Shown: in pieces, positions 1 through 64,000 of the stretch
Position numbering within the stretch: the stretch's first letter is position 1
How the letters are laid out: each line of letters starts with the position of its first letter
The notes under the pieces: model-generated
What the model saw: only the letters and a program-made list of their open reading frames with translations
Databases searched by the model: none
What the model was told of the DNA's origin: nothing
Assembly (NCBI GenBank): GCA_016214655.1
Contig: JACROC010000006.1
Coordinates: 21,377 to 85,376 of the forward strand
Source: Candidatus Harrisonbacteria bacterium
Lineage (GTDB): Bacteria; Patescibacteriota; Minisyncoccia; UBA6257; 02-FULL-45-10c
Reading direction: 5' to 3'
Length of the DNA stretch: 64,000 nt
Made by a program: the position numbers and the translations under genes

Positions 1-797
1 AATCAGTTTCTATTGTCTATGATTTTCCTTATAAACATTTGCCGCCGCGCGACTTGAAAGATCGGCTTCGCCGGATTGTGATCGGCTGGTATCACGGATT
101 TTCATTGCGCCGGGCCGGTGCGATTGTGGCGATATCCCATTCAACTAAAGACGAAATAATAAAATTTTTTAATATCAATCCCGGAAAAATCAAAGTCATC
201 TATCACGGTTTTAAAAGCATCTGCGTATTACCGGAGCAAAAATTGGATTTGCCGGATAAATTCTTTTTTTTCGCCGGCACTCTTAAGGAACGGAAAAACG
301 TGCTGAATATAGTCCGCGCTTATAATCTGTTTCGGAAGGCGCGGCCGGATATTGGAATGAAATTGGTTTTGAGCGGAAAAAGCGAGGGCACATATTATGA
401 AGCGCTGAAAAAATATGTTGCGCAGGAGGGTTTGGCGGAAGATGTCGTATTTTCCGGTTATCTTAATGACGGGCAGTTATCGTATGTTTATAAAAAGGCC
501 AGTGCGCTGGTGTTTCCGAGTATTATTGAAGGATCCGGAAACCCGATTTTGGAGGCAATGGACTGCGGATTGCCGGTGATCACTTCCAATATCTTTGGTC
601 CGGCTGAATTGGGAAGCGGCGGATCGGCGCTTTTAGTTGATCCATATAGCGTGGAAGAATTGGCAAGTGCCATGCAAAAAGTGGCAATGGATAAGAAGGT
701 AAGAGAATTTTTGATTGAAAAAGGACGGCGGCAAATAAAGAAATTTTCCTGGGATACGGCAGTGAGAGAGCTCCTTTCGGTAATTAAATCTTTATAG
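1..797 (+). CDS. GT4-family glycosyltransferase (GT-B fold), C-terminal part; 5' end truncated by window edge
   Basis: Reading frame is open from nt 3 up to the listed TTG at 39 (no in-frame stop), so the N-terminal half is outside the window. C-terminal domain shows the retaining-GT4 signature ...FPSIIEGSGNPILEAMDCGLPVITS... Confidence 0.7.
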   Translation, partial: SVSIVYDFPYKHLPPRDLKDRLRRIVIGWYHGFSLRRAGAIVAISHSTKDEIIKFFNINPGKIKVIYHGFKSICVLPEQKLDLPDKFFFFAGTLKERKNVLNIVRAYNLFRKARPDIGMKLVLSGKSEGTYYEALKKYVAQEGLAEDVVFSGYLNDGQLSYVYKKASALVFPSIIEGSGNPILEAMDCGLPVITSNIFGPAELGSGGSALLVDPYSVEELASAMQKVAMDKKVREFLIEKGRRQIKKFSWDTAVRELLSVIKSL

Positions 798-803
798 CGT
801 AGA

Positions 804-1940
804 ATGTATTTTTATTATCGCATACGAAATTGGATTTTTATCTCGCTTAGCATAATTTTATCCCCGGTCATTTTTCTTATTATTCGGTGGCGGGCTCGCA
901 GAAAAAGCGGCAGCCAATTCCCGAGAATTCTTGTGATTCCGCAGTTTACCCGAATCGGCGATGTGGTGTGCGCGACACCGGTGTTCCGGGCGATCAAGAA
1001 GCAATACCCAGAAAGTTTTATCGCGGTAGTGGTGCATAAAAAAGCCGCCGGCATTTTGAAAAATAATCCGCATATCGATGAGGTTATATTATATGGGTAT
1101 GCAAATTTTTTGGACGCGATCCGCCGAATCAGATTCCTTCAATTAAATTGGAGTTTTTGCTTATCCGGAAGTTCCATCGGGAATTTGATGGCATGGTGGG
1201 GAATGATTCCAAATCGTGTTAAATTAACCCGCTCAGGCAGGCCGGTTTCGGAATGGCTGACAGATTGGTTGAATAATTATCAATTTTTTTATGCGCACCA
1301 TACCTATTTGCCTGGCCATTACTTAAAGATGCTTTCGGTATTAGGCATTTCTAATCCGGAAGAGGTAAAAGAAGTTTTTGTTGCTCCAGAAGGGGAGAAA
1401 AAAATCGGACAATTTTTAAAGATTCATCAGATAAGCGAATTTGATATGTTGGTGGGAATGAGTATTACTGCGGGTAATAAAATCAAAGAATGGGGCGACG
1501 GCAAATTCATAGAGCTAGCAAAAAGAATTGTTGCAAAATATACCGCAAAGATTGTTTTTATTGGTGGAAAGAATGATAATGCACGCATTGCATCCTTATT
1601 GGAGAATCTGCCCAAAGTAAGTTATTTCAAGGCGACCGATTTTTCGCTGGAGGAATTGCCTTCTTTGATAAAGCACCTCAAATTATATATTGCAGTGGAT
1701 ACGGGCCCAATATATGTTGCGCATGCACTAAAAACGCCGTTGATTGATATCGTCGGGCCCGTAGATCCTCGGGAACAGCCGCCCCATGATGAGCGCAGTT
1801 TGTTGGTATTGCCGTCAGATGGCATCAATCCGTCAAGCTTTGTATTTAAAAAAGCGGGAGAGGAGGTAAATTATAAGGCAGCTATCGATTCCATTTCAGT
1901 AGAAAGGGTGATGGAAGCAGTAGAAAAATTGATTTCTTAA
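804..1940 (+). CDS. GT9-family glycosyltransferase (ADP-heptose:LPS heptosyltransferase-like)
   Basis: N-terminal motif ILVIPQFTRIGDVVCATPVFRAIKKQYP and C-terminal ...YIAVDTGPIYVAHALKTPLIDIVGP are typical of WaaC/WaaF-type GT9 enzymes. ATG at 804. Confidence 0.65.
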   Translation: MYFYYRIRNWIFISLSIILSPVIFLIIRWRARRKSGSQFPRILVIPQFTRIGDVVCATPVFRAIKKQYPESFIAVVVHKKAAGILKNNPHIDEVILYGYANFLDAIRRIRFLQLNWSFCLSGSSIGNLMAWWGMIPNRVKLTRSGRPVSEWLTDWLNNYQFFYAHHTYLPGHYLKMLSVLGISNPEEVKEVFVAPEGEKKIGQFLKIHQISEFDMLVGMSITAGNKIKEWGDGKFIELAKRIVAKYTAKIVFIGGKNDNARIASLLENLPKVSYFKATDFSLEELPSLIKHLKLYIAVDTGPIYVAHALKTPLIDIVGPVDPREQPPHDERSLLVLPSDGINPSSFVFKKAGEEVNYKAAIDSISVERVMEAVEKLIS

Positions 1941-3004
1941 TGAGAGTTTGTTTTTTAACTCATAATTTGAGATCGGATAATGGCGCGGGAGTTTTTTCTC
2001 TCCGGCTTATTCGGAGCATGCAGGATGCTTTGAGATGTAAAGTGGTGGCATTGACGGCGGTTCCCGATAAAATCAGGTTCTGGAGCGCATTTTTCCAATT
2101 ACGAAAGATTTTGAAAGGATGCGACATTATTCATGCGCTGGATGCCTATCCTTACGGCGTTATGGCAACATTAGCTGCCCTAGGATTAGGAAAGAAAATA
2201 ATCATTACTGCGGTAGGAACCGGCTCAATTAATCCGCTCTATAGGATTCCGTATTCGTGGTTATTGAAATATGTATATCGGCGGGCATATAAAATTACCG
2301 CGATCAGCCATTTTACCAAAAATGAAATATTAAAAAAAGTACCGGATATTCAAATTGAAGTAATTAATCACGGAGTTGATCTTGAAAAGTTTCAAAAAAA
2401 TATTGATACGCGTAAATGCGTCAATGCAGACCAATATAAGCCATATATATTGAGCGTGGGTTCGCTCCGCTGGCGGAAAGGATATCATCTGAGCATTCCG
2501 GCTTTTGCGCGGGTCGCGGCTGAATTCCCAAATTTGAAATACATTATTGTCGGAAAAAAATATGCGGCGGATTATTACCAAAGATTGCAAAAACTCATTT
2601 CCGATTATAAGCTGGAGGACAAGGTATTTTTACTTGATTCTGTAGATAATTTTGACGATCTTTTGTGTTTGTATCGGGGCGCAGAATTATTCTGCCTTTT
2701 ATCGCAAAATGCAAGGCATGATGTTGAGGGATTTGGCCTGGTATTTTTGGAAGCGGCAGCCGCTGGCCTTCCGGTAATCGGCAGTAAAGGCGGGGGCATT
2801 GAGGACGCCGTATTGGAGAATAAAAATGGATTTTTGGTGCCAGAACAAGACGAAGATGTGTTTGCGGGCGCGGTCATTAAGATTTTGAAAAATAAGGATT
2901 TGCGAAATGGGATGGTTAAGGAATCGCTTTCATTGGCCGAATCATCCCGATGGGACAAAAGATTGGATGAATATGCTGCTATTTATAAATCTATAATTCA
3001 TTAA
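1940..3004 (+). CDS. GT4-family glycosyltransferase
   Basis: C-terminal EGFGLVFLEAAAAGLPVIGSKGGGIEDAV (E-x7-E GT4 motif). ATG overlaps upstream stop (taATGa). Confidence 0.75.
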   Translation: MRVCFLTHNLRSDNGAGVFSLRLIRSMQDALRCKVVALTAVPDKIRFWSAFFQLRKILKGCDIIHALDAYPYGVMATLAALGLGKKIIITAVGTGSINPLYRIPYSWLLKYVYRRAYKITAISHFTKNEILKKVPDIQIEVINHGVDLEKFQKNIDTRKCVNADQYKPYILSVGSLRWRKGYHLSIPAFARVAAEFPNLKYIIVGKKYAADYYQRLQKLISDYKLEDKVFLLDSVDNFDDLLCLYRGAELFCLLSQNARHDVEGFGLVFLEAAAAGLPVIGSKGGGIEDAVLENKNGFLVPEQDEDVFAGAVIKILKNKDLRNGMVKESLSLAESSRWDKRLDEYAAIYKSIIH

Positions 3005-3047
3005 ATAAAGTTACGAAAATCTCCTTATTTTGGTTATACTCAATAAC

Positions 3048-4052
3048 ATGGCGCAAAAAAAGAAAGCATTGATTACCGGCATTACCGGACAAGACGGCTC
3101 TTATATGGCTGATTTTTTGCTGGCAAAGGGATATGAAGTGCATGGATTGGTAAGGCGCTCCTCAAGTTTTAATACCGGAAGAATTGATCATTTGTATGGC
3201 GGGACAGTGCAGGAGACGAAGGATTTTTTTATGCACTACGGCGATCTTACCGATACGAATTCACTGATTCATATTATTGATAAATGCCGTCCGGATGAGG
3301 TGTATCATTTTGGCGCTCAGAGCCACGTGCGCATCAGTTTTGATATTCCGGAATCTACTGCGCAAATTACCGGCGTATCTACCCTCAAGCTTCTGGAAGC
3401 GCTTCGTATTGTAAGTCCGAAAACAAAATTTTATCAGGCATCTTCTAGCGAAATGTTCGGTAAAGCAAGAGAGATACCCCAGAAAGAGACAACCCCGTTT
3501 TATCCCCGCAGTCCGTACGGCATTGCGAAAGTTTTTGCATACTGGACCGCAGTGAATTACCGGGAAGCGTACGGAATGTTTGCTTGCAACGGAATTCTGT
3601 TTAACCATGAATCGCCGCGCCGCGGTGAGAATTTCGTAACGCGGAAGATTACCACTGGTATTGCGAAAATTTTAGCCGGCAAACAAAAGAAAATTTATTT
3701 GGGAAATCTTGATGCCAAAAGGGATTGGGGATATGCCCCCGAATATATGGATGCTGCCTGGCGCATGCTTCAGCAGCCGGAGCCCGACGATTATGTTATC
3801 GCAACCGGTGAAACGCATACAGTGCGGGAATTTGTGGAGGAAGCGTTCCGTGTAGCGGGTATTGCGGATTGGAAGAATTATATTGAAGTTGATCCTAGAT
3901 ATTATCGTCCTGCGGAAGTTGATGTGCTGATTGGCGACGCCACTAAAGCAAAGCAGAAATTGGGATGGGAGCCGAAAGTAAAATTCAAGGAATTAGCGGA
4001 AATCATGGTGAAAGCTGATTGTAAAAAGCAAGGTATTGAGCTGAAGTCATGA
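3048..4052 (+). CDS. gmd: GDP-mannose 4,6-dehydratase
   Basis: [46 protein letters not shown]... classic Gmd N-terminus. Catalytic SSSEMFG / YGIAK motifs present. ATG at 3048 (the listed start at 3030 is TTG). Confidence 0.9.
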
Positions 4053-5251
4053 GAAAGATCGGATATCAAATCGGCGTTGGGTGCGCTGATATCAGTAAAA
4101 AAGAAAAAGAATATGTAAAAGACGTGTTGGAGCACGAGCGTCTTTCCTACGGGCCTTACACAAAGAAATTTGAAGAAGAATTCGCAAGAGCTCATGGGTG
4201 CAGATATGCCATTTTTTTGAATAGCGGCACTAGCGCGCTTCGGATTGCGGTAGCCGCTTTGAAAGAGATTGAGGGCTGGAAAGATGGGGATGAGGTATTG
4301 TGCCCCGCAGTTACCTTTGTTGCTTCTTCAAATGTGATTATTATGAACGGCTTAAAGCCGGTGTTTGTGGACGTTGATCCGCGGACATACAATATTGATC
4401 CGCGAAAGATTGAAGAGGAAATTACCAAGAAGACCCGTGCGATTATGGCGGTTAATTTGTTTGGACAGCCGGCGGATATGGATCCGATCTTAAAGATTGC
4501 TAAAAAACACAAGCTGAAAATTATTGAGGATTCCTGCGAAACAATGTTTGTGAAATACAAAGGTAGGCCGGCGGGTTCTTTCGGAGATATCAGCTGTTTT
4601 TCAACATATGTTGCGCATTTATTGGTAACTGGAGTAGGCGGATTTTCCTGCACGAGCAATCCAAAATACGCGGAAGTGATGAAGAGTTTGGCGAATCACG
4701 GCCGGGACGGGATTTATCTGCATATTGATGACGATAAAAATTTGAACAAACAGGGTCTATTTCAGGTAGTGTCCCGGCGATTCCATTTTATCCGCCTTGG
4801 TTATAGTTTTAGGGCGACCGAAATGGAAGCAGCTCTGGGTATAGGTCAGATGGAGCGGAAGGACCAGATTTTAGGGGCAAGGAAAAAGAATGCGGCGTAT
4901 TTGCTGAAAAAATTAAAGCCGCTTGCACAATATCTCCAGCTCCCGTGGCATCCCGGGCGGGTGGAACATTCATTTATGATGTTTCCGATTGTGGTGAAGC
5001 GGGGCGTTGGTATAAAAAAGCAAGACCTGGTGATGTACTTGGAAGAGCATAATGTGGAGACGCGCGACATGCTCCCGCTTTTAAGCCAGCCGGTGTATAA
5101 AAAATTATTCGGCGATATTGAAAACCAATATCCGGTGGCGAAATGGGTAAATGGTAATGGATTTTATATTGGCTGTCATCAAAAACTGACCAAGAAAGAA
5201 ATGGATTATATGGTTGCCGTTTTTGAAGATTTCTTTAAAAAACGAGTATGA
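4049..5251 (+). CDS. DegT/DnrJ/EryC1-family PLP enzyme, ColD-like (GDP-4-keto-6-deoxy-D-mannose 3-dehydratase-like)
   Basis: DegT-fold sequence. At the position where aminotransferases carry the Schiff-base Lys (SFHxxK...GEGG) this protein has ...[19 protein letters not shown]..., i.e. His instead of Lys, as in ColD (remembered as ...TFSSFYSHHIATMEGG...). The C-terminus NGFYIGCHQ resembles ColD GLFVGNHQ. Translationally coupled to gmd (ATGA overlap). Confidence 0.6.
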
Positions 5252-6474
5252 ACATTAAGAAAATTGCTGTCATTCTTCGCCGCCTGAATGTACGCGGCGG
5301 TACCCAGCGCCAGGCGCTTTCTTTGGCGCGTGAGTTGCAAAAGCGCGGCCATACCATCAAGCTCTATACGTTTCTTTATGACGCCGATCGTTCCTATGGG
5401 GATATGCTGAAGAATTTTGAGGTTGTTTCGCTGAATAAAGGCACCGGACCATCTTGGTTAAAATCAGTTCCATTAGTGCGGCATTTTTTGCAATTAGTGA
5501 ATGAAAATAAACTTGCAAAGGAGCTTGCGATGATGATGGATGACGATTTTGACTTACTCAATCCTCACGATCAGGTTAGTTATAAAGTTGCATTTTATTA
5601 CAAAAAATATAAAAGAAATGTTCCATCGGTGTGGCATATGAATGATTTGCCGCTTTTATGCTGGGCCTACGACCGCTTAATGGGTGCAGATGAGGCATTC
5701 CGTCAGTCGCTGGTAAAGCGGTTTCTGTATTATATTGCCGATCAATATGAAATCCGGAAATTCCTGCGGCATCAAGACGCGATTATTGTGGTAGATAGTT
5801 TTAATGTGGATCTTGTAAAAAAATATATGAATCTCGAAGCGATAACCGTGCGGAGCGGCCCAGATACGGAGCATTTCACTTTTACCAAAAGAACGCCGCC
5901 ATCAAAAAATATTAAAATTCTTACCAGCGGCATTTTGATGCCGCACCGGCGGTATCAGGATACTATCCGAGCGGTAAAGATGTTATTGGATGAAGGATGT
6001 GCTCCGACGCTGACCATTCTCGGAGATTATGAAAATGATAAGAAATACCATCAACTGCTTATTAATCTGGTAAATGAATTAGGGATTCAGAATAATGTAA
6101 AATTTTTGGGCAGAGTATCTGAAAAAGATTTATTGCGGGCTTATGCGGAGCACGATATCTACGTATTTCAGCACCATCTTCAGTCTGATGGATTGTCTCC
6201 GTTTGAGGCGGCAGTCTCTGGTTTGCCGATCCTGGTGTCGCGTACCGCCGGATGCCATGAAATGCTTACTGATCACGAGAACGCGCTCATTATAGAACCA
6301 AAAAATCCCGCAGATATTGCGGGATGCGTGAAGGAATTAGCTGATAATTCTGATTTATATATGAAATTGAGCAAGAACGGCGCAGAGTTTGTGTGTGAAA
6401 ATTTTTCTTGGGCGAAATATGCCGATGGGGTATTGCGAGTTTTTGAAAATGCAGCTAAAAGTTACAAGGAATAA
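5248..6474 (+). CDS. GT4-family glycosyltransferase
   Basis: N-terminal GT4 N-domain (RGGTQRQALSLARELQKRGHTIKLY). C-terminal LSPFEAAVSGLPILVSRTAGCHEML motif. Confidence 0.7.
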   Translation: MNIKKIAVILRRLNVRGGTQRQALSLARELQKRGHTIKLYTFLYDADRSYGDMLKNFEVVSLNKGTGPSWLKSVPLVRHFLQLVNENKLAKELAMMMDDDFDLLNPHDQVSYKVAFYYKKYKRNVPSVWHMNDLPLLCWAYDRLMGADEAFRQSLVKRFLYYIADQYEIRKFLRHQDAIIVVDSFNVDLVKKYMNLEAITVRSGPDTEHFTFTKRTPPSKNIKILTSGILMPHRRYQDTIRAVKMLLDEGCAPTLTILGDYENDKKYHQLLINLVNELGIQNNVKFLGRVSEKDLLRAYAEHDIYVFQHHLQSDGLSPFEAAVSGLPILVSRTAGCHEMLTDHENALIIEPKNPADIAGCVKELADNSDLYMKLSKNGAEFVCENFSWAKYADGVLRVFENAAKSYKE

Positions 6475-7352
6475 TATTTTTCCAGATATTTTTGCAAGGA
6501 AACTCGCCAATGAGGAAGTTTTGGTAATTTGGTATTCAGAAGTACGTTAGACGGCGCGCGCGGCACTTTAAAGAATTTGTCTTGATTAACGAAAGTAAGA
6601 CGGAATTTTTCCATTGGGATTTTAAGGTGGTTGGCGATTAATTTTAGTACGTCCAAAGTCGTTGCCTCTCCGGCATTAACTTCATTTACAAGGTGAAATA
6701 TCCCGCTTGCATAATTTCCGCCCAACAAATTGTTTAGTCCTTCGGCGAAGTCATGCGTCCAGGTGGGCGAACGCCATTGGTCTTGGATGACAGACAATTC
6801 GTTTTTTTCTTTAAGATCGTTTATAAATCGATCCACGAATGTTTGTCTTCCTCGTCCATAGAGCCACCCGGTCCGGACGATAAACCATTTTAGGAATGTC
6901 TCCGGATGGGCTGACGCAATCTCTTGTATTAAATCCTCCGCTTCTTTTTTCGCTTTTTGGTATGCGCTTATCGGCTGGCGATCGTCATTCTCTTTATATC
7001 CTTCAACTTTACAATTTTGAAAAGTTCCGCCGAATACTTCGGAAGTGCTGATCTGGACTACTATCGTCGGTTTTTTGAGCTCGATTAATGCCTCAAGGAT
7101 ATTTTTAATTCCGTCACGATTTACCGCATAGCATTTGGCTGGATTTTGTTCGCAAAAATTAATATTCAGAATAGCCGCGCAGTTGATAACGATATCGGGA
7201 CGATGCGTTTCAAGCTGGGCGTGGATGCTTTCCGGATCGGCGATTTCAATATCCTGGTGAGTGAGCTGGATCACTTCAAATTGAGATTTTAGGTGACCCG
7301 ACAATTCTTTTCCCAAAAGCCCACCCGCTCCCGTAATTAAGATCCTTTTCAT
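6462..7352 (-). CDS. NAD(P)-dependent sugar-nucleotide reductase/epimerase, RmlD-like (possible 4-reductase partner of the gmd/ColD-like branch)
   Basis: MKRILITGAGGLLGKELS... Rossmann GxxGxxG motif. Length (~296 aa) and layout match dTDP-4-dehydrorhamnose reductase-type SDRs. It is the only minus-strand gene in the first 20 kb. Confidence 0.55.
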   Translation of the reverse strand: MKRILITGAGGLLGKELSGHLKSQFEVIQLTHQDIEIADPESIHAQLETHRPDIVINCAAILNINFCEQNPAKCYAVNRDGIKNILEALIELKKPTIVVQISTSEVFGGTFQNCKVEGYKENDDRQPISAYQKAKKEAEDLIQEIASAHPETFLKWFIVRTGWLYGRGRQTFVDRFINDLKEKNELSVIQDQWRSPTWTHDFAEGLNNLLGGNYASGIFHLVNEVNAGEATTLDVLKLIANHLKIPMEKFRLTFVNQDKFFKVPRAPSNVLLNTKLPKLPHWRVSLQKYLEKYYSL

Positions 7353-7421
7353 ATGTTTCCTTTTTAATGTTTCTAAGGTTATACTTTACGCTAACCTATA
7401 CGCAAATTCAAGGCAATTTAT

Positions 7422-8804
7422 ATGAAAAAAACTTTATTTTTTTCCGCTTATTCAACCATGGGATTCAGAAATTTTTTGGTGATTCCTAATGGCGTGGCTG
7501 CGCGGCTGGCGCAAAATAAAAACTTGGAATTAGTTTTCTTGATTCCGAGAGGATCCAATCTCGGCGCCTTGATTAAAAAATATAACCTTGGCCCGAATGT
7601 AATTGTTGAAGAGGTGGATACGAAAATGCAGAAATTTTCGCTTATTCAAAAAGCATTTTATTTTTTTTATTCCTATCTTATTTTTACCGGCACGACTCGC
7701 CTGCTTGCGACATTCGGGGCGCGGGCTGACGCGCCTCCGGCCGGAGGTAATAGATACGCCGCGCCTCTTAAAAGCTTGATTTCCAAAACATTCGGAAGAT
7801 CCCGGCGGATTAAAACCGTTTTTGTTCCGTGGGCGTATAAGAAGCTTTTTTTCAGGAAAGAACTTGCCGATCTTTTTGAAAAGTATCACCCAGATTTGGT
7901 ATTTTTATCCGGCATCGCCGCCTTTGAGGACGAGGAATTATTGGCGGAAGCGCAGCGTAGAAGGGTGAAGACGATTGGCATGCCTACAAACTGGGATCAC
8001 CTTAATAAGTATTATATTCCGGTTCATGCGGACTTTTTGCTGATCCAGAATGAGCCGATGAAAAAAGAGGCGATGGAATATCATGGTTATCGCGAAGATC
8101 AGATTGTGATGGTAGGTTTTCCGCAATTTGATTTTTATGTAATCGGAAAGGAATATATTAAGCCGCGTGCGGAGGTGTTTAAAAAATACGGGTTTGACCC
8201 GGATTCAAAACTCATCTTATTTATTTCCGGAAGCGTTTATGCTTTGGACGAACAGGATATTTTAAGGGCTATTTATGATCGGGCCTGGCGCGGAGAATTT
8301 GGATATCCGGTTAGCGTGATGGTGCGCCCATATCCAAATCGCGCCGACATCGTCAAATATAAGCACTTGGAGGGCTTGCCGGGAATTGCATTTTTTTGGG
8401 AAAATACTTCAACTAATTTTGAAAATATTATTGAATTTACAAATATCCTACGCCATGCCGATGCGGTTATTTCCGTATTTTCCACGACGGCGATTGAAGC
8501 TGCGATATTTGATAAGCCAACTATTACTATAGGATTTGACGGCTATAGTAAGCGGCCGATGCACCAATCTTTGGCGCGCATGGAGAAGCTTTCGCATTTT
8601 AAACACGTACTGGACACCGGGAGCGTGAAAGTTGCGCGAAGTTTTGAGGAATTATTCGCCCAACTAGGCCAATACTTGAAGTCGCCGGAAACTGATCGGG
8701 AACAGCGTAAACTGTTAATCGAAAAAATGTGTTACAAAATGGACGGCAATTCCACGCAGCGGATTGTTGAGTTTATTAATGCGCAACTAAGCGATGCAAA
8801 ATAG
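7422..8804 (+). CDS. TagF/TagB-like CDP-glycerol glycerophosphotransferase-family protein (paralog 1 of 5)
   Basis: Shares with four other ORFs the motifs YHPDLVFLSG...VKTIGMPTNWDHLN, KLILFISGS (compare the family motif ILYAPTWR) and STTAIEAAIFDKPTITIGFDGY (compare the family motif DYSSVxFDFxxLxKPII). About 450 aa. Confidence 0.5.
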   Translation: MKKTLFFSAYSTMGFRNFLVIPNGVAARLAQNKNLELVFLIPRGSNLGALIKKYNLGPNVIVEEVDTKMQKFSLIQKAFYFFYSYLIFTGTTRLLATFGARADAPPAGGNRYAAPLKSLISKTFGRSRRIKTVFVPWAYKKLFFRKELADLFEKYHPDLVFLSGIAAFEDEELLAEAQRRRVKTIGMPTNWDHLNKYYIPVHADFLLIQNEPMKKEAMEYHGYREDQIVMVGFPQFDFYVIGKEYIKPRAEVFKKYGFDPDSKLILFISGSVYALDEQDILRAIYDRAWRGEFGYPVSVMVRPYPNRADIVKYKHLEGLPGIAFFWENTSTNFENIIEFTNILRHADAVISVFSTTAIEAAIFDKPTITIGFDGYSKRPMHQSLARMEKLSHFKHVLDTGSVKVARSFEELFAQLGQYLKSPETDREQRKLLIEKMCYKMDGNSTQRIVEFINAQLSDAK

Positions 8805-10170
8805 GCCGGCTTCTTTTACTAAGAAATTTATCAGCGGCGAGATGTACTTCGGATTTTGGGGCATGATTTCCAAGGTATTAGGTTTGGGCAACACTTTTTT
8901 GACCGTCTCCTCATTAACGGTTTATCAGTATGGAGTATTGCAATTGATTCTTGCCACCTATGCGGCGTTCGCTGATCTGATGCTGATCGGCAGTCCGGTA
9001 GTCAGCAATGAGATTTTCCGTTTAGTCGGATCGGGAAAAGAGGAAAAAGCAAAACGCCTTTTTTTTGAATATAATAAGCTTTACGTATTAATCGCAATAT
9101 TTTTTTGGGGCTTATTCTTTTTTGGCGCGCCGGTTCTTTCATTCAGATATGGTCCGGATTTCATTCAATTCGCCAAGATTATTTCATTTTTATTTTTATT
9201 TGAGGTCTTCTTGGCTGCAGCGAAATTATTGCTTAAATTGAGGTTGAAGTTTAAAGTTGTCGCCAGCCGGTCTTCAATTGCTAAATTTGTCCAATTTTCT
9301 ATATTAAGCTATTTCTTTTTCTTTTCGCACCTTGGTTTGAGAGAGGTTTTGTTGTCTTTGGTAATTGCCATGTTTATCTCTCTTTTATCTTTAGTTCCGG
9401 CCGCAATAAAAGCTTATCGTCCATGGGTCGGTAGGGCCGCCTTAAACGAAAGGATTCTTTTGGGGATATTTTTTGCGCATGGTAAGTGGGATATATTAAG
9501 ATCTTTATTCTCAAGATTAACCTCAAGAATTGAGCCGTGGATACTCAAATTATTTGTCGGTACGGAAGCCGTTGCCATTTTTTCCGTGGCTAACACGATT
9601 GTTGGAACAATAAAAGACTATTTCCCGAATAATACGATAAATTCTCTCGCCGCCTTGGCCGTAGAAGATAAAGCCAGGTCCCAAAGAATTTTTTCTTATG
9701 GAATGAAATATATGTTTTTACTTTCAATCGCGGTATCTATTGCGGCGCTAATTGCGGTTCCTCCCTTTATTAGATTATTTTTTGCGAAATATAGCGCTTC
9801 TTTGCCGCTTTTCTACATCCTATTGTTTAATTTGCCGATGGGAATGCTGGCATTTATGCCGTCTATTTATTTACAAATTCTGAAGAAACAGAAGTTTTTA
9901 CTCTATCAAGGAGTCATAAGATCTATCATAGAAATTCCGTTAGTATTGATTCTGGTTATTCTATTTGGATTGTGGGGGTTAGTTGCAAAGGAAATATTAA
10001 TAAAGCTGATCATGTTCCCGATCACCCTCTGGTATTTTTTGAGATATCAAAATCTGGTATCCATAAAATGGGGCGAGTTATTTTCATTTACCGGAAACGA
10101 TAGAATATTCTTGGCGAATATGTATTCTAATTTTACTTCTTTGATTAAAATGAAATTGAATATAAAATGA
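8794..10170 (+). CDS. polytopic membrane protein, putative MOP/Wzx-type glycopolymer flippase
   Basis: 458 aa and about 12-14 hydrophobic segments throughout. Embedded between TagF-like paralogs. No soluble domain. Confidence 0.35.
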   Translation: MQNRPASFTKKFISGEMYFGFWGMISKVLGLGNTFLTVSSLTVYQYGVLQLILATYAAFADLMLIGSPVVSNEIFRLVGSGKEEKAKRLFFEYNKLYVLIAIFFWGLFFFGAPVLSFRYGPDFIQFAKIISFLFLFEVFLAAAKLLLKLRLKFKVVASRSSIAKFVQFSILSYFFFFSHLGLREVLLSLVIAMFISLLSLVPAAIKAYRPWVGRAALNERILLGIFFAHGKWDILRSLFSRLTSRIEPWILKLFVGTEAVAIFSVANTIVGTIKDYFPNNTINSLAALAVEDKARSQRIFSYGMKYMFLLSIAVSIAALIAVPPFIRLFFAKYSASLPLFYILLFNLPMGMLAFMPSIYLQILKKQKFLLYQGVIRSIIEIPLVLILVILFGLWGLVAKEILIKLIMFPITLWYFLRYQNLVSIKWGELFSFTGNDRIFLANMYSNFTSLIKMKLNIK

Positions 10171-10178
10171 ACTGATAT

Positions 10179-11531
10179 ATGAAAACTATATTTTTATTCA
10201 TACCGAATTACGTCTACTCCTCTGATTTTTTATGTACCGGATTTATAAGATGCCTGGTTTCCAGATTCCGGGTCGTTATTTTCGCGCCCGAGGTGATTTT
10301 GGAGAGCAATAAATTGCGGCTTCAATCGCCGAACCTGGTTTGTATAAAGTGGGAAACACAATATCCGCGATTTTGGAATTTATTCGGAAGATATTTGCGG
10401 TATTCTCTTATCAGGAAATATGATTTTGAACCGGTGATTCAGCGGAACCGCAAAAAAGGAATGAAGGATTGGCGGAGAAAAATATTGCGGTTTTTTTCGT
10501 ATGCGTTTCCGGCGGCGTGGCTGACGCCGGATCTTTTTTTTAAATTGGAAATTTTACTGGCCCCCAAATCCAAATTATTTTCAGAATACGCGGAAAAGTA
10601 TCAGCCGGCCATTGTTGTTACTCCTACTCCGGGATTTACTCATTTTGACGCCGAAGCGATTGTGCTGGCGAAAAAATCGCATCTTCCCACCGCTGCCATC
10701 GATTTTAGCTGGGACAACCTGCATAATGGCGGCCCGCATTTTAGAAGAGTCGATTATCTGATTGTTTGGAATAAAATTATTAAAAATACTGCCGTCAGGG
10801 AATACGGATATCCGGAAAACCGCGTTTTTGTTTCAGGAATAATGAGATTTGACCATTACTTTAAAAAACAGCCCGGCGAATTGTCCAGGGAAGAATTTCT
10901 TAAAAGTAAAAATTTAGACCCGAAGGAAAAGTTAATACTTATTACTACGGTCACTAAGGGCAATTATCCCAACGAGCATTTATTATTAAAAGATTTATTG
11001 GAAGCCAGAGAGAAAAATGTTTTTAACGGTTTCCCGAATATTCTGGTCAGAATGCACCCTAAAGAAGAAGTGAAAAATTTTACCGCTTTTCTGGATGCGG
11101 GAATCAGGGGTTTATGCGTTGAAAAAGCCGGTAAAGAAAAAGCAGTGGAATTGGGCAGTAATATTGAAATGGATGAGGAGGACCTGTTAAATCTCAAGCA
11201 TACTTTGGAATATTGCGATCTGAACATCAATTACTTATCCACTATTACCCTAGAAGCTTTTGTTTTTGACAGGCCGGTTATTAATATCAACTATCCGCCG
11301 GAATATCATTTGGGCTATACCTTCAGCCATTATAAGCCGTTGATTGAAATGAAATCTGTCCGGCTGGCATATAGTTTTGAAGAGCTGATTAACGATATCA
11401 ATATTTATTTTAAAAATCCCAATCTGGAACATCGGGAACGGCAGGCGGCTTTTGAGAAATATATCAAGTTTTCCGACGGCCTTAGCTACAAGAGGAGCGT
11501 TGATTTTTTGCATTCCATATTATATAAATAA
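10179..11531 (+). CDS. TagF/TagB-like glycerophosphotransferase-family protein (paralog 2, most divergent)
   Basis: YQPAIVVTPTPGFTHFDAEAIVLAKKSHLPTAAIDFSWDNLHNGG, KLILITTVTKGNYP and STITLEAFVFDRPVININYP align with the paralog motifs. Confidence 0.45.
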   Translation: MKTIFLFIPNYVYSSDFLCTGFIRCLVSRFRVVIFAPEVILESNKLRLQSPNLVCIKWETQYPRFWNLFGRYLRYSLIRKYDFEPVIQRNRKKGMKDWRRKILRFFSYAFPAAWLTPDLFFKLEILLAPKSKLFSEYAEKYQPAIVVTPTPGFTHFDAEAIVLAKKSHLPTAAIDFSWDNLHNGGPHFRRVDYLIVWNKIIKNTAVREYGYPENRVFVSGIMRFDHYFKKQPGELSREEFLKSKNLDPKEKLILITTVTKGNYPNEHLLLKDLLEAREKNVFNGFPNILVRMHPKEEVKNFTAFLDAGIRGLCVEKAGKEKAVELGSNIEMDEEDLLNLKHTLEYCDLNINYLSTITLEAFVFDRPVININYPPEYHLGYTFSHYKPLIEMKSVRLAYSFEELINDINIYFKNPNLEHRERQAAFEKYIKFSDGLSYKRSVDFLHSILYK

Positions 11532-11550
11532 CCAAGTGTTTAAGCGGTTT

Positions 11551-12768
11551 ATGCGGGATAAACAGGTGCAGAATTTGGTTGGGCAAGAATTGAGGCGGCA
11601 GCAGCTTTCGCTTGATTTAATTGCTTCGGAAAATTACGTTTCTCCCCAGATACTGAAGATTTTAGGATCGCCGCTGGTTAATAAATATTCCGAGGGTTAT
11701 CCGGGAAAGCGATATTATCCCGGCAATGAATTTTATGACCTGATTGAAAAATTGGCCCAAGACCGGGCCAGGAAGGTTTTTAATCTGTCTCACCGGAGCT
11801 GGGATGTTAACGTTCAGCCGTATTCCGGTTCGCCTGCAAATCTGGCGGTTTATTTCGCTTTAATGGATCCGGGTGATGTTTTGATGGGTATGAATTTGAT
11901 GTCTGGCGGCCATTTGACCCATGGCCATAAAGTGAATTTTTCCGGCAAAATTTATAAATCGGTCCAATACGGCGTTAATGAACAAACCGGGTTGGTAGAT
12001 TATTCCAAGGCGGCAAATCTAGCCAGAAAATATAAACCAAAGGTTATTGTTTCCGGGTTAACGGCTTATCCCAGAAAAATTAATTTCAAAAAATTCGGCC
12101 AGATTGCCAAATCGGTCGGCGCATATCATTTGGCGGACATTTCACACATTGCCGGCTTGGTAGCGGCTGGTTTGCACCAGTCCCCATTTCATTATAGTGA
12201 CGTAGTAATGACCACAACTCATAAGACTTTGCGCGGTCCAAGGGGCGCGATAATTTTTGCCAGGAAAGAATTATCTGAAAAAATAGATAGGGCGGTTTTT
12301 CCCGGGATTCAGGGCGGCCCGCACAATAACGTAGTTGCCGCCAAAGCAGTGATGTTTTTTGAGGCGCTAAAGCCGGAATTTAAGCGGTATCAGCGGCAAG
12401 TTGTAAAAAACGCCGCTGCTCTGGCTGGTAATTTAAGGGATTTAGGATTTAAATTAGTTACCGGCGGAACGGATAATCATTTGATTCTCGTTGATCTCAG
12501 GGATTCTTTGATTGACGGGTTAACCGCGGAGAAAATACTGGAAAAAAATAATATTACTGCGAATCGCAATGCTATACCGGGTGACTATTCTCCGTTTAAG
12601 CCGTCGGGCATCAGAATCGGCACGCCAGCGGTCACCACTCGTAGGATGGGCGAGTCGGAAATGTCTGAAATTGCCGGATTCATTTATCTGGCTTTAATTA
12701 AAAAACGAGATGTTAAAAAGGAAGTTGAAAAATTATGCAGAAGGTTTCCCTTGGAATATGGATATTAA
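11551..12768 (+). CDS. glyA: serine hydroxymethyltransferase
   Basis: LDLIASENYVSPQILKILGSPLVNKYSEGYPGKRYYPG... and the PLP-lysine region VVMTTTHKTLRGPRGAIIF. ATG at 11551 (the listed start at 11452 is upstream of the previous gene's stop). Confidence 0.9.
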   Translation: MRDKQVQNLVGQELRRQQLSLDLIASENYVSPQILKILGSPLVNKYSEGYPGKRYYPGNEFYDLIEKLAQDRARKVFNLSHRSWDVNVQPYSGSPANLAVYFALMDPGDVLMGMNLMSGGHLTHGHKVNFSGKIYKSVQYGVNEQTGLVDYSKAANLARKYKPKVIVSGLTAYPRKINFKKFGQIAKSVGAYHLADISHIAGLVAAGLHQSPFHYSDVVMTTTHKTLRGPRGAIIFARKELSEKIDRAVFPGIQGGPHNNVVAAKAVMFFEALKPEFKRYQRQVVKNAAALAGNLRDLGFKLVTGGTDNHLILVDLRDSLIDGLTAEKILEKNNITANRNAIPGDYSPFKPSGIRIGTPAVTTRRMGESEMSEIAGFIYLALIKKRDVKKEVEKLCRRFPLEYGY

Positions 12769-13654
12769 AAATTTTATTGTAAATTATCATTATGTTGAGG
12801 ATCCCCGGCCGGATTTTTCCGGCATTTGGCCGTGCTCTATTAGCGAATTTGAGCGTCAAATAAAATTCTTATCCGGTAATTTTTCTATAGTGTCGGCTGT
12901 TGACGTTTATAGGGCATCCCAGGAGAATAGCGGGGGTAATTATTGCGCCATTACTTTTGATGACGGCTTGAGGGATCAATATCAGAATGCGGTCCCGATT
13001 TTGAAAAAATATAACGCGACCGCGACTTTTTTTATTATTACTGATACCCTTAATGGATTTTTGCCACCCGCCCACCAGATCCACTTTTTGCTTTCCAAAG
13101 TTCCGGCAGAAAAATTAATTGATTTATTCAACGATTTTCAGAACCAATATCAGATACCCAAAGATCGGAGAGTTAATCCTAAAAAAAGACTTTTTGAGGA
13201 TATTTTGATTGCCAATTTTAAAGAAACTATGATGTCGGCGCCCCAAGACCTGACAGAACCGTTTTTGGGACATTGTTTTGAAAATCTTTCTTTGGATCCG
13301 GAAAAGTTCGGGCGGGGAACCTTTATGGATGAGCCGGAAATTCTCAGTTTAAGAAACACCGGTTTTTCCATCGGCAGCCACGCCCATAAACATTATTTGG
13401 AAGAAAGCATTAATCAAAAATATTTTCCTAGCGAGGTACGGGATTCTAAAAAAATTCTCGGGAGACTCCTCGGAGAAGATCCGACGATTTTCTCTTATCC
13501 CCATGGCCGGCACAATAATGAGGTTATCGCCCTTTTAAAAGAAGAAGGATTTAAACACGCTTTTATCACGGATCCGCGTCCCCCGAGGGCTGGAGACAAT
13601 CCGTATCTTATACCGAGACTGGATACCAACGATATTAAAAAATTAATTTATTAA
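12758..13654 (+). CDS. polysaccharide deacetylase (NodB-homology, CE4)
   Basis: NodB motif 1 AITFDDGLRDQ and His motif IGSHAHKH. ATG at 12758 overlaps the glyA stop. Confidence 0.7.
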   Translation: MDIKNFIVNYHYVEDPRPDFSGIWPCSISEFERQIKFLSGNFSIVSAVDVYRASQENSGGNYCAITFDDGLRDQYQNAVPILKKYNATATFFIITDTLNGFLPPAHQIHFLLSKVPAEKLIDLFNDFQNQYQIPKDRRVNPKKRLFEDILIANFKETMMSAPQDLTEPFLGHCFENLSLDPEKFGRGTFMDEPEILSLRNTGFSIGSHAHKHYLEESINQKYFPSEVRDSKKILGRLLGEDPTIFSYPHGRHNNEVIALLKEEGFKHAFITDPRPPRAGDNPYLIPRLDTNDIKKLIY

Positions 13655-13656
13655 TT

Positions 13657-14454
13657 ATGGTTTCAGCAGTTTTAATAACCAGCAATGCTTTACGGCATCA
13701 TTTTGTCGCCAATTATCTTTCTGACCATTTGAATTTGGCGGGCGTGGTATCTGAAGCCAAGCTTGCTTCTCCTCAGGGCGCCACCGTGGCGGAGGATGAA
13801 ATCATAAAAACGCATTTGCAGGAATTGAAAGAAACAGAGAAAGAATTTTTCGGTGGATATGAAAATTTTAAAATTCCAAAAAGCAGCGTATTAGAAATCG
13901 CGCGCGGCACTTCTAATGACCCCGCGGTTTTTGAGTGGGTTAAAAATAAAAATCCGGAATACCTGATTTTATTCGGATCCTCAATAATCAAAGACCCCCT
14001 TTTGAGTTATTTTAAGGATAAGGTGATTAATATGCATTTGGGTTTGTCCCCGTATTATCGCGGCTCTGGAACTAATTTTTGGCCCCTGGTATTTCGCGAA
14101 CCGGAGTGTGTCGGCGCAACTATTCATTTGGCGACGCTTGAGGTTGATGCCGGCGCAATCTTGGGTCAAGTGAGGCCGGACTTTGTTCCTGGTGATAATT
14201 GCCACACTTTGGGTTTTAAAACCGTTATTGCCGGAACGCAGTTACTGGTAAAGATCATTGGGGCGTATAATAAAGGAAATCTGGCGGGGCATAGACAAAA
14301 TCTGTCTATTGGCAAAGTATTTAAGAAAAAGAATTTTAATGCCGAAGCAGTGTTAGCTATGAGGAAAAATTTTGAAACCGGAATGATTGAAGAATATTTA
14401 AATGATCAGGCAGATCGCAATCAACAATATCCAATAATTTCCCCATTTTTATAA
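13657..14454 (+). CDS. formyltransferase-domain protein, sugar N-formyltransferase-like
   Basis: Formyl_trans_N catalytic signature NMHLGLSPYYRG (compare N-x-H-x-S-LLP-x-x-RG) and GATIHLATLEVDAGAILGQ (catalytic Asp). 265 aa with no tRNA-binding C-terminal domain, so not Fmt. Confidence 0.6.
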   Translation: MVSAVLITSNALRHHFVANYLSDHLNLAGVVSEAKLASPQGATVAEDEIIKTHLQELKETEKEFFGGYENFKIPKSSVLEIARGTSNDPAVFEWVKNKNPEYLILFGSSIIKDPLLSYFKDKVINMHLGLSPYYRGSGTNFWPLVFREPECVGATIHLATLEVDAGAILGQVRPDFVPGDNCHTLGFKTVIAGTQLLVKIIGAYNKGNLAGHRQNLSIGKVFKKKNFNAEAVLAMRKNFETGMIEEYLNDQADRNQQYPIISPFL

Positions 14455-14487
14455 AAAATAAATTAGAAATTAATTTTTAGATAACCC

Positions 14488-15855
14488 ATGCACCCACAAC
14501 CAGCAAAAACTATTTTTCTTACTAGCTTCCACGTGCTTATTTCCAGAAATATCCTCTCGACACCAATTTTAAAGATGTTGACTGATAAAGGCGTACAAAT
14601 AGTTATCTTGGTACCAGATTACAAGAAAGAATTTTTTGAAAAGAACTTTTCCGGACCAAACATTATCATTGAGGGGATAGAGGCATATGGGTTCTCAAAG
14701 AGTTTTATTGGCTTATTCTTTAAACGCTTGTCGCGTGTTATTCTTGATACGGATACAGTAAGGATTAGAATGAAGTATAAGCTCGTTGTAGAGAGAAAAT
14801 TTATATATTATTTTTTATTTTTTGTGCCGGCGAAGATTTTAGGGAAATCCAAAACTGTAATTAGCCTGATAAGATTTTTAGATTATAAACTGCGCTCGAA
14901 GCCGGGATATTTCCTGGATTTATTTAATAGATATCATCCTGATCTTATAGTCGCCACTGATGTGAATAATGAGAATGATGTTGCATTACTTCAGGATGCA
15001 AAGGCCAAAAAAATGCCGACAGCTGCTATTGTGCGGTCGTGGGATAATTTAACAAATTTTCTAATGAGAAGCACACCCGATTGGTTGGTTGTTGCAAATG
15101 AGATTATGAAATCACAAGTAATTACATATCATGGCCTCAGGGCGGAGAATGTTTTGGTAACCGGGATGCCGCATTATGACCGCTATATCCGCGGTGCTAC
15201 GATGAGTCGTAAAGAATTTTTTGATTCCATTGACGCAGATCAAAGGAAGAAATTAATTTTATATGTGCCAGTTGCGGATTATCGGGTGAAAGAAAATGAT
15301 ATTGATTCGTATATTATACGCTTACTTTCAAGTCTAGATGTAAATACTCTTGTCCGTTTTCCCCCCGCAGCTACGGTGGCAGTGGATAAAACTCAATTTC
15401 CGGAGAATGTGATCTTTGACGAGCCGGGAGTTCGATTCGGCGGCAAGGGAGATAGCGAGATGACGAAAGAGGATGACGATGGGTTGATTAATATTCTTTC
15501 TTATTCTGACGTGGTTGTATCCGGTCCGGGCACGATGAATATTGATGCGGCGATTTTTGATAAACCAATTGTGCTTGTGAATTTATATCCCACCCAGCGT
15601 ATTCAATTGGAGGGTATCAAAGAATACGGATATACACATATCCAAAATATATTAAAAACCGGCGGAATTCGTATGGCGACGAATAAAGAAGAACTTTTTG
15701 ATTTTATCAATCTGTATTTTAAAAATCCGAGTTTGGATGCTGATGGCAGGCGGAGAATTACCAGAGAACAGTGTTACAAATTAGATGGCAGAAGTAGCGA
15801 ACGCGTTACTAACCATATTTTAAGATTTTTGTCTGAAAATGAAATCATTGCTTAA
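14488..15855 (+). CDS. TagF/TagB-like glycerophosphotransferase-family protein (paralog 3)
   Basis: YHPDLIVATDVNNENDVALLQDAKAKKMPTAAIVRSWDNLTNF, KLILYVPVADYR, SGPGTMNIDAAIFDKPIVLVNLY and the C-terminal REQCYKLDGRSSERV shared with paralogs. Confidence 0.5.
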   Translation: MHPQPAKTIFLTSFHVLISRNILSTPILKMLTDKGVQIVILVPDYKKEFFEKNFSGPNIIIEGIEAYGFSKSFIGLFFKRLSRVILDTDTVRIRMKYKLVVERKFIYYFLFFVPAKILGKSKTVISLIRFLDYKLRSKPGYFLDLFNRYHPDLIVATDVNNENDVALLQDAKAKKMPTAAIVRSWDNLTNFLMRSTPDWLVVANEIMKSQVITYHGLRAENVLVTGMPHYDRYIRGATMSRKEFFDSIDADQRKKLILYVPVADYRVKENDIDSYIIRLLSSLDVNTLVRFPPAATVAVDKTQFPENVIFDEPGVRFGGKGDSEMTKEDDDGLINILSYSDVVVSGPGTMNIDAAIFDKPIVLVNLYPTQRIQLEGIKEYGYTHIQNILKTGGIRMATNKEELFDFINLYFKNPSLDADGRRRITREQCYKLDGRSSERVTNHILRFLSENEIIA

Positions 15856-16699
15856 TAAAATTAAAAATTTCTTACGTTGTCCCCTAGATTATTCTGCGCA
15901 ATTCGAATTAAGTGGGGGCGTATTTATTTGTCGAGGGTGTAAGAAGGAATATGGTATCCGTGATGGAAAGGTAATTTTTGATCATCCACCCAGCGATGTA
16001 CTTGTTTGTACTAAAAGAAATCCGATTGATAAAACAAAATGGAGTGAGTGGCGGGCTGCCAACTTCGAATATTTAAAAAGTTTTCTTTTAGAGGAGGAAA
16101 AAAATAAAATCTTAATTGATATTGGCGCGGGTACTGCTTCTTTCCGCGAATTGACTGGATCATTCAAAACTACAATTGGTATTGATTTTTATCCACATGA
16201 GATGGTTGATGTGGTGGCAGATGTTACTAAGCCATTACCAATTAGAGATGAGAGTTGTGACATAGTTTTTTTGTCCAATGTTTTAGAGCATATTCCTGAG
16301 CCACAGCCGTTGCTCGATGAGTGTTATCGTATTTTAAAGCCGAGAGGATATATTATTGGCGCAGTTCCCTTTCTGATGCAAATTCATCAAGAACCTTATG
16401 ATTTCAATCGTTATACTGATTTTATGCTTGAGCGAATGTTGGCTCATAGTGGATTTGAGCGTACGCGGGTCACATCATTAGGAACGCCGTTAGATGTATA
16501 TCGCACGATGCAGAGAGAATATTTCCACATTTTATTAAATAAGCAATTGTCGGTGAATATTTTCAAAAATTCTGTCTTACAATTCGCAATTCGCTTTACC
16601 AGAAAAATTACTTATCTCTTTACTCGCATCTATAAGTTGTTCCCCCTCCTCTCATCTAATAGATATACGGAAGGATATGGTTTTATTGGATATAAATAA
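15839..16699 (+). CDS. class I SAM-dependent methyltransferase with N-terminal Cys4 zinc-ribbon
   Basis: CPLD...CRGCKKEY zinc-ribbon. MTase motif I ILIDIGAGTASF and post-I/II motifs DIVFLSNVLEHIPE...YRILKPRGYIIG. Confidence 0.65.
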   Translation: MKSLLNKIKNFLRCPLDYSAQFELSGGVFICRGCKKEYGIRDGKVIFDHPPSDVLVCTKRNPIDKTKWSEWRAANFEYLKSFLLEEEKNKILIDIGAGTASFRELTGSFKTTIGIDFYPHEMVDVVADVTKPLPIRDESCDIVFLSNVLEHIPEPQPLLDECYRILKPRGYIIGAVPFLMQIHQEPYDFNRYTDFMLERMLAHSGFERTRVTSLGTPLDVYRTMQREYFHILLNKQLSVNIFKNSVLQFAIRFTRKITYLFTRIYKLFPLLSSNRYTEGYGFIGYK

Positions 16700-16773
16700 C
16701 TATTGACGAGCTATTACTTTTTTAGTAAGCTTTTTTTAGCTACATTGACTTCTATATAGAGGAGGAACGGAAG

Positions 16774-17715
16774 ATGCAAAGAGTAAAGATCGCGGGTTTA
16801 GAGGTTGGAGATGGCGCCCCCGTTTTTATGATTGCCGAGATTGGAATTAACCATAATGGCAGTTTAGATGTTGTTAAAAAATTAATTGATGCCGCTGCTG
16901 AAGCGGGGTGTCAAGCGGTAAAGTTCCAAAAGCGCACAATTCCAGTTATTTATTCTGAAGCCGAGCTCCAGAAGCCTCGTGAAGTGCCCGCTGATGTGAT
17001 CGTGCGAGCTCTGAAGAGGGGGGTTCTTTCTAAAGAGGCAGTTGTTCGCCTTGTCGACTCGGATCTTCGGCAGACAACAAATGGCGATTTGAAGCTGGCG
17101 TTGGAGTTGACGGCATCAGAGTATGCCGAAATTGATGTATATTGTAAAACAAAAAACATGCTTTGGTTCGCTTCTCCTTGGGATGAGGATAGCGTTGATT
17201 TTTTGGATCAATTTAATCCCTGTTGTTATAAAGTGGCATCTGCGTCATTAACTGATGACGGATTATTGGAGTATATTCGTTCTAGGGGGTGTCCCGTGAT
17301 TCTTTCAACTGGTATGAGTACTCTTGAGCAGATTGATCATGCGATTGATGTCCTTGGAGAGGATGATCTGGTATTACTGCATTGCGTTTCTACTTATCCA
17401 GCAGAGTACAAAGAACTTAATCTCCGCGTAATTCCGGTTTTAAAAGCAAGATATGATATTCCGGTAGGATATAGCGGTCATGAGCGAGGTATCCATTCGT
17501 CAGCTCATGCAGTTGCGTTAGGCGCTTGTGCAGTCGAAAGACATGTGACCCTTGATCGTATAATGTGGGGTAGTGATCAGGCTGCTAGTATTGAGCCGAA
17601 AGGATTGGAGTCATTAGTAAAAGAGATTCGTCATTTAGAGGAGGCATTGGGAGATGGAGAGAAGCGATTACTTGATTCAGAAGTTCCTATTATGAAGAAA
17701 CTGCGACGGAAATAA
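16774..17715 (+). CDS. neuB: NeuB-family nonulosonic acid (sialic-acid-type) synthase, no SAF domain
   Basis: APVFMIAEIGINHNGSLDVVKKLIDAAAEAGCQAVKFQKRT... is the NeuB/PseI/SpsE TIM-barrel signature. 313 aa, ends before any SAF domain. Carries a ~45-aa insert after KFQKRT. RBS gaggagg upstream. Confidence 0.75.
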   Translation: MQRVKIAGLEVGDGAPVFMIAEIGINHNGSLDVVKKLIDAAAEAGCQAVKFQKRTIPVIYSEAELQKPREVPADVIVRALKRGVLSKEAVVRLVDSDLRQTTNGDLKLALELTASEYAEIDVYCKTKNMLWFASPWDEDSVDFLDQFNPCCYKVASASLTDDGLLEYIRSRGCPVILSTGMSTLEQIDHAIDVLGEDDLVLLHCVSTYPAEYKELNLRVIPVLKARYDIPVGYSGHERGIHSSAHAVALGACAVERHVTLDRIMWGSDQAASIEPKGLESLVKEIRHLEEALGDGEKRLLDSEVPIMKKLRRK

Positions 17716-17726
17716 AGATGTACACC

Positions 17727-17753
17727 GCCGGATTATCTGATCCGGCTTTTTTA
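17727..17753 (+). terminator. rho-independent terminator after the NeuB-like gene
   Basis: gccggat-tatctg-atccggc hairpin followed by ttttttattt. Confidence 0.55.
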
Positions 17754-17754
17754 T

Positions 17755-17783
17755 TTGCTAAATATCAATTTTTGTGTTAGATT
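17755..17783 (+). promoter_or_regulatory. candidate sigma70-type promoter for the SDR/oxidoreductase genes
   Basis: TTGCTA - 17 nt - (TGt)TAGATT, about 35 nt upstream of the ATG at 17819 with RBS ggaggg. By-eye match only. Confidence 0.25.
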
Positions 17784-17818
17784 GCTTCTAGTTTCCTTGA
17801 GAAGTCAATGGAGGGAAG

Positions 17819-18556
17819 ATGCAAAATCTCTTTTCTTTAAATGGGAAAGTGATAATTCTTACTGGCGGCAGCGGGTTTTTGGGATCATATTATATGCGAG
17901 CTTTGCGTGATGCGGGCGCTATCGTTATCGATTGGGATTTGAAATCTGGCATTGATATTACCGATGATCAATCAGTCGCGGCAGCAATTGAGAATGTTTT
18001 GGAGAAATATGGAAGAGTTGATGGATTGGTCAATAATGCGGCGCTGGATGCAAAACCACATTCTGATCCAGCGAGTAATTGGAAGCCGTATGAAGAATTT
18101 CCAATGGATCTTTGGGAGAGAGAATTGGCGGTAAATCTGACGGGTGCAATGAGGGTGACTAAGGTGGTTGTCCCGTACATGATGCGTCAGCGTTTCGGCT
18201 CTATTATTTTTGTAGCTTCTGATTTGGCTTTAATTGCGCCAAATAATTCTATCTACGATGCGGGTCGCTTTAAGGATATTGCTTATATCACTTCAAAGGC
18301 TGGTCTTCTTGGCCTGATGCGAGCATGGGCTTCGCGACTCGGGTCATACAATGTCCGAGTAAATGCGTTCGTCCCCGGCGGAGTTTTTAACGGCCATTCG
18401 GAAGAATTTGTAAAAAAGAATGGGGCGCTTAACATGTTGGGGCGTATGGCTGAGCCAAACGAGTACAGTGGCGCAATTATCTTTTTACTTTCCGATGCCT
18501 CAACATTTATGACTGGTTCATGTATGGTGATGGATGGAGGGAGGACTGCATGGTAA
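17819..18556 (+). CDS. short-chain dehydrogenase/reductase (SDR)
   Basis: TGGSGFLGSYY (TGxxxGxG) and YITSKAGLLGL (YxxxK). Confidence 0.75.
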   Translation: MQNLFSLNGKVIILTGGSGFLGSYYMRALRDAGAIVIDWDLKSGIDITDDQSVAAAIENVLEKYGRVDGLVNNAALDAKPHSDPASNWKPYEEFPMDLWERELAVNLTGAMRVTKVVVPYMMRQRFGSIIFVASDLALIAPNNSIYDAGRFKDIAYITSKAGLLGLMRAWASRLGSYNVRVNAFVPGGVFNGHSEEFVKKNGALNMLGRMAEPNEYSGAIIFLLSDASTFMTGSCMVMDGGRTAW

Positions 18557-18561
18557 ATAAA

Positions 18562-19551
18562 ATGAAGTTCCTTTTGTGCGGAATAGGGTCAATGGGGCAG
18601 AGGCATTTTCGGAATTTGAATGGATTGAGGCAGGAAATTGCACTTTTTCGGTCAAAACAAACAACCACTCCTTTTATTGAAAAGTTTTTTGAGGAGCAAA
18701 GAAAGAAAGGATTATTAATCCCTCTTTTTTATGACCTAGAGCTAGCATTGACAAGTTTTCGGCCGGATGCAGTTGTGGTTGCAAATCCTAATTCTCTGCA
18801 TATGCCCATTTCGTTGGCTGGCGCAAGAGCTGGTTGCCATCTTTTTATTGAAAAGCCAGTTTCCCATACGATGGATCAGATGGACGAATTGACAGAATTA
18901 CTCAAGAAGAAGAATTTAATTGCAATGGTCGGCTATAATCTTCGGTTTCATCCGCTTTTACAATTGATGAAAAGGATGTACGAATCCGGAGAAATCGGGC
19001 GCGCTGTATCTGTCCATGTTGAAGTTGGAGAAAATATTGAGGATTGGCATCCGTGGGAAGATTATAGAGACGCATACGCATGCTGGAAAAGCGGCGGTGG
19101 CGGAGTAACGTTATGTTTTAGCCACGACATAGATTATCTTTATTGGTTTTTTGGAATGCCAGAACGCGTGCAGGCTATTGGGGGTAAAAAGGCTCCGCTT
19201 GGCGGAGATGCCGAGGATACTATAAAGGCACTTATGGAATTTCGCGGCGGGCTAATTGCCTCGCTCCACATGGATTATTGGCAGAGACCAAAAAAGCGGA
19301 CATTTGAAATTATAGGAACACTTGGAAGGATGATGTGGGATTGCGGCGCAGGGACATTGGTGCTGGAAAAAAGAGATCTAATCAAAAAAACTTTTGACGT
19401 CCCAAAGAATTTCGATAGGAATGATATGTTTATTTCTGAGATGAAAAATTTTATTTTATCCGCAGAAAATAAAGAAAATCTACTTATTCCATTTGAAGAA
19501 GGGGTTGATGTTCTTAGGATTTGTATTGACATTAAGAAAAAAATTTATTAA
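18562..19551 (+). CDS. Gfo/Idh/MocA-family NAD(P)-dependent oxidoreductase
   Basis: MKFLLCGIGSMGQRHFRNL Rossmann N-terminus and the family-typical EKP motif (LFIEKPVSHT). ATG at 18562 just after the SDR stop. Confidence 0.7.
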   Translation: MKFLLCGIGSMGQRHFRNLNGLRQEIALFRSKQTTTPFIEKFFEEQRKKGLLIPLFYDLELALTSFRPDAVVVANPNSLHMPISLAGARAGCHLFIEKPVSHTMDQMDELTELLKKKNLIAMVGYNLRFHPLLQLMKRMYESGEIGRAVSVHVEVGENIEDWHPWEDYRDAYACWKSGGGGVTLCFSHDIDYLYWFFGMPERVQAIGGKKAPLGGDAEDTIKALMEFRGGLIASLHMDYWQRPKKRTFEIIGTLGRMMWDCGAGTLVLEKRDLIKKTFDVPKNFDRNDMFISEMKNFILSAENKENLLIPFEEGVDVLRICIDIKKKIY

Positions 19552-19560
19552 ATATATATT

Positions 19561-19590
19561 TCCGTGTTACGTAGACACGGATTTTTTTTT
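19561..19590 (+). terminator. rho-independent terminator
   Basis: tccgtgt-tacgtag-acacgga perfect 7-bp stem followed by T9. Confidence 0.6.
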
Positions 19591-19607
19591 GAATTATCAT
19601 TAAAAAA

Positions 19608-20624
19608 ATGAATTATTACGAAATACAAAATCAATCCAGGAAATTGCTTTCTTGGTTTTTAGATATAAGATCGAAAATCCTTGATTTAGATGGAGAGCAC
19701 CGTGTTTATGAAATTGCCGAAATTATAGCTTGTAATTATAGAAATTTAAATATTAATTTTCCTAAAAATGAAGTCATTGTAAGCGCTCCTCAAATTACAA
19801 ATAATTATTTTAATAATGATTCGGAATATAGGAAGCCTGTTAAGGATTTATTTAATCTAGTAAACAGGGAGCTCTCTCCATTTGTCAGTCAATTTTATTT
19901 ACACGGTAGCTTAGCTACCGAAGATTATAAAAAGGGATGGAGCGATTTAGATACATTTATGGTTATTAATGGGGAGGTTGTATTAGACGCGAAAAAGCTA
20001 ATTAAACTTCGAGAAATATGTTTTAATGCCTGGCCGATATTTTTGGAAATTACCCCATTACAGCATCACGGATTTATAATCATTACTGAGCTTGATACAA
20101 AATGTTATTCTAATTCTTTTTTACCAACGGAAGTATTTAAGTTGTCACTAGCTATGAAAAATAACCAGCCAACGCTTAAATTGTTAATTCGGGACGATGA
20201 TGGGTTGTCTAAAAATTTATTATTAAATAGATTAGAGCTTGCTCGTGAATCGGCGAATGAAGGAATTTTTAAATATCATCCACACAATGGGAAATATCTT
20301 TTATCTGAATTTCGTAATGCAAACGATTCAATGCATCAACTGTTTTCATTTTTAGGAAATAATATGAATGCTCCAATTTATTTTTTAGATTCTATTGGGA
20401 AAGGCTGTCATAAAAAAGAATCTTTTTTAAGAGCGCGATCATATTTTTCGGATGAGGCCTGGAGCGTTATTGACAAAGCAAGTATTATCAGGGATTTATG
20501 GCCAGATAAGGAAGGTCAAAGATACAGAGGTAATGCGATTCCGAAGTGGGTTATGGAAATTTTAGGGAAAAATTATATTAAGGAAGCCGTTACTTTGTGG
20601 GAAGAAGCGGTTAGTAATGTTTAA
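19608..20624 (+). CDS. uncharacterized protein with polymerase-beta-type nucleotidyltransferase-fold motif (possibly LicD/fukutin-like phosphotransferase)
   Basis: hG[ST]-x10-[DE]h[DE]h pattern: LHGSLATEDYKKGWSDLDTFMVI. No other recognisable domain. 338 aa. Confidence 0.3.
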   Translation: MNYYEIQNQSRKLLSWFLDIRSKILDLDGEHRVYEIAEIIACNYRNLNINFPKNEVIVSAPQITNNYFNNDSEYRKPVKDLFNLVNRELSPFVSQFYLHGSLATEDYKKGWSDLDTFMVINGEVVLDAKKLIKLREICFNAWPIFLEITPLQHHGFIIITELDTKCYSNSFLPTEVFKLSLAMKNNQPTLKLLIRDDDGLSKNLLLNRLELARESANEGIFKYHPHNGKYLLSEFRNANDSMHQLFSFLGNNMNAPIYFLDSIGKGCHKKESFLRARSYFSDEAWSVIDKASIIRDLWPDKEGQRYRGNAIPKWVMEILGKNYIKEAVTLWEEAVSNV

Positions 20625-20636
20625 AAATGAAATATT

Positions 20637-21695
20637 ATGAATAAAAAATTTGTTAATCCACCGCCTCGCAATATTAGTTTGGCGAAATATGATGCTGCCC
20701 ACAAAGAGCTTATCGAAGTCTTTTCGCAGTTTACGGATGTTGCGGCTTTGTATGATTATGGCACCGTCCATAATCCCGGCATTAGCGACCTCGATATTTT
20801 TCTGATTTTAAAGGGTGATTTGCATTCTTCGAAGGCAGAAGACTATCTTATTAGTGAAAAGAAATTTCCCCATACATATTCTCTTCCCCGAGGCACATTA
20901 ATGGTTATGAATGTTGGTGATTTTCAAGGGGTTCACTGGTTTGACGATCAAATTAAACTAAGCCATTTTTTTGGAGATAAAATTATATTGCAGGATATAG
21001 ATCTAGAAATGCAACGGCAGAGATTTTTTGCAAGTATTATTGATTGGCTGCCAGAGCGTTTAGGTGCCTTAGTCCGCTTACTACAGAAATCGGAAATCGA
21101 CATAGTATTTTCGCTACGCGTATTGAGGTGTTATTGTTATACGTTGGAAAAATTATACAAACTTACCAAGGGTTCTCAATATCAGGAATTTGTTAATCGA
21201 GTTTTGGATTTAAGAAACCATTGGAATGACGGAAGAGAAAAAGAATTAGTTGAATTAATACGTGGAGGAATCGTATTAGGATGTAAAGCGCTTTTAGATG
21301 TTTCGGATACGATTCTAAAAAATGAAGAAGGAGCTGTTGGTGAATTATCTTTATATCCCGATCTGAGATTTCATTTTATTGATAATGCGCAACTATTATC
21401 TGCTCAATGGATTTTGTCCAATTTGCATCCATCGAGTATTGTTATCCCGGTTCCGAGCACATATGCCCCGCATTTTTCTTTTTATAGCCAGCAGCCGGGA
21501 TTTCTAGCGGAACAAATGCGTCGGCAAATGAATATGTCGTTGATGCTTCAACCGAAGAGTGAATTATATAGAAAATTTTTAGCTAAGAAAATCGGATTGG
21601 CAACTCGTGCCGGAGAATTTTTGCTTCGCAATGGATTTAAGGACGGGCTTTTTCGTTTTGGGTTCTATTTTAAAAATTATTTGAATAATTTTTAA
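20637..21695 (+). CDS. uncharacterized nucleotidyltransferase-fold protein, distant paralog of the preceding gene
   Basis: YDYGTVHNPGISDLDIFLIL shows the same G[ST]...SDLD-hydrophobic-strand pattern. 352 aa. Confidence 0.3.
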   Translation: MNKKFVNPPPRNISLAKYDAAHKELIEVFSQFTDVAALYDYGTVHNPGISDLDIFLILKGDLHSSKAEDYLISEKKFPHTYSLPRGTLMVMNVGDFQGVHWFDDQIKLSHFFGDKIILQDIDLEMQRQRFFASIIDWLPERLGALVRLLQKSEIDIVFSLRVLRCYCYTLEKLYKLTKGSQYQEFVNRVLDLRNHWNDGREKELVELIRGGIVLGCKALLDVSDTILKNEEGAVGELSLYPDLRFHFIDNAQLLSAQWILSNLHPSSIVIPVPSTYAPHFSFYSQQPGFLAEQMRRQMNMSLMLQPKSELYRKFLAKKIGLATRAGEFLLRNGFKDGLFRFGFYFKNYLNNF

Positions 21696-22407
21696 AATTC
21701 TGTTCGGCGATCTTGAGATCTTTATACGTATCGATATCAACAAATTTTTCCTTTGGCATAATAAACCCACATACTTTGCTTCCCCACACCCTCCCCCCTT
21801 TTATATATTTGGCTTTTGTGGCATATATTAATCCAACTTGTAAATAATATCGCGGAAGCATTTGTCTGGGTACATCAGTTCCTAGTTTTCTGTAGTTTGT
21901 GGTTGGTAAGAGCGCTTTCATGCGACCACTTTTACCATGAGGCAGTGTCCACATCTTGAATGGATTGTAGGGACTAGGATCAATTATTGTTCTTATAGAT
22001 TCACATTTATGTCGATGCATGAATGTAAGAACATTATCAATGTCTTTTCCTGTTCTAAATGGTGATGTTGGTTGAAGTATGACGATAATATCGGGATCCC
22101 ATCCTCGATTTTTTTGAAGCCACTGTAGCGCATGGGCCAAAAAGTCAATATCTTTTGATTTATCACCAGCTAATCTTTTGGGGCGGAGGAACGGGACGTC
22201 GGCTTTATATTTTTTTGCTACCCTGGCAATTGCGGGATCATCGGTTGACACCATGAATGTATCTAGTAGTTTAGATTGTTGTGCGGCGCGGATAGTATAA
22301 TAAATTAGAGGTTTTCCGTGTAGGGGAATAATATTTTTATGAGGTATTCCCTTTGATCCGCCGCGTGCAGGAATGATTCCGACTATTTTTATCTGACTTT
22401 TTTTCAT
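21670..22407 (-). CDS. neuA: acylneuraminate (CMP-nonulosonic acid) cytidylyltransferase
   Basis: KIVGIIPARGGSKGIPHKNIIPLHGKPLIYYTIRAA...STDDPAIARVAKKYKADV, the CTP_transf_3 signature. Confidence 0.8.
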   Translation of the reverse strand: MKKSQIKIVGIIPARGGSKGIPHKNIIPLHGKPLIYYTIRAAQQSKLLDTFMVSTDDPAIARVAKKYKADVPFLRPKRLAGDKSKDIDFLAHALQWLQKNRGWDPDIIVILQPTSPFRTGKDIDNVLTFMHRHKCESIRTIIDPSPYNPFKMWTLPHGKSGRMKALLPTTNYRKLGTDVPRQMLPRYYLQVGLIYATKAKYIKGGRVWGSKVCGFIMPKEKFVDIDTYKDLKIAEQNFKNYSNNF

Positions 22408-22492
22408 ATTATTTATTGTACAGAATAAATTTTATTTTGGTTACCATTGTCTCTGGGGAACAGTTTTAAATTACGACCCATTTTTTAGTAGA

Positions 22493-23809
22493 ATGACTAT
22501 TTTTATCACTAGTTTTCAATCGCTTATTTCACGGAATATTTTAGGAACTCCACTACTTTCATTTTTGAAAAGTAACAATGTGCAAGTGGTGCTTTTGGTT
22601 CCTCAAAAAAAGAAAGATTTTTTTGAAGAAGAATTCAGAGAATTTGAAGTTGTTGTAGAGAGTATTGATACAAAGTTGCAATGGCAAGATAAATTTTTAC
22701 GCTATCTATTTCTTACAGCGCTTAAGACGCGTACTTTAGACATCAAGCGGGAAACAGAAATGAAGGGAAGCGGGAAATGGCTTAAGGTTATTATTAGAAA
22801 TAGTAGCATAGGACGGAAGATGTTGCGATGGCTAAATGCGATTTTGACCCCACGCAATACATTTAAAGATTCATTTCAAAAGTATAATCCTGATTTAGTA
22901 TTTTCAACTGATGCACAAAATGAAATAGATGTCAGGTTGCTCTTGGATGCAAAAAGGAATGGCGTGAGCACGATCGGCATGGTTCGATCATGGGATAATC
23001 TTACCGCTAAGGGCGTGATTCGGGTTATCCCGGATTTGTTAGCGGTTCATAATGAAATTCTTAAAGAAGAAGCTATAACTCTTCATGGAATTCCGGAAGA
23101 AAGGATAAAGATTATCGGCATTCCGCACTACGATCGATATTTTCAGGGCTCGCATTCCAGCCGGGAGGAATTTATGAAACGAATCGGTGCTAATCCCCAA
23201 AAGAAATTAATATTATTTGCGCCTACCGGCGATCGGTATATCGGTGAAAATACAGTTGATAAAGAAGTGTTGGAGATTTTGGATAAAAATATCGGAGAAG
23301 AATACCAGATTTTGGTGCGTTTTCCGCCGGCTGATACGGTATCAGGCCTGGATGGCCGGGAAAACAACAGCCGTTTTATTTTTGACCGGCCGAGCAGGCG
23401 ATTTAAAGTATTAAAAAATACCGAACTTACCAAAGAAGAAGACGCGCATCTGGTAGATTCGATTTATTGGAGCGATTTGATAATCGCAGGCCCATCTACG
23501 CTCTGTGTTGATGCGGCAGTTTTCAACAAGCCGATAGTGCTGGTTGGATTTGATGGCTATGAAAAGCGCCCATATTATCAAGGTATCCGCCGATATTATG
23601 ATTACAATCATTTTGATCCGATACTTAAAAGCGGAGGAGTAAAATTAGCAGAGAATGCAGAGGCGTTAGCTAAATCTGTAAAGGCTTATTTGCAAAATCC
23701 ATTTCTGGATGAACAGGGGAGGCGAGCGATTGTCCGGCAAGAATGTTGGAATACGGATGGGAAAGCAACGGAGCGGCTGGCAAATTCGTTAATTTCCGCA
23801 CTTAAATAG
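22493..23809 (+). CDS. TagF/TagB-like glycerophosphotransferase-family protein (paralog 4)
   Basis: YNPDLVFSTDAQNEIDVRLLLDAKRNGVSTIGMVRSWDNLTAKG, KLILFAPTGDRY, AGPSTLCVDAAVFNKPIVLVGFDGY, and C-terminal RQECWNTDGKATERL. Confidence 0.5.
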   Translation: MTIFITSFQSLISRNILGTPLLSFLKSNNVQVVLLVPQKKKDFFEEEFREFEVVVESIDTKLQWQDKFLRYLFLTALKTRTLDIKRETEMKGSGKWLKVIIRNSSIGRKMLRWLNAILTPRNTFKDSFQKYNPDLVFSTDAQNEIDVRLLLDAKRNGVSTIGMVRSWDNLTAKGVIRVIPDLLAVHNEILKEEAITLHGIPEERIKIIGIPHYDRYFQGSHSSREEFMKRIGANPQKKLILFAPTGDRYIGENTVDKEVLEILDKNIGEEYQILVRFPPADTVSGLDGRENNSRFIFDRPSRRFKVLKNTELTKEEDAHLVDSIYWSDLIIAGPSTLCVDAAVFNKPIVLVGFDGYEKRPYYQGIRRYYDYNHFDPILKSGGVKLAENAEALAKSVKAYLQNPFLDEQGRRAIVRQECWNTDGKATERLANSLISALK

Positions 23810-23851
23810 CATTTTCTAGGGCATCGGAATTATGTTAAGATAAACCTGTTT

Positions 23852-24562
23852 ATGAAAACGCTTTCTGTTGTGATTCCGGTATACAATGAAAAAAATACAA
23901 TTCACAATGTTCTTTCGGCGGTAGAGAAATCGGATATCGGCAACATCGAGAAAGAGATTATCATTGTGGATGATTGTTCCGCTGACGGTACGCGCGAGAT
24001 TTTGGCTGAACTGGAAAAGCAGAAGAAATATAAAATCTTGTATCAGGAGAAAAACATGGGCAAGGGCGCGGCGCTTCGCCGCGGGTTTTCGTCGGTTACC
24101 GGCGATTTTATAATTATCCAGGATGCAGATTTGGAATATGATCCGGCGGAATACGGCACAATGCTGAAGCCGCTCTTGGATGGCCGCGCCGATGTAGTTT
24201 ACGGTTCCCGTTTTTTTGGCGGAGAAAAAACTGTGCACCGCGCATTATTTTTTTGGCATTACTTGGGAAATAGATTTATTACTTTTGTCTCAAATCTTTT
24301 TACCAATCTTAATCTCACCGATATGGAGACCGGTTATAAGGCATTTACAAAATCGGCCATTGAGAAGATCGTCCCGCATTTGGAATCAAATCGTTTTGGC
24401 ATAGAGCCGGAAATTACCGCCTATGCGGCAAAAAACCGTTTGCGCGTTTACGAAGTCGGCATTTCGTATTCCGGAAGGACCTATGAAGAAGGAAAAAAAA
24501 TAAATTGGAAAGACGGTATTGCGGCGATTTGGTTCATAGTGAAATATAATTTACTGAAATAA
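23852..24562 (+). CDS. GT2-family polyprenyl-phosphate glycosyltransferase (DPM1/GtrB/ArnC-like)
   Basis: [14 protein letters not shown]...[12 protein letters not shown]...[10 protein letters not shown] (the DxD and acceptor motifs). 236 aa, soluble-type DPM1-like. Confidence 0.8.
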
Positions 24563-24564
24563 AT

Positions 24565-26214
24565 ATGGCTTTTGGAATTTTTACAAAATTTTCGGTGTTG
24601 CCGGTACTGCTCCAAAAAATATTTTTGCTGCAATTTCCTAATATATATACGCAGCACAACTTTATTATTTTAATTGAATCGCTGGTCTATATTTATGCTT
24701 CTTTTTTGGCGGGATCGTTTTTGTTGAGGAAAATGGGGCTTGACCTGAATTCCCGATTGAAACAGGCTGCCTATTCGGTAATGAGCGGATATGCCATTTT
24801 TGGTCTCTGGGGATTGGTTTTGGCCGCATCCGGATTATTTGAGCCGATGTATTTAAGGATGTTTTTGGTTTTGGCTGTTCTTGGTTCGGCGGGAACTATC
24901 GCAAAGCAGGGGATGGAAATCTGGAAGGCGGATTATTCAAAAGAGAGAATAACCCGTTTTCTGAAAACGATAGCAGACAGTTCATTAATTTTGAAATTAC
25001 TTATTGCGCTTTGGATAGCTGCCAATTTTGCCATTGTACTTGTGCCGATAACTGGCCATGATACGCTGCATTATCATCTTCCGATTATGGCGAATTTAAT
25101 TAGCGAGGGAAGGATGAATTTTGATACTGCTTTGCCGAGCAGATTTTTGCCGATTTTCGGAGAGATTATCTATGCGGTGCCAATGGCGATTTTCAGCAAT
25201 CTTACGGAACCATTTGTGTTCCAGGTGATGCAGTACAGCTTTTTGATTTTATTTGCGATTTTGATATACGAATTTTTGAAACCGCGTATTTCCAATCAAT
25301 TCTTGGGTCTTGCGGCAGTATTGCTTTTATTCTCAATTATGGATTTTCAGCGTGAGATTATGCACGGCGGATACATAGATGTATTGGCATTTCTATTTGG
25401 CAGCGCTAGCACTCTGCTTTTGATTGAAAACTGCTGCGAGGTGAATATGCGGCCTAGAGAAGTGATGCTTTCCGCGCTGATGCTCGGGGTTGCGCTCGGC
25501 GTTAAATATCTTGCATTGGTTTTTGCGGCAATCAACTTTTTATTTTTATTGGTGATGTTTTGGCGGCAGAAGGTAAATTATGGCGTTATAGCAAGGTGGC
25601 TGGCAGGATATGGGCTTATCATATTTGCCGTGTCGGGGTTTTGGTATTTAAAAAATGCGATTTTCTTTGGAAGCCCTATTTACCCGATGTTTTCTAACAA
25701 ATTGTTTACCTCGCAGGTAAATGTGTTTCTTTTAGACAGGACGGTACTTAATTTTTTCTGGTTTCCGTTTTATCGGTACGGACAGTGGTTTGTCCAGGAT
25801 GTGGAGACCTCCAGCCGTCTTGTGGTGCTGGGATATTTTATTGCCGCATATCTTTTATTCGCGATTTTCTTTTTCAGTAAAAAACTGCGTTGCGCAGAAA
25901 CGCTTTTATTCGTTTTTGTGCAATTATATCTTTTGTTTTTGTTTTTTATGTCCCATCAATATCGGTTCTTACTTCCTTCTAATATCATGCTGGTTCCGCT
26001 TTTGATCTTATTTATTGACCAGGTGTATCAATTTTTAAAAACAAAACTTTTTGAAAATCCATATTCTATTTTTGTCAGAGCATCTTTTTGGGCGATGAGT
26101 ATAGGTTTTGCACTGTTATTCCTCGCCAACACTCATTATTTATACGCTAAATTTTCGTATGCGACTGGCGTGTATGACCAGGATGAATACAGAAGCGAGA
26201 TTGGCGGGTTCTAG
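24565..26214 (+). CDS. polytopic membrane protein, putative GT-C-type glycosyltransferase (GT39/GT83-like) partnered with the upstream GT2
   Basis: 549 aa and more than 12 hydrophobic segments. Acidic/His loop (GHDTLHYH) after TM helices 3-4. Gene order GT2 then large membrane protein is typical of polyprenyl-P-sugar donor/GT-C pairs. No diagnostic motif confirmed. Confidence 0.3.
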   Translation: MAFGIFTKFSVLPVLLQKIFLLQFPNIYTQHNFIILIESLVYIYASFLAGSFLLRKMGLDLNSRLKQAAYSVMSGYAIFGLWGLVLAASGLFEPMYLRMFLVLAVLGSAGTIAKQGMEIWKADYSKERITRFLKTIADSSLILKLLIALWIAANFAIVLVPITGHDTLHYHLPIMANLISEGRMNFDTALPSRFLPIFGEIIYAVPMAIFSNLTEPFVFQVMQYSFLILFAILIYEFLKPRISNQFLGLAAVLLLFSIMDFQREIMHGGYIDVLAFLFGSASTLLLIENCCEVNMRPREVMLSALMLGVALGVKYLALVFAAINFLFLLVMFWRQKVNYGVIARWLAGYGLIIFAVSGFWYLKNAIFFGSPIYPMFSNKLFTSQVNVFLLDRTVLNFFWFPFYRYGQWFVQDVETSSRLVVLGYFIAAYLLFAIFFFSKKLRCAETLLFVFVQLYLLFLFFMSHQYRFLLPSNIMLVPLLILFIDQVYQFLKTKLFENPYSIFVRASFWAMSIGFALLFLANTHYLYAKFSYATGVYDQDEYRSEIGGF

Positions 26215-26229
26215 TGTTATATATTGCAT

Positions 26230-27567
26230 ATGATTAAAACGCTTTTTTTAACTATATTTGAAGGGGCAGAGGCGCGGAATCTTTTACGGACTTCAGTGGC
26301 GCCGACGCTATTAAGCGATCCGGAAGTGCGAATTGTGCTTTTTACGAAAAGTCCGGATCGCGTGGAGTATTATAAAAAAGAATTCAGCGATCCGAGATTG
26401 ATCTATGAGGTAGTGGCGCCGATAAAAGTTGAAGGATTAGACAAGTTCTTTGCCTTCTTAAAATTTCTTCTTTTAAAAACCGAAACTACGGATCTCCGGC
26501 GCTCCTCGCGCTTTAGCTTATTTGCCAGCTGGCTCTTGGCCCGGCCCGCAGTAAGGAGGATGGTCCGATTTCTGGATTATCATTTGGTGAGAAATTCCGC
26601 GTATAGCCGCTATTTTGACGCTTATAAACCGGACGCGGTTTTGCTTGCCCATTTATTTGATGAACCAGAGATTCATCTTTTGCGCGAGGCAAAAAAGCGC
26701 AGAGTAAAGACGATCGGATTTGTAAATTCGTGGGATAAGGTTACGGCCCGCTGTATCCTGCGCTTGCTGCCCGATAAGGCAGTCGTCTTTAACGATGTCG
26801 TGAAAAAAGAAATGATGGAGCATAATGAAATGGCGGAAAAAGATATTTTTGTTAGCGGCCTGCCCCAATACGATAGTTATTTTATGGATAAAAATTACAC
26901 TTCGCGGGAAGTTTTTTTTAATAAATTAAATCTTGATCCGAGGAAAAAATTAATCGTCTACGCGCCGCTGGGCCGCACCTGTGGCGAATCTGACTGGGAT
27001 ATAATCGATCTTTTATATCGTCTCCGTGACAGCGGAAGATTCGGCGATGGCGCGGATTTACTTGTCCGGTTCCAGCCCAATGATTTCTTGGATGAGGCAG
27101 AATTGAAAAAGCGGCCACATCTTAAGTATGATTATCCGGGCACCCGTTTTTCTTCGACGCGCGGCATAGACTGGGATATGAATGCCGAGCACTTGAAGCA
27201 TTTAAGGGACACGCTTCATCATATGTCGCTTTTGGTATGTTACGCGTCTAGCGTCAGCATTGATGCGGCGATTTTTGATAAACCGATTATTAACATTAAT
27301 TTTGAAACCCGGAAACCGGATTCTTTTGAAGAGTCTTCAACTAAATATTATTCGTTCACTCATTACAAAAAAGCGCTGGCTACGGGAGGAATCCGCCTGG
27401 CGAGCAGCGAGGAAGAATTGGTTGCAGCAATTAAGGAATACCTTGCTGATTCTTCGCCTGATCGCGAAGGCAGGAAGAGATTGGTGCGCGAACAATGCCA
27501 ATTTGTTGACGGTAAAGCCGGCGAGAGGATTGGTAAATTTATACTAGAGCCATTTAAGACCCAATGA
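26230..27567 (+). CDS. TagF/TagB-like glycerophosphotransferase-family protein (paralog 5)
   Basis: YKPDAVLLAHLFDEPEIHLLREAKKRRVKTIGFVNSWDKVTAR, KLIVYAPLGRT, ASSVSIDAAIFDKPIININFE, C-terminal REQCQFVDGKAGERI. ATG at 26230. Confidence 0.5.
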   Translation: MIKTLFLTIFEGAEARNLLRTSVAPTLLSDPEVRIVLFTKSPDRVEYYKKEFSDPRLIYEVVAPIKVEGLDKFFAFLKFLLLKTETTDLRRSSRFSLFASWLLARPAVRRMVRFLDYHLVRNSAYSRYFDAYKPDAVLLAHLFDEPEIHLLREAKKRRVKTIGFVNSWDKVTARCILRLLPDKAVVFNDVVKKEMMEHNEMAEKDIFVSGLPQYDSYFMDKNYTSREVFFNKLNLDPRKKLIVYAPLGRTCGESDWDIIDLLYRLRDSGRFGDGADLLVRFQPNDFLDEAELKKRPHLKYDYPGTRFSSTRGIDWDMNAEHLKHLRDTLHHMSLLVCYASSVSIDAAIFDKPIININFETRKPDSFEESSTKYYSFTHYKKALATGGIRLASSEEELVAAIKEYLADSSPDREGRKRLVREQCQFVDGKAGERIGKFILEPFKTQ

Positions 27568-27626
27568 TTTCTTTTTAGTTAAAAATATCGTATTATGATA
27601 TTCAAACCTAAAGATGGCTAGAAAAA

Positions 27627-28256
27627 ATGAATACACATAATATATTTGAACATAAGCAGGGGGCGGAGCATATTGCAACGCCGGTTTCAATTTATATGGT
27701 CAAGCGTCTTTCTAGGAAGTGTAAACACATCTTAGAAATAGGAGGGGGAATTGGTACTTTGACATACTCAATTTTATCTGAGAGCGAGAGCCAAGTTGAT
27801 GTGTATGAAGATAATGATTTTTGTATTAATGAATTAAAAAAAAATCTCGCCGAGTTATCGGAGAGATACACGCTTTTGGATGATTGTACCCAATCACCTC
27901 CACGAATTGATTATGATCTTGTGATTATTGATGGGGGACAGGGCGGCTATGATTGTGGTTATCCTGGCATGACGGAGAATATCTTTACATTTGTTAAACC
28001 CACCTTTGTATATTTTGAAGGAGTACGAAGAAAACAAAGGCGGACCACCCTTAGGGTTCTTAGGAATCGCTATACGATAAAAATTTACCGAATTCCATTC
28101 TATTTTTATCAAGATCGTTTATACAAAGGCGGAACCCTTATGAGGTGTTATGTGTGTAATTCGTTTGTCAAACGGTGGGTGAATTATATACTGAACACAA
28201 TATACGAGTCGCAGTATACGGAAAAATTCTTTGGTAGGATAAAACCGCCTGTATAA
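27627..28256 (+). CDS. hypothetical protein, possible small SAM-dependent methyltransferase
   Basis: Motif-I-like ILEIGGGIGTLTYS followed by the acidic VYEDN and DLVIIDGG. Weak. Confidence 0.3.
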   Translation: MNTHNIFEHKQGAEHIATPVSIYMVKRLSRKCKHILEIGGGIGTLTYSILSESESQVDVYEDNDFCINELKKNLAELSERYTLLDDCTQSPPRIDYDLVIIDGGQGGYDCGYPGMTENIFTFVKPTFVYFEGVRRKQRRTTLRVLRNRYTIKIYRIPFYFYQDRLYKGGTLMRCYVCNSFVKRWVNYILNTIYESQYTEKFFGRIKPPV

Positions 28257-28265
28257 TAAATCTCT

Positions 28266-29279
28266 ATGATTGAGGAGAATAGAATTTTTGATTATTTTAA
28301 AGTGCGGTTGGAAGAGCTCCCGTGCAATCTTTGCGGGAAAGATAATTTTGCGGTGCTGGCGAAGCGGTCCGGAAACGGCCTTTTGGCGCAGACCTGCATG
28401 TGCCGGAATTGCGGATTAATTTATATCAATCCGCGCATGACCAAGGCGGGGTACGATGATTATTATAAATATTTTTATCGCCAGGACCGGGCGTCGGCTA
28501 AGGGCAGGAATTTGGTTCAAAGCGAAAAAAATAACTGGATTGAGCAGAATTTTTTAAGAGCCAGAAAATTCGGATTGGCCTTAGGCGGGTTGCTTAAGGA
28601 TTATTTCAAGCCGGGCCTGACTATTGATATCGGCTCAAGCACTGGCGGAGTATTATACGGATTGCGCGAGGCAATCGGGAACTTGGATTTGCTCGGCATA
28701 GAGCCATCGATTGCCGAATCCAATTTTGCCAATCAAAAAGGCGTGAAAACTCTGAATGCGCTTTTCGAAAATATACCCGAAAAGGAAATCGGCAAGGCGG
28801 CCAATATTCTATGCGTACAAAGTTTGAACCATTTGTTGGATCCGCGCAGTTTTTTCCAGCGCTGCTTCGAGTATCTTCAGGATGGCGGCTGCCTTATCTT
28901 GTCGGTAAAAAATTTCCGGCATCAGGCGCGCCGTGCCGGATCAATAGAGGCGGGAGTGCAGATTGATCATCCGTTTATGTTTACTCCGGAGACGCTGAAG
29001 CTTTTCGTGGAATCGGTAGGATTCAAGGTGGTATATCTCGATGTAGATGAAGGAAAATCTGAATTTGATTTGCGGAAGCAGCGGAACGAAGGATTAAGCC
29101 GCCATCATATCCGTTTGGCGGCTGAAAAGCCAGAGAAATGGGCGGGCGGGAGAATGGCTGGCGTTTCTAAGCCGGATGTCTATTGGAAGTCGCGCCTGCA
29201 ATTTTGGAAGCCGTATGTAAAGCTTTATTATTGGCTTTTTTATTCCCATCGGTTAAGTTTTTTAAGGAAAACTTTCTAA
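28266..29279 (+). CDS. class I SAM-dependent methyltransferase with N-terminal zinc-ribbon
   Basis: CNLCG...CRNCG ribbon. Motif I TIDIGSSTGGVL and DGGCLILSV. Confidence 0.5.
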   Translation: MIEENRIFDYFKVRLEELPCNLCGKDNFAVLAKRSGNGLLAQTCMCRNCGLIYINPRMTKAGYDDYYKYFYRQDRASAKGRNLVQSEKNNWIEQNFLRARKFGLALGGLLKDYFKPGLTIDIGSSTGGVLYGLREAIGNLDLLGIEPSIAESNFANQKGVKTLNALFENIPEKEIGKAANILCVQSLNHLLDPRSFFQRCFEYLQDGGCLILSVKNFRHQARRAGSIEAGVQIDHPFMFTPETLKLFVESVGFKVVYLDVDEGKSEFDLRKQRNEGLSRHHIRLAAEKPEKWAGGRMAGVSKPDVYWKSRLQFWKPYVKLYYWLFYSHRLSFLRKTF

Positions 29280-29384
29280 ATTTTAAGGGGAAACCGGGTC
29301 ATATTTTGCGGGGTTGTATATAGATACAAACCCGATATTTATTTGTCAAAGTGAGTAATTTATTGTATCTTATTAAGGTTCGTA

Positions 29385-30566
29385 ATGTCCCTAAAAATCA
29401 TGAAAAAAACAGCTAAACGCAAAATTTGTTTCCCGATAATGAATAAGATCCATTATGCCCGGCAGAAGCATCTTTTGACGCTTTTAAAAAATCATCCGAA
29501 GGCGGATCTTCAAATCGTTGCCGGAGGATCGGTGTTGCTGGAAAAATACGGTGAACGGTTTTTATCCGCAATCCAAGATGCCGGATTTACCGTGCAGGAT
29601 ACGCTCTATAATGTCATTGATGGCGGAAGCCATATTTCGATGGCAAAAACTGCTGGTTTAACTGCGCTGGAGTTTTCCAATTCTCTATATAAATTGAATC
29701 CGGACGTGGTGCTGATCCGCGGCGATCGTTTTGAGCAATTAGCAATTGCAATGACTGCCGCATATTTGAATAAAACTATTGCGCATATTGAAGGCGGGGA
29801 TGTGAGCGGGACGATTGACGAAAGCGTGCGCCATGCGATCACGAAATTGGCGCATATTCATTTTGTGACTAATGAAGACGCGCGCAAGCGGGTGATTCAG
29901 ATGGGAGAGAATCCCAAAATGGTTTTTAATGTCGGATCTCCGGATGCGGAGTTCGCGGCTTCGGTTGATAAAAAATTGGATGGCAGCGCGGTAAATCGAA
30001 TTGGCATCGGTGAAGAAATTGATTTAAGTAAACCGTTTTTGATGGTGATGCAGCATCCAGTCACAACGGAAAAGAATAACCGCGAGCATATGGAATTGAC
30101 GCTGAAAGCGGTGAATGAATTGAATATGCCGGCGATCTGGTTTTGGCCGAACAGCGATGCCGGGACAAATGAAATTTCCAAGGCAATCCGCGATTACCGT
30201 GAATCAGGAAAACTGACCAATGCGCAGGTAAGATTCGTGACTGATTTATTGCCAGAAGATTTTATTGCTTTATTGCGCCGCGCAAGTGTTCTGATCGGCA
30301 ATTCTTCGGCGGGCATTAAAGAATGTTCATATTTAGGTGTGCCGGTGGTGAACATCGGTACCCGGCAGAATAATCGTTTGCGCGGCCAGAACGTGCTGGA
30401 TGTAGGTTATAGCGTGAATGCGATTAAAAAGGCTATTCAGTCGCAGCTTGAGCACGGTAAATATCAGAGCTCGGATCTTTACTATAAACCGGACGGAAGT
30501 AAAAAAATGGCGGAAATTTTAACCACCGTTCCGCTTTATTCACAAAAGAAGTTCTACAATGTCTAA
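29385..30566 (+). CDS. neuC: UDP-N-acetylglucosamine 2-epimerase, NeuC-like (hydrolysing type)
   Basis: Epimerase_2 fold with HIEGGDVSGTIDESVRHAITKLAHIHFVTNE (compare the HxEGG motif of hydrolysing NeuC/SiaA). Confidence 0.7.
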   Translation: MSLKIMKKTAKRKICFPIMNKIHYARQKHLLTLLKNHPKADLQIVAGGSVLLEKYGERFLSAIQDAGFTVQDTLYNVIDGGSHISMAKTAGLTALEFSNSLYKLNPDVVLIRGDRFEQLAIAMTAAYLNKTIAHIEGGDVSGTIDESVRHAITKLAHIHFVTNEDARKRVIQMGENPKMVFNVGSPDAEFAASVDKKLDGSAVNRIGIGEEIDLSKPFLMVMQHPVTTEKNNREHMELTLKAVNELNMPAIWFWPNSDAGTNEISKAIRDYRESGKLTNAQVRFVTDLLPEDFIALLRRASVLIGNSSAGIKECSYLGVPVVNIGTRQNNRLRGQNVLDVGYSVNAIKKAIQSQLEHGKYQSSDLYYKPDGSKKMAEILTTVPLYSQKKFYNV

Positions 30567-31278
30567 GGTTCTTGGGGTTATTACTGCGCGAGGCGGTTCC
30601 AAGGGAGTTCCCGGGAAAAATATTAAATTATTATCAGGAAAGCCGCTTATTGCATATACTATCGCAGCCGCCAAAAATTCTGGCATTTTGGACAGGCTGA
30701 TTTTATCTACCGACGATTCCAGTATTGCGGCGGTTGCAAAAAAATGCGGCTGTGAAGTGCCGTTTATGCGGCCGAAAGAAATTGCTCAAGATGAAACCTC
30801 GCATTTGCCAGTAATACAGCATGCGGTCCAGTGGCTTAAAGACAATGAAAATTACTGGCCGGATTATGTGATGATTTTGCAGCCAACTTCGCCTTTGCGG
30901 CAGGCATTCCATATCAAAGAAGCGGCGGATCTTATTGTGAAAAGCGGGGCCGATTCGGTATTAAGCGTAGCGGAGATTCCGGAGAATTTCAGTCCTTATA
31001 AGGCGATGGTCGTGGAGAATGGCGAATTAAGATTGTTCAATGGGAATCCGGTACGGAAACGAATGGCGCGCCGGCAGGATCTCGGAAAAACTTATTGGAG
31101 TATCGGATCAATTTATCTTTTTAGAACCGAATTGCTTTTTGATAAAAATGAGCCGAATTTCTACGGCGATAAAGTTATGCCGTACGTTATTGAAGATAAA
31201 TACCTGGTTGATATTAATGTTCCGGAAGATTGGGAAAAAGCCGAAAGAGCCCTTAATAATCTAAACCCTAAACCCTAA
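30559..31278 (+). CDS. neuA: acylneuraminate (CMP-nonulosonic acid) cytidylyltransferase
   Basis: VLGVITARGGSKGVPGKNIKLLSGKPLIAYTIAAA...STDDSSIAAVAKKCGCEV. Confidence 0.8.
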   Translation: MSKVLGVITARGGSKGVPGKNIKLLSGKPLIAYTIAAAKNSGILDRLILSTDDSSIAAVAKKCGCEVPFMRPKEIAQDETSHLPVIQHAVQWLKDNENYWPDYVMILQPTSPLRQAFHIKEAADLIVKSGADSVLSVAEIPENFSPYKAMVVENGELRLFNGNPVRKRMARRQDLGKTYWSIGSIYLFRTELLFDKNEPNFYGDKVMPYVIEDKYLVDINVPEDWEKAERALNNLNPKP

Positions 31279-31292
31279 ACCCTATTTTATCC

Positions 31293-32228
31293 ATGGTTAC
31301 TCTCATTACCGAACCAAAAGATTATTCTGAAAAAGCTCTAGATATTTATCGATCAATGGGGAGGGTTTATTTTGGCGGGACGCCAAGAGAAGATGCGGAG
31401 ATTTTAGTAGTTCGTCTCGGTTATAAAATTGACAGGCTTTGGATGGATAAAGTGCCGAATCTAAAGATAATTGCCACGCCGACGACTGGATTGAATCATA
31501 TTGATTTGAAGGAGGCGGAAAAACGCGGCATAAAAATAATTTCTTTGCGCGGGCACACCGGTTTTTTGAGCCGTATTACTTCTACCGCCGAAGAGACGTT
31601 GGCCTTGATGTTGGCTTTGGTGCGGAAATTGCCCTGGGCTTTTGATGATGTGAAAAGGGGAAACTGGAATCGGGATGCATTTAAGGGTCATCAATTAGCG
31701 GAAAAAACTTTGGGCATTTTAGGTCTTGGTCGTTTAGGGAAGATAATGGCGAGATATGGCCAGGCGCTCGGCATGCGAGTGATCGCATCGGATCCAAATG
31801 TCGGTGTTGATGAAATGAAGCAGTTGGGAGTTGAGCGCGTTGCAATGGAAGAACTTTTCCGCTTGTCGGATGTGCTTTCGATTCATGTATTGTTAACTGA
31901 TGAAACTAAAAATTTAGTTAAGGAACATCATTTGAAGTTAATGAAGCCTGAAGCGGTATTGATTAATACGGCCAGGGCGGAAATTATTGAGAAGGGCGCA
32001 TTGGAAAAAGCATTAAAAGAGAAATGGATTGCCGGCGCGGCAGTGGACGTCATGTGGGATGAGCAGGGTAATGGCGGGCATCTGAAAAATAACGAACTTC
32101 TAGAATACGCAAAAAATAACAACAATCTTTTAATTTCCCCGCATTTTGGCGGAGCCACCTATGAAGCCATGCAGATTACGGAGGAGTTCATTGCCGATTT
32201 GGTAAAAAAAGAATCAGCCAAATTATGA
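31293..32228 (+). CDS. D-isomer-specific 2-hydroxyacid dehydrogenase-family protein (NAD-binding)
   Basis: LGILGLGRLGKIMARYGQALGMRVIASDP (GxGxxG) plus the catalytic-domain arrangement of PGDH/formate-DH-like enzymes. Confidence 0.7.
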   Translation: MVTLITEPKDYSEKALDIYRSMGRVYFGGTPREDAEILVVRLGYKIDRLWMDKVPNLKIIATPTTGLNHIDLKEAEKRGIKIISLRGHTGFLSRITSTAEETLALMLALVRKLPWAFDDVKRGNWNRDAFKGHQLAEKTLGILGLGRLGKIMARYGQALGMRVIASDPNVGVDEMKQLGVERVAMEELFRLSDVLSIHVLLTDETKNLVKEHHLKLMKPEAVLINTARAEIIEKGALEKALKEKWIAGAAVDVMWDEQGNGGHLKNNELLEYAKNNNNLLISPHFGGATYEAMQITEEFIADLVKKESAKL

Positions 32229-33346
32229 CCGCATCCGAAAAAATTTGGGAGAAAATAGAAAAAGGGGTATTTATTATTGCTGAAGCAGGCAAGAATTTTA
32301 TTCAAACCGCGGATGACCGGCTGGTGGAAGAATATTTGAAAAACGCGAAAGAATTAGTCGATCGGGCGGTCTGGGCCGGCGCGGACGCAATTAAATTTCA
32401 AACCCATAGCGTTGAAGATGAGCAATTAAATATTGAAATTGTTTCACCCCATTTTAAAGGATTAGACCGGTATCAATGGGTGCGCCGGAATACTTTGGCA
32501 ACGCCGGTAAATGAATTTTGGCGGCCATTAAAGGATTACTGCGAACAGAAAGGAATTGTGTTTTTCTCGACGCCCATGAGCCGCGGCGCCGCCATGCGGC
32601 TTTCCGAAGTCGGGGTTCCGCTTTGGAAGATCGGCTCCGGAGATATATTGGATTTTGTGTGCATGGATTATCTGCGCGCCACGGATATTCCGGTTATTAT
32701 GTCTTCCGGCATGAGTACGCTGGAGGAAGTCCGGAAAGGAATTGATTTTTTGCGCGCGAAAAATCCGCGCGTAGCCCTTATGCATGCGTTATCAAAATAC
32801 CCCGGTCTTCCGGAGGAGGCGAATCTGGCAGTCATGCAGTTATTCCAAGAAAGTTTTCCAGGAGTTCCGATTGGGTTCTCTGAAAATTCTGTAGGTATTG
32901 AGCCGTCACTGCTTGCAGTTGCCTTAGGAGCGACGATTATTGAAAAGCATTTTACTTTACGGCGCGATTTATGGGGTTCAGATCACAAAGTTTCTTCCAC
33001 GCCGGAAGAATTTAAGGAATTGGTCGCGGCAATTAGAAAAATCGAAAATAGTTCGGAAGAAAAGGATCGCTGGATAAATTATCCGAACCTTTCCGCAGTA
33101 CTCGGAAAGAAAGAAAAAATTCTTCAAAAAGACGAGGCGGAATTCAGGCCGATTTTCAGGAAATCGCTGATGGCTGGGATGGATCTTACGGCGGGAACGG
33201 TATTAGAACCGAAAATGCTTTATGCGATGCGCCCGCAAAAGTATGCCGGCGGGCTGCCGTCGGAAGATTATGAAGAAGTTCTTGGAAAGCGGATTAAAAT
33301 TCCGTTAAAAAAATTTGACCCGATTACCAAAATGGTATTAGAATAA
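32225..33346 (+). CDS. neuB: NeuB-family nonulosonic acid synthase with C-terminal SAF domain
   Basis: FIIAEAGKNFIQ...AGADAIKFQTH... TIM-barrel plus a C-terminal SAF-like segment (LMAGMDLTAGTVLEPKMLYAMRP). Confidence 0.8.
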   Translation: MTASEKIWEKIEKGVFIIAEAGKNFIQTADDRLVEEYLKNAKELVDRAVWAGADAIKFQTHSVEDEQLNIEIVSPHFKGLDRYQWVRRNTLATPVNEFWRPLKDYCEQKGIVFFSTPMSRGAAMRLSEVGVPLWKIGSGDILDFVCMDYLRATDIPVIMSSGMSTLEEVRKGIDFLRAKNPRVALMHALSKYPGLPEEANLAVMQLFQESFPGVPIGFSENSVGIEPSLLAVALGATIIEKHFTLRRDLWGSDHKVSSTPEEFKELVAAIRKIENSSEEKDRWINYPNLSAVLGKKEKILQKDEAEFRPIFRKSLMAGMDLTAGTVLEPKMLYAMRPQKYAGGLPSEDYEEVLGKRIKIPLKKFDPITKMVLE

Positions 33347-33390
33347 ATAAACTCGTTACATTTTTTTAATCAAGGGTGTTGTATTAGTGT

Positions 33391-34308
33391 ATGAATAACA
33401 CATTAAAAATCGGAATTGCCGGCGTCGGCTGGGTCGGCGCCCAGCTCAAAAAATATTTTGAAGAAGTTAGGGATTTTAAGGTCGGGGAGAATTTACTATT
33501 GTATGATATTTTACCCGAAAAATGCGCTGGCAATATAGAAGATGCAGATGTTATTTTCGTAACTCTGCCCACGCCGCGAAGTCGGAATGACGGATCCTGC
33601 AATATCTCTATTGTTACGTCCGCGATTGCTAAGCTGGATGAATTAAGCAAGGACTCTTCGAAAATTATCGTCATTAAATCCACTGTCCCCCCGGGTACGA
33701 CAGAAGATTTCCAGAAAAAGTATCCGCGCCACAAGTTTTTATTCAATCCGGAATTTCTTACCGAGAGCCGCGCCTGGGAAGATATGATGCGGCCGGACCG
33801 GCAGATTATCGGTTATACCGAACATAGTTTGGATGCGGCCCAATTAGTTCTTTCTTTGCTTCCCAAGGCGCCGTTTATGTCGCCATGGGGAACGGGAACA
33901 TATCATCAGACTCGGATCAGTGCGACTGAGGCTGAATTCATAAAATACGCTGGCAACCTTCATTTTGTCCGGAAGGTGAATTGGGCGAATGCACTGGCGC
34001 GTGCGGCGGAAAAAATGGGCGTGAATTACGAGAATGTCCGGAAGGGTATGGCGGCAGACCACCGGATCGGCGATTCTCACTTGGATGTGCATCATGGCGG
34101 CTACCGGGGCTGGGGAGGATCCTGTTTCCCAAAAGATTTAGATGCATTTATACAATTTGCAAAAAGTGAGGGCCTTTCTGAAGTTGAAACTCTTCTTATG
34201 TCGGACCGCAATTTTAATGAAACTCTTTTACAGGAACAGGGACTTTCTTTAGAGCTGGTAAGCGACCATATTGATAAGCTTGCGGAGAAATTAAAGAAGA
34301 AAGCTTAG
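33391..34308 (+). CDS. UDP-glucose/GDP-mannose dehydrogenase-family protein lacking the C-terminal nucleotide-sugar-binding domain
   Basis: IGIAGVGWVG, IVIKSTVPPGTT, NPEFLTES, EAEFIKYAGN and the catalytic GGSCFPKD are all present. The protein ends about 55 aa after the catalytic Cys at 305 aa; canonical members are about 390-450 aa. Confidence 0.55.
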   Translation: MNNTLKIGIAGVGWVGAQLKKYFEEVRDFKVGENLLLYDILPEKCAGNIEDADVIFVTLPTPRSRNDGSCNISIVTSAIAKLDELSKDSSKIIVIKSTVPPGTTEDFQKKYPRHKFLFNPEFLTESRAWEDMMRPDRQIIGYTEHSLDAAQLVLSLLPKAPFMSPWGTGTYHQTRISATEAEFIKYAGNLHFVRKVNWANALARAAEKMGVNYENVRKGMAADHRIGDSHLDVHHGGYRGWGGSCFPKDLDAFIQFAKSEGLSEVETLLMSDRNFNETLLQEQGLSLELVSDHIDKLAEKLKKKA

Positions 34309-34382
34309 AAACTAGTTTTGTTTGCAGATTTGGATTGGATATAATAGAGTTAAAATTGCGTAAGGAAACGCAATTTTATTTT

Positions 34383-36590
34383 ATGAGCAATACTGCGTAC
34401 AAAAATTTCGCACTTTTTATAATAAAAGCCGGAGCTTTTATTATCCCATTGATACCGCTTTATATTGCCAATTCTCTATTTTTCCCATATATAACCGGCA
34501 AGGCGTTTATTTTCCGGATATTGGTGGAAATCATTTTTGCGGCTTGGGTATGGCTGGCGATTTTCTATCCGGAATATCGTCCGCAGAAGACTCCGCTTCT
34601 CATTGCCGCATCACTTTTTTTTGCCGCAGTCGTTTTAGCAACTATTTTGGGCATCAATCCAGCAAGGAGTTTTTGGTCCAATTATGAAAGGATGGAAGGG
34701 TTAGTCGCATATCTCCATCTCTTTGCCTATTTTTTGGTTTTAGGGCATGTATTTAAAAAATCCAATTGGATCATATTTTTCAACGCATTCGTATTGGCCG
34801 GCCTGGCGGAAAATATTTATGCGCTTATTCAGAAACTTGGTTATTTGCCTTCGCCGCAAGGCGGATTTAGGGTGGACGGGACAATCGGCAATCCGACGTA
34901 CCTTGCCGCTTATCTTATTTTTGTGATGGCATTCAGCGGCTGGTTATTTTTGCAGACTGCAAACAAATTCGCGAGATATTTTTACGGCGCCATGGCTGCG
35001 TTTTCTCTGTTAAGCATTTATTTCACCGCGACGCGGGGCGTGGCGGTGGCGTTGGTGGCTGGCGGTATTGCGGGAATCCTATTCTATTTGTCGTTAGTCC
35101 GGGCAATGGATTATAAGCAGCGATGGTATCGAAAATTGGCAATAGCCGGATTGGTGCTGATTTTGTTGGGCTCTTTCTCGGTTAAAATATTCAAGGATTC
35201 ATCGGTGGTCAAAAATAGCGAAGTACTTTCTCGGTTCGCCTCAATTTCTTTTTCTGAGGCGAGGACGAGGTTTACGATTTGGAAGATGGGTTTTGCCGGC
35301 GTGAAGGAAAAGCCGGTTCTTGGTTGGGGGCCGGAAAATTACCCGGTTATCTTTGCAAAGTTTTATAATCCAAGCCTCTATTCTCAAGAACCCTGGTTTG
35401 ACCGTTCCCATAATATTATTTTGGATTGGCTTATTAACGCCGGTATATTAGGTCTTTTTTCTTATCTGAGTATTTTAATAATTGCCGGTTATATAGTTTG
35501 GAAATCATATCGCCGTGGGCGGCTCCCGGCAGAAGAAACGATTTTACTGCTGGTACTTTTATTGGTTTATTTTTTGCAAAATCTTTTTGTTTTTGACCAA
35601 ATCGCAACGTACATTAGTTATTTCGCGGTTCTTGCCTATATTCATAATGTTGCGATTTCTGCCGAGATCCATAAGGAAAAGATTAAGCCGTCTATCCGGT
35701 CGTCAGTTGATGCAGCTAATTATGGACCAATCGCAGCCGGTTTTTTGTTGATTCCGCTGGTGCTGGTGGTTTATTTCATAAATGCCAGGCCATTTTTTGC
35801 TAATAAGAGCTTGCTTAATTCTTTAAAACTTCAAAACCTTCAGGATTTCGAAGGGGCCTTTAAGGGTTATGGACAGGCTTTATCGTATAATACGCTTGGC
35901 AATCAGGAAGTCCGGGAACAATTTGTCCGCTTTGCGGTTAATGCCGGAGCGCTTTCGGGAGTTAGTGCGGAATTTAAGAATAAAATTCTTAGCCGGGCCA
36001 TTGAAGAAGCTGAGGGGGGGGTAAAAGAAAATCTTTTGGATCCGCGGGCCTATCTTTTCTTGGGTTCTATCTACAGCCGGGTTGGGTTAATAGATCCTGC
36101 GATTCAGGTTTTGAACAGGGCGGTGGAATTGTCTCCCAGGAAACAGCAAATTTATTTTGAGTTAGCAGATGCTTATCTTAAAAAAGGAGAAAACGCCAAT
36201 GCGGTTAGGGCCCTGGAGAAATCTTTTAATGATGCTCCGGCCTTTGACCAAGCCAGAATGAATTTAGTGGCCGCTTATATTCTAAATAATCAGCAAGATA
36301 AAGCGGATCAGCTGCTTTTGGAGGCTTATAAAAAAGTTAATATTCCGGATCAGCTCCTGGTGCAGGTTTATTCCGTGACAAAAAATTATGAACGGCTGCT
36401 CGGCATTTGGCAGGCTTTTGCCGGTTCTGATCCCGCCAACGTTGAATACCGGAAGCGTTTGGCTGCCGCTTATCTCTTGGTTAATCAGAAAGATGCGGCC
36501 GTCAGCGAATTGGAAGAGGCCATCCGCCTCAGTCCCGGATTCAAGTCCGAAGGCGAAGCGTTAATTGCGGAAATTAGAAAAGGAAAATAA
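34383..36590 (+). CDS. Wzy_C (O-antigen ligase/polymerase-like) polytopic membrane protein fused to C-terminal TPR repeats
   Basis: About 12 TM helices with the Wzy_C-type loop ...YFTATRGVAVALVAGG... C-terminal ~280 aa are TPR-like (LGSIYSRVGLIDPAIQVLNRAVELSP..., AYLLVNQKDAAVSELEEAIRLSPG). ATG at 34383. Confidence 0.55.
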   Translation: MSNTAYKNFALFIIKAGAFIIPLIPLYIANSLFFPYITGKAFIFRILVEIIFAAWVWLAIFYPEYRPQKTPLLIAASLFFAAVVLATILGINPARSFWSNYERMEGLVAYLHLFAYFLVLGHVFKKSNWIIFFNAFVLAGLAENIYALIQKLGYLPSPQGGFRVDGTIGNPTYLAAYLIFVMAFSGWLFLQTANKFARYFYGAMAAFSLLSIYFTATRGVAVALVAGGIAGILFYLSLVRAMDYKQRWYRKLAIAGLVLILLGSFSVKIFKDSSVVKNSEVLSRFASISFSEARTRFTIWKMGFAGVKEKPVLGWGPENYPVIFAKFYNPSLYSQEPWFDRSHNIILDWLINAGILGLFSYLSILIIAGYIVWKSYRRGRLPAEETILLLVLLLVYFLQNLFVFDQIATYISYFAVLAYIHNVAISAEIHKEKIKPSIRSSVDAANYGPIAAGFLLIPLVLVVYFINARPFFANKSLLNSLKLQNLQDFEGAFKGYGQALSYNTLGNQEVREQFVRFAVNAGALSGVSAEFKNKILSRAIEEAEGGVKENLLDPRAYLFLGSIYSRVGLIDPAIQVLNRAVELSPRKQQIYFELADAYLKKGENANAVRALEKSFNDAPAFDQARMNLVAAYILNNQQDKADQLLLEAYKKVNIPDQLLVQVYSVTKNYERLLGIWQAFAGSDPANVEYRKRLAAAYLLVNQKDAAVSELEEAIRLSPGFKSEGEALIAEIRKGK

Positions 36591-38009
36591 TTCTTCTTTT
36601 TGGAATTTTAAAATCAGCAGATAGGCGATTATCGCGATCCCTAGGTTGAAGATTAAATTCAGGCCAAGGGTTTTAAGCAGGGCAGTTGTAATTGCCGTCA
36701 AAACTGCCGCTGTTAGCGGTTTTTTGATTTTATTCCAGATTTCAAATTCGCTTATCTCCTTTAGTTTTTTCCACATTAGAGAGTTGGCAATTATTTGGGT
36801 GAAGAGTGTGGCGGCCGCGCAGCCGGCGATGCCGAAAGATGGGATTAAAAGGAAATTAAAGAAAACATTGCCGATGGTTCCCACTAACGAAAAAGCAATG
36901 AATCTTTTCTGCTGGTCATGCGCCAGGATGGCGTTGTTGATAATTGCCGACGGGAAGACTATTAAAATGGTTCCCAGTAAAATTTGAAAAGAAGCAATGG
37001 AATTTTGGTAAGCCGGGCCAAAAAATAAATTAATAAGCTGATCGCCAAGAATAATTCCGCCAAAAGTTATCGGCAGAGCAGCCAAGAAAACTATCTTCAA
37101 AGAATTTTCCAGAATTTTTTTGAATTCTTCCCGGCTGGTTTTGGCTAATTTGGTAAATACGGGAAATAAGCTGACTGCAAATAGAGCCGGTAAGATATAT
37201 AAGAATTGAACTGGTCGCTGGGCAGCTGAATAAAATCCTAATTCTTCTGGGGTGCGCAGCCAGCCTAGCATGACGATGTCGGTATTTATCATAATTGCGC
37301 CAAGGGATCCGGCGAGCGCTATCGGCCAGGCCATTTCCAAAATTGGCTTGACGAGCTGGTAGTCAAAATGGGTCAGGAGACTGCTGAAGTAAGGTTTCAG
37401 CCGCCAGACGATTAATAAAAACCCGATTGCAGTGGCAATGGCATAGCTGATAGTCAGGTTGAGGCTGTTGGGATAGAACCATAAGAAAAGGAAGCCTAAG
37501 ACGGAAATGGCAACGTTGGTTAAAGTTTCATTTATGCCTTCCCACTGCATTTTTTCCTTGGCCCGGCCGAGGGTAAAACCGAAATTTCTCAAGCTGTCAA
37601 AAATCAAAATTAAAGCGGCAACCGGCAAAAGCGATTTTACCTCCTCGATTTTAGTGATAATCGGAGCGCCGAAGATTAGTAATACGGCACCGAGCATTAA
37701 AAGTACTGATTTTATGAAAAAGGCCGTGGAAAAATATTTGTTGCTGACCTCCGGGCTTTTGGCGGATTCTCTTGTTACAATGGCGCTTATGCCGATATCG
37801 GTAAAAATGGTTAAAAAGGCCACTAAGCTGGTGGCGTAAGAAAAAGCGCCCCAGCTGGCTGGTCCGAGAATTCTGGCGGCATAGATGATAATGGCGACCC
37901 TCGCCAGCCGCCCGAAAATCTGCCCGAAAAATAGCCAGAAAGTATTTTTAGCGATGGACTGGTGGAGATTTTGATTTTCGAAAAGCAGATTTTTGATTCG
38001 CGAAAACAT
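36561..38009 (-). CDS. Wzx-type flippase (MOP superfamily, Polysacc_synt)
   Basis: 482 aa, 12-14 TM, N-terminus ...LLFENQNLHQSIAKNTFWLFFGQIFGRLARVAIIIYAARILG... typical of Wzx/RfbX. 3' end overlaps the convergent upstream gene by about 30 nt. Confidence 0.65.
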   Translation of the reverse strand: MFSRIKNLLFENQNLHQSIAKNTFWLFFGQIFGRLARVAIIIYAARILGPASWGAFSYATSLVAFLTIFTDIGISAIVTRESAKSPEVSNKYFSTAFFIKSVLLMLGAVLLIFGAPIITKIEEVKSLLPVAALILIFDSLRNFGFTLGRAKEKMQWEGINETLTNVAISVLGFLFLWFYPNSLNLTISYAIATAIGFLLIVWRLKPYFSSLLTHFDYQLVKPILEMAWPIALAGSLGAIMINTDIVMLGWLRTPEELGFYSAAQRPVQFLYILPALFAVSLFPVFTKLAKTSREEFKKILENSLKIVFLAALPITFGGIILGDQLINLFFGPAYQNSIASFQILLGTILIVFPSAIINNAILAHDQQKRFIAFSLVGTIGNVFFNFLLIPSFGIAGCAAATLFTQIIANSLMWKKLKEISEFEIWNKIKKPLTAAVLTAITTALLKTLGLNLIFNLGIAIIAYLLILKFQKEELFSFSNFRN

Positions 38010-38056
38010 ATTAAAAAGCTCTGCCTGTTTGTCGTACGGCAGATAAGCAGAGATTA

Positions 38057-39397
38057 TTACGTGTGGTTAGTGATCAGAAATTTAATAGTCCTTAGAATAA
38101 TCAAAAAATCCAAAAGCGGGGAGTTATTTTTAATGTAGTAAATATCGTATTGCAGTTTCTGATAGGCATCTTCGGCCGAGGCGGCGTAGCGGTAGTTAAT
38201 CTGTGCCCAGCCGGTAATGCCCGGTTTGGTCAGGTGACGGAGATCATAATAGGGCAATTCCTTCCTTAATTTGACGACGAATTCCGGCCGCTCCGGCCTT
38301 GGGCCGACAAAAGACAGCTCGCCTTTCAGGATGTTGATTAACTGCGGCAATTCATCCAGATGCGACCGGCGCAAAATTTTCCCAATCCAAGTCGCCCGTT
38401 TATCTTGATGGTAGTTGGCCCATTGCGGCCCGGATTTTTCTGCATCAACATACATGGTGCGGAATTTATAGATGGTGAATTCTTTTTCGTGTTTGCCGAT
38501 TCTAGTTTGCCTGAAAATTACTGGGCCGGGAGAAGTAAATTTAATTAAAATTGCTATTAGAATTATCAGCGGTGATAAGATTATTCCCAGCAGTAAAGCG
38601 CCCACGATTTCCAGCGGCCCGCTTAATAATTCATAAATTTTATGTTTATTTACCAGATTTTCCAAAAACCAGACTTCTTCCAGTTCGGCTAGCGGGACTT
38701 TATGGAAAATTATTTCATGGAGCCGGGAAAGTTCCATCACTTCGATTCCTAGGACGATGGTTTTATAAATTAATTTGGCCGCCTGGCTGTCTTTTTTAAG
38801 ATGCGCCGGAATTACCATTGTATTGATATTATTAGCCATGATTATCTGCGCCAGATGTCCAAACTCTATGTCTTTAAGGCCTTCCTGCATCCAATATTTT
38901 ACCTGATAGCCGAGCTGCGGATTATTCTGGATATGTTCCATTATTTCTTGGGCGGTTTTATTTGATCCGACGATTAAAACCCGGTTTGCCGCCCCGGTTT
39001 TCCCGACGGCAAAGTTGTAAATTTGTCTCCAAAGATAATTTATACCTCCGAAGACCAAGAAGAAAATAACTAGATTAGTTTTCGGGGTGATGCCGAAATA
39101 GGGTATCAAGTAAAAAAAGATTGCCGTCAGCGCGACATTGAAAATCAGGGCATTCCAAAATACCTGTTCAAACTCCAATCCGTTTTTCAGGAATTTCAGG
39201 TCATAGAGGCCGGCAATGTAAGATACGGCTATCCAGATTCCGAAAATAATTGTGAACGGCTGTATGTGATAATTAATCAGTTCGGCGTAAAATAAATTCC
39301 CGTATCTTAGCCAAAGAGTTAAGATAAGGGCGGCGTAGAGGGTGAGAATGTCGCCGATTATTAAAGTAGTTTGTTTTAATCTGGACAAATTATTCAT
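38057..39397 (-). CDS. polyprenyl-phosphate hexose-1-phosphate transferase (WbaP/WcaJ/PglB-type initiating phosphoglycosyl transferase, Bac_transf)
   Basis: N-terminal TM bundle plus C-terminal SPGPVIFRQTRIGKHEKEFTIYKFRTM...ELPQLINILKGELSFVGPRPERPEFV, the Bac_transf catalytic signature. Confidence 0.85.
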   Translation of the reverse strand: MNNLSRLKQTTLIIGDILTLYAALILTLWLRYGNLFYAELINYHIQPFTIIFGIWIAVSYIAGLYDLKFLKNGLEFEQVFWNALIFNVALTAIFFYLIPYFGITPKTNLVIFFLVFGGINYLWRQIYNFAVGKTGAANRVLIVGSNKTAQEIMEHIQNNPQLGYQVKYWMQEGLKDIEFGHLAQIIMANNINTMVIPAHLKKDSQAAKLIYKTIVLGIEVMELSRLHEIIFHKVPLAELEEVWFLENLVNKHKIYELLSGPLEIVGALLLGIILSPLIILIAILIKFTSPGPVIFRQTRIGKHEKEFTIYKFRTMYVDAEKSGPQWANYHQDKRATWIGKILRRSHLDELPQLINILKGELSFVGPRPERPEFVVKLRKELPYYDLRHLTKPGITGWAQINYRYAASAEDAYQKLQYDIYYIKNNSPLLDFLIILRTIKFLITNHT

Positions 39398-39447
39398 TTG
39401 AGTTACTATAATAAGTACTATATTAATATAACAGTAAATTTACCTAT

Positions 39448-40176
39448 ATGGATACTGAAAATCAGAAGCCACAAAGTAGTGGCAATAATCAAAATATATT
39501 TCTTCCAGCCAGCATTTTGATAGCCGCCGTTTTAATTTCCGGTTCGTTGATTTACAGCACCGGCAAGAAAGCCGCTCCAAGCCAGCTGGGCGCCAATACC
39601 GGGGAAGTGGTGGCCGGCGTAACGACTGGGAAGGAATTGGAGTTGACCAGCGAGGATGTAGTTTTGGGCGATTTGAATGCGCCGGTGACGGTGGTGGAAT
39701 ACGGAGATTTTCAGTGTCCTTTTTGCGGCCGTTTTTATTCCACAACCGAAAATCAAATCAGAGAAAATTATGTGAAATCCAATAAGGTTAAGTTTGTGTA
39801 TCGGCACTTCGCTTTCCTCGGACCGGAATCCCGGGTGGCGGCTAATGCGGCGGAATGCGCCAAGGATCAGGGAAAGTTTTGGGCGTATCATGATTCGCTG
39901 TACGATACAGAAATTAAAGATGGCGAAGAGCATAATGGAAATTTGAATCGCGATCTATTTTTATCTTTGGCCAAGGATCTTAGTCTGAATGAGAATGATT
40001 TTACCGCTTGTTTGGATAGTAATAAATATGATGAAAAAGTTCAGAAAGATTATGTAGGCGCTCAAGCGCTGGGAGTCCGGGCTACGCCGACCATTTTTGT
40101 TGATGACAAGAAAGTAGAGGGCGCATTGCCTTATGAACAATTTAAATTGCTGATTGATCAAGAATTATCAAAATAG
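39448..40176 (+). CDS. DsbA-like thiol:disulfide oxidoreductase (thioredoxin fold, membrane-anchored)
   Basis: N-terminal TM anchor. CxxC active site GDFQCPFCGRF. DsbA_FrnE-like length. Confidence 0.65.
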   Translation: MDTENQKPQSSGNNQNIFLPASILIAAVLISGSLIYSTGKKAAPSQLGANTGEVVAGVTTGKELELTSEDVVLGDLNAPVTVVEYGDFQCPFCGRFYSTTENQIRENYVKSNKVKFVYRHFAFLGPESRVAANAAECAKDQGKFWAYHDSLYDTEIKDGEEHNGNLNRDLFLSLAKDLSLNENDFTACLDSNKYDEKVQKDYVGAQALGVRATPTIFVDDKKVEGALPYEQFKLLIDQELSK

Positions 40177-40202
40177 TTTGTGGTATAATCTAATTAAGTA
40201 AT

Positions 40203-40442
40203 ATGGCGAAAAACATCACAATTTACTCCACTCCGACTTGCGTTTATTGCAAAATGGCGAAAGAATTTTTTAAGAAAAATAACGTGCAATATACGGAGCA
40301 CAATGTTGCCGAGGATGAAAAGGCCAGAGAAGAAATGGTGGAAAAATCTCATCAGCTGGGCGTGCCGGTGATTGATATTGACGGCGAGGTGCATGTCGGA
40401 TTCAACCGGTCAGAGTTGGAAAGGGCGTTAGGGTTGAAATAG
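40203..40442 (+). CDS. glutaredoxin / NrdH-like redoxin
   Basis: 79 aa, ITIYSTPTCVYCKMAKEFFKK (CxxC in the glutaredoxin context). Confidence 0.7.
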   Translation: MAKNITIYSTPTCVYCKMAKEFFKKNNVQYTEHNVAEDEKAREEMVEKSHQLGVPVIDIDGEVHVGFNRSELERALGLK

Positions 40443-40489
40443 CTTTTATTTAAAGCTGATTTACCAAGTTGTCGTAGAGAAACTACGGA

Positions 40490-40533
40490 GGCGTCAAAAG
40501 ATTAGTGTCCCGCCTTGCGGGACTTTTGACGCC
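40490..40533 (+). promoter_or_regulatory. GC-rich nested hairpin in the trxB leader
   Basis: ggcgtcaaaag ... cttttgacgcc outer stem enclosing gtcccgc-ctt-gcgggac inner stem. GC content is far above the local average. Confidence 0.35.
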
Positions 40534-40564
40534 GAGGCGTAGCGGGCTTGCGCCGCTGGAGCGC

Positions 40565-40580
40565 GAGAACCGCGGTTCTC
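40565..40580. promoter_or_regulatory. perfect 16-bp palindrome GAGAACCGCGGTTCTC about 33 bp upstream of the trxB start; candidate operator
   Basis: Exact inverted repeat read from the sequence (gagaaccg / cggttctc). Confidence 0.35.
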
Positions 40581-40612
40581 ATAGACAATTTGGTGAAGCA
40601 GCCTCTCTTTGT

Positions 40613-41539
40613 ATGTATGATTTAGTTATTGTGGGCGGCGGTCCTGGCGGTGTGGCAGCCGGCGTTTATGCGGCCAGGAAGAAACTTAATACTGTAGTTG
40701 TTGCGGAAAATTTCGGCGGCCAGTCGGCAGTCTCTGCCGACATCCAGAATTGGATCGGAACCAAATCCGTTTCCGGTTTTGATTTGGCGAAAAATCTGGA
40801 AGAGCATTTGCGCGCTCAGCAAGATTTGGAAATCGTTGACGGTGATCTCGTAACTAAAGTTGAAAAAGCCGACGGCGGTTTTAAAGTTTCTACCCGCGGC
40901 GGAAAATTATTGGATACTAAAACCATTTTGGTTGCTTCCGGCAGCCGGCACCGGCGGCTGGGTGTTCCCGGAGAAGACAGGTTAGATGGCAAAGGGGTTG
41001 TCTGGTGTTCCACCTGCGATGCGCCATTATTCGGCGGTAAAACGGTGGCGGTTGTTGGCGCCGGTAATGCCGGTTTGGAAGCGGTCAGGGATTCGCTGGC
41101 CTATGCTTCAAAAGTATATTTAATCGTGCGAGGTGAGGTTATCAAAGGAGATCCGCAGACCTTAGAGGAAATTAAAAAAGATTCCCGCCTGGAAATTATG
41201 TATTTGGCGGAGACGCAAGAAATACTTGGGGATAAATTTGTAACCGGACTAAAGTATTTGGATAAAAAAGACAATCAAGTTAAGGAATTAAAGGTTGACG
41301 GAGTTTTTGTGGAGATCGGCGCTGTGCCGAATGTTGAATTTCTCGGTGATTTAGTCAAAAAAGACCAGTACAATGCGATTATTGTTGATCACACTACCCA
41401 GCAGACATCCCAATTGGGGATTTGGGCTGCCGGTGACGTCACTTCGCTTCTATATAGGCAAAATAATATTTCCGCTGGCGACGCCGTTAAGGCAGTGCTG
41501 AACATTAACGATTATTTGAGCAAGATAAATAGAAGTTAG
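40613..41539 (+). CDS. trxB: thioredoxin-disulfide reductase
   Basis: MYDLVIVGGGPGGVAAGVYAARK (FAD GxGxxG), redox-active CSTCD (CxxC), second Rossmann VAVVGAGNAGLEAV. ATG at 40613. Confidence 0.8.
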   Translation: MYDLVIVGGGPGGVAAGVYAARKKLNTVVVAENFGGQSAVSADIQNWIGTKSVSGFDLAKNLEEHLRAQQDLEIVDGDLVTKVEKADGGFKVSTRGGKLLDTKTILVASGSRHRRLGVPGEDRLDGKGVVWCSTCDAPLFGGKTVAVVGAGNAGLEAVRDSLAYASKVYLIVRGEVIKGDPQTLEEIKKDSRLEIMYLAETQEILGDKFVTGLKYLDKKDNQVKELKVDGVFVEIGAVPNVEFLGDLVKKDQYNAIIVDHTTQQTSQLGIWAAGDVTSLLYRQNNISAGDAVKAVLNINDYLSKINRS

Positions 41540-41597
41540 AATTTTGCTGAATTACTCACGTATTTTCTTTAGACACTTCACCTCAGCAGATACTTCA

Positions 41598-41633
41598 CCC
41601 CAGCTATATTTGCGATCGCAAATATAGCTGGGG
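41598..41633. repeat. 36-bp perfect palindrome, copy 1 of a 3-member family
   Basis: CCCCAGCTATATTTGCGATCGCAAATATAGCTGGGG, ending 25 bp upstream of the PaaX-like ATG. Confidence 0.8.
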
Positions 41634-41658
41634 TATTATAAATAAACTCCATATATCT

Positions 41659-42213
41659 ATGCGAATTGGTCCAATTCAAAAAAAGTTTTTAATTTTACTT
41701 TTCGGCCACTTATCTATGGGATTTTGTTATTCTTATGGGCAGCGCGCCAAGGTATTACGAGAAATGGATAAAGAATGGGAGCGAGTTAATGAAGAATCGC
41801 TGCGTCAGGCTATTCAAGGTCTTTATAAGAATAGATTGATAGATATAAAAGAATCGGCTGACGGCAAAGTTGTAATAAAACTTCAAGATCAGGGGAGGGA
41901 AAAAGTCTTAAGTTATAAATTAGATGAGATGGAAATTCCTAAAGCTAAAAGGTGGGACGGTAAATGGCGGATGGTCTTATTTGATATCCCCGATAATAAG
42001 AAGAAAGCCCGGGAGTCTTTGCGTCTTCATTTAAAGCGTTTGGGCTTTTATCAGTATCAGAAGAGTGTATTTATTTATCCATGCGAATGCAAAAACGAAA
42101 TCGATTTTTTGGTTGAGTTCCATAAAATTCGTCCGTATGTGCGGCAGCTGATCATTTCAGAAATGGATAACGACTTTCATTTGCGGAAAATTTTTCAAAA
42201 ATTGATTGCATAG
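41659..42213 (+). CDS. PaaX-like small winged-helix regulator-family protein (Cas2-like fold C-domain)
   Basis: C-terminal WDGKWRMVLFDIPDNKKKARESLRLHLKRLGFYQYQKSVFIYP resembles the PaaX C-domain / Cas2-like strand-helix motif. N-terminal half looks like a wHTH. Confidence 0.35.
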   Translation: MRIGPIQKKFLILLFGHLSMGFCYSYGQRAKVLREMDKEWERVNEESLRQAIQGLYKNRLIDIKESADGKVVIKLQDQGREKVLSYKLDEMEIPKAKRWDGKWRMVLFDIPDNKKKARESLRLHLKRLGFYQYQKSVFIYPCECKNEIDFLVEFHKIRPYVRQLIISEMDNDFHLRKIFQKLIA

Positions 42214-42275
42214 TTGTCGAAAAAAGAAGCAATCTAAAATACCCTACCCGTATTTTTAGGTGAAAACGATTTACT

Positions 42276-42307
42276 CCAGCTATATTTGCTATAGCAAATA
42301 TAGCTGG
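42276..42307. repeat. 32-bp perfect palindrome, copy 2
   Basis: CCAGCTATATTTGCTATAGCAAATATAGCTGG, followed by gttgttgacgttttttct. 45 bp upstream of ORF 42353. Confidence 0.8.
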
Positions 42308-42352
42308 GGTTGTTGACGTTTTTTCTGAGATTGATATAGAATATACACTAAT

Positions 42353-42850
42353 ATGTTCTCTAGAAATTTTTTTATTTTTTCCGGAGTTTTGATTTTGGTT
42401 GTGGTTTTGGCGGCGGGATCGCTTTTGTGGTGGCAGAGACACAATGATCCGGTTCGTCAGCAGCAAGCATTACTTGAAGATTATCAGCGGAAGGTGGAAG
42501 AAGCTTATAGCAATGATACCTACGGCGGCTCTACGCCGGAGGAAACCCTCCGCCTTTTTGTAGAGGCTCTTAAAAAAGAAGATATTGAACTTGCAAGTAA
42601 GTATTTTGCGTTAGATGATAATTTGGATAGGGGGAGATGGTATGGGGCGTTAAAAAAAGAAAAAGAGAACGGTAAGCTAAGTAATATAATTTCCGTAATA
42701 AATAGAGCTCAACCGGGGGATAATTCAGATAAAAATTTTGAGAAGCATTATTTTAATTTTATTGTCTATCGCGGAGATGGGGAAGTAGAGGCGGATATTA
42801 GTTTAGTCTTTAACCCAACTTCAAAAGTATGGAAAATAGAAAGCTTATAA
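42353..42850 (+). CDS. hypothetical membrane-anchored protein
   Basis: N-terminal TM (FIFSGVLILVVVLAAGSLLWW) then a ~140-aa soluble domain with no recognised motif. Confidence 0.3.
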   Translation: MFSRNFFIFSGVLILVVVLAAGSLLWWQRHNDPVRQQQALLEDYQRKVEEAYSNDTYGGSTPEETLRLFVEALKKEDIELASKYFALDDNLDRGRWYGALKKEKENGKLSNIISVINRAQPGDNSDKNFEKHYFNFIVYRGDGEVEADISLVFNPTSKVWKIESL

Positions 42851-45800
42851 AAATTTTTATCCCAGTTATGCTGGGATTTTTTAGTTATGCGAATTTGGCT
42901 CTTGCGTATGAGGTAGGCACGCACGAGTTTTTGACCAAGGAAGTAGTAGAATTTTACAATCAAAATTTTTCTGGCAATAAAATCTTGGATGAATATAAGC
43001 CCGCTATTATTAGCGGCGCCAATCACGAAGATGATAATCCGCGCTGGATGAATCATTTCTATGACCCAGTTTATAATCGCGGTTTAACAAAGATTCCCGG
43101 CAATTGGGTTAGTTCCAAAGATTGGGCGCATAATTCGGATCAGCAGATTTCCGCTTTATATAATCCAGTTTTAAATACAACTATTGCCGGACTTTTGGCG
43201 GTGACTAACCCCGGAGAATTGCGCAAAACCGATTTTACTTGGGAACGCGCCATTCGTGATTATTTAAGAGGCGACAAAGAAAGAGCTTTCCGCGGGTTGG
43301 GACAGATTCTGCATTTGATTGAGGATGCTTCGGTGCCGGATCATACTCGCAATGATCCGCATCCGGCCTTTGATCAAGAAGATTTTTTAGAAACTGGCAG
43401 CCCTTATGAACTTTGGACTGGTGATTTTAATCTGGATAATCCCGATAAAAATTTGTCGTTACGATTATCCAATAAAAAACCGATTGCCTTGGATGATTTA
43501 GATACCTATTTTGATTCCTTGGCGTCATATTCAAATAATAATTTTTATAGTAAAGATACGATTGGTGGCCAAGAATATAATTTACCGAAACCAGATTATT
43601 TATTTAAAGATAGACAACGTATTTACGCATTTAAAATAGATTTCGAATTTGGAGATTATCGGTTATTTGAAAAGATTGTTCCGGATATTTTATTAAAAAA
43701 TGAACTTGAGGCAGAGTTGAGGCCGATTGTATTGCAAGATTACTGGGATCGGCTTTCTGTAAAAGCGGTACAACATGGCGCCGGAGTTGTTGATTTGTTC
43801 TTTAAAGAAATTGAAAAAGCAAAAAACAACCCTAATTTTGTAACGGAAGAACCAAAGTCTTTATTAGCGCAAGTAGCGGATGCAATGCGCGGCTTATTTA
43901 CCAACATAACCGCGCTTTTTAAAGGAGAAGATGATTTGAAGTTGGTTGCAGAGATTTCGTTGGATAAAAATGAGAAGAGTGGTGAAGTTGTGGCTTTTGG
44001 TGATAACAGTGTTTTGGGTGGCGAAATTCCTAGTGGTTCCGAGCAAAATAAGATTGATAGGAATAATGGGATGAATACGGATAATGAGCCAGTTGAGTTG
44101 GACAGAAATTTTGTTGATGATCAAAATGAAGATGCGGCTGAAGCTGCTAATAGGAAGAATGAAGAAGTTGCTACTACCACTGCGGTGGTAACGAAAAATA
44201 ACACCAGCGTTTCAGAAAAACCAGTTACTGCGCCGGTTAAGAACTGTTCTTTTGCAACTGACAAAACTCCGAGCCACCAAAAACTATTAATTAATGAAGT
44301 CGCCTGGATGGGCGGGTTTTCCAGCGCTAATGACGAGTGGACGGAGCTTAAAAATATTTCCGGAGATGATTTAGATATTTCCAGTTGGCAGCTTTTGGAT
44401 AAAGATGAGCAGATCAAAATTGTATTTCCAGGCGGAGCTAAACTATCTAGCGGCGGATTCATGCTTTTGGAGAGAACCAATGACGACTCGGTTTCCGGGC
44501 TTGCGGCTAATTTAATTTATGCCGGGGCATTGTCTAATGCTAATGAGGGATTAAGACTTTTTGATCCGGATTGTAATTTAGTTGATGAGGTTTTAGCGGC
44601 GAGCGATTGGCCATCCGGAGATGCGGCTGCTCGGAAAACCATGGAGCGGGGAAGTGATTTAAGCTGGCATGCGTACAGCGGTGATGGCGAGAATTTTGGC
44701 GGAGCGCAGATTATGGGAACGCCAAAAAAAGAAAATAGTTCCCGTTATATGTCTGGCGGCGGAAATAGCGCGGCAACCGAGAATCAACAAGTTAGTCCGG
44801 CGCCGGCAACCCAGAAAATTTTAATTTCCGAGGTGCAGACTACCGGCGGCACCGGCCAGACTAACAATGAATTTATTGAACTATATAATCCGAATAATGC
44901 CGTATTTGATTTAAAAGGATACCGGTTGGTGAAACGAACTAAAACTGGTACTGCTGATACAACTATTAAATCATGGACAACTGATGCTTTTGTGCCAGCA
45001 AAAGGATTTTATCTTTGGGCGAATAGCAGTTACACCGGTATTGTGGTGACGCCGGATGCTACCACTACGGTAAGTATTGCTGATGATAACGGGATTGCCA
45101 TCCGTCTTGGCTCCGAGGACACCGGTACTATTATTGACAGCGTTGGCTGGGGAGAGGCGCAGAACGTTTTTGCGGAAGGAGCGGCATTCTTAACTAATAC
45201 CGGGGCTAACCAAAGTTTGGAAAGAAAAGCATTGCAGAATAATAGTTGTGTCTCGGCGCAATCGGGCGGAGAATTTTTAGGCAATGGCTGTGATGTGAAT
45301 AACAACCAGAATGATTTTGACCTCCGCGGTTCGCCGAATCCGCAGAGTAGCAAAAGTTTTATTGAGCCGCGCTCGGCTCCAAGCGCAGTCAGTAATTTTA
45401 ACGCCGAGTATGCATCGTCAACACTCGGCGTTTCGCTTAGTTGGAGCGCGTCGGCGGATTATTTAGGATCAACTTCTACTACTCAATACGTTTTAAGCTA
45501 TGCCACTTCTACCGGCACCGCTCTGAAAGAATTGGCCATTCTGACGGCGACTACCACTTACAAATTTACCACTGCGGAAGTTGGATTGAATTATGATTTC
45601 TTAATTTCGGCAAAAGACAAAGAGGGGTTGGCTTCTGACTCCAGTACCAAGACATTAAGCGTGCCGAGCCAGTTTACTAACTTTTATTTTTATAAAGACA
45701 CCCGTACTGCTTCCAGCACAAAATATCTGGCGGAGTTTTATTATAACAATTACCCGCTTATCCAGGATTTGTACTGGAGTCCGGCGGATAGTTCTTGGAA

Positions 45801-47046
45801 AATCTTAGTTTTTTATCTGAATAAAGAGGCGCCGAAAGAACTGGAATTGAATGCCGGTAATAATTGGCAACCAGGAAATTTAAGCGGGGTGTTGGATATA
45901 GTTTATGCCAATTGTGCCAGCGGAAATTCAAACAGATTTTCTTTGACTCTTCCGGATGTAGAATCGCAGTGCAATAGTGGCGGCGGAGTGGCTAATAATG
46001 CGTTTAAATTCAGTAATCTGGAAGATCCGCATATTTTACTGGAGCTAGCCACGACTACTGCCGGCATCACTTTCGCGGCTGATGATTTTATAACTGTTGG
46101 AGCTTATTCGTTATACGATGCAGGAGCCGGCGACCAGAAATTTAAATTATCAACTTTGGATCGTGATAAATATTATTTCAGTACCAGTACGCCGACTCAC
46201 CAGGCGCCAGCGATGCCGGAAAATTTGGAATTGAAAGTTAATTCTGACTCATCTCTTTTAAGAATTATCTGGGATAAAGGAACTCTAGACGGCGATACGT
46301 TGGATAATTTAATAACTTTTGAGATCAATTATTCTACTACCACTTTGGATGATGCCGGGTGGGGTGCGGTTCCGAATGCTAGCCAGGATCCGGGAGAGGG
46401 CAGTGAAATTAACGGCCGTCCGTTTACTAAAATTACAGTTGAGCCGGACAATACTTATAATATAGCTTTGAGAGCGAAAGATGATTTCGGTAATGTTTCT
46501 TCTGCGACTACCACGATTTATTTTATTCCGGAAATTTCACCACCATATGGAATGTCCAATATAGAGTGGGGTCATTTGAATAGTTCTTCTACCATTGAAA
46601 TCGGTTTTAATGCTAACGCCTATCCTTTTATGACCGCCAATAAAACTAGCGCTATTTTGTTCTTTTTAAATCAGCTTCCGCCAGCCGGTTATTCATTTTC
46701 TAATAATGCTGAGCGATGGACTATCGGCGGTTCAAACAGTGTTTTGAAGCTGCAATATAATACCTGCCAGAGCAATAACGACGGTTTGCTGGGCGGTTTG
46801 CTGATGCATAATGATTCCAGTTGTCCGAATGGCGGCAGCGGACTCAGGAAAAATTCGGTGCGGAAAGATCTGACTTCTGGACAAACCAATTTCACTACAA
46901 CGGTTGCCGGGGTGCTTACTAGCGGCGGGACTGAATCACATACTTTTAGCACTGGTGATTATCTGACCATGGGATTTTATGAGCGTAACGGCAGCACTTT
47001 TGAGGAAGTTTCCGTTTACAATAAAAAAATCTATTTTCAACCATAG
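42829..47046 (+). CDS. giant secreted protein: N-terminal Zn-dependent phospholipase C / P1-nuclease-superfamily domain, two lamin-tail (LTD) domains, and a long beta-rich Ser/Thr-rich C-terminal region
   Basis: Signal peptide. Mature N-terminus YEVGTHEF..., ANHEDDNPRWMNHFYDPVYN and ILHLIEDASVPDHTRND match the His/Asp zinc-ligand pattern of Zn-PLC (HFYDPD, LHYLGD...PMHAAN). Two LTD signatures LLINEVAWMGG...DEWTELKN and ILISEVQTTGG...NEFIELYNPNN...DLKGYRL. Confidence 0.55.
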   Translation: MENRKLIKIFIPVMLGFFSYANLALAYEVGTHEFLTKEVVEFYNQNFSGNKILDEYKPAIISGANHEDDNPRWMNHFYDPVYNRGLTKIPGNWVSSKDWAHNSDQQISALYNPVLNTTIAGLLAVTNPGELRKTDFTWERAIRDYLRGDKERAFRGLGQILHLIEDASVPDHTRNDPHPAFDQEDFLETGSPYELWTGDFNLDNPDKNLSLRLSNKKPIALDDLDTYFDSLASYSNNNFYSKDTIGGQEYNLPKPDYLFKDRQRIYAFKIDFEFGDYRLFEKIVPDILLKNELEAELRPIVLQDYWDRLSVKAVQHGAGVVDLFFKEIEKAKNNPNFVTEEPKSLLAQVADAMRGLFTNITALFKGEDDLKLVAEISLDKNEKSGEVVAFGDNSVLGGEIPSGSEQNKIDRNNGMNTDNEPVELDRNFVDDQNEDAAEAANRKNEEVATTTAVVTKNNTSVSEKPVTAPVKNCSFATDKTPSHQKLLINEVAWMGGFSSANDEWTELKNISGDDLDISSWQLLDKDEQIKIVFPGGAKLSSGGFMLLERTNDDSVSGLAANLIYAGALSNANEGLRLFDPDCNLVDEVLAASDWPSGDAAARKTMERGSDLSWHAYSGDGENFGGAQIMGTPKKENSSRYMSGGGNSAATENQQVSPAPATQKILISEVQTTGGTGQTNNEFIELYNPNNAVFDLKGYRLVKRTKTGTADTTIKSWTTDAFVPAKGFYLWANSSYTGIVVTPDATTTVSIADDNGIAIRLGSEDTGTIIDSVGWGEAQNVFAEGAAFLTNTGANQSLERKALQNNSCVSAQSGGEFLGNGCDVNNNQNDFDLRGSPNPQSSKSFIEPRSAPSAVSNFNAEYASSTLGVSLSWSASADYLGSTSTTQYVLSYATSTGTALKELAILTATTTYKFTTAEVGLNYDFLISAKDKEGLASDSSTKTLSVPSQFTNFYFYKDTRTASSTKYLAEFYYNNYPLIQDLYWSPADSSWKILVFYLNKEAPKELELNAGNNWQPGNLSGVLDIVYANCASGNSNRFSLTLPDVESQCNSGGGVANNAFKFSNLEDPHILLELATTTAGITFAADDFITVGAYSLYDAGAGDQKFKLSTLDRDKYYFSTSTPTHQAPAMPENLELKVNSDSSLLRIIWDKGTLDGDTLDNLITFEINYSTTTLDDAGWGAVPNASQDPGEGSEINGRPFTKITVEPDNTYNIALRAKDDFGNVSSATTTIYFIPEISPPYGMSNIEWGHLNSSSTIEIGFNANAYPFMTANKTSAILFFLNQLPPAGYSFSNNAERWTIGGSNSVLKLQYNTCQSNNDGLLGGLLMHNDSSCPNGGSGLRKNSVRKDLTSGQTNFTTTVAGVLTSGGTESHTFSTGDYLTMGFYERNGSTFEEVSVYNKKIYFQP

Positions 47047-47104
47047 ATATTCGTGATAATCTGAATTCAGCTCTGTAATTGAAAAAGGATAACCTTTGTT
47101 AGCG

Positions 47105-47365
47105 ATGGCTGCGCCGCTGATAAGTTTGATTTGTCTGATTTTCGGAATGACGCACCAGATAAAAATTATCATAGACAAAGGACATTGTGAGGAGCTGTCC
47201 TTGCCAAGGATTTTTTTGGGAACTTTTTCCGGAGTGGTCTGGGTGCTTTACGGACTGGAGCTTGGCAATAACTGGATGATTGCGCTGAATGTAGTCGGAA
47301 TTATTATGAATTTGGCTTTGATGTCGATTATCTTCCATTTGCGTAAAAAACTTCCACCTCAATAA
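47105..47365 (+). CDS. SemiSWEET-like (MtN3/PQ-loop) small sugar transporter
   Basis: 86 aa, 3 predicted TM. LIFGMTHQIKIIIDKGHCEELSLPRIFLGTFSGVVWVLYG parallels the SemiSWEET PQ-loop region (PQV.RV..TK...DIS...Y....G...W..YG) with HQ in place of PQ. Confidence 0.45.
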   Translation: MAAPLISLICLIFGMTHQIKIIIDKGHCEELSLPRIFLGTFSGVVWVLYGLELGNNWMIALNVVGIIMNLALMSIIFHLRKKLPPQ

Positions 47366-47495
47366 GGCGGATTTTGTTTTGGGGATTGCGCCCTCCTGAT
47401 CAGGACGCGGGTGTTTATAGAATCATCTTTTTTGAAATGGAGCCGGCCAATTTCGGATTCAATCGGGCAGTTTATTATGATGCGCCGTTAGATTT

Positions 47496-47521
47496 AAAAA
47501 GTAGCGTTTAACGCTACTTTT
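47496..47521. terminator. bidirectional terminator between convergent genes
   Basis: aaaaa-gtagcg-tttaa-cgctac-tttt, with the A-run and T-run flanking a 6-bp GC-containing stem. Overlaps the stop of the minus-strand gene. Confidence 0.5.
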
Positions 47522-48350
47522 AATTTGTCTCACCGCCTTCTTTTATTTCAGAGATTCTTTTAATGGTGCGGTCGTAGACTTCGTCGTTTTCTATTGCGAT
47601 TCCCAAGCCTTTTATTTTGAGATCTTTTTGCGGGCCATTTTTGAAGGCGCCTAGGCGGGTGCTGAGGAAATCTGTGAGCTTTTCCAGCATTCCAGAAACT
47701 TTCATTAATTTATGATGTTGGTTTGTCGGGATTCCGCGCCGGGAAAAAGCCAGATGCAGCATTTCATGGGCTACTGTCCCATAAAAATAGACCCCGCTTT
47801 CTTCATAGGATATATCATTATTGATGCGGCGATAATAATTTTCCCAATGATAAAGCGTTTCAGCGATTTCCTCCACATATATTTCCGCGCGATTCTGGTT
47901 CAAAAAAGCTCTGCCCAGAATTCCTTGTGCCGAATCGATTATTCGGTTTTTATCGCTTTTACATTGTTTCCGGTCTTTTTTATTTTGATACCGGCTGCAA
48001 TCTTCGCGTAGTATTCTGTACTCTGATCGCAGATAGTCTTGATAAAGATTATTTGCCGGTTGTCCGAGGACGGCCGATGCCCGGCTTTCTATTACCTGGC
48101 GATTTTTTTCGCAGCGCGTCTTCTTTCCATTTTCGTATTGTTCGCAATCGCGCATGAGAAGCTGATAATAAAAATCCTCCTTTAGAAAAACGATTTCTGG
48201 TAGTGGAGTATTAGGAGGTAGATCCGTCAGTTTCAGGATTTTTTTCCAGGTGTCTTGGACTAATACCGTATCCACTTGCTCTTCATCGCAGCTGGCTAAG
48301 GTTAAAATTGGCAGAAGCAGTATAATCCGCCATATTTTTTTAAGGTGCAC
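47520..48350 (-). CDS. putative lipoprotein zinc metallopeptidase (HExxH)
   Basis: Signal peptide plus lipobox ILTLASC. HExxH in VAHEMLHLAF. GTG start. Confidence 0.4.
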   Translation of the reverse strand: MHLKKIWRIILLLPILTLASCDEEQVDTVLVQDTWKKILKLTDLPPNTPLPEIVFLKEDFYYQLLMRDCEQYENGKKTRCEKNRQVIESRASAVLGQPANNLYQDYLRSEYRILREDCSRYQNKKDRKQCKSDKNRIIDSAQGILGRAFLNQNRAEIYVEEIAETLYHWENYYRRINNDISYEESGVYFYGTVAHEMLHLAFSRRGIPTNQHHKLMKVSGMLEKLTDFLSTRLGAFKNGPQKDLKIKGLGIAIENDEVYDRTIKRISEIKEGGETN

Positions 48351-48420
48351 AGCGACTCCATTAATCAGCGCAGTTATTTAATCTATAACATATTCATTAG
48401 CGGCTCACAATTGAATTTTA

Positions 48421-48453
48421 ATAAAAATTAAATCCGCCCTTTTAGGGGCGGAT
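48421..48453 (-). terminator. rho-independent terminator (minus strand)
   Basis: On the minus strand: atccgccc-ctaaaa-gggcggat followed by ttaatttttatt. Confidence 0.5.
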
Positions 48454-48461
48454 AATAATGC

Positions 48462-49091
48462 TTACCAGCAATCTGACCAGTGGCCGTATTCGGTGTCGGC
48501 GTGAATATTTGGTGGAAGTTTGGAGGAAGATTTATTTTTTCCTTCCGTCTTTTCATCTTTATAAATGCCATAGTCCAAAAACTGGAGGGAAAGATATTTT
48601 GCTAAGCCGTCATGATGGAGTTTGAAATGGTCGCTGATAACGTCGATAACTTTGGATAAATATTGGCGATCCCGCATGATTCTATGCTGTTGTGTGGTCT
48701 CCTCGCGGACGTGGATTGCGTAGTGGAGCATTTCGTGGGCAACCGTGTTATAAAGCAATGCCTCGGCCTCATAATAGGATATGTCGTATCCGTATGCGGC
48801 ACCGTATTTGCCATATCGATCGCGGGAATTCCAAATATATTCCATTAGTTGGCCGATATAGATTTCTGCTTTGCGGCCATTCCAATAATATCGTCCATGG
48901 GCTTTTTCACCCATAACATCATTGCCATTAATGAATTCAATTACCGGTTTTGGCGTGTCCGGCGGCAATTCAGCAATTTTCATGACCTCCTGCCAGATGT
49001 GATCGATTAGCTGCTGATCAATTTCTTTCTCCTTGCAGTTTGCCCAAGCCAGGAGCGGAATAATCGGGAGTAGCCGTATTAGTTTTTTCAA
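48462..49091 (-). CDS. putative secreted zinc metallopeptidase (HExxH), paralog of the gene downstream on the same strand
   Basis: Signal peptide. VAHEMLHYAIH. Shares ELPPDTP / ELPPNTP and ...YNTVAHEMLH... blocks with ORF 47520-48350. TTG start. Confidence 0.4.
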   Translation of the reverse strand: MKKLIRLLPIIPLLAWANCKEKEIDQQLIDHIWQEVMKIAELPPDTPKPVIEFINGNDVMGEKAHGRYYWNGRKAEIYIGQLMEYIWNSRDRYGKYGAAYGYDISYYEAEALLYNTVAHEMLHYAIHVREETTQQHRIMRDRQYLSKVIDVISDHFKLHHDGLAKYLSLQFLDYGIYKDEKTEGKNKSSSKLPPNIHADTEYGHWSDCW

Positions 49092-49174
49092 GGCGCACTA
49101 CCTTTGAGTTGGTAATCCTAATTAAAATTTACTATATATTTTGGATTTTGTGAATAAAAATATTTTAGAGTACA

Positions 49175-49657
49175 ATGATTTGCATGGTTATTATCTTAGA
49201 TAATATCCGCAGCGTCCATAACGTAGGATCAATTTTCCGTACTGCCGATGCCGCGGGCGTTGAGAAAATTTATTTATGCGGCATTACACCGGAGCCGGTA
49301 GATCGCTTCGGTAGGCCACTGGAGCAATTTGTTAAAGTTTCTCTTGGAGCGGAGAAAACAGTGGAATGGCAAAAGATTAAAGTTATAAGTAAATTGATTG
49401 ATAAATTAAAAAAAGAAAACTATAAAATTTTTGCGGTAGAACAATCCAAAAAATCTATCCCGTTCTATACCCCTAACCCTAAACCCCATACCCTTAAAAA
49501 AACCACATTAGTTTTTGGTAACGAAGTAAAAGGAATTTCACCGGCGATTTTGAAGAAGGCGGATAAGATTTTGGAAATTCCGATGAGTGGCAGAAAAGAA
49601 TCTTTGAATGTGGCTGTCGCTTTCGGTATTGTTGTATTCGGTATTTTATATAAATAA
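49175..49657 (+). CDS. SpoU/TrmH-family RNA 2'-O-methyltransferase
   Basis: ILDNIRSVHNVGSIFRTADAAGV...LVFGNEVKGIS...LNVAVAFGIVVF (SPOUT motifs). Confidence 0.75.
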   Translation: MICMVIILDNIRSVHNVGSIFRTADAAGVEKIYLCGITPEPVDRFGRPLEQFVKVSLGAEKTVEWQKIKVISKLIDKLKKENYKIFAVEQSKKSIPFYTPNPKPHTLKKTTLVFGNEVKGISPAILKKADKILEIPMSGRKESLNVAVAFGIVVFGILYK

Positions 49658-49658
49658 C

Positions 49659-50126
49659 ATGACTGTGCTTAAAAAAATTTTTGTTAGCCTTGGTCTTTTT
49701 ACGGTTGTGGTGGTTTTGGGTGGGTTATACGGATTATTGTTGGGTAATAGGGACAGAAGGGAAGAGTTCAAAACTTTGATAATAGGCACGAATAAGTTTG
49801 AAATTGAAATTGCGGATAACGCCTTAGAACAAGCGCACGGACTTTCTGGTAGGGATTTTTTAGCAGATGATCGCGGTATGCTTTTCGTATTTGCAGATTT
49901 ATCCGTTCGAAGTTTTTGGATGGCGGGGATGAAATTTCCTCTGGACATTATTTGGATTAAGGGGGATAAGGTTGTCGGTTTCTCCGAGAATTTGCCGTTA
50001 GCTTCGGCCGCAAATGTCAAGATCTATTACTCACCGGAATCAATTGACAAGGTTTTGGAGATTAACGCCGGGTTAGTAAATAAGTTAGGAATTCGGGCGG
50101 GTGATGTTATTGGATTTGATCAGTGA
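49659..50126 (+). CDS. DUF192 (COG1430) family protein
   Basis: FEIEIADNALEQAHGLSGRDFLADDRGMLFVF...MKFPLDIIWI is the DUF192 signature. ATG at 49659, two nt after the trmH-like stop. Confidence 0.6.
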   Translation: MTVLKKIFVSLGLFTVVVVLGGLYGLLLGNRDRREEFKTLIIGTNKFEIEIADNALEQAHGLSGRDFLADDRGMLFVFADLSVRSFWMAGMKFPLDIIWIKGDKVVGFSENLPLASAANVKIYYSPESIDKVLEINAGLVNKLGIRAGDVIGFDQ

Positions 50127-50180
50127 TAATTTTTGTGATAATATACTAAAAATCCTTAAACATAAGGAGGTTCATTGAAA

Positions 50181-50669
50181 ATGAAATGGTTTGCGACTGG
50201 TTTGGCGGCAGTATCTTTTTTTATATTGGTTTCTTGCGTGCAGGCGGCGGAAACTTATATCCGTTTTGGTGAGGGTTATTTAGTCGGTTTGAGCAAGAAT
50301 CGGCTGGCGATTGGAAATTCCATCGGCGTCAATGTCACTGCCGGTTATCAGTTTTCCAAGAAAACCGCTCTGGAAGGTGACTATATAAATTATCGGCAGG
50401 GGCCGTCTGCTGGATTCGTCTCTCTCAATTTTTCTAGGCCCGATGGCGCTTGGCGTCCACGTTTGAATATGGGATTGGGTGCTATTGACCATAAGCTATT
50501 GGGGTTTGGCATTGCCGGAAAAGTTGGTGCGGGATTAAGTTATTTTTATCAGCCGATTTCCAGCCCGGAAATTGCGATTGGTTTTGAGACCTCTCTAATA
50601 AAAGGTACCGGTGGAGTAGGCAGCTTTCTTTATCTGAACAATGCTTTGATGTTCGCATTACATTTTTAA
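50181..50669 (+). CDS. hypothetical secreted protein
   Basis: RBS aaggagg. Signal peptide MKWFATGLAAVSFFILVSCVQA. Gly/Tyr-rich, beta-strand-like composition. Confidence 0.35.
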   Translation: MKWFATGLAAVSFFILVSCVQAAETYIRFGEGYLVGLSKNRLAIGNSIGVNVTAGYQFSKKTALEGDYINYRQGPSAGFVSLNFSRPDGAWRPRLNMGLGAIDHKLLGFGIAGKVGAGLSYFYQPISSPEIAIGFETSLIKGTGGVGSFLYLNNALMFALHF

Positions 50670-50678
50670 GTTTTCTGG

Positions 50679-50706
50679 CTCTTCGTTAAACCCGAAGAGT
50701 TTTTTA
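50679..50706 (+). terminator. rho-independent terminator
   Basis: ctcttcg-ttaaacc-cgaagag followed by tttttta. Confidence 0.55.
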
Positions 50707-50749
50707 TTTAAAGGCGTGGTATGGATGGTTTACGTGTTATATTAAAAAG

Positions 50750-51175
50750 ATGCGCCTGATTAGCAGACAAAAAAACCAATATTTCCTGCGTTTTGATTAC
50801 GGAGAGGACTTTTTAATGGAGTTCAAAAGATTTTTCTTAAACTATAAAATTGGCGGCGGCTGGGTTAGCGGATTGGGCTCCATGATCAATCCGGAGCTTG
50901 CTTATTATGATTTAGAAAAAGGAAAGTACCTTAATAAAAGATTTACAGGTAAGTTTGAAGTTTTAAATTTAACCGGCAACGCCGCTTATCTGGGCAAAAA
51001 TTTGGTTCTACACATTCACATTACCTTGAGTGGCAGAGATTATAAAGTGTTTGGCGGCCATTTAATTGACGGGAAGGTGGGCGGAACTTTGGAGGTGTTT
51101 TTAAATGCCGTATCCGGAACTAAGCGATTAAAGAAAAAACTTGATAGCGCCACTGGTTTGACGCTATTGTATTAG
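50750..51175 (+). CDS. PPC-domain (DUF296) protein
   Basis: FLRFDYGEDFLMEF...VSGLGSMINPEL...LHIHITLSGRDYKVFGGHLIDGKVGGTLEVFL matches the DUF296/PPC pattern. Confidence 0.5.
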   Translation: MRLISRQKNQYFLRFDYGEDFLMEFKRFFLNYKIGGGWVSGLGSMINPELAYYDLEKGKYLNKRFTGKFEVLNLTGNAAYLGKNLVLHIHITLSGRDYKVFGGHLIDGKVGGTLEVFLNAVSGTKRLKKKLDSATGLTLLY

Positions 51176-51190
51176 AACCGATAAGATTTC

Positions 51191-52390
51191 ATGCCTATTG
51201 AATCACAAAAGAAAATTTTAGGTTTGCGTCCGAATGTTTTCTGGCTGGGGCTGGTAAGCTTATTAAATGATTTTTCTTCTGAATTAATTTATTCGGTCAT
51301 GCCGGCTTTTTTGACCGCGGTTTTAGGTGCGCCCCCTATTTTAGTCGGTTTTATAGAGGGTTTTGCCGATGCCTTGGCGAGTGTTTTAAAGATTTATTCC
51401 GGCTGGTTTTCAGATAAAATCCGAAAGCGGAAGATTCTGGCAGTCACTGGTTATACAATTTCTACGGCTACGCGCTGGTTTTTAGCTTTAGTCGCTAATT
51501 TCTGGCAAGTGTTTATTTTACGCGCGATCGATAGAGTCGGTAAGGGACTTCGCGATTCGCCGCGAGATGCGCTTATTTCCGAATCCGTTGAAGTAAAAGA
51601 GTTGGGAAAATCTTTCGGTTATCATCGTGCGATGGATGGTGTGGGTTCTGCCCTTGGTCCTCTCTGTGCGGTTTTGCTTTTGCCGCTGATTCTGAATGAT
51701 TACCGGTTACTGTTTAAAATTGGATTTGTGGTGGGAATACTGTCGGTCTTAACCTTCATTTTTGTAAAGGATGTTAAAAAGGAAAAAACTTCAGAACCGG
51801 AAGAACCTCATCCGCCCTTCAGTTTTTCTTTAAGAGATTATAGCCATAATTTTAAAGTTTATATTGCGGCGGTTTTTGTTTTCGGTTTGGGGGTGATGCC
51901 GTTGGCGCTTTTATTATTGAAGGCGCAGGAGCTTGGTCTGAACAGCTACGCCATACCTTTGATGTATTTTATTTACAACCTCTCTTTTATTATTTTTGCC
52001 ATTCCGGCTGGAAAACTCGCTGATCGTCTTGGCGACAAAAAAATAATTGCCGGAGGATTTTTAGCCGCTGTCCTGGCATACTTGGAATTGGCATTTTTTG
52101 CTACCGTGCCAGCGGTTATTTTAGGATTTATTTTATTCGGGATCTATTCAGCCATGACTGATGGTGTAGAAAGGGCTTTTGCCGCTAAATTGGTTTCGTC
52201 TGATAAAATTGCGACCGGCCAGGGATTTTTGAATGCGGCCGTAGGAATTTCTTCGCTGCTGGCTGGTTTAGTTGGCGGAGCCATCTGGACCCAATTTGGA
52301 TCCAATACCGCTCTTTTATACGGCGCAGCTATGATGGTTGTTGGGCTATTAACATTTATTCATTTAAATAGGCATCAGAACAATGTATAA
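51191..52390 (+). CDS. MFS transporter
   Basis: 399 aa and 12 predicted TM helices. Loop 2-3 motif GWFSDKIRKRKIL and the MFS-like repeat in the second half. Confidence 0.6.
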   Translation: MPIESQKKILGLRPNVFWLGLVSLLNDFSSELIYSVMPAFLTAVLGAPPILVGFIEGFADALASVLKIYSGWFSDKIRKRKILAVTGYTISTATRWFLALVANFWQVFILRAIDRVGKGLRDSPRDALISESVEVKELGKSFGYHRAMDGVGSALGPLCAVLLLPLILNDYRLLFKIGFVVGILSVLTFIFVKDVKKEKTSEPEEPHPPFSFSLRDYSHNFKVYIAAVFVFGLGVMPLALLLLKAQELGLNSYAIPLMYFIYNLSFIIFAIPAGKLADRLGDKKIIAGGFLAAVLAYLELAFFATVPAVILGFILFGIYSAMTDGVERAFAAKLVSSDKIATGQGFLNAAVGISSLLAGLVGGAIWTQFGSNTALLYGAAMMVVGLLTFIHLNRHQNNV

Positions 52391-52396
52391 TAAGAT

Positions 52397-52807
52397 ATGG
52401 CCAATATACGGTACGTTTTAGGAGTCATCCTTCTTCTGTACGCGGCGGCATTTGTATTTTTTATTATTGATTGCCGAAGCGCGCCAGATTCGTGTTCCGG
52501 AGAAATTTATCTCACCGGATTGACGATCTTAGCGATTATAGGCGGCTTGGCTTTGTTTAAAAATTTTGCGCATATTGGTTATGCTATTGCCATGATACTG
52601 GGATTATTGGGCTTTGTTTATTCCTGGGCTTTTTACGCGCTCGGTTCCACTGAAACGAATTTACAGCCCGGTACCCTCACTGTCATTTTTCCGTCATTCT
52701 TTTTAATCTTTGGCTTTACCTTTACTTCTAGCGTCGTCGGTCTTATGAAAAAGCCGGCTGAGAAGTTGAAATTAGAATACAAAAAATTAAAGAAAAATAA
52801 TTTTTAA
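52397..52807 (+). CDS. hypothetical small membrane protein
   Basis: 136 aa with 4 hydrophobic segments and no motif. Confidence 0.3.
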   Translation: MANIRYVLGVILLLYAAAFVFFIIDCRSAPDSCSGEIYLTGLTILAIIGGLALFKNFAHIGYAIAMILGLLGFVYSWAFYALGSTETNLQPGTLTVIFPSFFLIFGFTFTSSVVGLMKKPAEKLKLEYKKLKKNNF

Positions 52808-52809
52808 TT

Positions 52810-53856
52810 ATGGAGAAATATCGCATTGCTATAAACGGATTTGGCAGAATTGGCCGGCTATTTTTCCGGCAGGCTTTTGGCAACAAAAATTTAAATATCG
52901 TAGCCATTAATGATCTCGGTGACATTGAAAACCTCGCTTATCTTTTAAAATATGATTCGGTTTATCGAACTTATGACAAATCGGTGGAATTCAAGCGGGA
53001 TCCAGGCGGGATTGGCGGGGAATTAATAGTTGATGGAAAAGTAATCAAGGTCATTCAAGAAAAAGATTTAACTAAATTGCCGTGGAAGGATTTAAAAATT
53101 GACGTGGCGGTGGAATCTACTGGCGCCTTTGAATCATTTGAGAGGGCTTCATTTCATGTGACTGCGGCCGGCGCCAGGCGGGTGGTAATTTCTGCTCCAG
53201 CTAAAGATGAGGAGGGTGTTGCCGGAGGTAAAACAATTTTGCTTGGAGTTAACGAAGATGAATTTAAAACCTGCAGGGTGTCTTCCAATGGTTCTTGCAC
53301 TACTAACGCCACTTCTCCGGTAGCGGCGATTATGCATGAGGAGATCGGGATTTTAAAGGCATTTTTGGCCACTACTCATGGTTATACCGCTACGCAGAAT
53401 TTAGTTGATGGTCCGACTAAAGGAAAAGATTTTCGTCGTGGCCGGGCAGCGGCAGTGAATATCGCCCCGTCTTTTACCGGAGCGGCGATTTCCGTAACCA
53501 GGGCGATTAAAGATTTAGAGGGAAAATTTGACGGTATTGCGTTACGCGTGCCGATTGTGACCGGTTCGCTTGGTGATTTTACTTTTCTTACTAAAAGAAA
53601 GACTTCCGCGGAGGAAGTAAATGATATTTTTAGAAAAGCCGCTGATTCAAAACGTTGGAAAGGAATTTTAAAAGTTAGCGAGGATCAGCTGGTTTCTTCG
53701 GATATTATCGGCGAATCGGTGGCTGCTATTGTGGATTTGCAATATACCAAAGTTGTTGACGATGATTTGGTGAAAGTTCTAGCTTGGTACGACAACGAAT
53801 GGGGTTATGTGACTACGTTAGTTACGCATGTATTAAGGGCAGCAGACGCAATTTAA
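52810..53856 (+). CDS. gap: glyceraldehyde-3-phosphate dehydrogenase (type I)
   Basis: RIAINGFGRIGRLFFR...SNGSCTTNATSPVAAIM (catalytic Cys) ...WYDNEWGY. Confidence 0.9.
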   Translation: MEKYRIAINGFGRIGRLFFRQAFGNKNLNIVAINDLGDIENLAYLLKYDSVYRTYDKSVEFKRDPGGIGGELIVDGKVIKVIQEKDLTKLPWKDLKIDVAVESTGAFESFERASFHVTAAGARRVVISAPAKDEEGVAGGKTILLGVNEDEFKTCRVSSNGSCTTNATSPVAAIMHEEIGILKAFLATTHGYTATQNLVDGPTKGKDFRRGRAAAVNIAPSFTGAAISVTRAIKDLEGKFDGIALRVPIVTGSLGDFTFLTKRKTSAEEVNDIFRKAADSKRWKGILKVSEDQLVSSDIIGESVAAIVDLQYTKVVDDDLVKVLAWYDNEWGYVTTLVTHVLRAADAI

Positions 53857-54308
53857 TGCTTGTTTACATTGGCGCTGATCATCGGGGATTTCCTTTAAAG
53901 GAATCCCTTAAAAAATATTTACAGGAAAATGGCTATGAGGCAGTTGATGTTGGGAATAAAAAATTAGATCCTAAAGACGATTATCCTGATTTTGCTTCTA
54001 AGGTTGCTAAAGAAGTCAGTTTAGACCCGGAACACTCTCGGGGTATTGTAATTTGCGGTTCTGGAGTCGGGGTTGATGTGGTAGCGAATAAATATCCGAA
54101 TGTCCGTTCAGCGCTGGCTGCCACGCCGGATCAGGCAATGGATTCCCGCAATGACGACGATACTAATGTCCTTGCTTTGGCGGCTAATTATTTAAGCGAG
54201 GACGAGGCGTTGAAGATTACCGAGGTTTGGCTGCAGACTGATTTTTCCGAGGAAGAGAGGCACTGGAGAAGATTGGGGAAGATTGAAAAAATTGAAGATA
54301 AGCTATAG
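53856..54308 (+). CDS. rpiB: ribose-5-phosphate isomerase B (RpiB/LacAB family)
   Basis: MLVYIGADHRGFPLKE...GIVICGSGVGVDVVANK...ALAANYL. ATG overlaps the gap stop (taATG). Confidence 0.75.
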   Translation: MLVYIGADHRGFPLKESLKKYLQENGYEAVDVGNKKLDPKDDYPDFASKVAKEVSLDPEHSRGIVICGSGVGVDVVANKYPNVRSALAATPDQAMDSRNDDDTNVLALAANYLSEDEALKITEVWLQTDFSEEERHWRRLGKIEKIEDKL

Positions 54309-55037
54309 TTTCTTATAGAGCTGCTTAAAAATCACTTTTTGGAAATCCGATAAGGCGGAATTTTCAATAATTATCGCCTGTTCGGTATTAAGATCAATAA
54401 AGGCTACCCGGTCCCGATAAATTATCTGGATAATGTTTTGATTGAAGAGATCAACTTCTGGCGGAATAAATTTGATAAAACGCTCCAATCGGGGGCGTTT
54501 TTGCTTGCCGGATATTGGATTGCTGATTACTAACCGTTCCAATCGTTTTTTGTCACGACGCTCACGATAATCTGGAGCTAAATAGCGATTTACCGCTGCC
54601 AGGTCGCGTTCTGAGGTATAACGGTAGAAGGTGTCTCTGGGCTTGCTATGATTAATGACATCGTCAAAAACTGCGCGGATTCCTTTTGGCCCGTGAAAAA
54701 TTCGCATGGAGCTGTTTACAGTTTCGGCATGGGAAAGGTCTTGATTTTTTATTGATCCAGCGAGACTTTCAAGGTTTTTGGTAAATAATTTTAAAATGCG
54801 CTGGCTGTTTTCGGGAACGTAATAATTTCTCTCCCCAATTTTTTTAGTTGAAATTAATTTTGCATCGAGTAAGGCGCGCAGTGCGCGATAGACTGCCGGC
54901 CGGTGGACTTTAGTTTTGGAAACTATTGCGGTAGCCAGCAGGGGACCGCTATTTTTTACTGCTTGGTAGATTTTATCGGTGTGTTTTGGGAACCCAAGCT
55001 GGATGAAAACTTGGGTGAGCTCTGTAATTTCTTTCAT
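54303..55037 (-). CDS. TrmB-family (sugar-responsive) transcriptional regulator
   Basis: N-terminal wHTH ...IYQAVKNSGPLLATAIVSKTKVHRPAVYRALRALLDAKLIS... plus a TrmB-like C-domain. Divergent from prs. Confidence 0.55.
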   Translation of the reverse strand: MKEITELTQVFIQLGFPKHTDKIYQAVKNSGPLLATAIVSKTKVHRPAVYRALRALLDAKLISTKKIGERNYYVPENSQRILKLFTKNLESLAGSIKNQDLSHAETVNSSMRIFHGPKGIRAVFDDVINHSKPRDTFYRYTSERDLAAVNRYLAPDYRERRDKKRLERLVISNPISGKQKRPRLERFIKFIPPEVDLFNQNIIQIIYRDRVAFIDLNTEQAIIIENSALSDFQKVIFKQLYKKL

Positions 55038-55044
55038 AATATGA

Positions 55045-55062
55045 GTGTACTTTATTTAGTAC
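55045..55062. promoter_or_regulatory. 18-bp palindromic operator-like site TGTACTTTATTTAGTACA (copy 1), between the TrmB-like gene and prs
   Basis: Perfect inverted repeat TGTACT / AGTACA. With flanks, 31 of 33 bp identical to the copy at 57095-57128. Confidence 0.5.
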
Positions 55063-55139
55063 ATATTTTCAAGTTTTTTTGCGGAAATTTAGCATATCTG
55101 ATATGCTCATGGGGTTGTTCTTTGAAAAGGAGGCAGGAA

Positions 55140-56132
55140 ATGAACCCGTCCCACGAAAACTTATTTGTTCTGGTTTCTTCGCCGCTAATGTATGATCTTG
55201 GCGAGGCAATCATACGGCATCTGGAGGGCCGTAAGATGCAGATGGCGCATCATCGGATTGAATACACCAGTTTTGCCAATGGCGAGTTTCTTCCATACAT
55301 TCCGCAGCCGATCCGCGGACAACATGCCTTTTTTCTTCATGGGCTTCAGCACCCCGATCCTAATTCGGCGGTTATGAAGATGCTTTTGACGGCCGATGCC
55401 ATGCGCCGCGCTTCAGTGGCGGGCATTACTTTAGTGACTCCGTATCTTCCATATTTGCGGCAGGATCGCAAAGACCGGGCGCGGGTGCCGATTTCAGCCA
55501 GGCTTCTCGCTGACTTGATTGAATCTAACCGGACAGTGAAGCAATTGATTACGATTGATATGCACGCTGAGCAGGAGCAGGGATTTTTCTCGATTCCGGT
55601 TGATAATTTAACCGGCGTTCGCCTGTTTTCGGAACACATCCGGGCGAAGTTCGGAGATGATGTCAAAAATCTGGTTGCGGTGGCGGCGGATTTCGGAGCT
55701 GCGGTGCGCACCCGGAGATTAGCGAGGGCGCTCGGTGATATTCCGGCTGCGATCTTTGAGAAGCGGCGGCCAACGCCGAATCAGGCAGAGATTGTTTCTG
55801 TTAATGGTACTAGTGTTGCGGGTAAAGAGGTGGTTATTTACGAAGACATGATTGATACCGGACATACTATTTTAGGAGTTATAAAGACTCTAAAAAATAT
55901 GGGTGCCCGGGGAGTTCATGTTTATGCGACTCATGGGATTTTTAGCGGCGGCGCTGAAAAACATTTTGCTGCTGAAGATTCTGCTGTTGTCTGCACTGAT
56001 TCGATTCCGCGAACGGTTGAATATTATCAGAGGGAGAAATGGCTGACCAGAATTCCGATTGACGCCTATTTTGCTGAAGCTATTTATGCGGCAACGCAGA
56101 TGGGCGGCAGCATCAGCAGGCTTGCGCAATGA
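55140..56132 (+). CDS. prs: ribose-phosphate pyrophosphokinase (PRPP synthase)
   Basis: RBS aaggagg, then MNPSHENLFVLVSS...YTSFANGEF...LITIDMHAEQ...YEDMIDTGHT. ATG at 55140. Confidence 0.85.
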   Translation: MNPSHENLFVLVSSPLMYDLGEAIIRHLEGRKMQMAHHRIEYTSFANGEFLPYIPQPIRGQHAFFLHGLQHPDPNSAVMKMLLTADAMRRASVAGITLVTPYLPYLRQDRKDRARVPISARLLADLIESNRTVKQLITIDMHAEQEQGFFSIPVDNLTGVRLFSEHIRAKFGDDVKNLVAVAADFGAAVRTRRLARALGDIPAAIFEKRRPTPNQAEIVSVNGTSVAGKEVVIYEDMIDTGHTILGVIKTLKNMGARGVHVYATHGIFSGGAEKHFAAEDSAVVCTDSIPRTVEYYQREKWLTRIPIDAYFAEAIYAATQMGGSISRLAQ

Positions 56133-56656
56133 ATCTCAAAGAATATATTCGCGATGTGCCGGATTTCCCAAGAAAAGGTATTTTGTTTAGGGATATTACA
56201 TCCTTACTGGAACAGCCGGAGGCATTTAGAGAAGTTATCAGAGAAATGTCAACTAAGTGGCGCGATAAGATTGACGTCATTACAGCCCTGGATGCCCGGG
56301 GCTTTATTTTCGGCGGGGCGCTTTCGGTAGAGCTTGGAGTTCCTCTGGTGCTTGCGCGAAAGAAAGGAAAATTGCCGGGAAAAACTGTGAGCGTTTCTTA
56401 CGGATTGGAATATGGCACTGATACTTTAGAGATGCATGCTGATTCTTTGACTTCGGGAATGCGCGTTTTGGTGGTTGATGATTTACTGGCAACCGGAGGT
56501 ACGGCAAGCGCAGCTTGCTCGCTTATCGAAAAATTAGGCGCAGAAGTAGCGGGATGCGCTTTTGTAATTGAACTAGAAGGATTGGGAGGCCGTGAGAATC
56601 TTAGCAAATATCAAATACAATCACTTGTGCGTTACACCGAGGAAACAAATGAATAA
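56129..56656 (+). CDS. apt: adenine phosphoribosyltransferase
   Basis: IRDVPDFPRKGILFRDITSLL...VLVVDDLLATGGTA (PRPP-binding motif). Confidence 0.9.
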   Translation: MNLKEYIRDVPDFPRKGILFRDITSLLEQPEAFREVIREMSTKWRDKIDVITALDARGFIFGGALSVELGVPLVLARKKGKLPGKTVSVSYGLEYGTDTLEMHADSLTSGMRVLVVDDLLATGGTASAACSLIEKLGAEVAGCAFVIELEGLGGRENLSKYQIQSLVRYTEETNE

Positions 56657-57056
56657 TCCAGCTAAAATTATTTATTGCGCTGATGTCATTGCGCGATATG
56701 GAGAACATATTGTCATTGTAGAGCGACTTGGTTCGGTAAAAGGTTTGGCGCTTCCAGGAGGAAAGCAGGATCCTGGTGAAACTCTTTCGCAAACAGTTAA
56801 GCGAGAATTTCTTGAAGAAACTGGCCTCGAGCTCGTTATTGAAGAAGTATTAGGAACGCGAGCTGAAGACGGCCGTGATCTGCGCGGAAGATATGTTTCA
56901 ACAATATTTCTTGGAACCGCGCATGGTGTGCCGCGTGACGAGGTTGGTAAAACTCGAGTAAAGTTTTTTGATCTTCAGACGCTTGCAGAAAATAGACATC
57001 TTTTTGTCTTTGATCACGCAATTATTCTGGAAGAGTATCGCCGCCTAGTAGGTTAA
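56649..57056 (+). CDS. NUDIX hydrolase
   Basis: Nudix box GGKQDPGETLSQTVKREFLEETGLEL. ATG at 56649. Confidence 0.75.
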   Translation: MNNPAKIIYCADVIARYGEHIVIVERLGSVKGLALPGGKQDPGETLSQTVKREFLEETGLELVIEEVLGTRAEDGRDLRGRYVSTIFLGTAHGVPRDEVGKTRVKFFDLQTLAENRHLFVFDHAIILEEYRRLVG

Positions 57057-57074
57057 TCCGAACGGCGGTTTTTT
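57039..57074 (+). repeat. 36-bp segment CGCCGCCTAGTAGGTTAATCCGAACGGCGGTTTTTT (terminator-like: GC stem plus T6), copy 1
   Basis: Exact duplicate of 57726-57761. Spans the last codons and stop of the NUDIX gene plus a ccgcc...ggcgg hairpin and a T-run. Confidence 0.6.
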
Positions 57075-57095
57075 GTTGCGGGCGATCCATTATTT

Positions 57096-57113
57096 TGTAC
57101 TTTATTTAGTACA
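57096..57113. promoter_or_regulatory. 18-bp palindromic operator-like site TGTACTTTATTTAGTACA (copy 2), upstream of ORF 57198
   Basis: Identical palindrome plus the conserved flank ATTTTCAA. Possible -35/-10 TTGTAC-17-TTCAAT overlapping it. Confidence 0.5.
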
Positions 57114-57197
57114 GATTTTCAATTTTTCCAGCATAAATTTTTAAATTCTATTATATTCATTAAGCAGTTCTTTGAAATCGTAAACAGGAGGTGGCTC

Positions 57198-57716
57198 ATG
57201 GAGATCGAGTTGTATCGAAATACTAAAGCCGAGATTCCGGATGGTGAGAAAGAGAAGGATTCTTCAATTAAGAAAGCCCAAGAGCTTTGCAAACGTTATA
57301 GGAATTTGGGGTTAGAAGGGCAGGCTACCATGATTGAAAAAGCGATAAAAGTTGGTGGGCCGCTTATCACTGATAAGATTAAGCCGGATTTATTTTGGCG
57401 GAAAATATCTGATAATGACTTGCGTATTTGGAGAATTTTTTTACCAACCAGTTATAGATCTGATTTGGGGCCTGGCAGGACACTCGCAAGCTATGCTTTT
57501 GACCAAATACCGGAAGAAGTAATTTCGGAGTTTGAGTTAGCAAAAGCACTGCGTTTATTTAATGTTTACGAAGTTAGGACTCCTGAAGGAAGGAATATTG
57601 ATCCGATTTTGATTGGATTGTACGGCAATACCTCATATCTTATTGCTCGCTGGGGGGAAAGCTTGCAATCGTTTGAGGAAATTAAAAGACAAGTGCGTCA
57701 AAGCAGAGGTTGGTAA
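57198..57716 (+). CDS. hypothetical protein
   Basis: RBS acaggagg. 172 aa with no recognisable motif. Bracketed by the duplicated operator and the duplicated terminator segment. Confidence 0.3.
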   Translation: MEIELYRNTKAEIPDGEKEKDSSIKKAQELCKRYRNLGLEGQATMIEKAIKVGGPLITDKIKPDLFWRKISDNDLRIWRIFLPTSYRSDLGPGRTLASYAFDQIPEEVISEFELAKALRLFNVYEVRTPEGRNIDPILIGLYGNTSYLIARWGESLQSFEEIKRQVRQSRGW

Positions 57717-57725
57717 AATTATCAG

Positions 57726-57761
57726 CGCCGCCTAGTAGGTTAATCCGAACGGCGGTTTTTT
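57726..57761 (+). repeat. 36-bp terminator-like segment, copy 2
   Basis: Identical to 57039-57074. Confidence 0.6.
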
Positions 57762-57829
57762 ATTTGTATAAGAATTTATTTTATGTTATTTTTTAGTCAG
57801 CAAGAATATTGAAAAGATAAAGAGGCCGG

Positions 57830-58546
57830 ATGATTTCGGAAAAAATCAGCACTTTGGTTTTAATCAGGCACGGCAGATCTTTGAGGAATGTTTATGAAAC
57901 TGCCGGGCCGTTTTATGAAAATAATGAGCAGAGGAGAAAAGTAGGAATTTCGCAGGATCGTTTAATACCGCTGGTTGAGGAAGGATGGGAACAGGCACGC
58001 GGAGCAGGCAAGGGCATTCGCGAATTGTTCGGTGTACCCAATTACCTTTTTAATTCCGGATTTGTAAGAACCAAGCAGACAACCGAAGGGATTTTAGAAG
58101 CCTATTCCGCGGAGGAGCTGAAAAGTTTGACTATTATAGAAAGCCATTTGATCAGGGAGCGCAATCCAGGATATCTTTGGAATTTTACGGTTGCGGAAGT
58201 TGAGAAATTTTTTCCGTGGTGGGAAGAGTATTGGAGAAAAGCTGATCCGTTTATTACTTTTCCGCTTGGCGGCGAAAGTATGGCGAGTATATGCGAGGGA
58301 AGGCTGGCGGCTTTCTTACGTAATTTGGATGGAGAGCTGGCATATGTGCCAGGCGGATCCAAAGTTTTCGTTGTCTCTCACGGCCGGGCGATTTTGGGAA
58401 TGCGGTATCTTTTGGAGAATTGGAACTATGAAAGAATTCATTCTGCTTTGCGCAATGAAAATCCGCCGAATTGTTCCGTTACTTGGTATCAATTTGATAA
58501 TTCTGGAAAAGCAGAATTACAGTTTGCTAATAAAGTTTTTTATTAA
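57830..58546 (+). CDS. histidine phosphatase-family protein (phosphoglycerate-mutase-like)
   Basis: LVLIRHGRSLRN (RHG catalytic motif) and a later His in VSHGRAIL. Confidence 0.55.
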   Translation: MISEKISTLVLIRHGRSLRNVYETAGPFYENNEQRRKVGISQDRLIPLVEEGWEQARGAGKGIRELFGVPNYLFNSGFVRTKQTTEGILEAYSAEELKSLTIIESHLIRERNPGYLWNFTVAEVEKFFPWWEEYWRKADPFITFPLGGESMASICEGRLAAFLRNLDGELAYVPGGSKVFVVSHGRAILGMRYLLENWNYERIHSALRNENPPNCSVTWYQFDNSGKAELQFANKVFY

Positions 58547-58572
58547 AACCTCCTTAATTGGGAGGTTTTTAT
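58547..58572 (+). terminator. rho-independent terminator
   Basis: aacctcc-ttaattg-ggaggtt followed by ttt. Confidence 0.5.
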
Positions 58573-58575
58573 TTA

Positions 58576-58611
58576 CCCCAGTTATATTTGCTATAGCAAA
58601 TATAACTGGGG
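58576..58611. repeat. 36-bp perfect palindrome, copy 3
   Basis: CCCCAGTTATATTTGCTATAGCAAATATAACTGGGG. Differs from copy 1 by paired (compensatory) substitutions that keep the symmetry perfect. 39 bp upstream of rpe. Confidence 0.8.
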
Positions 58612-58650
58612 TTGGGGCAATATATTTAATTTTTATGGTAAAATATCAAT

Positions 58651-59292
58651 ATGCAAGTAATTCCGGCAATTAATGAAACTATTTTTTCGGAGATAGAGGA
58701 TAAGATAAAAAAAGCCCATGCTTTTGGAGCCGGGTGGGTGCATTTGGATGTAAGCGACGGAAAATTTACGAAAAATACGCTTTGGAATAATCCGAAAGAT
58801 TTAGCTGGTATTTATGCTACGCGGGAACAGCACCCACACATTGAGGTTCATTTGATGGTGGAAAATCCGGATGAGGTCTTAGATGATTGGCTGGATGCCG
58901 GCGTTAAACGAGTGATCGTTCATGTTGAGGCTGTAAAAGATGTTGACGTTATGAAAATGAAATGCGGGATGTTTGGTGTACAGTTGGTATTGGCATCAAA
59001 CCCAGATACGCCAGTAGAGCAATTATTAAAATATAAGGACGACACAGGTGAATTTCTAATCTTAGCTGTTAATCCGGGTCTGGCTGGACAGAAATTTCAA
59101 GAGAATCAGTTAGAGAAAATTAAAACTTTGCGGCAGAAATTTCCTGATGCTAAAATTGAAGTAGACGGCGGAGTTAATTTAGAAAATGCGCCGAAAATTA
59201 AGGAAGCCGGCGCAGATATTCTTGTTGCGGCATCGGCTATTTGGGGGAGTAAGGATCCGAAAGAAGCATATAATAAATTGTCAGAGGTTTAG
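58651..59292 (+). CDS. rpe: ribulose-phosphate 3-epimerase-like
   Basis: VIPAINETIFSEIEDKIKK...WVHLDVSDGKFTKNTLW...HLMVENP...VDGGVN (ribulose-phosphate-binding barrel). Confidence 0.7.
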   Translation: MQVIPAINETIFSEIEDKIKKAHAFGAGWVHLDVSDGKFTKNTLWNNPKDLAGIYATREQHPHIEVHLMVENPDEVLDDWLDAGVKRVIVHVEAVKDVDVMKMKCGMFGVQLVLASNPDTPVEQLLKYKDDTGEFLILAVNPGLAGQKFQENQLEKIKTLRQKFPDAKIEVDGGVNLENAPKIKEAGADILVAASAIWGSKDPKEAYNKLSEV

Positions 59293-59295
59293 TGT

Positions 59296-60162
59296 ATGGC
59301 AGAGTTGCACGAAAATAAATTAAAATTTTTAGAGGAGATGGCGAATAAGATCCGCCAGGATATTATTTCTTCTTTAGTAGAAGCAAAATCCGGGCATTCT
59401 GCCGGTCCTTTGGGGATGGCGGATATTTTTGCCGCGCTTTATTTTCATATTTTAAATCATGACCCGAAAAATCCGGCTTGGCCGGATCGCGATCGGGTGG
59501 TGGTTTCTAATGGCCATATTTGCCCAGTGCTTTATGCGACGCTAGCTAATGCTAATTATTTTCCAGTGGAGGAATTGATGACTTTAAGGAAAATAAATTC
59601 ACGTCTACAGGGCCATCCTCATCGCAATTCATTGCCGGGGCTGGAGACAACTTCCGGTCCGCTTGGTTCCGGAATTTCACAATCAATTGGCATGGCGTTA
59701 GCGGCCAGATTAGATAAAAAGAAATATCGGATCTATTGTCTTACTTCTGACGGTGAGCATCAGGAGGGAAATACCTGGGAAGCGGTTATGTTTGCGGGCA
59801 AGCAAAAATCCAAGCTCAATAATTTAACCGTGATTATGGACCGGAATAATATCCAAATTGACGGTTTCACGGAGGAAGTGATGCCGCTGGAGCCGCTTCG
59901 CCAAAAATATGAAGTTTTTGGCTGGCATGTCATTGATGTGAGCGGCCATGACATTGCGGAATTTGTTTCCGCGGTTAATGAGGCGAAGGCGATTTATGAA
60001 AAGCCGACCATGATTATCGCCCATACCATACCCGGCAAAGGGGTGAGTTTTATGGAGAATGATTATGTTTGGCATGGCAAGCCGCCAAATCCGGAAGAAG
60101 CGAAAGCGGCTTTATTGGAATTAAGGACGCTTGGCGGACAGATTAAGTCAGAACACGAATAG
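59296..60162 (+). CDS. tkt: transketolase, N-terminal (TPP-binding) subunit of a split enzyme
   Basis: SGHSAGPLGMADIFAALYFHILNHDP...DRVVVSNGHICPVLYATL...GSGISQSIGMALAARL...LTSDGEHQEGNTWEA. Confidence 0.85.
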   Translation: MAELHENKLKFLEEMANKIRQDIISSLVEAKSGHSAGPLGMADIFAALYFHILNHDPKNPAWPDRDRVVVSNGHICPVLYATLANANYFPVEELMTLRKINSRLQGHPHRNSLPGLETTSGPLGSGISQSIGMALAARLDKKKYRIYCLTSDGEHQEGNTWEAVMFAGKQKSKLNNLTVIMDRNNIQIDGFTEEVMPLEPLRQKYEVFGWHVIDVSGHDIAEFVSAVNEAKAIYEKPTMIIAHTIPGKGVSFMENDYVWHGKPPNPEEAKAALLELRTLGGQIKSEHE

Positions 60163-60231
60163 CGAATTTGTTATAATTGTAATTAGCAGTGAAAGGTCGC
60201 TGATAATAATTAATGATAAAAATTTATACAT

Positions 60232-60480
60232 ATGATGCAAGGTGAACATGGTAAGTGGCATTGGTCTTGTTGCCTGAGGCCGGCCTTGGGAATGCTTCTC
60301 TGGCTTGCCGGGGCAGCAGCTTTAGCATTGGCTTGGTGGGCGGTCTGGAGGCGGGAATTGGTGTGGGGTCTTGAGCCGCTGGCCTGGTACTGGAATGCCT
60401 TAATCCTTGGAGTTTTGGCATTAGGTTGCAAGGGACACGGTAGCGGACATTGTGGTACTTGTATGCCAGAATCTAAATAA
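60232..60480. other. GC-rich, G+T-skewed ~250-bp island between the two transketolase genes (compositional anomaly; coding status unclear)
   Basis: Top strand is dominated by G and T with few A (ggccttggg, ggcttgccgggg, ggcttggtgggcggtctggaggcggg...). ORFs open in several frames on both strands. The + ORF has no RBS and gives a Trp/Ala/Leu/Gly-rich product. Confidence 0.5.
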
Positions 60481-60546
60481 TAGAGAAAATTCTCGAGAAT
60501 TTTCACTGTGGCTCCGCTTTGCGGGGCTACCAGAAAGTTTTTGAGC

Positions 60547-61560
60547 ATGCTTAATTCCAACGCAAAAATTAATTCTAAAATATTTGATGCCGATATTGAG
60601 TATCGGCCGACTCGCGATGGTTATGGCGAAGGTTTGGTGATTGCCGGCGAACAAGATCCAAATGTGGTAGTTTTATGCGCCGATCTTACCGAATCCACCC
60701 GCTCCGAAGGATTTGCTAAAAAATTTCCGGAAAGATTTTTTGAGGTGGGCGTGGCAGAGCAGAATCTGGCAACCATTGCTTCCGGGCTTGGTGTCAGCGG
60801 CAAGATTCCTTTTATTTCTTCTTACGCAACTTTTTCTCCGGGAAGAAATTGGGAGCAAATCCGCACTACGATTTCTTACAATGATTCCAATGTGAAAATT
60901 GCCGGCGCCCATGCGGGAATTTCTGTCGGTCCGGATGGCGCAACGCATCAAGCGATAGAAGATATTGCAACTATGCGGGTGATGGCAAACATGAAGGTGA
61001 TTGTTCCTTGTGATGCGGTCGAAGCAAAAAAGGCGACCATGGCGGCGGCAAAAATCTGGGGTCCGGTTTACTTGCGTTTCGGCCGGGAAAAAATGCCAGT
61101 TTTTACAACCGAAGAAACACCATTTATTCCCGGGAAGGCGGAAATTTTCTGGGAATCTACCGGGAAAAAAAGCCGCGCCAAAAAACCGCAAGTTGTGATA
61201 GTCGGCTGCGGTTCGCTGGTTCATTATGCGTTGTTGGCCGCCAAAGAACTGGAAGAAGAGGGAATCGGAACCATAGTAATAAACAGTCACACTATCAAGC
61301 CCCTAGATGAAAAAACTATTTTAACAGCCGCAGAAGATTGCGGAGCGGTAGTGACGGTGGAAGAACATCAGGTGTTGGGCGGGCTTGGTGGGGCGGTAGC
61401 GGAATTGCTCGCCAAAAAATTGCCGATCCCCATGGAATTTATCGGAATGCAGAATGTTTTTGGCGAATCTGGCCCGCCCAAAGAATTGATAGAGAAGTAT
61501 GGAATGGGAGTGGAAGATATCAAGGCGGCGGTGAAAAAGGTTTTGAAAAGAAGAAAATAA
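60547..61560 (+). CDS. tkt: transketolase, C-terminal (pyrimidine-binding plus C-domain) subunit
   Basis: GEGLVIAGEQDPNVVVLCADLTESTRS...FFEVGVAEQNLATIASGLGVSGKIPFISSYATF. ATG at 60547. Confidence 0.85.
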   Translation: MLNSNAKINSKIFDADIEYRPTRDGYGEGLVIAGEQDPNVVVLCADLTESTRSEGFAKKFPERFFEVGVAEQNLATIASGLGVSGKIPFISSYATFSPGRNWEQIRTTISYNDSNVKIAGAHAGISVGPDGATHQAIEDIATMRVMANMKVIVPCDAVEAKKATMAAAKIWGPVYLRFGREKMPVFTTEETPFIPGKAEIFWESTGKKSRAKKPQVVIVGCGSLVHYALLAAKELEEEGIGTIVINSHTIKPLDEKTILTAAEDCGAVVTVEEHQVLGGLGGAVAELLAKKLPIPMEFIGMQNVFGESGPPKELIEKYGMGVEDIKAAVKKVLKRRK

Positions 61561-61586
61561 ATCCAGTCATTGACTGGATTTATTTT
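61559..61586 (+). terminator. rho-independent terminator
   Basis: aaatccagt-cattg-actggattt followed by attttgggg. Confidence 0.5.
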
Positions 61587-61635
61587 GGGGTTTATTATCA
61601 AGTCACAGTTCTTTGAGAAACTGCGAGGTTTAGCT

Positions 61636-62271
61636 ATGTCTTTGGTATTGGTGCCTTTGGTTCTGGCGATAGTTATGGCATCAATTATTCTGCATGAAGT
61701 GGCTCACGGATTAGCAGCGCTGATGTTCGGTGATGATACAGCTAAAGAGGCTGGGCGTTTAACTCTTAATCCGATTGTTCACATTGATCTAATCGGATCT
61801 ATTTTTTTGCCGGTGGTGTGTTTATTGATGGGCGCACCGATGATCGGCTGGGCAAAACCGGTTCCGGTAGACTTTAACCGCCTTCCGTCGCGATTTGCCG
61901 ATCTTTGCGTGAGTCTGGCTGGTATTGCAGTTAACTTCACTTTAGCGGTTGGTGCCGGTTTATTGATCCGGACCTCTCCGCATTGGCTGGTATGGATTTT
62001 TGGAAGTGATGTAAGTCAGGGACAGATGTATGCGCTCTTGGGTCCGCTGATGCTCGTAGCGCAGATTAATTTAGTTCTCGGAGTCTTTAATCTGATGCCC
62101 GTGCCGCCACTGGATGGCTGGCGCATCTGGGGCGTCTGGCTTCCGTATGATTGGAGAATGTTCATTGAGATGAAGGCGATGTGGTTTATGATTGCGCTCT
62201 TTATTCTCTTGCCGTACCTGCCTGTTTTCTGGCTGGTAAATCTTTTGTACACTCTTCTAATCGGTCTTTAA
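61636..62271 (+). CDS. site-2-protease-family (M50) membrane metalloprotease
   Basis: HExxH in a TM helix, IILHEVAHGLAAL, with a downstream LDG-type motif (NLMPVPPLDGWRI). ATG at 61636. Confidence 0.7.
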   Translation: MSLVLVPLVLAIVMASIILHEVAHGLAALMFGDDTAKEAGRLTLNPIVHIDLIGSIFLPVVCLLMGAPMIGWAKPVPVDFNRLPSRFADLCVSLAGIAVNFTLAVGAGLLIRTSPHWLVWIFGSDVSQGQMYALLGPLMLVAQINLVLGVFNLMPVPPLDGWRIWGVWLPYDWRMFIEMKAMWFMIALFILLPYLPVFWLVNLLYTLLIGL

Positions 62272-62274
62272 TAA

Positions 62275-62297
62275 TCCTGCTTTAGCGGGATTTTTTG
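62275..62297 (+). terminator. rho-independent terminator
   Basis: tcctgc-ttta-gcggga (one G-U pair) followed by ttttttg. Confidence 0.45.
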
Positions 62298-62317
62298 TTT
62301 TATGATAAAATTTTACT

Positions 62318-63367
62318 ATGTACGATATTGTAACTATCGGTTCGGTTACCAGGGATAATTTTTTAGAATCGGATTACGAGATTATTAAATGGCCGAAAAC
62401 GCCATCCGGAAGGGCGATTTGTTTGCCGTTCGGAGAAAAGCTCCCCATTAAGCGCTTGTTTCTTACGACTGGCGGAAATTCCGCCAATGCCAGCGTGACT
62501 TTTGCGAGACAAGGATTTCAAACCGCTTGTTTTGGAAAAATCGGAGATGATTTGTCGGGCAGAGAATTGTCCCAGCGCTTAAAAAAAGAAGGCGTTCAGA
62601 CAACTTTTTCCATTTCCGAAAATCGGCCTACCGCCTACTCATCTCTTTTATTAAAAGGAGGCGAAAGGACAATTTTGGGTTATCATGGAGCTTCCGATAC
62701 TTGGACTCTGAATGATATTCCTTGGAGAAAATTAAAATCTAAGTGGTGGTATTTGTCTCTGGCTGGAGAGTCGGATAAATTTTTGAAACCATTATTGCAA
62801 TTTGCTAAAAAAAATAAAATTAAAGTTGCTTTTAATCCGAGTGGACACCATATCGGGCATAAACGGAAAGAAGTTTTGTCCGCCTTGAAAGACTCAGCCT
62901 TTTTAGTTTTAAATGAAGGAGAGGCAGCGGATTTAGTCGGTATCCCGTTTAAAAAAGAAAAAGAGGTTTTTAAGAAATTGGATAACTTAACTCCCGGGAT
63001 CGTGGCGGTGACTGACGGCCCGAACGGTGTGACTGTTTCAGACGGAAAATATTTGTATAAAGCAGGGGTTTTCAAAGAAAAAGCAGTGGTGGATCGCACT
63101 GGCGCGGGTGACGCGTTTGGATCCGGATTTGTAGCCGGATTAATGCATGCCGAGCGTCCAGCGTCCAGCGTCCGGCGTTCAGAGAAAAAAGAACTAAGCG
63201 CTAACCGCTATACGCTAGATGCTATAAGATATGCCATTCGCCTTGCTTCAGCCAATGCCACGTCGGTCGTAGAGCATATCGGCGCGACTGAAGGTACTCT
63301 TACTAAAAATCAATTTGAAAAACAAAGACGCTGGAGTAAATTTTTGATTAAAATAAAAAAGATTTAG
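62318..63367 (+). CDS. PfkB-family carbohydrate/nucleoside kinase (ribokinase-like)
   Basis: GGNSANASVTFARQG (Gly-Gly motif) and DRTGAGDAFGSGFVAG (anion hole). Contains a ~20-aa low-complexity insert. Confidence 0.75.
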   Translation: MYDIVTIGSVTRDNFLESDYEIIKWPKTPSGRAICLPFGEKLPIKRLFLTTGGNSANASVTFARQGFQTACFGKIGDDLSGRELSQRLKKEGVQTTFSISENRPTAYSSLLLKGGERTILGYHGASDTWTLNDIPWRKLKSKWWYLSLAGESDKFLKPLLQFAKKNKIKVAFNPSGHHIGHKRKEVLSALKDSAFLVLNEGEAADLVGIPFKKEKEVFKKLDNLTPGIVAVTDGPNGVTVSDGKYLYKAGVFKEKAVVDRTGAGDAFGSGFVAGLMHAERPASSVRRSEKKELSANRYTLDAIRYAIRLASANATSVVEHIGATEGTLTKNQFEKQRRWSKFLIKIKKI

Positions 63368-63370
63368 CTT

Positions 63371-64000
63371 ATGGATAATAATTACGAAAAAATATCAAAA
63401 ATTCTAAGATTCGATAAAAACCGCATTCAAGAATTGCAGGCGGCGATGTCTAGAGTTACCGGTAAAGAAGGAGTATGTGAGGATGTTACCGCGCGGAATG
63501 ATGAATTGGTCCGCCAGCGATTGGATTTTCTTGGTTTGGGCAAAAATGTTTCAGCGCTGGAAGTTTACGATGCTTTAATCAGCAAAATTGAGGCGGACGA
63601 TGTTAAAATTTTTGAAGCGATCGGACTTTTTTCTTTGCGTAATCCGGATACTGCCGGCAAGATAGTGGATTTTGTGGAAAAACTACATCCTTTACGGAAA
63701 GGATATTTTTTGAAATACGAGCGCGCAACCGAATTTTTGCGGCGCGAACCGCCTAAGATGATAATGAAAGCGCTTGGTTATAAAGATGTTGAGGACTTGA
63801 TTAAAAATGAAGATTTACTGGAGGTGTATAGCGCGCTTCGATTTTTGGAAGACCCAGATTGGCTGAATAAGGCGTTTTTTAAACAATACGAGCAGTTGAC
63901 CCCGGAAGATTTTGAAGAGCGGCCGATCCAGCTGCGCGCGCTGGATCCAAAATGGACCAAGGCGGCGGAAAAATTTGTCGCTAAAAAATACCACAATGTC
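63371..64000 (+). CDS. hypothetical protein, 3'-truncated by window edge
   Basis: ATG at 63371, then open frame with no stop to nt 64000 (MDNNYEKISKILRFDKNRIQELQAAMSRVTGKEG...). No recognised motif. Confidence 0.35.
   Translation, partial: MDNNYEKISKILRFDKNRIQELQAAMSRVTGKEGVCEDVTARNDELVRQRLDFLGLGKNVSALEVYDALISKIEADDVKIFEAIGLFSLRNPDTAGKIVDFVEKLHPLRKGYFLKYERATEFLRREPPKMIMKALGYKDVEDLIKNEDLLEVYSALRFLEDPDWLNKAFFKQYEQLTPEDFEERPIQLRALDPKWTKAAEKFVAKKYHNV

Follow-up and report, generated by a model that had tools for sequence, protein, structure and literature searches.

The locus analysed here raises the question of what three near-identical 38-bp palindromes are for, two of which bracket the gene of a small PaaX-like protein, mini-PaaX, in a genome of Candidatus Harrisonbacteria. 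They could be the DNA sites of the protein encoded between them, hairpins acting at the level of RNA, elements copied by that protein, or marks organising the chromosome. The window, i.e. the whole stretch of 64 kb, contains the following features needed first:

41597-41634, no strand: palindrome copy 1, the upstream "home" copy; 19+19 nt, 100% complementary, centre GATC
41659..42213, + strand: mini-PaaX gene; 184 aa, N-terminal winged helix and Cas2-like ferredoxin fold
42273-42310, no strand: palindrome copy 2, the downstream "home" copy; 95% complementary, centre TATA
58545..58574, + strand: intrinsic terminator of the His_Phos_1 gene; 10-bp stem and T tract, abutting palindrome 3
58575-58612, no strand: palindrome copy 3, dispersed; 100% complementary, centre TATA

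The three copies share the form A-CCCCAG-Y-TATATTTGC-NATN-GCAAATATA-R-CTGGGG-T. The first-pass annotation had located all of them and had seen that the differences between copies are mirrored on both arms; both observations hold, each copy being one base longer per side than described. Its perfect stretch of copy 2 (42276-42307) is confirmed as well, the full 38 bp containing a single T.G mismatch at aCTCC/GGGGt, and the terminator it placed before copy 3 is indeed a canonical hairpin with a T tract. Copy 1 lies 57 nt past the stop codon of a trxB-like gene and 24 nt ahead of the mini-PaaX ATG; copy 2 is found 59 nt past the mini-PaaX stop codon and 42 nt before the next start codon on the + strand, and copy 3, exhibiting the T..A variant of the C..G pair, 38 nt ahead of the rpe ATG. 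The calculated chance expectation of a 38-bp perfect palindrome is ~2e-7 per 64 kb, the observed count of the half-site pattern was reached in 0 of 100 shuffles, and the search of the window with 14 specified core bases yielded three exact matches, none with one or two mismatches and, with three mismatches, matches at chance level only. A chance origin was rejected on the grounds of the shuffles and of this all-or-none quality of the copies. No copy is located inside a gene in the 64-kb window, and the picture expected of a selfish repeat in the first-pass annotation, dozens of copies scattered also within genes, is not seen, since there are three copies per 64 kb here and at least four in a related genome, RIFCSPHIGHO2_02_FULL_42_16.

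With regard to the protein, mini-PaaX matches the Pfam family PaaX_M (PF20803, the Cas2-like middle domain) with 76 bits against a cut-off of 24 (2.5e-21), and its C-terminal half passes the cut-off of the NCBIfam cas2 model TIGR01573 (32.4 vs. 24.5). The score with the PaaX equivalog TIGR02277 is far below the cut-off (36.5 vs. 264.55 bits), with profile positions 32-150 of 279 matched; the protein ends after the Cas2-like domain, so that the C-terminal ligand-binding (phenylacetyl-CoA) effector domain of PaaX is absent. In the AlphaFold2 model (pLDDT 85.9), the helices 26-41 and 45-57 together with the beta hairpin 61-75 form the winged helix, and the best Foldseek matches are E. coli PaaX (8a39, an alignment of 145 columns) and Rv0674 (3kfw), followed by Cas2 proteins. 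The beta-1 aspartate D109, within WRMVLFDIP, falls on the metal-binding position of Cas2 and does not vary among 45 sequences, the QKSVF motif being also conserved; in the Rv0674 alignment an Asp is missing at the equivalent position. Along the sequence, the Cas2-like half is the most conserved and the winged-helix half less so. The family comprises 3284 clusters at 50% identity and, at E<=1e-10, 1741 protein clusters.

GenBank names at least two members of the family, this protein among them, "CRISPR-associated endonuclease Cas2". The size range of CRISPR repeats includes 36-38 bp, and the repeats associated with mini-PaaX are likewise 36-38 bp long and palindromic. The name is, however, misleading, because there is no array, the neighbours are not cas genes and the Cas2-like domain is fused to a winged helix. 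A CRISPR array with a true Cas2 was rejected accordingly: the 64-kb window contains no repeat-spacer array, the palindromes being spaced by 676 and 16302 bp, and none of the scanned genes flanking mini-PaaX is a cas gene. These neighbours are a glutaredoxin, the TrxB-like gene, ORF165 and a Lamin-Tail-Domain (LTD) protein, likewise in the lineages L024 and L025, and no paa catabolic gene is among them. A defence system was also rejected, PADLOC giving Cas2 models only, and so was a phage or plasmid origin, with no match of the palindrome pattern in IMG/VR and one weak protein relative from a viral contig (L033). No papers linking PaaX-like or Cas2-like proteins to palindromes in CPR were found in the literature.

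The comparison set consisted of ten further lineages with protein identities of 29-73%. The orthologue is situated between two palindromes in five of them, i.e. in L003 (73% aa identity), L024 (69%), L025 (61%), L029 (41%) and L008/L013/L016 (40%), sites orthologous to copies 1 and 2 being present in L003, L024, L025, L029 and L008. In four more distant lineages (L034, L035, L026 and L027), the repeats paired around the gene are weaker, being partly symmetric or direct, and no palindrome was found in the flanks of the tblastn match in the viral contig L033. The co-occurrence with the PaaX-like gene, named in the first-pass annotation as the check to be made, is thus positive in the five lineages and weaker in the four more distant ones. 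The gene is vertically inherited and syntenic across relatives. In the five lineages with clear palindromes, the copies are alike within a genome and different between genomes, with the common centre kept; in the alignment of the upstream intergenic region the palindrome is the sole conserved block, and in the aligned intergenic regions only the downstream promoter is conserved beyond it. The two sites of L034 are more alike than either is to its own mirror image, their symmetry being limited to the outer 11 bp (AAAATGTTCCA-N26-TGGAACATTTT), and this site looks like a classic operator from its sequence. It should be pointed out that a palindromic pattern with 20 specified bases corresponds to ~10 independent bases among hairpins, and the other long palindromes with this core that came from the public scans, those from L002, L005/L011/L012 and L019, can therefore be chance matches; they were dropped from the family, having no mini-PaaX gene in the fetched flanks, whereas L008/L013/L016 were retained because the gene adjoins the palindrome. 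In the matches from L010, L014, L015, L017, L018 and L020, the palindrome does not continue past the search pattern.

The palindromes of the family measure 38-50 bp, with arms of 19-25 bp. Watson-Crick pairs account for 95% of the arm cells, compared with 69% after shuffling and 35-45% with the partner slid, and double changes between lineages are seen in 17 of the 19 stem pairs. There is only one G.U pair in columns 4-20, the rare mismatches are A.C as frequently as G.T on the sense strand, and the central pair 21/24 covaries (TA, CG, GC). The pairwise differences within genomes, coming from comparisons that are not independent, comprise 49 mirrored and 13 one-arm changes. In L029, the sites t1 and t2 have the centre alone in common, both being nevertheless perfectly symmetric to 21-23 bp, which means that a shared recognition sequence does not suffice to account for the outer arms. 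The 95% Watson-Crick pairing, the double changes, the scarce G.U pairs and the covarying centre together indicate that the palindromes reflect a dyad symmetry of DNA rather than an RNA hairpin, as far as can be read from the alignments. The selection for symmetry assumed in the first-pass annotation is thus strongly supported, while its RNA-hairpin option is disfavoured.

The latter option deserves a closer description. The palindromes would be transcribed and serve as terminators, sites of RNase III processing or stabilisers of 3' ends, their likeness within a genome being due to gene conversion. The predicted folding energies of -28 to -30 kcal/mol (z-scores -8 to -9) are consistent with it; like intrinsic terminators, all copies are stable stem-loops downstream of stop codons, always between co-directional genes, and the scan of 41300-42600 gave no other obvious terminator after trxB or mini-PaaX. 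Unlike intrinsic terminators, however, they have no U tract, the sequences following the copies being TATTAT, TGTTGA and TGGGGC, they are not called by the terminator scan, and their sequence is conserved among copies and lineages. Three copies stand directly behind a canonical terminator, which would make a palindrome acting as a terminator redundant. The near absence of G.U and the A.C mismatches also speak against an RNA structure, as does a centre that covaries although loop bases cannot pair, and the core sequence is kept down to 40% protein identity, which would not be required by structure alone. No Rfam 15 match was obtained at the gathering score in the window, nor in the L032 insert, and the window contains no tRNA and tmRNA genes. 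A role at the RNA level thus appears very improbable.

The surroundings of the two home copies bring the promoters into consideration:

41610..41639, + strand: putative sigma-70-type promoter of mini-PaaX, TTGCGA-N18-TATTAT; consensus scan 9/12
42313..42342, + strand: promoter-like site of the ORF165-LTD operon, TTGACG-N18-TAGAAT; consensus scan 10/12
42353..47046, + strand: ORF165 and the 1405-aa Lamin-Tail-Domain protein (LTD 8.4e-23); candidate target operon

By pattern match, the putative -35 box of mini-PaaX sits within palindrome 1. The promoter-like site of the ORF165-LTD operon starts 3 nt past palindrome 2, its -10 box ending 10 nt before the ATG, and L003, L024 and L025 retain TTGAC(G/T)-N17-TAGAAT. 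Lamin-Tail-Domain proteins probably have a cell-surface role in these episymbionts, and the N-terminal hydrophobic stretch of ORF165 suggests a membrane anchor. In L029, two tandem palindromes precede ORF189, which is 43% identical to ORF165 and also leads an LTD gene; the association of palindrome, ORF and LTD gene is kept here despite the changed gene order. The site centre is estimated near -58 at both target promoters of the window, but a fixed activator geometry was rejected as a general rule, the centres in L024/L025/L003 being near -82/-89/-113 and out of helical phase. The promoter-proximal position proposed in the first-pass annotation is valid for the upstream copy, overlapping the putative promoter of the regulator, and less so for the downstream one, the distance of which to the conserved -35 box is 3, 26, 29 and 58 nt in four lineages.

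Such a variable distance to the promoter, combined with a constant position behind gene ends or terminators, would also be in agreement with an architectural or insulator function, in which the protein marks or organises the chromosome by parS/ParB-like clustering, as a barrier to read-through or in a replication-related role. The sites are moreover few per genome, clustered around the gene of the presumed binder, long and perfectly palindromic. On the other hand, no partner ATPase or partition genes adjoin, the upstream site coincides in part with the promoter region of mini-PaaX, and the ORF-LTD association surviving rearrangement looks regulatory, so this explanation is regarded as improbable.

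Copy 3 lies apart from the mini-PaaX gene, in front of two further features:

58636..58644, + strand: extended -10-like element TGGTAAAAT before rpe, inferred by reading the sequence
58651..60162, + strand: rpe and the transketolase N-terminal subunit gene, downstream of copy 3

The rpe ATG is at 58651, and TGTTAAAAT, a similar sequence, is found ahead of rpe in L031 and L032. The corresponding intergenic region lacks copy 3 in L030, the rpe of which has 86% aa identity, and likewise in L031 and L032; copy 3 is, by this comparison, a complete 38-bp unit gained in one lineage. The dispersed copies are associated with rpe in the window and, in the related genome, with thyX and the gene of a predicted membrane protein. 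Each is a full 38-bp unit, their positions are not orthologous, and they must therefore have originated by copying and not by point mutation; orthologues of thyX and of the membrane-protein gene are absent from the window. In all three dispersed cases, an intrinsic terminator directly precedes the palindrome. In view of the gain of copy 3, the REP/MITE option of the first-pass annotation retains a low probability.

RAYT genes are flanked by REPs, as the mini-PaaX gene is by its own palindromes. REPINs and RAYTs have been described together with their vertical inheritance (PMC3116915, PMC3337134), and mini-PaaX resembles the RAYTs (PMC3116915, PMC3337134, PMC3733652) in being a single-copy, vertically inherited and syntenic gene flanked by short extragenic palindromes, which are found in other intergenic DNA as well, evolve together with the gene and exhibit compensatory changes of the arms. 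In such a REP/RAYT-like explanation, the palindromes would be small non-autonomous DNA hairpin elements, recognised as hairpin or cruciform DNA, kept symmetric and occasionally copied to new intergenic sites by the enzyme of the flanked gene, here a winged-helix-targeted Cas2-fold nuclease and not a HUH Y1 transposase. It was retained because of copy 3, which was gained as a complete unit in this lineage and is missing in the closest relative, and it is consistent with the all-or-none quality of the copies, their position directly behind terminators, the strict Watson-Crick arms beyond any shared recognition sequence in L029 (t1 vs. t2), the invariant Asp109 and the high conservation of the Cas2-like half. 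There are, however, substantial differences. The protein matches PaaX_M and Cas2 instead of the HUH/Y1 transposase (PF01797), and tblastn with a Y1_Tnp-like protein detected no Y1 transposase in the window. The copy number is tiny, three to four per genome compared with tens to hundreds; in L024, no copy besides the two at the home positions is present in ~33 kb of the genome. The ends, ACCCCAG and CTGGGGT, carry no GTAG or CGTC tag as defined for REPs (PMC3733652), the palindromes are perfect while REPs are imperfect, and their symmetric central tetranucleotide would be needless for a hairpin loop. Furthermore, neither a target-site duplication nor a defined excision footprint was seen, and the more distant lineages have imperfect, operator-like sites. 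Nuclease activity is also inconsistent even among true Cas2 proteins. The REP/RAYT-like explanation is thus considered unlikely, albeit the least so of the alternatives; its specific version, in which a winged-helix-targeted Cas2-fold protein with an intact catalytic-type Asp recognises the palindromes as hairpins or cruciforms, keeps their symmetry and occasionally copies them to sites after terminators, is regarded as slightly less likely still.

The remaining explanation, and the one favoured here with somewhat better than even confidence, is that mini-PaaX, encoded between copies 1 and 2, is the protein for which the palindromes serve as cognate DNA sites. PaaX is the repressor of the phenylacetate catabolon in E. 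coli and Pseudomonas. The operator of E. coli PaaX, TGATTC-N27-GAATCA, is an inverted repeat with a span of 39 bp, and PaaX acts on its own promoter as a repressor through steric hindrance (PMC9493321). The present system shares with it the N-terminal winged helix followed by the Cas2-like domain. The candidate operators in the window span 38 bp, and one of them overlaps the putative own promoter. It differs in the short protein without the C-terminal domain, in the Cas2-type Asp kept, in having no paa genes alongside, and in sites that are palindromic over their full length, located on both sides of the gene and evolving by mirrored substitutions.

The mini-PaaX protein may be supposed to homodimerise via the Cas2-like domain, as do Cas2 and PaaX, and the dimer would be placed on the dyad axis of the duplex, covering the conserved centre GC-NATN-GC together with the A/T-rich shoulders, with the two variable winged helices contacting the lineage-specific outer arms. 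Binding to the upstream home site, over the gene's own -35/-10 region, would lead to autorepression as at the Px promoter of E. coli PaaX. The downstream home site, with the gene on one side and the promoter of the ORF-LTD surface-protein operon on the other, could serve as a second operator that loops to its upstream counterpart, block read-through or control the ORF-LTD operon, and copy 3 would bring the rpe-tkt operon under the same factor.

There are several points against these palindromes being operators. A dimeric factor alone leaves unexplained both the perfect arms of 19-25 bp and the mirrored differences among copies of one genome; there is no gradient of weaker sites in the window; and no fixed activator or repressor geometry holds, given the varying distance of the site to the -35 box. 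The differing outer arms of t1 and t2 in L029 and the origin of the dispersed copies by copying are further points of this kind. Template-switch mutations make imperfect repeats more perfect. Since the full-length symmetry and the mirrored changes exceed what a dimer alone would select, the exact symmetry could be due to hairpin-templated correction during replication, i.e. quasi-palindrome template switching, or to cruciform extrusion being required; quasi-palindromes are described as hot spots of template-switch mutation (PMC7202029). The invariant Cas2-type Asp, together with the less conserved winged helix, hints that the Cas2-like half may be more than a passive dimerisation domain.

To our knowledge, very few recognisable regulators exist in CPR/Patescibacteria, and their gene control is almost wholly undescribed. 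The present locus offers a candidate protein-site pair in an ultra-small CPR genome of Harrisonbacteria that is concrete enough to be tested, with a plausible target of the candidate regulator in the operon of a giant Lamin-Tail-Domain protein, a conserved neighbour. Perfect palindromes of 38-50 bp that drift while their arms and centre change jointly represent an unusual evolutionary pattern and a clean natural case in which to ask whether duplex dyad symmetry is upheld by selection, be it through a cruciform or a protein, or by mutation templated on hairpins. If the Cas2-fold domain of mini-PaaX is active on the repeats, this would bear on the role of Cas2 before CRISPR. Should the REP/RAYT-like explanation with a Cas2-fold enzyme prove true, a free-living Cas2-fold protein would be tied to ~36-bp palindromic repeats outside CRISPR, and the pair would be a domesticated repeat-protein system of a new class, with a wide distribution in CPR in so far as this can be taken from the 1741 protein clusters, counted irrespective of taxonomy.

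Three 38-bp palindromes were recovered by the repeat search. Re-examination of the sequence found them at the places named in the first-pass annotation, the lengths of 32-36 bp given there falling one base per side short:

41597-41634: palindrome copy 1, arms of 19+19 nt, 100% complementary
41659-42213, + strand: mini-PaaX gene, bracketed by copies 1 and 2
42273-42310: palindrome copy 2, 95% complementary, one T.G
42353-47046, + strand: ORF165 and the gene for the 1405-aa Lamin-Tail-Domain (LTD) protein
58575-58612: palindrome copy 3, 100% complementary

The consensus of the copies is A-CCCCAG-Y-TATATTTGC-NATN-GCAAATATA-R-CTGGGG-T, and their differences are mirrored as had been claimed, C/T on one arm being matched by G/A on the other, with GATC or TATA in the centre. 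A search of the 64 kb with an 18-bp core, in which 14 bases were specified, yielded three exact copies and none with 1-2 mismatches, the 3-mismatch matches staying at chance level. The next start codon follows after 24 nt (copy 1), 42 nt (copy 2) and 38 nt (copy 3). The order around the first two is DsbA-like, glutaredoxin, TrxB-like, palindrome 1, mini-PaaX, palindrome 2, ORF165 and the LTD gene; copy 3 has a His_Phos_1 gene on one side and rpe-tkt on the other, and the terminator described immediately 5' of it is indeed present and canonical.

The window contains other repeats as well. A second repeat-bracketed gene, ORF 57198-57716 (172 aa, product without a Pfam match), lies between two 39-nt hairpin and T-tract terminators (57039-57077 and 57726-57764, 97% identical). 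The 82-nt region 5' of it (57096-57177) is 74% identical to 55046-55127, ahead of a gene starting at ~55140, and both regions open with TGTACTTTATTTAGTACA, an inverted repeat and possibly a further operator. A short (CCCTAAA)3-like run, TCTAAACCCTAAACCCTAAACCCTAT, occupies 31260-31285, with weaker copies at 49464 and 63193.

The bracketed protein of this CPR bacterium has a 100% identical counterpart in GenBank, from a Candidatus Harrisonbacteria MAG, which is labelled 'CRISPR-associated endonuclease Cas2', as is at least one other family member (P0020); the name arises because the protein scores above the TIGR01573 cut-off. The window yielded no CRISPR array, and the genes adjoining mini-PaaX are not cas genes. 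In profile searches the 184-aa protein matched Pfam PaaX_M and passed the NCBIfam cas2 cut-off, but its score fell far short of the one set for the PaaX equivalog. The predicted structure (pLDDT 85.9) combines a winged helix with a ferredoxin-like Cas2 fold, the top PDB matches of the model being E. coli PaaX (8a39) and Rv0674 (3kfw), then Cas2 proteins. The motif WDGKWRMVLFDIP...QKSVF hardly varies among 45 homologues, and its conserved residues include Asp109, which occupies the metal-binding position of Cas2; the winged-helix half is far more variable than the Cas2-like one. This is a large family: 3284 clusters pass a threshold of E<=1e-3, and 1741 pass E<=1e-10.

A genome scan revealed the palindrome again in Cand. 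Harrisonbacteria RIFCSPHIGHO2_02_FULL_42_16, treated as the closest related genome. At locus L003, syntenic with window positions 38671-46913 (~67% nucleotide identity), the orthologous gene is palindrome-flanked on both sides, the upstream palindrome carrying an additional mirrored change, TTTTATTTGC...GCAAATAAAA. Loci with distant orthologues (L024, L025, L008/L013/L016 and L029) exhibit the same layout with other palindrome sequences, and in yet remoter lineages (L034, L035, L026, L027) the sites are still paired, with lower symmetry.

Sites around mini-PaaX orthologues (locus; protein identity to the window protein, where given; sites)
L024; 69%; TACCTCCTTATACTTGC-TATA-GCAAGTATAAGGAGGTA and TCCACCTCCTTATATTTGC-TATA-...
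L025; 61%; CTTATACTTATTCTCGC-CATG-GCGAGAATAAGTATAAG and a second copy, arms 25 nt
L008/L013/L016; 40%; AATTTCAGTTTTATTTGC-TATA-... and an imperfect upstream copy
L029; 41%; one palindrome each side of the gene, and a tandem pair preceding ORF189-LTD
L034; AAAATGTTCCA-N26-TGGAACATTTT around GCTATCGC, both copies alike
L035; TTCA-N27-TGAA
L026; exact 25-nt direct repeat including GTCCGATCGGAC
L027; imperfect palindromes, centre GCGATCGC
L028; weak site

In the upstream intergenic alignment the palindrome is the sole conserved block; downstream, it is conserved together with a TTGAC(G/T)-N17-TAGAAT promoter. In L034, 2.7 kb 3' of mini-PaaX, a gene at 7238-7885 gives a weak Pfam match to Y1_Tnp (IS200/RAYT-type); it has no counterpart in the window. 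Further long perfect palindromes (arms up to 35 nt) on other MAG or metagenome contigs share the core GCTATATTTGC-N4-GCAAATATAGC (L002 4056-4095, L005 984-1057, L011 123-194, L012 5323-5394, L019 893-934); their fetched flanks contain no mini-PaaX gene, and they may be chance matches among hairpins or dispersed family members in other lineages.

In a gap-free alignment of 18 sites, 95% of cells were paired, versus 69% in shuffles and 35-45% with the partner slid, and 17 of the 19 stem pairs had changed on both sides (89 double-change cells), which upholds the proposed selection for symmetry. Pairwise differences within genomes, comparisons that are non-independent, comprised 49 mirrored versus 13 single-arm changes. 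In RNA helices G.U intermediates are normal, and the bases of a 4-nt loop are unable to pair. Columns 4-20 contain a single G.U and the central pair, columns 21/24, covaries (TA, CG, GC); the constraint is therefore the Watson-Crick dyad symmetry of DNA. Among the rare asymmetries, A.C is as frequent as G.T on the sense strand. Folded as RNA, the elements would reach some -30 kcal/mol, yet no U tract accompanies them and the terminator scan did not call them. The hairpin RNA first offered as one option is disfavoured, and RNA roles appear very improbable. The palindromes are tied to the mini-PaaX protein, since the pairing is conserved, the sequence is lineage-specific with a shared centre and the symmetry resides in the DNA.

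Promoters were assigned by pattern matches. A possible -35 box lies inside copy 1 (putative promoter TTGCGA-N18-TATTAT), an arrangement that autorepression would predict. Only 3 nt separate the end of copy 2 from a strong promoter-like site, TTGACG-N18-TAGAAT; elsewhere the gap to the conserved -35 box is 26 nt (L024), 29 nt (L025) or 58 nt (L003), so on the downstream side the spacing follows no fixed geometry of an activator or repressor. Architectural or insulator roles are considered improbable. In the stretches 42337-42355 and 58636-58653 the -10-like boxes of the ORF165 and rpe promoters end just 10 and 6 nt 5' of the ATG; if real, they would make both mRNAs leaderless or nearly so. The small ORF leading the LTD operon in the window (ORF165, 42353-42850) is non-homologous to those of the closest syntenic genomes, the unrelated lead ORFs being L003 2845-3501, L024 6821-7297 and L025 6717-7394. 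It instead has a homologue in the distant L029, ORF189 (43% identity), and the palindrome-LTD operon association thus outlasts gene-order change.

The rpe copy is missing in the closest relative found, L030 (rpe 86% identical), and in L031 and L032; the His_Phos_1-rpe spacer of L030 measures 36 nt, with terminator and -10 box only, compared with 104 nt in the window. At this place L032 has a G+C-rich insert of ~250 nt (9753-10000), without an Rfam match at E<=0.01. The related genome RIFCSPHIGHO2_02_FULL_42_16 has complete copies elsewhere, one 5' of thyX-LemA-M48 and another, as read from the sequence, preceding a gene for a protein that is hydrophobic at its N-terminus, adjoining an rRNA-like region; each stands immediately 3' of a terminator. 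No target duplication is visible at the dispersed copies. Similarity among copies stops exactly at 38 bp; they are therefore copied units, not built by point mutation. The main rival, a REP/RAYT-like system with a Cas2-fold domain catalytically active on hairpin DNA, shares architecture and copy turnover, but differs in enzyme type, copy number and sequence tag, the features that define such systems, and is judged unlikely. The PaaX-like protein suggested earlier as candidate binder gains from the gene-palindrome pairing conserved across lineages, while the copied units leave the REP-like alternative some weight.

The inverted repeats to which PaaX binds in E. coli cover 39 bp, and the protein acts as a repressor at its own promoter (PMC9493321). 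The 38-bp span found here fits this family geometry and for that reason favours the reading, held to be somewhat probable, that the palindromes are cognate operator sites of mini-PaaX, serving autoregulation and control of the adjoining ORF-LTD operon. Operator function leaves unexplained the perfect arm symmetry to 19-25 bp and the copy-paste gain of whole units. Template switching at quasi-palindromes results in a more perfect repeat. The arm symmetry could be kept up by hairpin-templated correction; alternatively, it might reflect a need for cruciform extrusion. A passage in PMC7202029 describes quasi-palindromes as hot spots for template-switch mutation.

In the literature library searched, no paper links flanking palindromes of CPR bacteria to proteins of the PaaX-like or Cas2-like kind. 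The novelty would consist in a truncated PaaX-type regulator, the gene of which is bracketed by fully palindromic sites that appear to co-evolve with it; the mini-PaaX system is outside the PaaX equivalog family, CRISPR Cas2 and REP/RAYT.

Follow-up and report, generated by a model that had tools for sequence, protein, structure and literature searches.

A probable two-gene module of Patescibacteria pairing a secreted zinc phospholipase C-like protein with a predicted membrane-anchored NTF2-like partner

We examined a pair of overlapping genes in a 64,000-nucleotide stretch of Candidatus Harrisonbacteria DNA, hereafter the window, and propose that they encode a two-gene module in which a secreted enzyme resembling zinc-dependent phospholipases C (Zn-PLCs) and an outward-facing, membrane-anchored partner would serve the cleavage of phospholipids. 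We assign this reading a probability of about 0.5. The module is conserved across the Patescibacteria, mainly in the Paceibacteria, and its two genes are probably translationally coupled. The enzyme family comprises about 7,300 cluster representatives with at least 519 matches among GTDB species representatives and, among the relatives examined, it is confined to the Patescibacteria. Its members are either unannotated or labelled only as "lamin tail domain-containing", and no description of the family or of the gene pair was found in a literature search that excluded most subscription journals.

The enzyme is encoded at 42829..47046 on the forward strand, where an ATG opens a reading frame of 1405 codons. 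Its sequence exactly matches MBI4992230.1 of Candidatus Harrisonbacteria, which NCBI names only "lamin tail domain-containing protein". The initial annotation had described a secreted 1405-residue protein at this position that combines a PLC/P1-nuclease-type zinc domain with lamin-tail domains (LTDs); our analysis confirmed that observation and supports the interpretation. A signal peptide is followed by an all-alpha domain, two LTDs, a weak FN3-like module and 468 residues without matches. The hydrophobic signal peptide spans residues 1-26 (42829..42906, +) and ends in a conserved (V/A)-(F/L)-A|Y site, recognized at the sequence level, at which signal peptidase I is predicted to cleave between ALA and Y27. 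The signal-peptide prediction proposed earlier is supported by conservation: among 58 homologues, 56 have A, S or G at position -1, 54 have V, A, S, T or I at -3, and 56 have Tyr at +1. As in Zn-PLCs, the predicted cleavage would free an N-terminal residue that bears a metal ligand. There is no lipobox Cys in the signal peptide.

The Zn-PLC-like catalytic domain (residues 27-335; 42907..43833, +) has the all-alpha PLC fold. A beta insertion of three strands, at residues 257-283, is specific to the family. Ligands were compared through residue-level profile alignments to the Bacillus cereus enzyme PLC-Bc (1ah7) and to P1 nuclease (1ak0). Seven of the nine zinc ligands of PLC-Bc (W1 N/O, H14, D55, H69, H118, D122, H128, H142 and E146) align with H32, D68, H76, H162, D166, H172 and E194, all of which are invariant or nearly so. 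Trp1 corresponds to Tyr27 at the predicted signal-peptidase site, and His142 aligns with Gly190. As a guess, the invariant H178 may stand in for the missing His142 ligand; residues 183-187 of the predicted model have pLDDT values below 50. With Y27 (through its N-terminus) and H178 added to the seven aligned residues, there are nine candidate metal-ligand positions, of which eight vary little or not at all across at least 94 sequences drawn from very divergent lineages, with overall identity down to about 30%. The domain alignment has about 19 invariant columns; R72, W99, Q106, R174 and D176 are further invariant residues. The zinc motif quoted in the initial annotation is present, and in 58 homologues its key residues (Y27, H32, D68, H76-F-Y-D79-P, H162-L-I-E-D166 and P-D-H172) show little or no variation. 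That ligand string held up to H172 and is incomplete beyond it, as it omitted the aligned and invariant E194, and the canonical last His is absent (G190).

A search of the N-terminal domain as a single sequence against PDB sequences was rejected since it returned chance matches to designed helical proteins only, and a family profile was therefore required. The Zn-PLC model PF00882 scored 13.8 bits (E 0.056) against residues 1-380, below its gathering cutoff of 26.8, and gave no match at E<=1 on the full-length enzyme. It matched 20 of 58 relatives at E<=0.01, the best at 7.9e-6. The S1/P1 nuclease model PF02265 matched neither the enzyme nor any of these 58 relatives, and the hhalign comparison of the family with 1ak0 gave a probability of 3.6% (E 0.012, 21 columns). 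On these grounds we rejected membership in the S1/P1 nucleases at the family level and kept nuclease activity as a functional rival; the enzyme does share with them the fold and an N-terminal aromatic-x4-His arrangement. Of the HMM searches suggested by the initial annotation, PF00882 stayed sub-threshold, PF02265 was silent and the LTD model PF00932 matched. The sub-threshold PF00882 score, the replacement of His142 by Gly190 and an N-terminal Tyr instead of Trp all speak against a Zn-PLC assignment.

Between the catalytic domain and the LTDs lies a low-complexity linker (residues 336-480; 43834..44268, +) rich in Asn, Ala, Val, Glu and Asp. The predicted model has pLDDT values of 51-73 beyond residue 340. 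In some relatives this position holds a Staphylococcal-nuclease domain, as at residues 445-549 of P0353; it occurs in 8 of 346 family sequences (about 2%). The two LTDs named in the initial annotation are secure. Scanned separately against PF00932 (gathering cutoff 34.3 bits), residues 481-588 (44269..44592, +) scored 40.7 bits (E 3.3e-10) and residues 658-775 (44800..45153, +) scored 48.8 bits (E 1e-12), and the model gave E 8.4e-23 on the whole enzyme. Extracellular nucleases such as ExeM (PMC6085458) are the best-known carriers of LTDs. This nuclease association, the occasional Staphylococcal-nuclease domain and the P1-nuclease-like Y27-x4-H32 spacing are points against a PLC reading.

The FN3-like module (residues 852-937; 45382..45639, +) scored 22.1 bits (E 1.7e-4) with PF00041, under the cutoff of 25, and a profile of nine C-terminal sequences matched the FnIII domain of chitinase A1 (1k85) at E 0.0014. 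Residues 938-1405 with the stop codon (45640..47046, +) are rich in Ser, Thr and Asn; neither Pfam, scanned with six separate pieces, nor the nine-sequence profile against PDB returned a family or structure match for them. The C-terminal region has only 8 homologues and no internal repeats, and the enzyme C-terminus has neither a transmembrane segment nor a sortase motif. Three close Cys pairs (807/821, 1029/1048 and 1313/1332) occur in the extracellular part, the last two within residues 938-1405. A Ser/Thr/Asn-rich region after the LTDs had been noted earlier; it is present, with S+T+N near 29%, and its length is about 555 residues (851-1405) rather than about 700. In relatives, the tail is a right-handed beta-helix of carbohydrate-binding type in 14 of 36 cases.

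The small upstream gene (42353..42850, +) encodes a protein of 165 residues (MBI4992229.1, "hypothetical"). It is predicted to have an N-terminal transmembrane helix at about residues 4-30, a helical stalk at 33-54 and an extracytoplasmic alpha+beta domain at about 55-165 with the NTF2-like cone fold. Pfam and NCBIfam gave no match to a described family such as DUF4878 or SnoaL, and DUF4878 touched only 5 of 46 partner relatives at E>=0.002. The partner alignment has a mean column identity of 42% and an invariant motif, DTYGG-TPEETL-F-AL...LASKYF...VWK. The two reading frames overlap by 22 nt (42829..42850, +), such that the end of the partner, ...VWKIESL*, is read in the other frame as the enzyme N-terminus MENRKLI. 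About 50 of the 85 genome loci and 45 of the 72 metagenome loci share this overlap (a distance of -21 in envelope coordinates in the latter). The partner lies directly upstream of the enzyme in all 85 enzyme-seeded loci, and the enzyme directly follows in 72 of 74 partner-seeded loci. The suggestion that the overlapping, membrane-anchored product is a partner is thereby upheld: the upstream gene is a genuine partner, for which we infer a role below.

The order DsbA-Grx-TrxR-PaaX...SpoU-DUF192-PCC is common to the window and the close relative L001 only, whereas in the distant loci L003-L005 the neighbours are unrelated and only the two genes are shared. About 38 kb just upstream in the window serve to make wall glycopolymers and encode, among others, three TagF-like glycerophosphotransferase paralogues as well as DegT, a 2-epimerase, Wzy_C, a flippase and a sugar transferase. 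The window contains no tRNA genes, and no paralogue of either protein nor further LTD elsewhere. A promoter-like site, TTGACG-18 nt-TAGAAT (42313..42342, +), ends about 10 nt before the partner ATG; it was found by consensus only and is a weak candidate, since the 14 such sites in the region do not surpass the mean of 14.4 in shuffled controls.

We propose that the first gene would give a bitopic membrane protein with its NTF2-like domain facing outward and the second a large secreted enzyme. Signal peptidase would remove residues 1-26 and expose Tyr27, whose amino group and carbonyl may, with H32, D68, H76, H162, D166, H172, E194 and probably H178, hold a centre of two or three zinc ions of the kind typical for bacterial Zn-PLCs. 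The enzyme would then cleave a phosphodiester bond, most likely the glycerol-phosphate bond of phospholipids in membrane debris or in the membrane of a host or neighbouring cell, yielding diacylglycerol and a phosphorylated head group. The role of the LTDs and the variable beta-rich tail could be to place the catalytic head on a surface. Because removal of the signal peptide leaves the enzyme without an anchor, the partner most likely docks or restrains it at the surface of the producer. The purpose might be acquisition of nutrients or lipids, or attack on the host envelope. A bolder version, which we regard as quite unlikely, makes the pair a device by which Patescibacteria as a lineage harvest lipids: the LTDs and tail would hold the PLC-like head at the contact zone with a host or neighbour, the head would strip phospholipid head groups, and the NTF2-like cone, a fold that typically holds hydrophobic ligands, would take up diacylglycerol for the membrane of the symbiont. 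If true, this would supply lipids that Patescibacteria cannot synthesize. A point against the phospholipid reading is that the invariant R72 and R174 are absent from PLC-Bc and could mean an anionic, non-lipid substrate.

One alternative, which we consider unlikely, places the enzyme among the extracellular nucleases or nucleotidases of this zinc superfamily. It would act on environmental or host DNA or RNA for nucleotide salvage, with LTDs that aid binding to nucleic acids or cell surfaces as in ExeM-type nucleases. A phosphodiesterase acting on non-lipid polymers of glycerol phosphate or sugar phosphate, such as teichoic-acid-like wall polymers of producer or host, could remodel the envelope or breach it at a contact site. 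The glycerol-O-P bond cut by Zn-PLCs is of the same chemical type as that in poly(glycerol-phosphate), the two invariant arginines would fit a polyanionic substrate, carbohydrate-binding-type beta-helices occur among the tails, and the wall glycopolymer cluster with its TagF-like paralogues lies next to the module. However, that cluster adjoins the module only in the window and in L001, and we know of no characterized member of the Zn-PLC/nuclease superfamily that acts on teichoic acids; this alternative seems distinctly improbable.

It is also doubtful that the pair is an antibacterial toxin-immunity module, in which the PLC-like enzyme hits the membranes of competitors or hosts while its active site is blocked at the producer membrane by the NTF2-like partner. 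The genes lie strictly next to each other in the same orientation, the small one being translated first, and the predicted partner ectodomain shares its side of the membrane with the enzyme. NTF2-like folds occur in some immunity proteins of polymorphic toxin systems, and immunity genes are typically found beside those for phospholipase effectors; in typical pairs, however, the immunity gene usually follows the toxin gene. Both proteins are also conserved for an arms-race pair, as judged from the column identity of the partner and the invariant catalytic columns, no secretion-system, Rhs, CDI, PAAR or polymorphic-toxin context was found in the five neighbourhoods examined, and the spread over GTDB species representatives shows a lineage-wide, largely single-locus module that behaves like a housekeeping one. 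The long multi-domain architecture, with LTD, FN3, PKD, Ig and beta-helix modules in the enzyme and its relatives, might instead suggest a mainly structural surface protein or adhesin with a catalytically dead head, as might the sub-threshold domain score and the missing His142. Ligand conservation of the depth seen here would not be expected of a dead site, and this reading is highly improbable.

A large part of bacterial diversity belongs to the Patescibacteria (CPR), and the gene pair described here could bear on how these tiny, probably symbiotic bacteria obtain lipids or nucleotides that they cannot make. The analysis defines a large family of putative zinc-phosphodiesterase-like proteins that are secreted, show what looks like an intact active site and have a near-obligate membrane partner. 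As a concrete candidate for a role in envelope attack or nutrient harvest, it is open to expression and assay. The family appears to depart from the classic Zn-PLC site, having Tyr1 for Trp1 and one ligand moved or lost, and the gene pair is a clean example of a conserved 22-nt overlap that constrains the termini of both proteins.

The closest known systems are the Zn-PLCs (PF00882), for which we considered B. cereus PC-PLC (1AH7), the N-domain of the alpha-toxins of C. perfringens and C. absonum (1OLP, 2WXU) and L. monocytogenes PlcB (8CQM). All characterized members have Trp at the mature N-terminus, whereas the enzyme has Tyr. Its first His lies 5 residues from the N-terminus compared to 13 in PLC-Bc, an invariant H-T-R-N-D-x-H-P loop takes the place of the His142 region, and the invariant residues and beta insertion described above are additions. 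Zn-PLCs are standalone or carry a PLAT-like C-domain, whereas the enzyme head continues into LTDs and a long beta-rich tail and its family almost always occurs together with an NTF2-like membrane protein. In comparison with the S1/P1 nucleases (PF02265), represented by P1 nuclease (1AK0), S1 nuclease (5FB9), plant ENDO2 (3W52) and SmNuc1 (8QJL), structural scores were lower than those against the PLCs and the spacing of ligands in the second half differs. The Y27-x4-H32 spacing nevertheless equals W1-x4-H6 of P1 nuclease, unlike W1-x12-H14 of PLC-Bc.

VirB8 is an example of a bitopic NTF2-like protein, and DUF4878-type lipoproteins are likewise extracytoplasmic and NTF2-like. The partner differs from both in its lack of a family-level sequence match and in its own invariant motif, and its near-constant coupling to a PLC-like gene is not known for either the DUF4878-type or the VirB8 family. 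Like Shewanella ExeM (NF033680), the enzyme is a secreted multi-domain protein with LTD modules and, on our reading of its sequence, a putative phosphoesterase; ExeM has an SNase/OB-type domain (PMC6085458), and rare relatives of the enzyme add one too. The catalytic domains are unrelated, being Zn-PLC-like in the enzyme and an EEP nuclease in ExeM, and the ExeM model matches the enzyme through an LTD only (22 bits against a cutoff of 1300). Unlike ExeM, the enzyme carries its LTDs C-terminal to the catalytic domain and has no C-terminal hydrophobic anchor.

The open reading frame at positions 42829–47046 on the plus strand starts with ATG and encodes 1405 aa, exactly as the initial annotation had placed it. 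An exact-sequence look-up identified the product as NCBI MBI4992230.1, a "lamin tail domain-containing protein" encoded on a 103-kb contig of a Candidatus Harrisonbacteria MAG, and only its lamin-tail domains (LTDs) are recognised in the public annotation. A reduced, possibly episymbiotic bacterium had been guessed, and this fits, since Harrisonbacteria lie within the Paceibacteria/Parcubacteria part of the Patescibacteria. Secretion, also proposed at the outset, is predicted from a signal peptide at residues 1–26 whose cleavage-site pattern is kept across 58 homologues, with Ala, Ser or Gly at position −1 in 56, a small or aliphatic residue at −3 in 54 and Tyr at +1 in 56. The sequence contains no lipobox Cys, no C-terminal transmembrane (TM) segment and no sortase motif. 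The signal peptide is followed by an all-alpha domain (the head, residues 27 to ~335), in which a three-stranded beta insertion (residues 257–283) is modelled confidently, and by a linker rich in Asn and acidic residues with low model confidence (336–480). The two LTDs described initially (residues 481–588 and 658–775) scored 40.7 and 48.8 bits when scanned alone, both above the Pfam gathering cutoff of 34.3. The region beyond the LTDs, put at ~700 aa, is in fact about 555 aa long. It includes an FN3-like module (852–937; 22.1 bits, slightly under the Pfam cutoff of 25), and a small C-terminal profile of the enzyme matched the FnIII domain of chitinase A1 (E 0.0014). For residues 938–1405, neither Pfam nor PDB gave a match, and only eight homologues turned up among 5.8 billion clusters. 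An extracytoplasmic protein agrees with the presence of three Cys pairs whose members lie close together (807/821, 1029/1048 and 1313/1332).

The head had been assigned to the Zn-dependent phospholipase C (PLC) or S1-P1 nuclease enzymes. With the single sequence, PF00882 stayed below its cutoff of 26.8 bits (13.8 bits, E 0.056), PF02265 gave no match in the Pfam scan and a PDB search returned noise only. The family profile, however, matched the B. cereus phospholipase C (PLC-Bc, 1AH7) in PDB at E 8.5e-4, and hhalign aligned the head to PLC-Bc with a probability of 92–93% (E 2.4e-7 to 6.8e-7). Among 58 relatives, 20 matched PF00882 at E ≤ 0.01 and none matched PF02265. Because of this profile evidence, we assign the head to the Zn-PLC/P1-nuclease superfamily, closer to the PLC branch, where it forms a separate subfamily, one for the most part missed by current Pfam models. 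A word-limited search yielded 141 homologues, nearly all of them "hypothetical proteins" of Patescibacteria. When 1.84 billion cluster representatives were scanned in full with HMMER, the family profile matched 7,315 of them at E ≤ 1e-3, of which 1,079 reached E ≤ 1e-30, and the head always begins at the N-terminus among the matches listed. A few members from NCBI MAG records (P0014, P0072 and P0081) are labelled Gallionella, Legionellaceae or Omnitrophota; since the family is otherwise exclusively found in Patescibacteria, these are probably mis-binned contigs.

The putative metal site was compared by residue-level alignment with 1AH7 and with P1 nuclease (1AK0), using reference sequences identical to the PDB entries. 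A confident local alignment pairs H162, D166, H172 and E194 with H118, D122, H128 and E146 of PLC-Bc and reproduces the common HFYDP motif that contains H69. A low-confidence but self-consistent global alignment adds H32=H14, D68=D55 and H76=H69 and also pairs the last helices. Across two independent alignments, 94 sequences in total, each of these seven residues is either invariant or conserved to at least 96%. The zinc-ligand pattern of the initial annotation is present in the sequence. Two positions depart from the canonical site. One is His142 of PLC-Bc, which aligns with Gly190; the family has instead an invariant loop, P-D-H172-T-R174-N-D176-x-H178-P, in which H178 or D176 might fill the third metal site. 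The other is the N-terminal ligand residue: every characterised member, to our knowledge, has Trp1, whereas here it would be Tyr27. The first His follows Tyr27 at a distance of five residues, a spacing like that of P1 nuclease and unlike that of PLC-Bc. The invariant R72, W99, Q106 and R174 have no counterpart in PLC-Bc.

A small TM-anchored ORF overlapping the enzyme gene had been suggested as a possible partner, and the genetic link proved strong in both directions. This ORF (42353–42850, plus strand; MBI4992229.1, "hypothetical protein HZB99_03355") encodes a 165-aa NTF2-like protein. When loci were seeded with the enzyme domain, all 85 (5 from contig look-ups and 80 GTDB species representatives) had a homologue of the partner directly upstream on the same strand. 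Conversely, the enzyme gene directly follows the partner in 72 of 74 testable partner-seeded metagenome loci, the two exceptions being rearranged. About 60% of loci preserve an identical 22-nt frame overlap (42829–42850 in the window); gene overlaps are usually 1 or 4 nt. The invariant C-terminus of the partner, VWKIESL*, and the conserved MENRK N-terminus of the enzyme are the same DNA in two frames, which explains why the MENRK start of the signal peptide is conserved across very divergent bacteria (alignments A1 and A3). No Shine-Dalgarno-like motif was found before the enzyme ATG, and no enzyme–partner gene fusions were seen.

Complete ORFs of the family in genome loci have a median length of 1,399 aa (range 587–1,937). 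Given the domain content of 36 full-length relatives, the conserved core is a signal peptide, the PLC-like head and LTDs (in 35), with a variable tail that contains a right-handed beta-helix in 14, FN3 in five and PKD or Ig-like domains in a few. A Staphylococcal-nuclease domain (PF00565) is inserted between head and LTDs in 8 of 346 family sequences. Carriers are P0353 (E 1.8e-21), P0309, P0366, P0354 and P0346, and the proteins at loci L029, L055 and L061; these are predicted to be two-enzyme secreted proteins. In the close relative L001 (6001–9947), as in L002, the enzyme gene falls into two ORFs with a 28-nt overlap, a PLC-like one of 355 aa and one of 968 aa with the LTDs. This reflects either a frameshift or assembly error or a genuine split at the linker.

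The wider gene neighbourhood is conserved in L001 only. A trio encoding a TM-anchored DsbA-like thioredoxin-fold protein, a glutaredoxin and a thioredoxin-reductase-like flavoprotein lies upstream of the enzyme–partner module in both the window (39448–41539, plus strand) and L001 (2557–4477); it may bear on how disulfides form in the secreted enzyme with its Cys pairs. An inverted repeat of 19+19 nt without spacer (42273–42310, 95% complementary) lies between a PaaX_M/Cas2-like regulator gene (41659–42213) and a promoter-like site before the partner gene; a terminator hairpin and an operator for the PaaX-like protein are both conceivable. The syntenic place in L001 (5304–5349) is taken by a different palindrome, long and perfect. 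Directly after the enzyme gene is an 89-aa SemiSWEET-type sugar transporter (47096–47365, plus strand; PF03083, E 6.9e-10). Immediately downstream on the minus strand are two homologous ORFs (47520–48350, which has no Pfam match, and 48462–49091) with lipoprotein-like signals (LTLASC and LAWANC) and a common HExxH metalloprotease-type motif, TVAHEMLH. A large cell-wall glycopolymer cluster of about 38 kb (~800–39400) carries three paralogous TagF-like CDP-glycerol glycerophosphotransferases (starting at 7422, 10179 and 14488), a DegT aminotransferase, a UDP-GlcNAc 2-epimerase, a GT9 glycosyltransferase, a Wzy_C+TPR protein (34335–36590), a flippase (36561–38009, minus strand) and a sugar transferase (38057–39397, minus strand), and suggests that this CPR bacterium has teichoic-acid-like polymers. 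All 2-kb bins of the window show positive GC skew, the cumulative skew climbs monotonically, and long ORFs are mostly on the plus strand, as would fit a window situated entirely on the leading strand of one replichore. No tRNA genes were found in the 64 kb.

We regard the fold, the conserved ligand set and the gene pairing as established (about 0.9). In the reading with most support, signal-peptide cleavage would expose Tyr27 and only then complete the active site of a secreted zinc phosphodiesterase, co-produced with a membrane-anchored NTF2-like partner facing the same compartment. The role we favour for the partner is to dock or restrain the enzyme, which otherwise has no anchor. It may instead carry hydrophobic products. 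That it is an inhibitor or immunity protein seems less likely. Both proteins are highly conserved and no delivery-system context was seen in five neighbourhoods, which argues mildly against a classic toxin–immunity arms race.

As for the substrate, phospholipid is favoured because the head is closer kin to PLCs, and we give it roughly an even chance. The P1-like spacing of the N-terminal ligand, the Arg after the first Asp ligand, the rare Staphylococcal-nuclease fusions and the link between LTDs and nucleases such as ExeM (PMC6085458) lend support to nucleic acid or nucleotides, a reading we find less likely. Glycerol-phosphate wall polymers are suggested by the 38-kb cluster with its three TagF-like genes in the same window, but distant loci do not share this linkage; such a substrate appears quite improbable.

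No paper describing the enzyme family or the enzyme–partner pair was found in the searchable full-text literature. Reviews call the mechanisms of lipid uptake and breakdown in Patescibacteria unidentified and propose phospholipases only generically as damaging host envelopes (PMC11665869; PMC7242380; PMC12455944). For this recognised question the enzyme, whose function is inferred, offers a concrete candidate that is widely conserved and can be assayed. It is not a new kind of enzyme; it belongs to a well-known superfamily and represents a large, distinct subfamily within it, marked by a variant metal site, a fixed LTD fusion and a near-obligate NTF2-like partner.

Follow-up and report, generated by a model that had tools for sequence, protein, structure and literature searches.

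The 18-bp palindrome TGTACTTTATTTAGTACA, which occurs twice in the 64-kb stretch of DNA analysed here (the window), is in all probability bound by the TrmB-like regulator encoded beside one of its copies, though co-localisation of this kind could fit another factor. The best explanation as a whole, to which a probability of about two in three is given, is that the palindrome is the operator of this regulator, through which it represses its own gene and controls prs, and that the second copy arose by duplication. Judged from the sequence, regulator and site would apparently form a real, conserved and previously undescribed transcription factor-operator pair for PRPP and adenine salvage. Site conservation, promoter geometry, target families, protein fold and the duplication were computed, and from these we infer that the regulator binds the site, in which direction it acts and what its effector may be. 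The features of the regulator-prs region are listed below, promoters being consensus predictions.

54303-55037, minus strand: gene for the TrmB-like regulator (244 aa; winged HTH, long helix and PLD-like C-terminal domain).
55044-55072, minus strand: predicted regulator promoter from the promoter scan, -35 TTGAAA (55072-55067) and -10 TACACT (55049-55044) with a 17-nt spacer.
55046-55063, no strand: candidate operator copy 1, an exact match to TGTACTTTATTTAGTACA (24.7 bits), its orthologous position being filled in 38/40 loci.
55079-55107, plus strand: predicted prs promoter, weak -35 TTGCGG (55079-55084) and -10 TATGCT (55102-55107).
55091-55107, no strand: second palindrome AGCATATCTGATATGCT, whose right arm holds the prs -10 box.
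55117-55125, plus strand: leader motif GTTCTTTGA in the prs 5' leader, conserved in aligned target promoters.
55140-57056, plus strand: prs-apt-NUDIX operon with overlapping stops and starts (prs 55140-56132, apt 56129-56656, NUDIX 56649-57056; Pfam, NCBIfam).

Both copies of the palindrome reported in a preliminary description of this DNA were found as exact matches (55046-55063 and 57096-57113), and with up to 3 mismatches to TGTACTTTATTTAGTACA allowed the same two places alone were recovered in the 64 kb (0.05 expected). Tolerating 2 mismatches in the split pattern TGTACT-N6-AGTACA added two intragenic, unconvincing sites, and a weight matrix built from the orthologous sites gave both copies the same score, the runner-up in the window reaching 8.3 bits. 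The likeness of the copies extends to 82 nt (74%, ungapped, 55046-55127 against 57096-57177), while the identity with flanks, earlier put at 31 of 33 bp, was 30 of 33 on recounting. Copy 1 does lie between the TrmB-like gene (minus strand) and the divergent prs-apt-NUDIX operon (plus strand), 8 nt from the regulator start codon and centred at about -60 relative to the predicted prs start site, and all gene names given earlier were correct by Pfam and NCBIfam searches. Scanning metagenome contigs for the exact 18-mer gave 45 matches, about 5 of them on Parcubacteria-type contigs, where every one adjoins the regulator and none is at a non-autoregulatory position; the others are chance matches, for example in the promoter of an unrelated gut bacterium.

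Conservation was assessed across species-level Parcubacteria genomes, in 40 orthologous loci covering some 20 kb of each genome, with gene starts set by a simple RBS rule. An exact TGTA-N10-TACA was located just 5' of the regulator gene in 31 of them, and a further 7 have it in the same place with one mismatch, so that on the point of site loss where the regulator is retained, raised in the preliminary description, the palindrome proved to be kept in 38/40 loci. The fuller family consensus is TGTAhYAAAwAnnRTACA, in which TGTA on the left is conserved as strongly as the half on the right, and the CT/AG positions of the window palindrome are not the conserved ones. A 21-bit matrix gave 46 matches of at least 16 bits in 693 kb against 1 in shuffled sequence; the scores of the autoregulatory sites are circular because the matrix was trained on them, and the stand-alone sites described below, together with the exact-pattern count, form the independent part.

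It is very unlikely that the palindrome is a mere promoter shape or a duplicated promoter fragment, or that it is bound by another, unlinked factor. The right half does also serve as a -10 box, copy 2 came from duplication of a whole promoter, and the gut-bacterial promoter carries the 18-mer by chance. The conserved left half, however, is of no use to sigma-70, stand-alone sites elsewhere retain both halves though the -35 box of the regulator is lost, and site and regulator gene occur together in nearly all loci. Moreover, in other CPR lineages a gene for a small protein, here designated X, is divergent from an NrtR-like gene; loci with this pairing lack the palindrome, and in two of them (L092, L093) the DNA motif is of the TTACGTAA type.

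The regulator matches Pfam family PF01978 (TrmB-type winged HTH) over residues 14-75, its 27.9 bits exceeding the gathering cut-off (25.6), and a profile from 28 homologues matches the HTH regions of MJ223, TrmB and TrmBL2 in the PDB. Sequence methods detect the HTH alone, and the closest solved structures to the model of the regulator are TrmBL2 and TrmB, across both domains (PDB 5bpd, 3qph, 2f5t). On this model the regulator would share with these archaeal proteins the winged helix, the long helix that follows the HTH in the TrmB family and the subsequent PLD-like alpha/beta subdomain, whereas it is itself bacterial and 16-18% identical to them. No C-terminal sugar-binding barrel subdomain is present, a part that TrmB and TrmBL1 possess and TrmBL2 lacks; as the chain stops at residue 244 directly after the PLD-like domain, the architecture is TrmBL2-like, unlike that of sugar-sensing TrmB proteins, and TrmBL2 resembles the regulator in size as well. 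Catalytic PLD enzymes have an HxK-D motif, which the consensus of the regulator family does not conserve, and the many Arg and Lys residues invariant in the C-domain would suit an anionic ligand. The target genes prompt the guess that the effector may be some phosphorylated pentose or a nucleotide, such as PRPP, ribose 5-phosphate or ADP-ribose. Identity among the regulators is at least 50% across the phylum, and TGTAAC half-sites accompany 7/7 regulators with the YRC variant of the recognition helix against 5/32 others, a difference with which phylogeny is confounded. Membership of the NrtR family was rejected, as the regulator has no NUDIX or WHD_NrtR (PF21906) match; the NUDIX protein of the operon is a separate protein of 135 aa lacking an HTH.

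Copy 1 overlaps the -10 box and spacer of the predicted regulator promoter, and the right palindrome half, TACAnT, doubles as the -10 box in orthologous loci too, where the start codon is 8 nt past the palindrome in 23 of 30 cases. With the -10 box just 6 nt from the ATG, the regulator mRNA is predicted to be leaderless. The overlap of site and -10 box makes autorepression probable: a dimer of the 244-aa protein, consisting of winged helix, dimerisation helix and PLD-like sensor domain, would bind TGTA-N10-TACA and, when on copy 1, would cover the spacer and -10 box of the leaderless promoter and turn the regulator gene off.

On the other side of the site, the prs-apt-NUDIX set is divergent from the regulator also in L001, L044, L045 and many other loci. 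The families of divergent genes are prs (8), apt (7), an apt-NUDIX fusion (2), X (15) and Y/Y' (8), the last being small zinc-ribbon-like proteins. The site is directly 5' of 9/9 prs genes in the fetched loci, with apt and NUDIX following in the same operons, which bears out the earlier proposal of PRPP and salvage genes as the divergent partner. Seven stand-alone sites, none of them at a regulator start, precede apt (L010), X (L012), prs (L016), apt-NUDIX (L023), apt-NUDIX and prs (the two sites of L028) and ORF172 (copy 2 of the window), and a -10-like hexamer is present at the same offset in 7/7, TAnnnT in six and CACAAT in L010. Among 37 target promoters, TAnnnT is 38 bp past the palindrome (position 57 from its first base) in 31 and 37 bp past it (position 56) in another 5. 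The consensus of their -35 region is TCTGCA, a poor match to TTGACA, and three promoters having the leader motif and lacking the palindrome show TTGACA or TTGACT at -35. Target promoters also have a conserved TTTCTGCA block, past the palindrome and ahead of the -10 box; it was rejected as a third half-site for the regulator, as it departs from the half-site sequence at three informative positions.

Bound at about -60, the regulator would control the genes for PRPP synthase and adenine salvage; activation through contact with RNA polymerase is the likelier mode, repression the less likely one. Metabolite-released repression is how MarR-type and most TrmB-type local regulators act. For the TrmB family, activation has been reported from sites upstream of the promoter and repression from overlapping sites (PMC4158304). 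The site at -60 could nevertheless repress, by TrmBL2-like oligomerisation along the DNA or by blocking upstream polymerase contacts, and at divergent sites relieved competition of the back-to-back promoters might explain an effect without direct activation. A regulator that solely represses, closing its own and the target promoters by spreading over the adjacent -35 region or by blocked contacts until a metabolite releases it, is unlikely but still to be reckoned with. TrmBL2, the best structural match, coats DNA, archaeal TrmB proteins are mostly sugar-released repressors (PMC4158304), one operator shared between divergent genes is typical of a local repressor, and the TTTCTGCA block might be a secondary contact. 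Yet the palindrome stops 14 bp short of the predicted -35 hexamer and in no case reaches into the core promoter of the target, TGCAGAAA departs from the half-site at three informative positions, and the spacing to the -10 box is constant within 1 bp in 36/37 promoters, a constancy that steric repression does not need; the poor -35 elements of the targets are also those of activator-dependent promoters. Class I activation by CRP-type regulators employs a site centred near -61.5. The target promoters resemble it in the dimer site at about -60, the fixed helical phase and the weak -35 element, whereas CRP-type regulators belong to another protein family and the site of the regulator described here is in addition a candidate for autorepression.

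Of 46 target promoters 15 have the exact leader motif, compared with 1 of the 692 other genes of the loci, and it was on these counts discarded as a general Parcubacteria leader or an extension of the Shine-Dalgarno sequence. Nor was it retained as a structured RNA, as no Rfam family matched positions 54900-57900 at E up to 1 and three leaders fold no better than shuffles (z-scores +0.3 to +1.3). The second palindrome AGCATATCTGATATGCT is located where the preliminary description had placed it, among 7 perfect 8+1+8 palindromes in the window (0.87 in shuffles). Its outer 3 bp are lost uncompensated in L044, leaving ATATC-T-GATAT, and it is absent in L046; unconserved in this way and overlapping the prs -10 box, it was taken as incidental and not as a second operator.

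Copy 2 belongs to a short cassette downstream of the operon, made up of the following features.

57039-57077, plus strand: terminator-like hairpin after NUDIX (GCCGCC...GGCGG stem and T run), first copy of a 39-nt direct repeat.
57096-57177, plus strand: duplicated promoter module with candidate operator copy 2 (57096-57113), -35 region, -10 TATATT (57152-57157) and leader motif (57167-57175).
57198-57716, plus strand: ORF172, a rare hypothetical protein, the sole gene served by copy 2.
57726-57764, plus strand: second terminator copy, 97% identical to 57039-57077, which closes the 687-bp ORF172 cassette.

The distance from palindrome start to -10 start is 56 nt in copy 1 and copy 2 alike, and the module, which as noted matches the copy-1 region, is 72% identical to the L046 prs promoter over its full length. 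ORF172 has no Pfam, NCBIfam or PHROGs family, is unrelated to X or Y by BLAST and has just 11 homologues in a large protein collection; in distant relatives these have the enolase gene on one side and the histidine phosphatase gene on the other, and the site is absent. The 39-nt repeat has 2 copies in the window, 687 bp apart. L044, the closest syntenic relative, has the same gene order without ORF172 and without the second site, and the sequence past the 57726-57764 terminator matches its NUDIX-to-histidine-phosphatase spacer. As copy 2 and ORF172 are missing in L044 and the ORF172 homologues are site-free, copy 2 points to a recent promoter duplication and not to a conserved member of the regulon. 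The whole regulated prs promoter would thus have been duplicated recently in front of ORF172, inside the terminator-bounded cassette, adding this one gene to the regulon in this lineage alone.

The preliminary description had assigned copy 2 a wider role, in which one regulon joins the neighbouring sugar-phosphate genes to PRPP synthesis and salvage through both copies. The genes concerned are as follows.

52810-53856: gap.
53856-54308: rpiB.
57830-58546: His_Phos_1 (histidine phosphatase).
58651-59292: rpe.
59296-60162 and 60508-61560: split tkt.

Such a regulon is highly improbable. These genes do adjoin each other, the order tkt-rpe-histidine phosphatase-NUDIX-apt-prs, divergent regulator, rpiB-gap is kept in L044 and L046, and the substrate of Prs is ribose 5-phosphate. 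Against this, none of the genes listed has a site in front of it, be it in the window, L044 or L046. Copy 2 does stand ahead of the ORF at 57198, as had been noted, but the terminator that follows ORF172 leaves the histidine phosphatase gene, rpe and tkt outside its control, and the first of these genes retains an upstream region of its own, of ancestral origin. In L044 the synteny is intact without a second site, and in remoter Parcubacteria rpe and tkt are never part of the divergent unit, which is confined to prs, apt, NUDIX, X and Y. The comparison with relatives that had been suggested therefore places the site before the prs orthologs (9/9) and not before tkt (L044, L046).

Among known systems, the TrmB family recognises palindromic sites, and the candidate operator here is likewise a palindrome. 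The archaeal boxes are TACT-N3-AGTA, TACT-N7-8-GAGTA and TATCAC-N5-GTGATA (PMC4158304), a motif different from TGTA-N10-TACA; when the comparison proposed earlier was made, the window core TACT-N6-AGTA matched in part and differed from each published box. TrmB-family targets are sugar uptake, glycolysis and gluconeogenesis, in contrast with PRPP synthase and adenine salvage here, and TrmBL2 is a chromatin protein with largely non-specific DNA binding, whereas a conserved, specific candidate operator is found here. NrtR, a Nudix-related protein that controls NAD metabolism (for instance nrtR-prs-nadV of Shewanella), has palindromic sites beside its own gene and regulates a prs-containing operon, and its ties to a Nudix protein and to the recycling of ribose 5-phosphate and ADP-ribose resemble the present target set (PMC2330246). 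[quoted passage not shown] In Bacillus subtilis, PurR is an autoregulated, PRPP-sensing winged-helix repressor of purine genes, with a sensor of phosphoribosyltransferase fold and PurBoxes AWWWCCGAACWWT in pairs. It is like the present regulator in being a winged-helix protein linked to PRPP and purine-nucleotide supply, and the PurBox core GAAC is also within the leader motif; its sensor, however, is not PLD-like, the paired PurBoxes match neither motif described here, and no PurR-like protein is encoded at the window locus.

The type of circuit is ordinary, an autoregulated local transcription factor with a palindromic operator, and it is a new example of such a gene switch. To our knowledge transcription factors are scarce in CPR bacteria, and the regulation of their metabolism is almost wholly undescribed; no paper naming TrmB together with Parcubacteria or Patescibacteria was found in the searchable literature. 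The site, its geometry and the target list make up a directly testable system, and the motif can be scanned for in any Parcubacteria genome. A broader reading, distinctly unlikely and put forward tentatively, is that Parcubacteria use a phylum-wide two-element promoter code, the operator at -60 and a regulon-specific leader element, GTTCWTTGA, close to where the mRNA begins, to govern how PRPP is made and then used by Apt, the single step that underlies the whole of their nucleotide salvage. The PLD-fold domain would then sense one of the phosphorylated compounds suggested above as effector, the winged-helix-like X and the zinc-ribbon-like Y would be second-tier nucleic-acid-binding regulators acting on the leader element, and new genes such as ORF172 would be recruited by copying the regulated promoter whole. 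If true, the Candidate Phyla Radiation would thereby gain its first described conserved metabolic regulon. The conserved regulator beside PRPP synthase and adenine phosphoribosyltransferase points in any event to a controlled entry into nucleotide salvage, a pathway indispensable to these host-dependent cells.

The 18-bp palindrome TGTACTTTATTTAGTACA, proposed as an operator, was found exactly at 55046-55063 (copy 1) and 57096-57113 (copy 2), as the preliminary description had it, and the window contains no third match with up to three mismatches (0.05 expected). The flanks, previously put at 31 of 33 identical positions, were counted at 30 of 33, and the repeat is longer than these flanks, extending over 82 nt at 74% identity (55046-55127 and 57096-57177). 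At both copies the start of a predicted -10 box lies 56 nt from the palindrome start. The genes had been called correctly.

Features of the locus in the window
52810-53856, gap
53856-54308, rpiB
54303-55037 (-), TrmB-type HTH protein (the regulator)
55072-55067 (-), predicted -35 box of the regulator promoter
55049-55044 (-), predicted -10 box of the regulator promoter
55102-55107, predicted -10 box TATGCT, copy 1 target promoter
55117-55125, leader motif (A)GTTCWTTGA
55140-56132, prs
56129-56656, apt
56649-57056, NUDIX
57152-57157, predicted -10 box TATATT, copy 2 target promoter
57167-57175, leader motif
57198-57716, ORF172, matching no family
57830-58546, His_Phos_1
58651-59292, rpe
59296-60162 and 60508-61560, split transketolase
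61608-61616, leader motif

The apt and NUDIX genes overlap by 8 nt (56649-56656), and in some Parcubacteria they are fused into one gene for 326-334 aa (L023, 7671-8648; L028, 7281-8282; also L020 and L027). The 346-bp gap splitting the transketolase halves holds an 82-aa Trp/Cys-rich ORF, probably a membrane protein (60232-60480, +), which matched no family and is kept in L044, the closest syntenic relative, at about 1160-1370 (-), as MMQGEH.KWHW.CC...LAWWAVW...LEPLAWYWNAL. Two long perfect palindromes were also seen, CCCCAGTTATATTTGC-TATA-GCAAATATAACTGGGG (58577-58612) in the spacer from His_Phos_1 to rpe, absent in L044, and GAAAATTCTCGAGAATTTTC (60484-60503) shortly before the second transketolase half.

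A Candidatus Harrisonbacteria MAG encodes a protein 100% identical to the regulator, and homologues matching it over the full length at 50% identity or more were found throughout Parcubacteria. Sequence searches recognised the HTH alone. In the AF2 model (pLDDT 87) the winged helix is followed by a long helix (residues 79-100) and then an alpha/beta domain, and Foldseek returned TrmBL2 at the top over the full length (E 4.5e-11) with TrmB next; unlike TrmB, the regulator has no sugar-binding barrel, a feature it shares with TrmBL2. TrmB boxes in the literature read TACT-N3-AGTA, TATCAC-N5-GTGATA and TACT-N7-8-GAGTA (PMC4158304). The window site includes TACT-N6-AGTA, though the resemblance is only partial, because the CT/AG positions vary across the family sites.

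An alignment of 28 regulator sequences, used to scan species-representative genomes, gave 40 orthologous loci covering about 20 kb per genome, with gene starts set by a simple rule. Of these, 31 carry exact TGTA-N10-TACA immediately 5' of the regulator gene, and seven others have it at that position with one mismatch; the site is missing from L032 and from L040, an archaeal locus whose protein is 24% identical. The sites give the consensus TGTAhYAAAwAnnRTACA, worth about 21 bits, and a matrix scan at 16 bits or more gave 46 matches in 693 kb versus 1 in shuffled sequence, the scores being circular for sites used in training. With this orthologue-derived matrix both window copies scored 24.7 bits, the runner-up position reaching 8.3. 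In a metagenome scan for the exact 18-mer, matches within Parcubacteria-type contigs lay only beside the regulator. A repeated sequence of human-gut metagenomes (L050, L054, L062, L076, L088 and L091) also contains this 18-mer, which there forms spacer and -10 box in an unrelated promoter, TTGAAT-17-TACAAT, so exact matches outside Parcubacteria were attributed to chance. A motif common at unrelated sites, or missing at orthologous loci, had been named beforehand as speaking against the operator; the outcome favours the site, which is more conserved than could be known when it was first described. Where the recognition helix has the YRC variant, in seven regulators, the half-sites are always TGTAAC, a suggestive sign of covariation that is confounded by phylogeny.

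Promoters were identified by consensus. Towards the regulator, the palindrome's right half extended by two bases gives TACAnT, usable as a -10 box, with a TTGAAA-like -35 box 17 nt upstream. In 23 of 30 loci the regulator start codon comes 8 nt after the palindrome, too close for a ribosome-binding site, and the regulator mRNA is therefore predicted to be leaderless. The operator covers the spacer and -10 box of this predicted promoter, the classic position for autorepression, and the regulator would very likely repress its own leaderless promoter.

Reading away from the regulator, 37 target promoters align without gaps in the order palindrome, TTTCTGCA block, TAnnnT, leader motif, ribosome-binding site and start codon, the last lying 74-97 nt from the palindrome. 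The conserved TTTCTGCA block occupies the -35 position and matches TTGACA poorly. TAnnnT starts 38 bp past the palindrome in 31 of the 37 and 37 bp past it in 5; this fixed spacing would centre the palindrome at about -60 relative to the predicted start site. The leader motif lies 7-16 nt past the -10 box in the regulon-gene leaders (target promoters of L001-L039) and was found exactly in 15 of 46 target promoters versus 1 of 692 other genes; it matched no Rfam family and is not a structured RNA. Three promoters have the leader motif without the palindrome, and these carry canonical TTGACA or TTGACT boxes. In the window the motif also precedes a Peptidase_M50 gene (61636-62271), whose promoter has a canonical TTGACT and lacks the palindrome. 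A second palindrome, AGCATATCTGATATGCT (55091-55107), considered as a second operator, was treated as incidental. It includes the prs -10 box, has its outer three pairs broken and uncompensated in L044, and is absent in L046, the other close syntenic relative; the window holds seven perfect 8+1+8 palindromes.

The first gene after the site is prs, for ribose-phosphate diphosphokinase, in 8 cases, apt, for adenine phosphoribosyltransferase, in 7, an apt-NUDIX fusion in 2, a protein of about 100 aa (X) in 15, a small zinc-ribbon-like protein (Y or Y') in 8 and ORF172 in 1. All prs, apt, NUDIX, X and Y genes found in the loci belong to the cluster divergent from the regulator, and the site is directly upstream of prs for 9 of 9 prs genes. 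Seven sites stand away from regulator starts, in L010, L012, L016, L023, L028 (twice) and as window copy 2, followed in this order by apt, X, prs, apt-NUDIX, apt-NUDIX, prs and ORF172. These keep both half-sites and the exact -10 spacing, and have lost the regulator -35 box except in the window; they are the main independent evidence for the prediction that the site acts directly at the target promoter.

Woesebacteria and a further CPR genome have X divergent from an NrtR-like gene (NUDIX + WHD_NrtR), with a TTACGTAA-type palindrome in between (L092, 4883-5001; L093, 4932-5001); this target gene thus has a regulator of another family in a sister lineage. NrtR controls prs-nadV and responds to ADP-ribose, tying Nudix hydrolysis to ribose 5-phosphate and PRPP (PMC2330246). 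The operon NUDIX gave sub-threshold matches only, several to the Nudix portion of enzymes that combine NMN adenylyltransferase and ADP-ribose pyrophosphatase. The X/NrtR pairing, the NrtR precedent and these matches fit, and do not prove, a theme of ribose-phosphate, PRPP and adenine recycling.

The locus is thus predicted to encode a factor of the TrmB family that regulates its own gene through a palindromic operator, and we put the probability that the TrmB-like protein binds the palindrome at roughly 0.85. One bound dimer would repress the regulator promoter and control the prs-type promoter from -60. In the TrmB family an upstream site leads to activation and a promoter-overlapping site to repression (PMC4158304). 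This precedent, the fixed helical phase and the poor -35 elements lead us to lean towards activation of the prs-type promoter, its repression by the same dimer being the less favoured reading. At divergent sites, relieved competition between the back-to-back promoters may contribute as well.

Copy 2 is a recent, lineage-specific duplication of a complete regulated promoter. L044, whose regulator is 73% identical and whose operator at the regulator is identical, has the order tkt-rpe-HisPhos-NUDIX-apt-prs, divergent regulator, rpiB-gap, and lacks both ORF172 and a second site. The window has two copies of a 39-nt terminator sequence (57039-57077 and 57726-57764, 97% identical, 687 bp apart), bracketing copy 2 and ORF172. 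Bounded by this direct repeat of the NUDIX terminator, the 687-bp cassette comprises promoter copy, ORF172 and terminator. What follows the second terminator copy corresponds in sequence to the L044 spacer from NUDIX to HisPhos. The copy 2 region also aligns over its full length with relatives' prs promoters, better with that of L046 (72%) than with the window's own (64%). ORF172 is rare (11 homologues), and in distant relatives its homologue lies between enolase and histidine phosphatase genes without the palindrome. In L041-L043 the homologues are always followed by His_Phos_1 within a glycolytic cluster (enolase, ORF172-like, His_Phos_1, gap, pta, ackA, ppdk), which suggests that ORF172 and a phosphoglycerate-mutase-like enzyme are a functional pair.

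The predicted copy 2 promoter would drive ORF172 alone, with a terminator standing between it and HisPhos-rpe-tkt. The pentose-phosphate and PRPP regulon proposed in the preliminary description has to be narrowed to PRPP synthesis and adenine salvage. A literature search found no paper connecting TrmB with Parcubacteria or Patescibacteria, and this would be one of the earliest conserved regulons to be defined for CPR bacteria.
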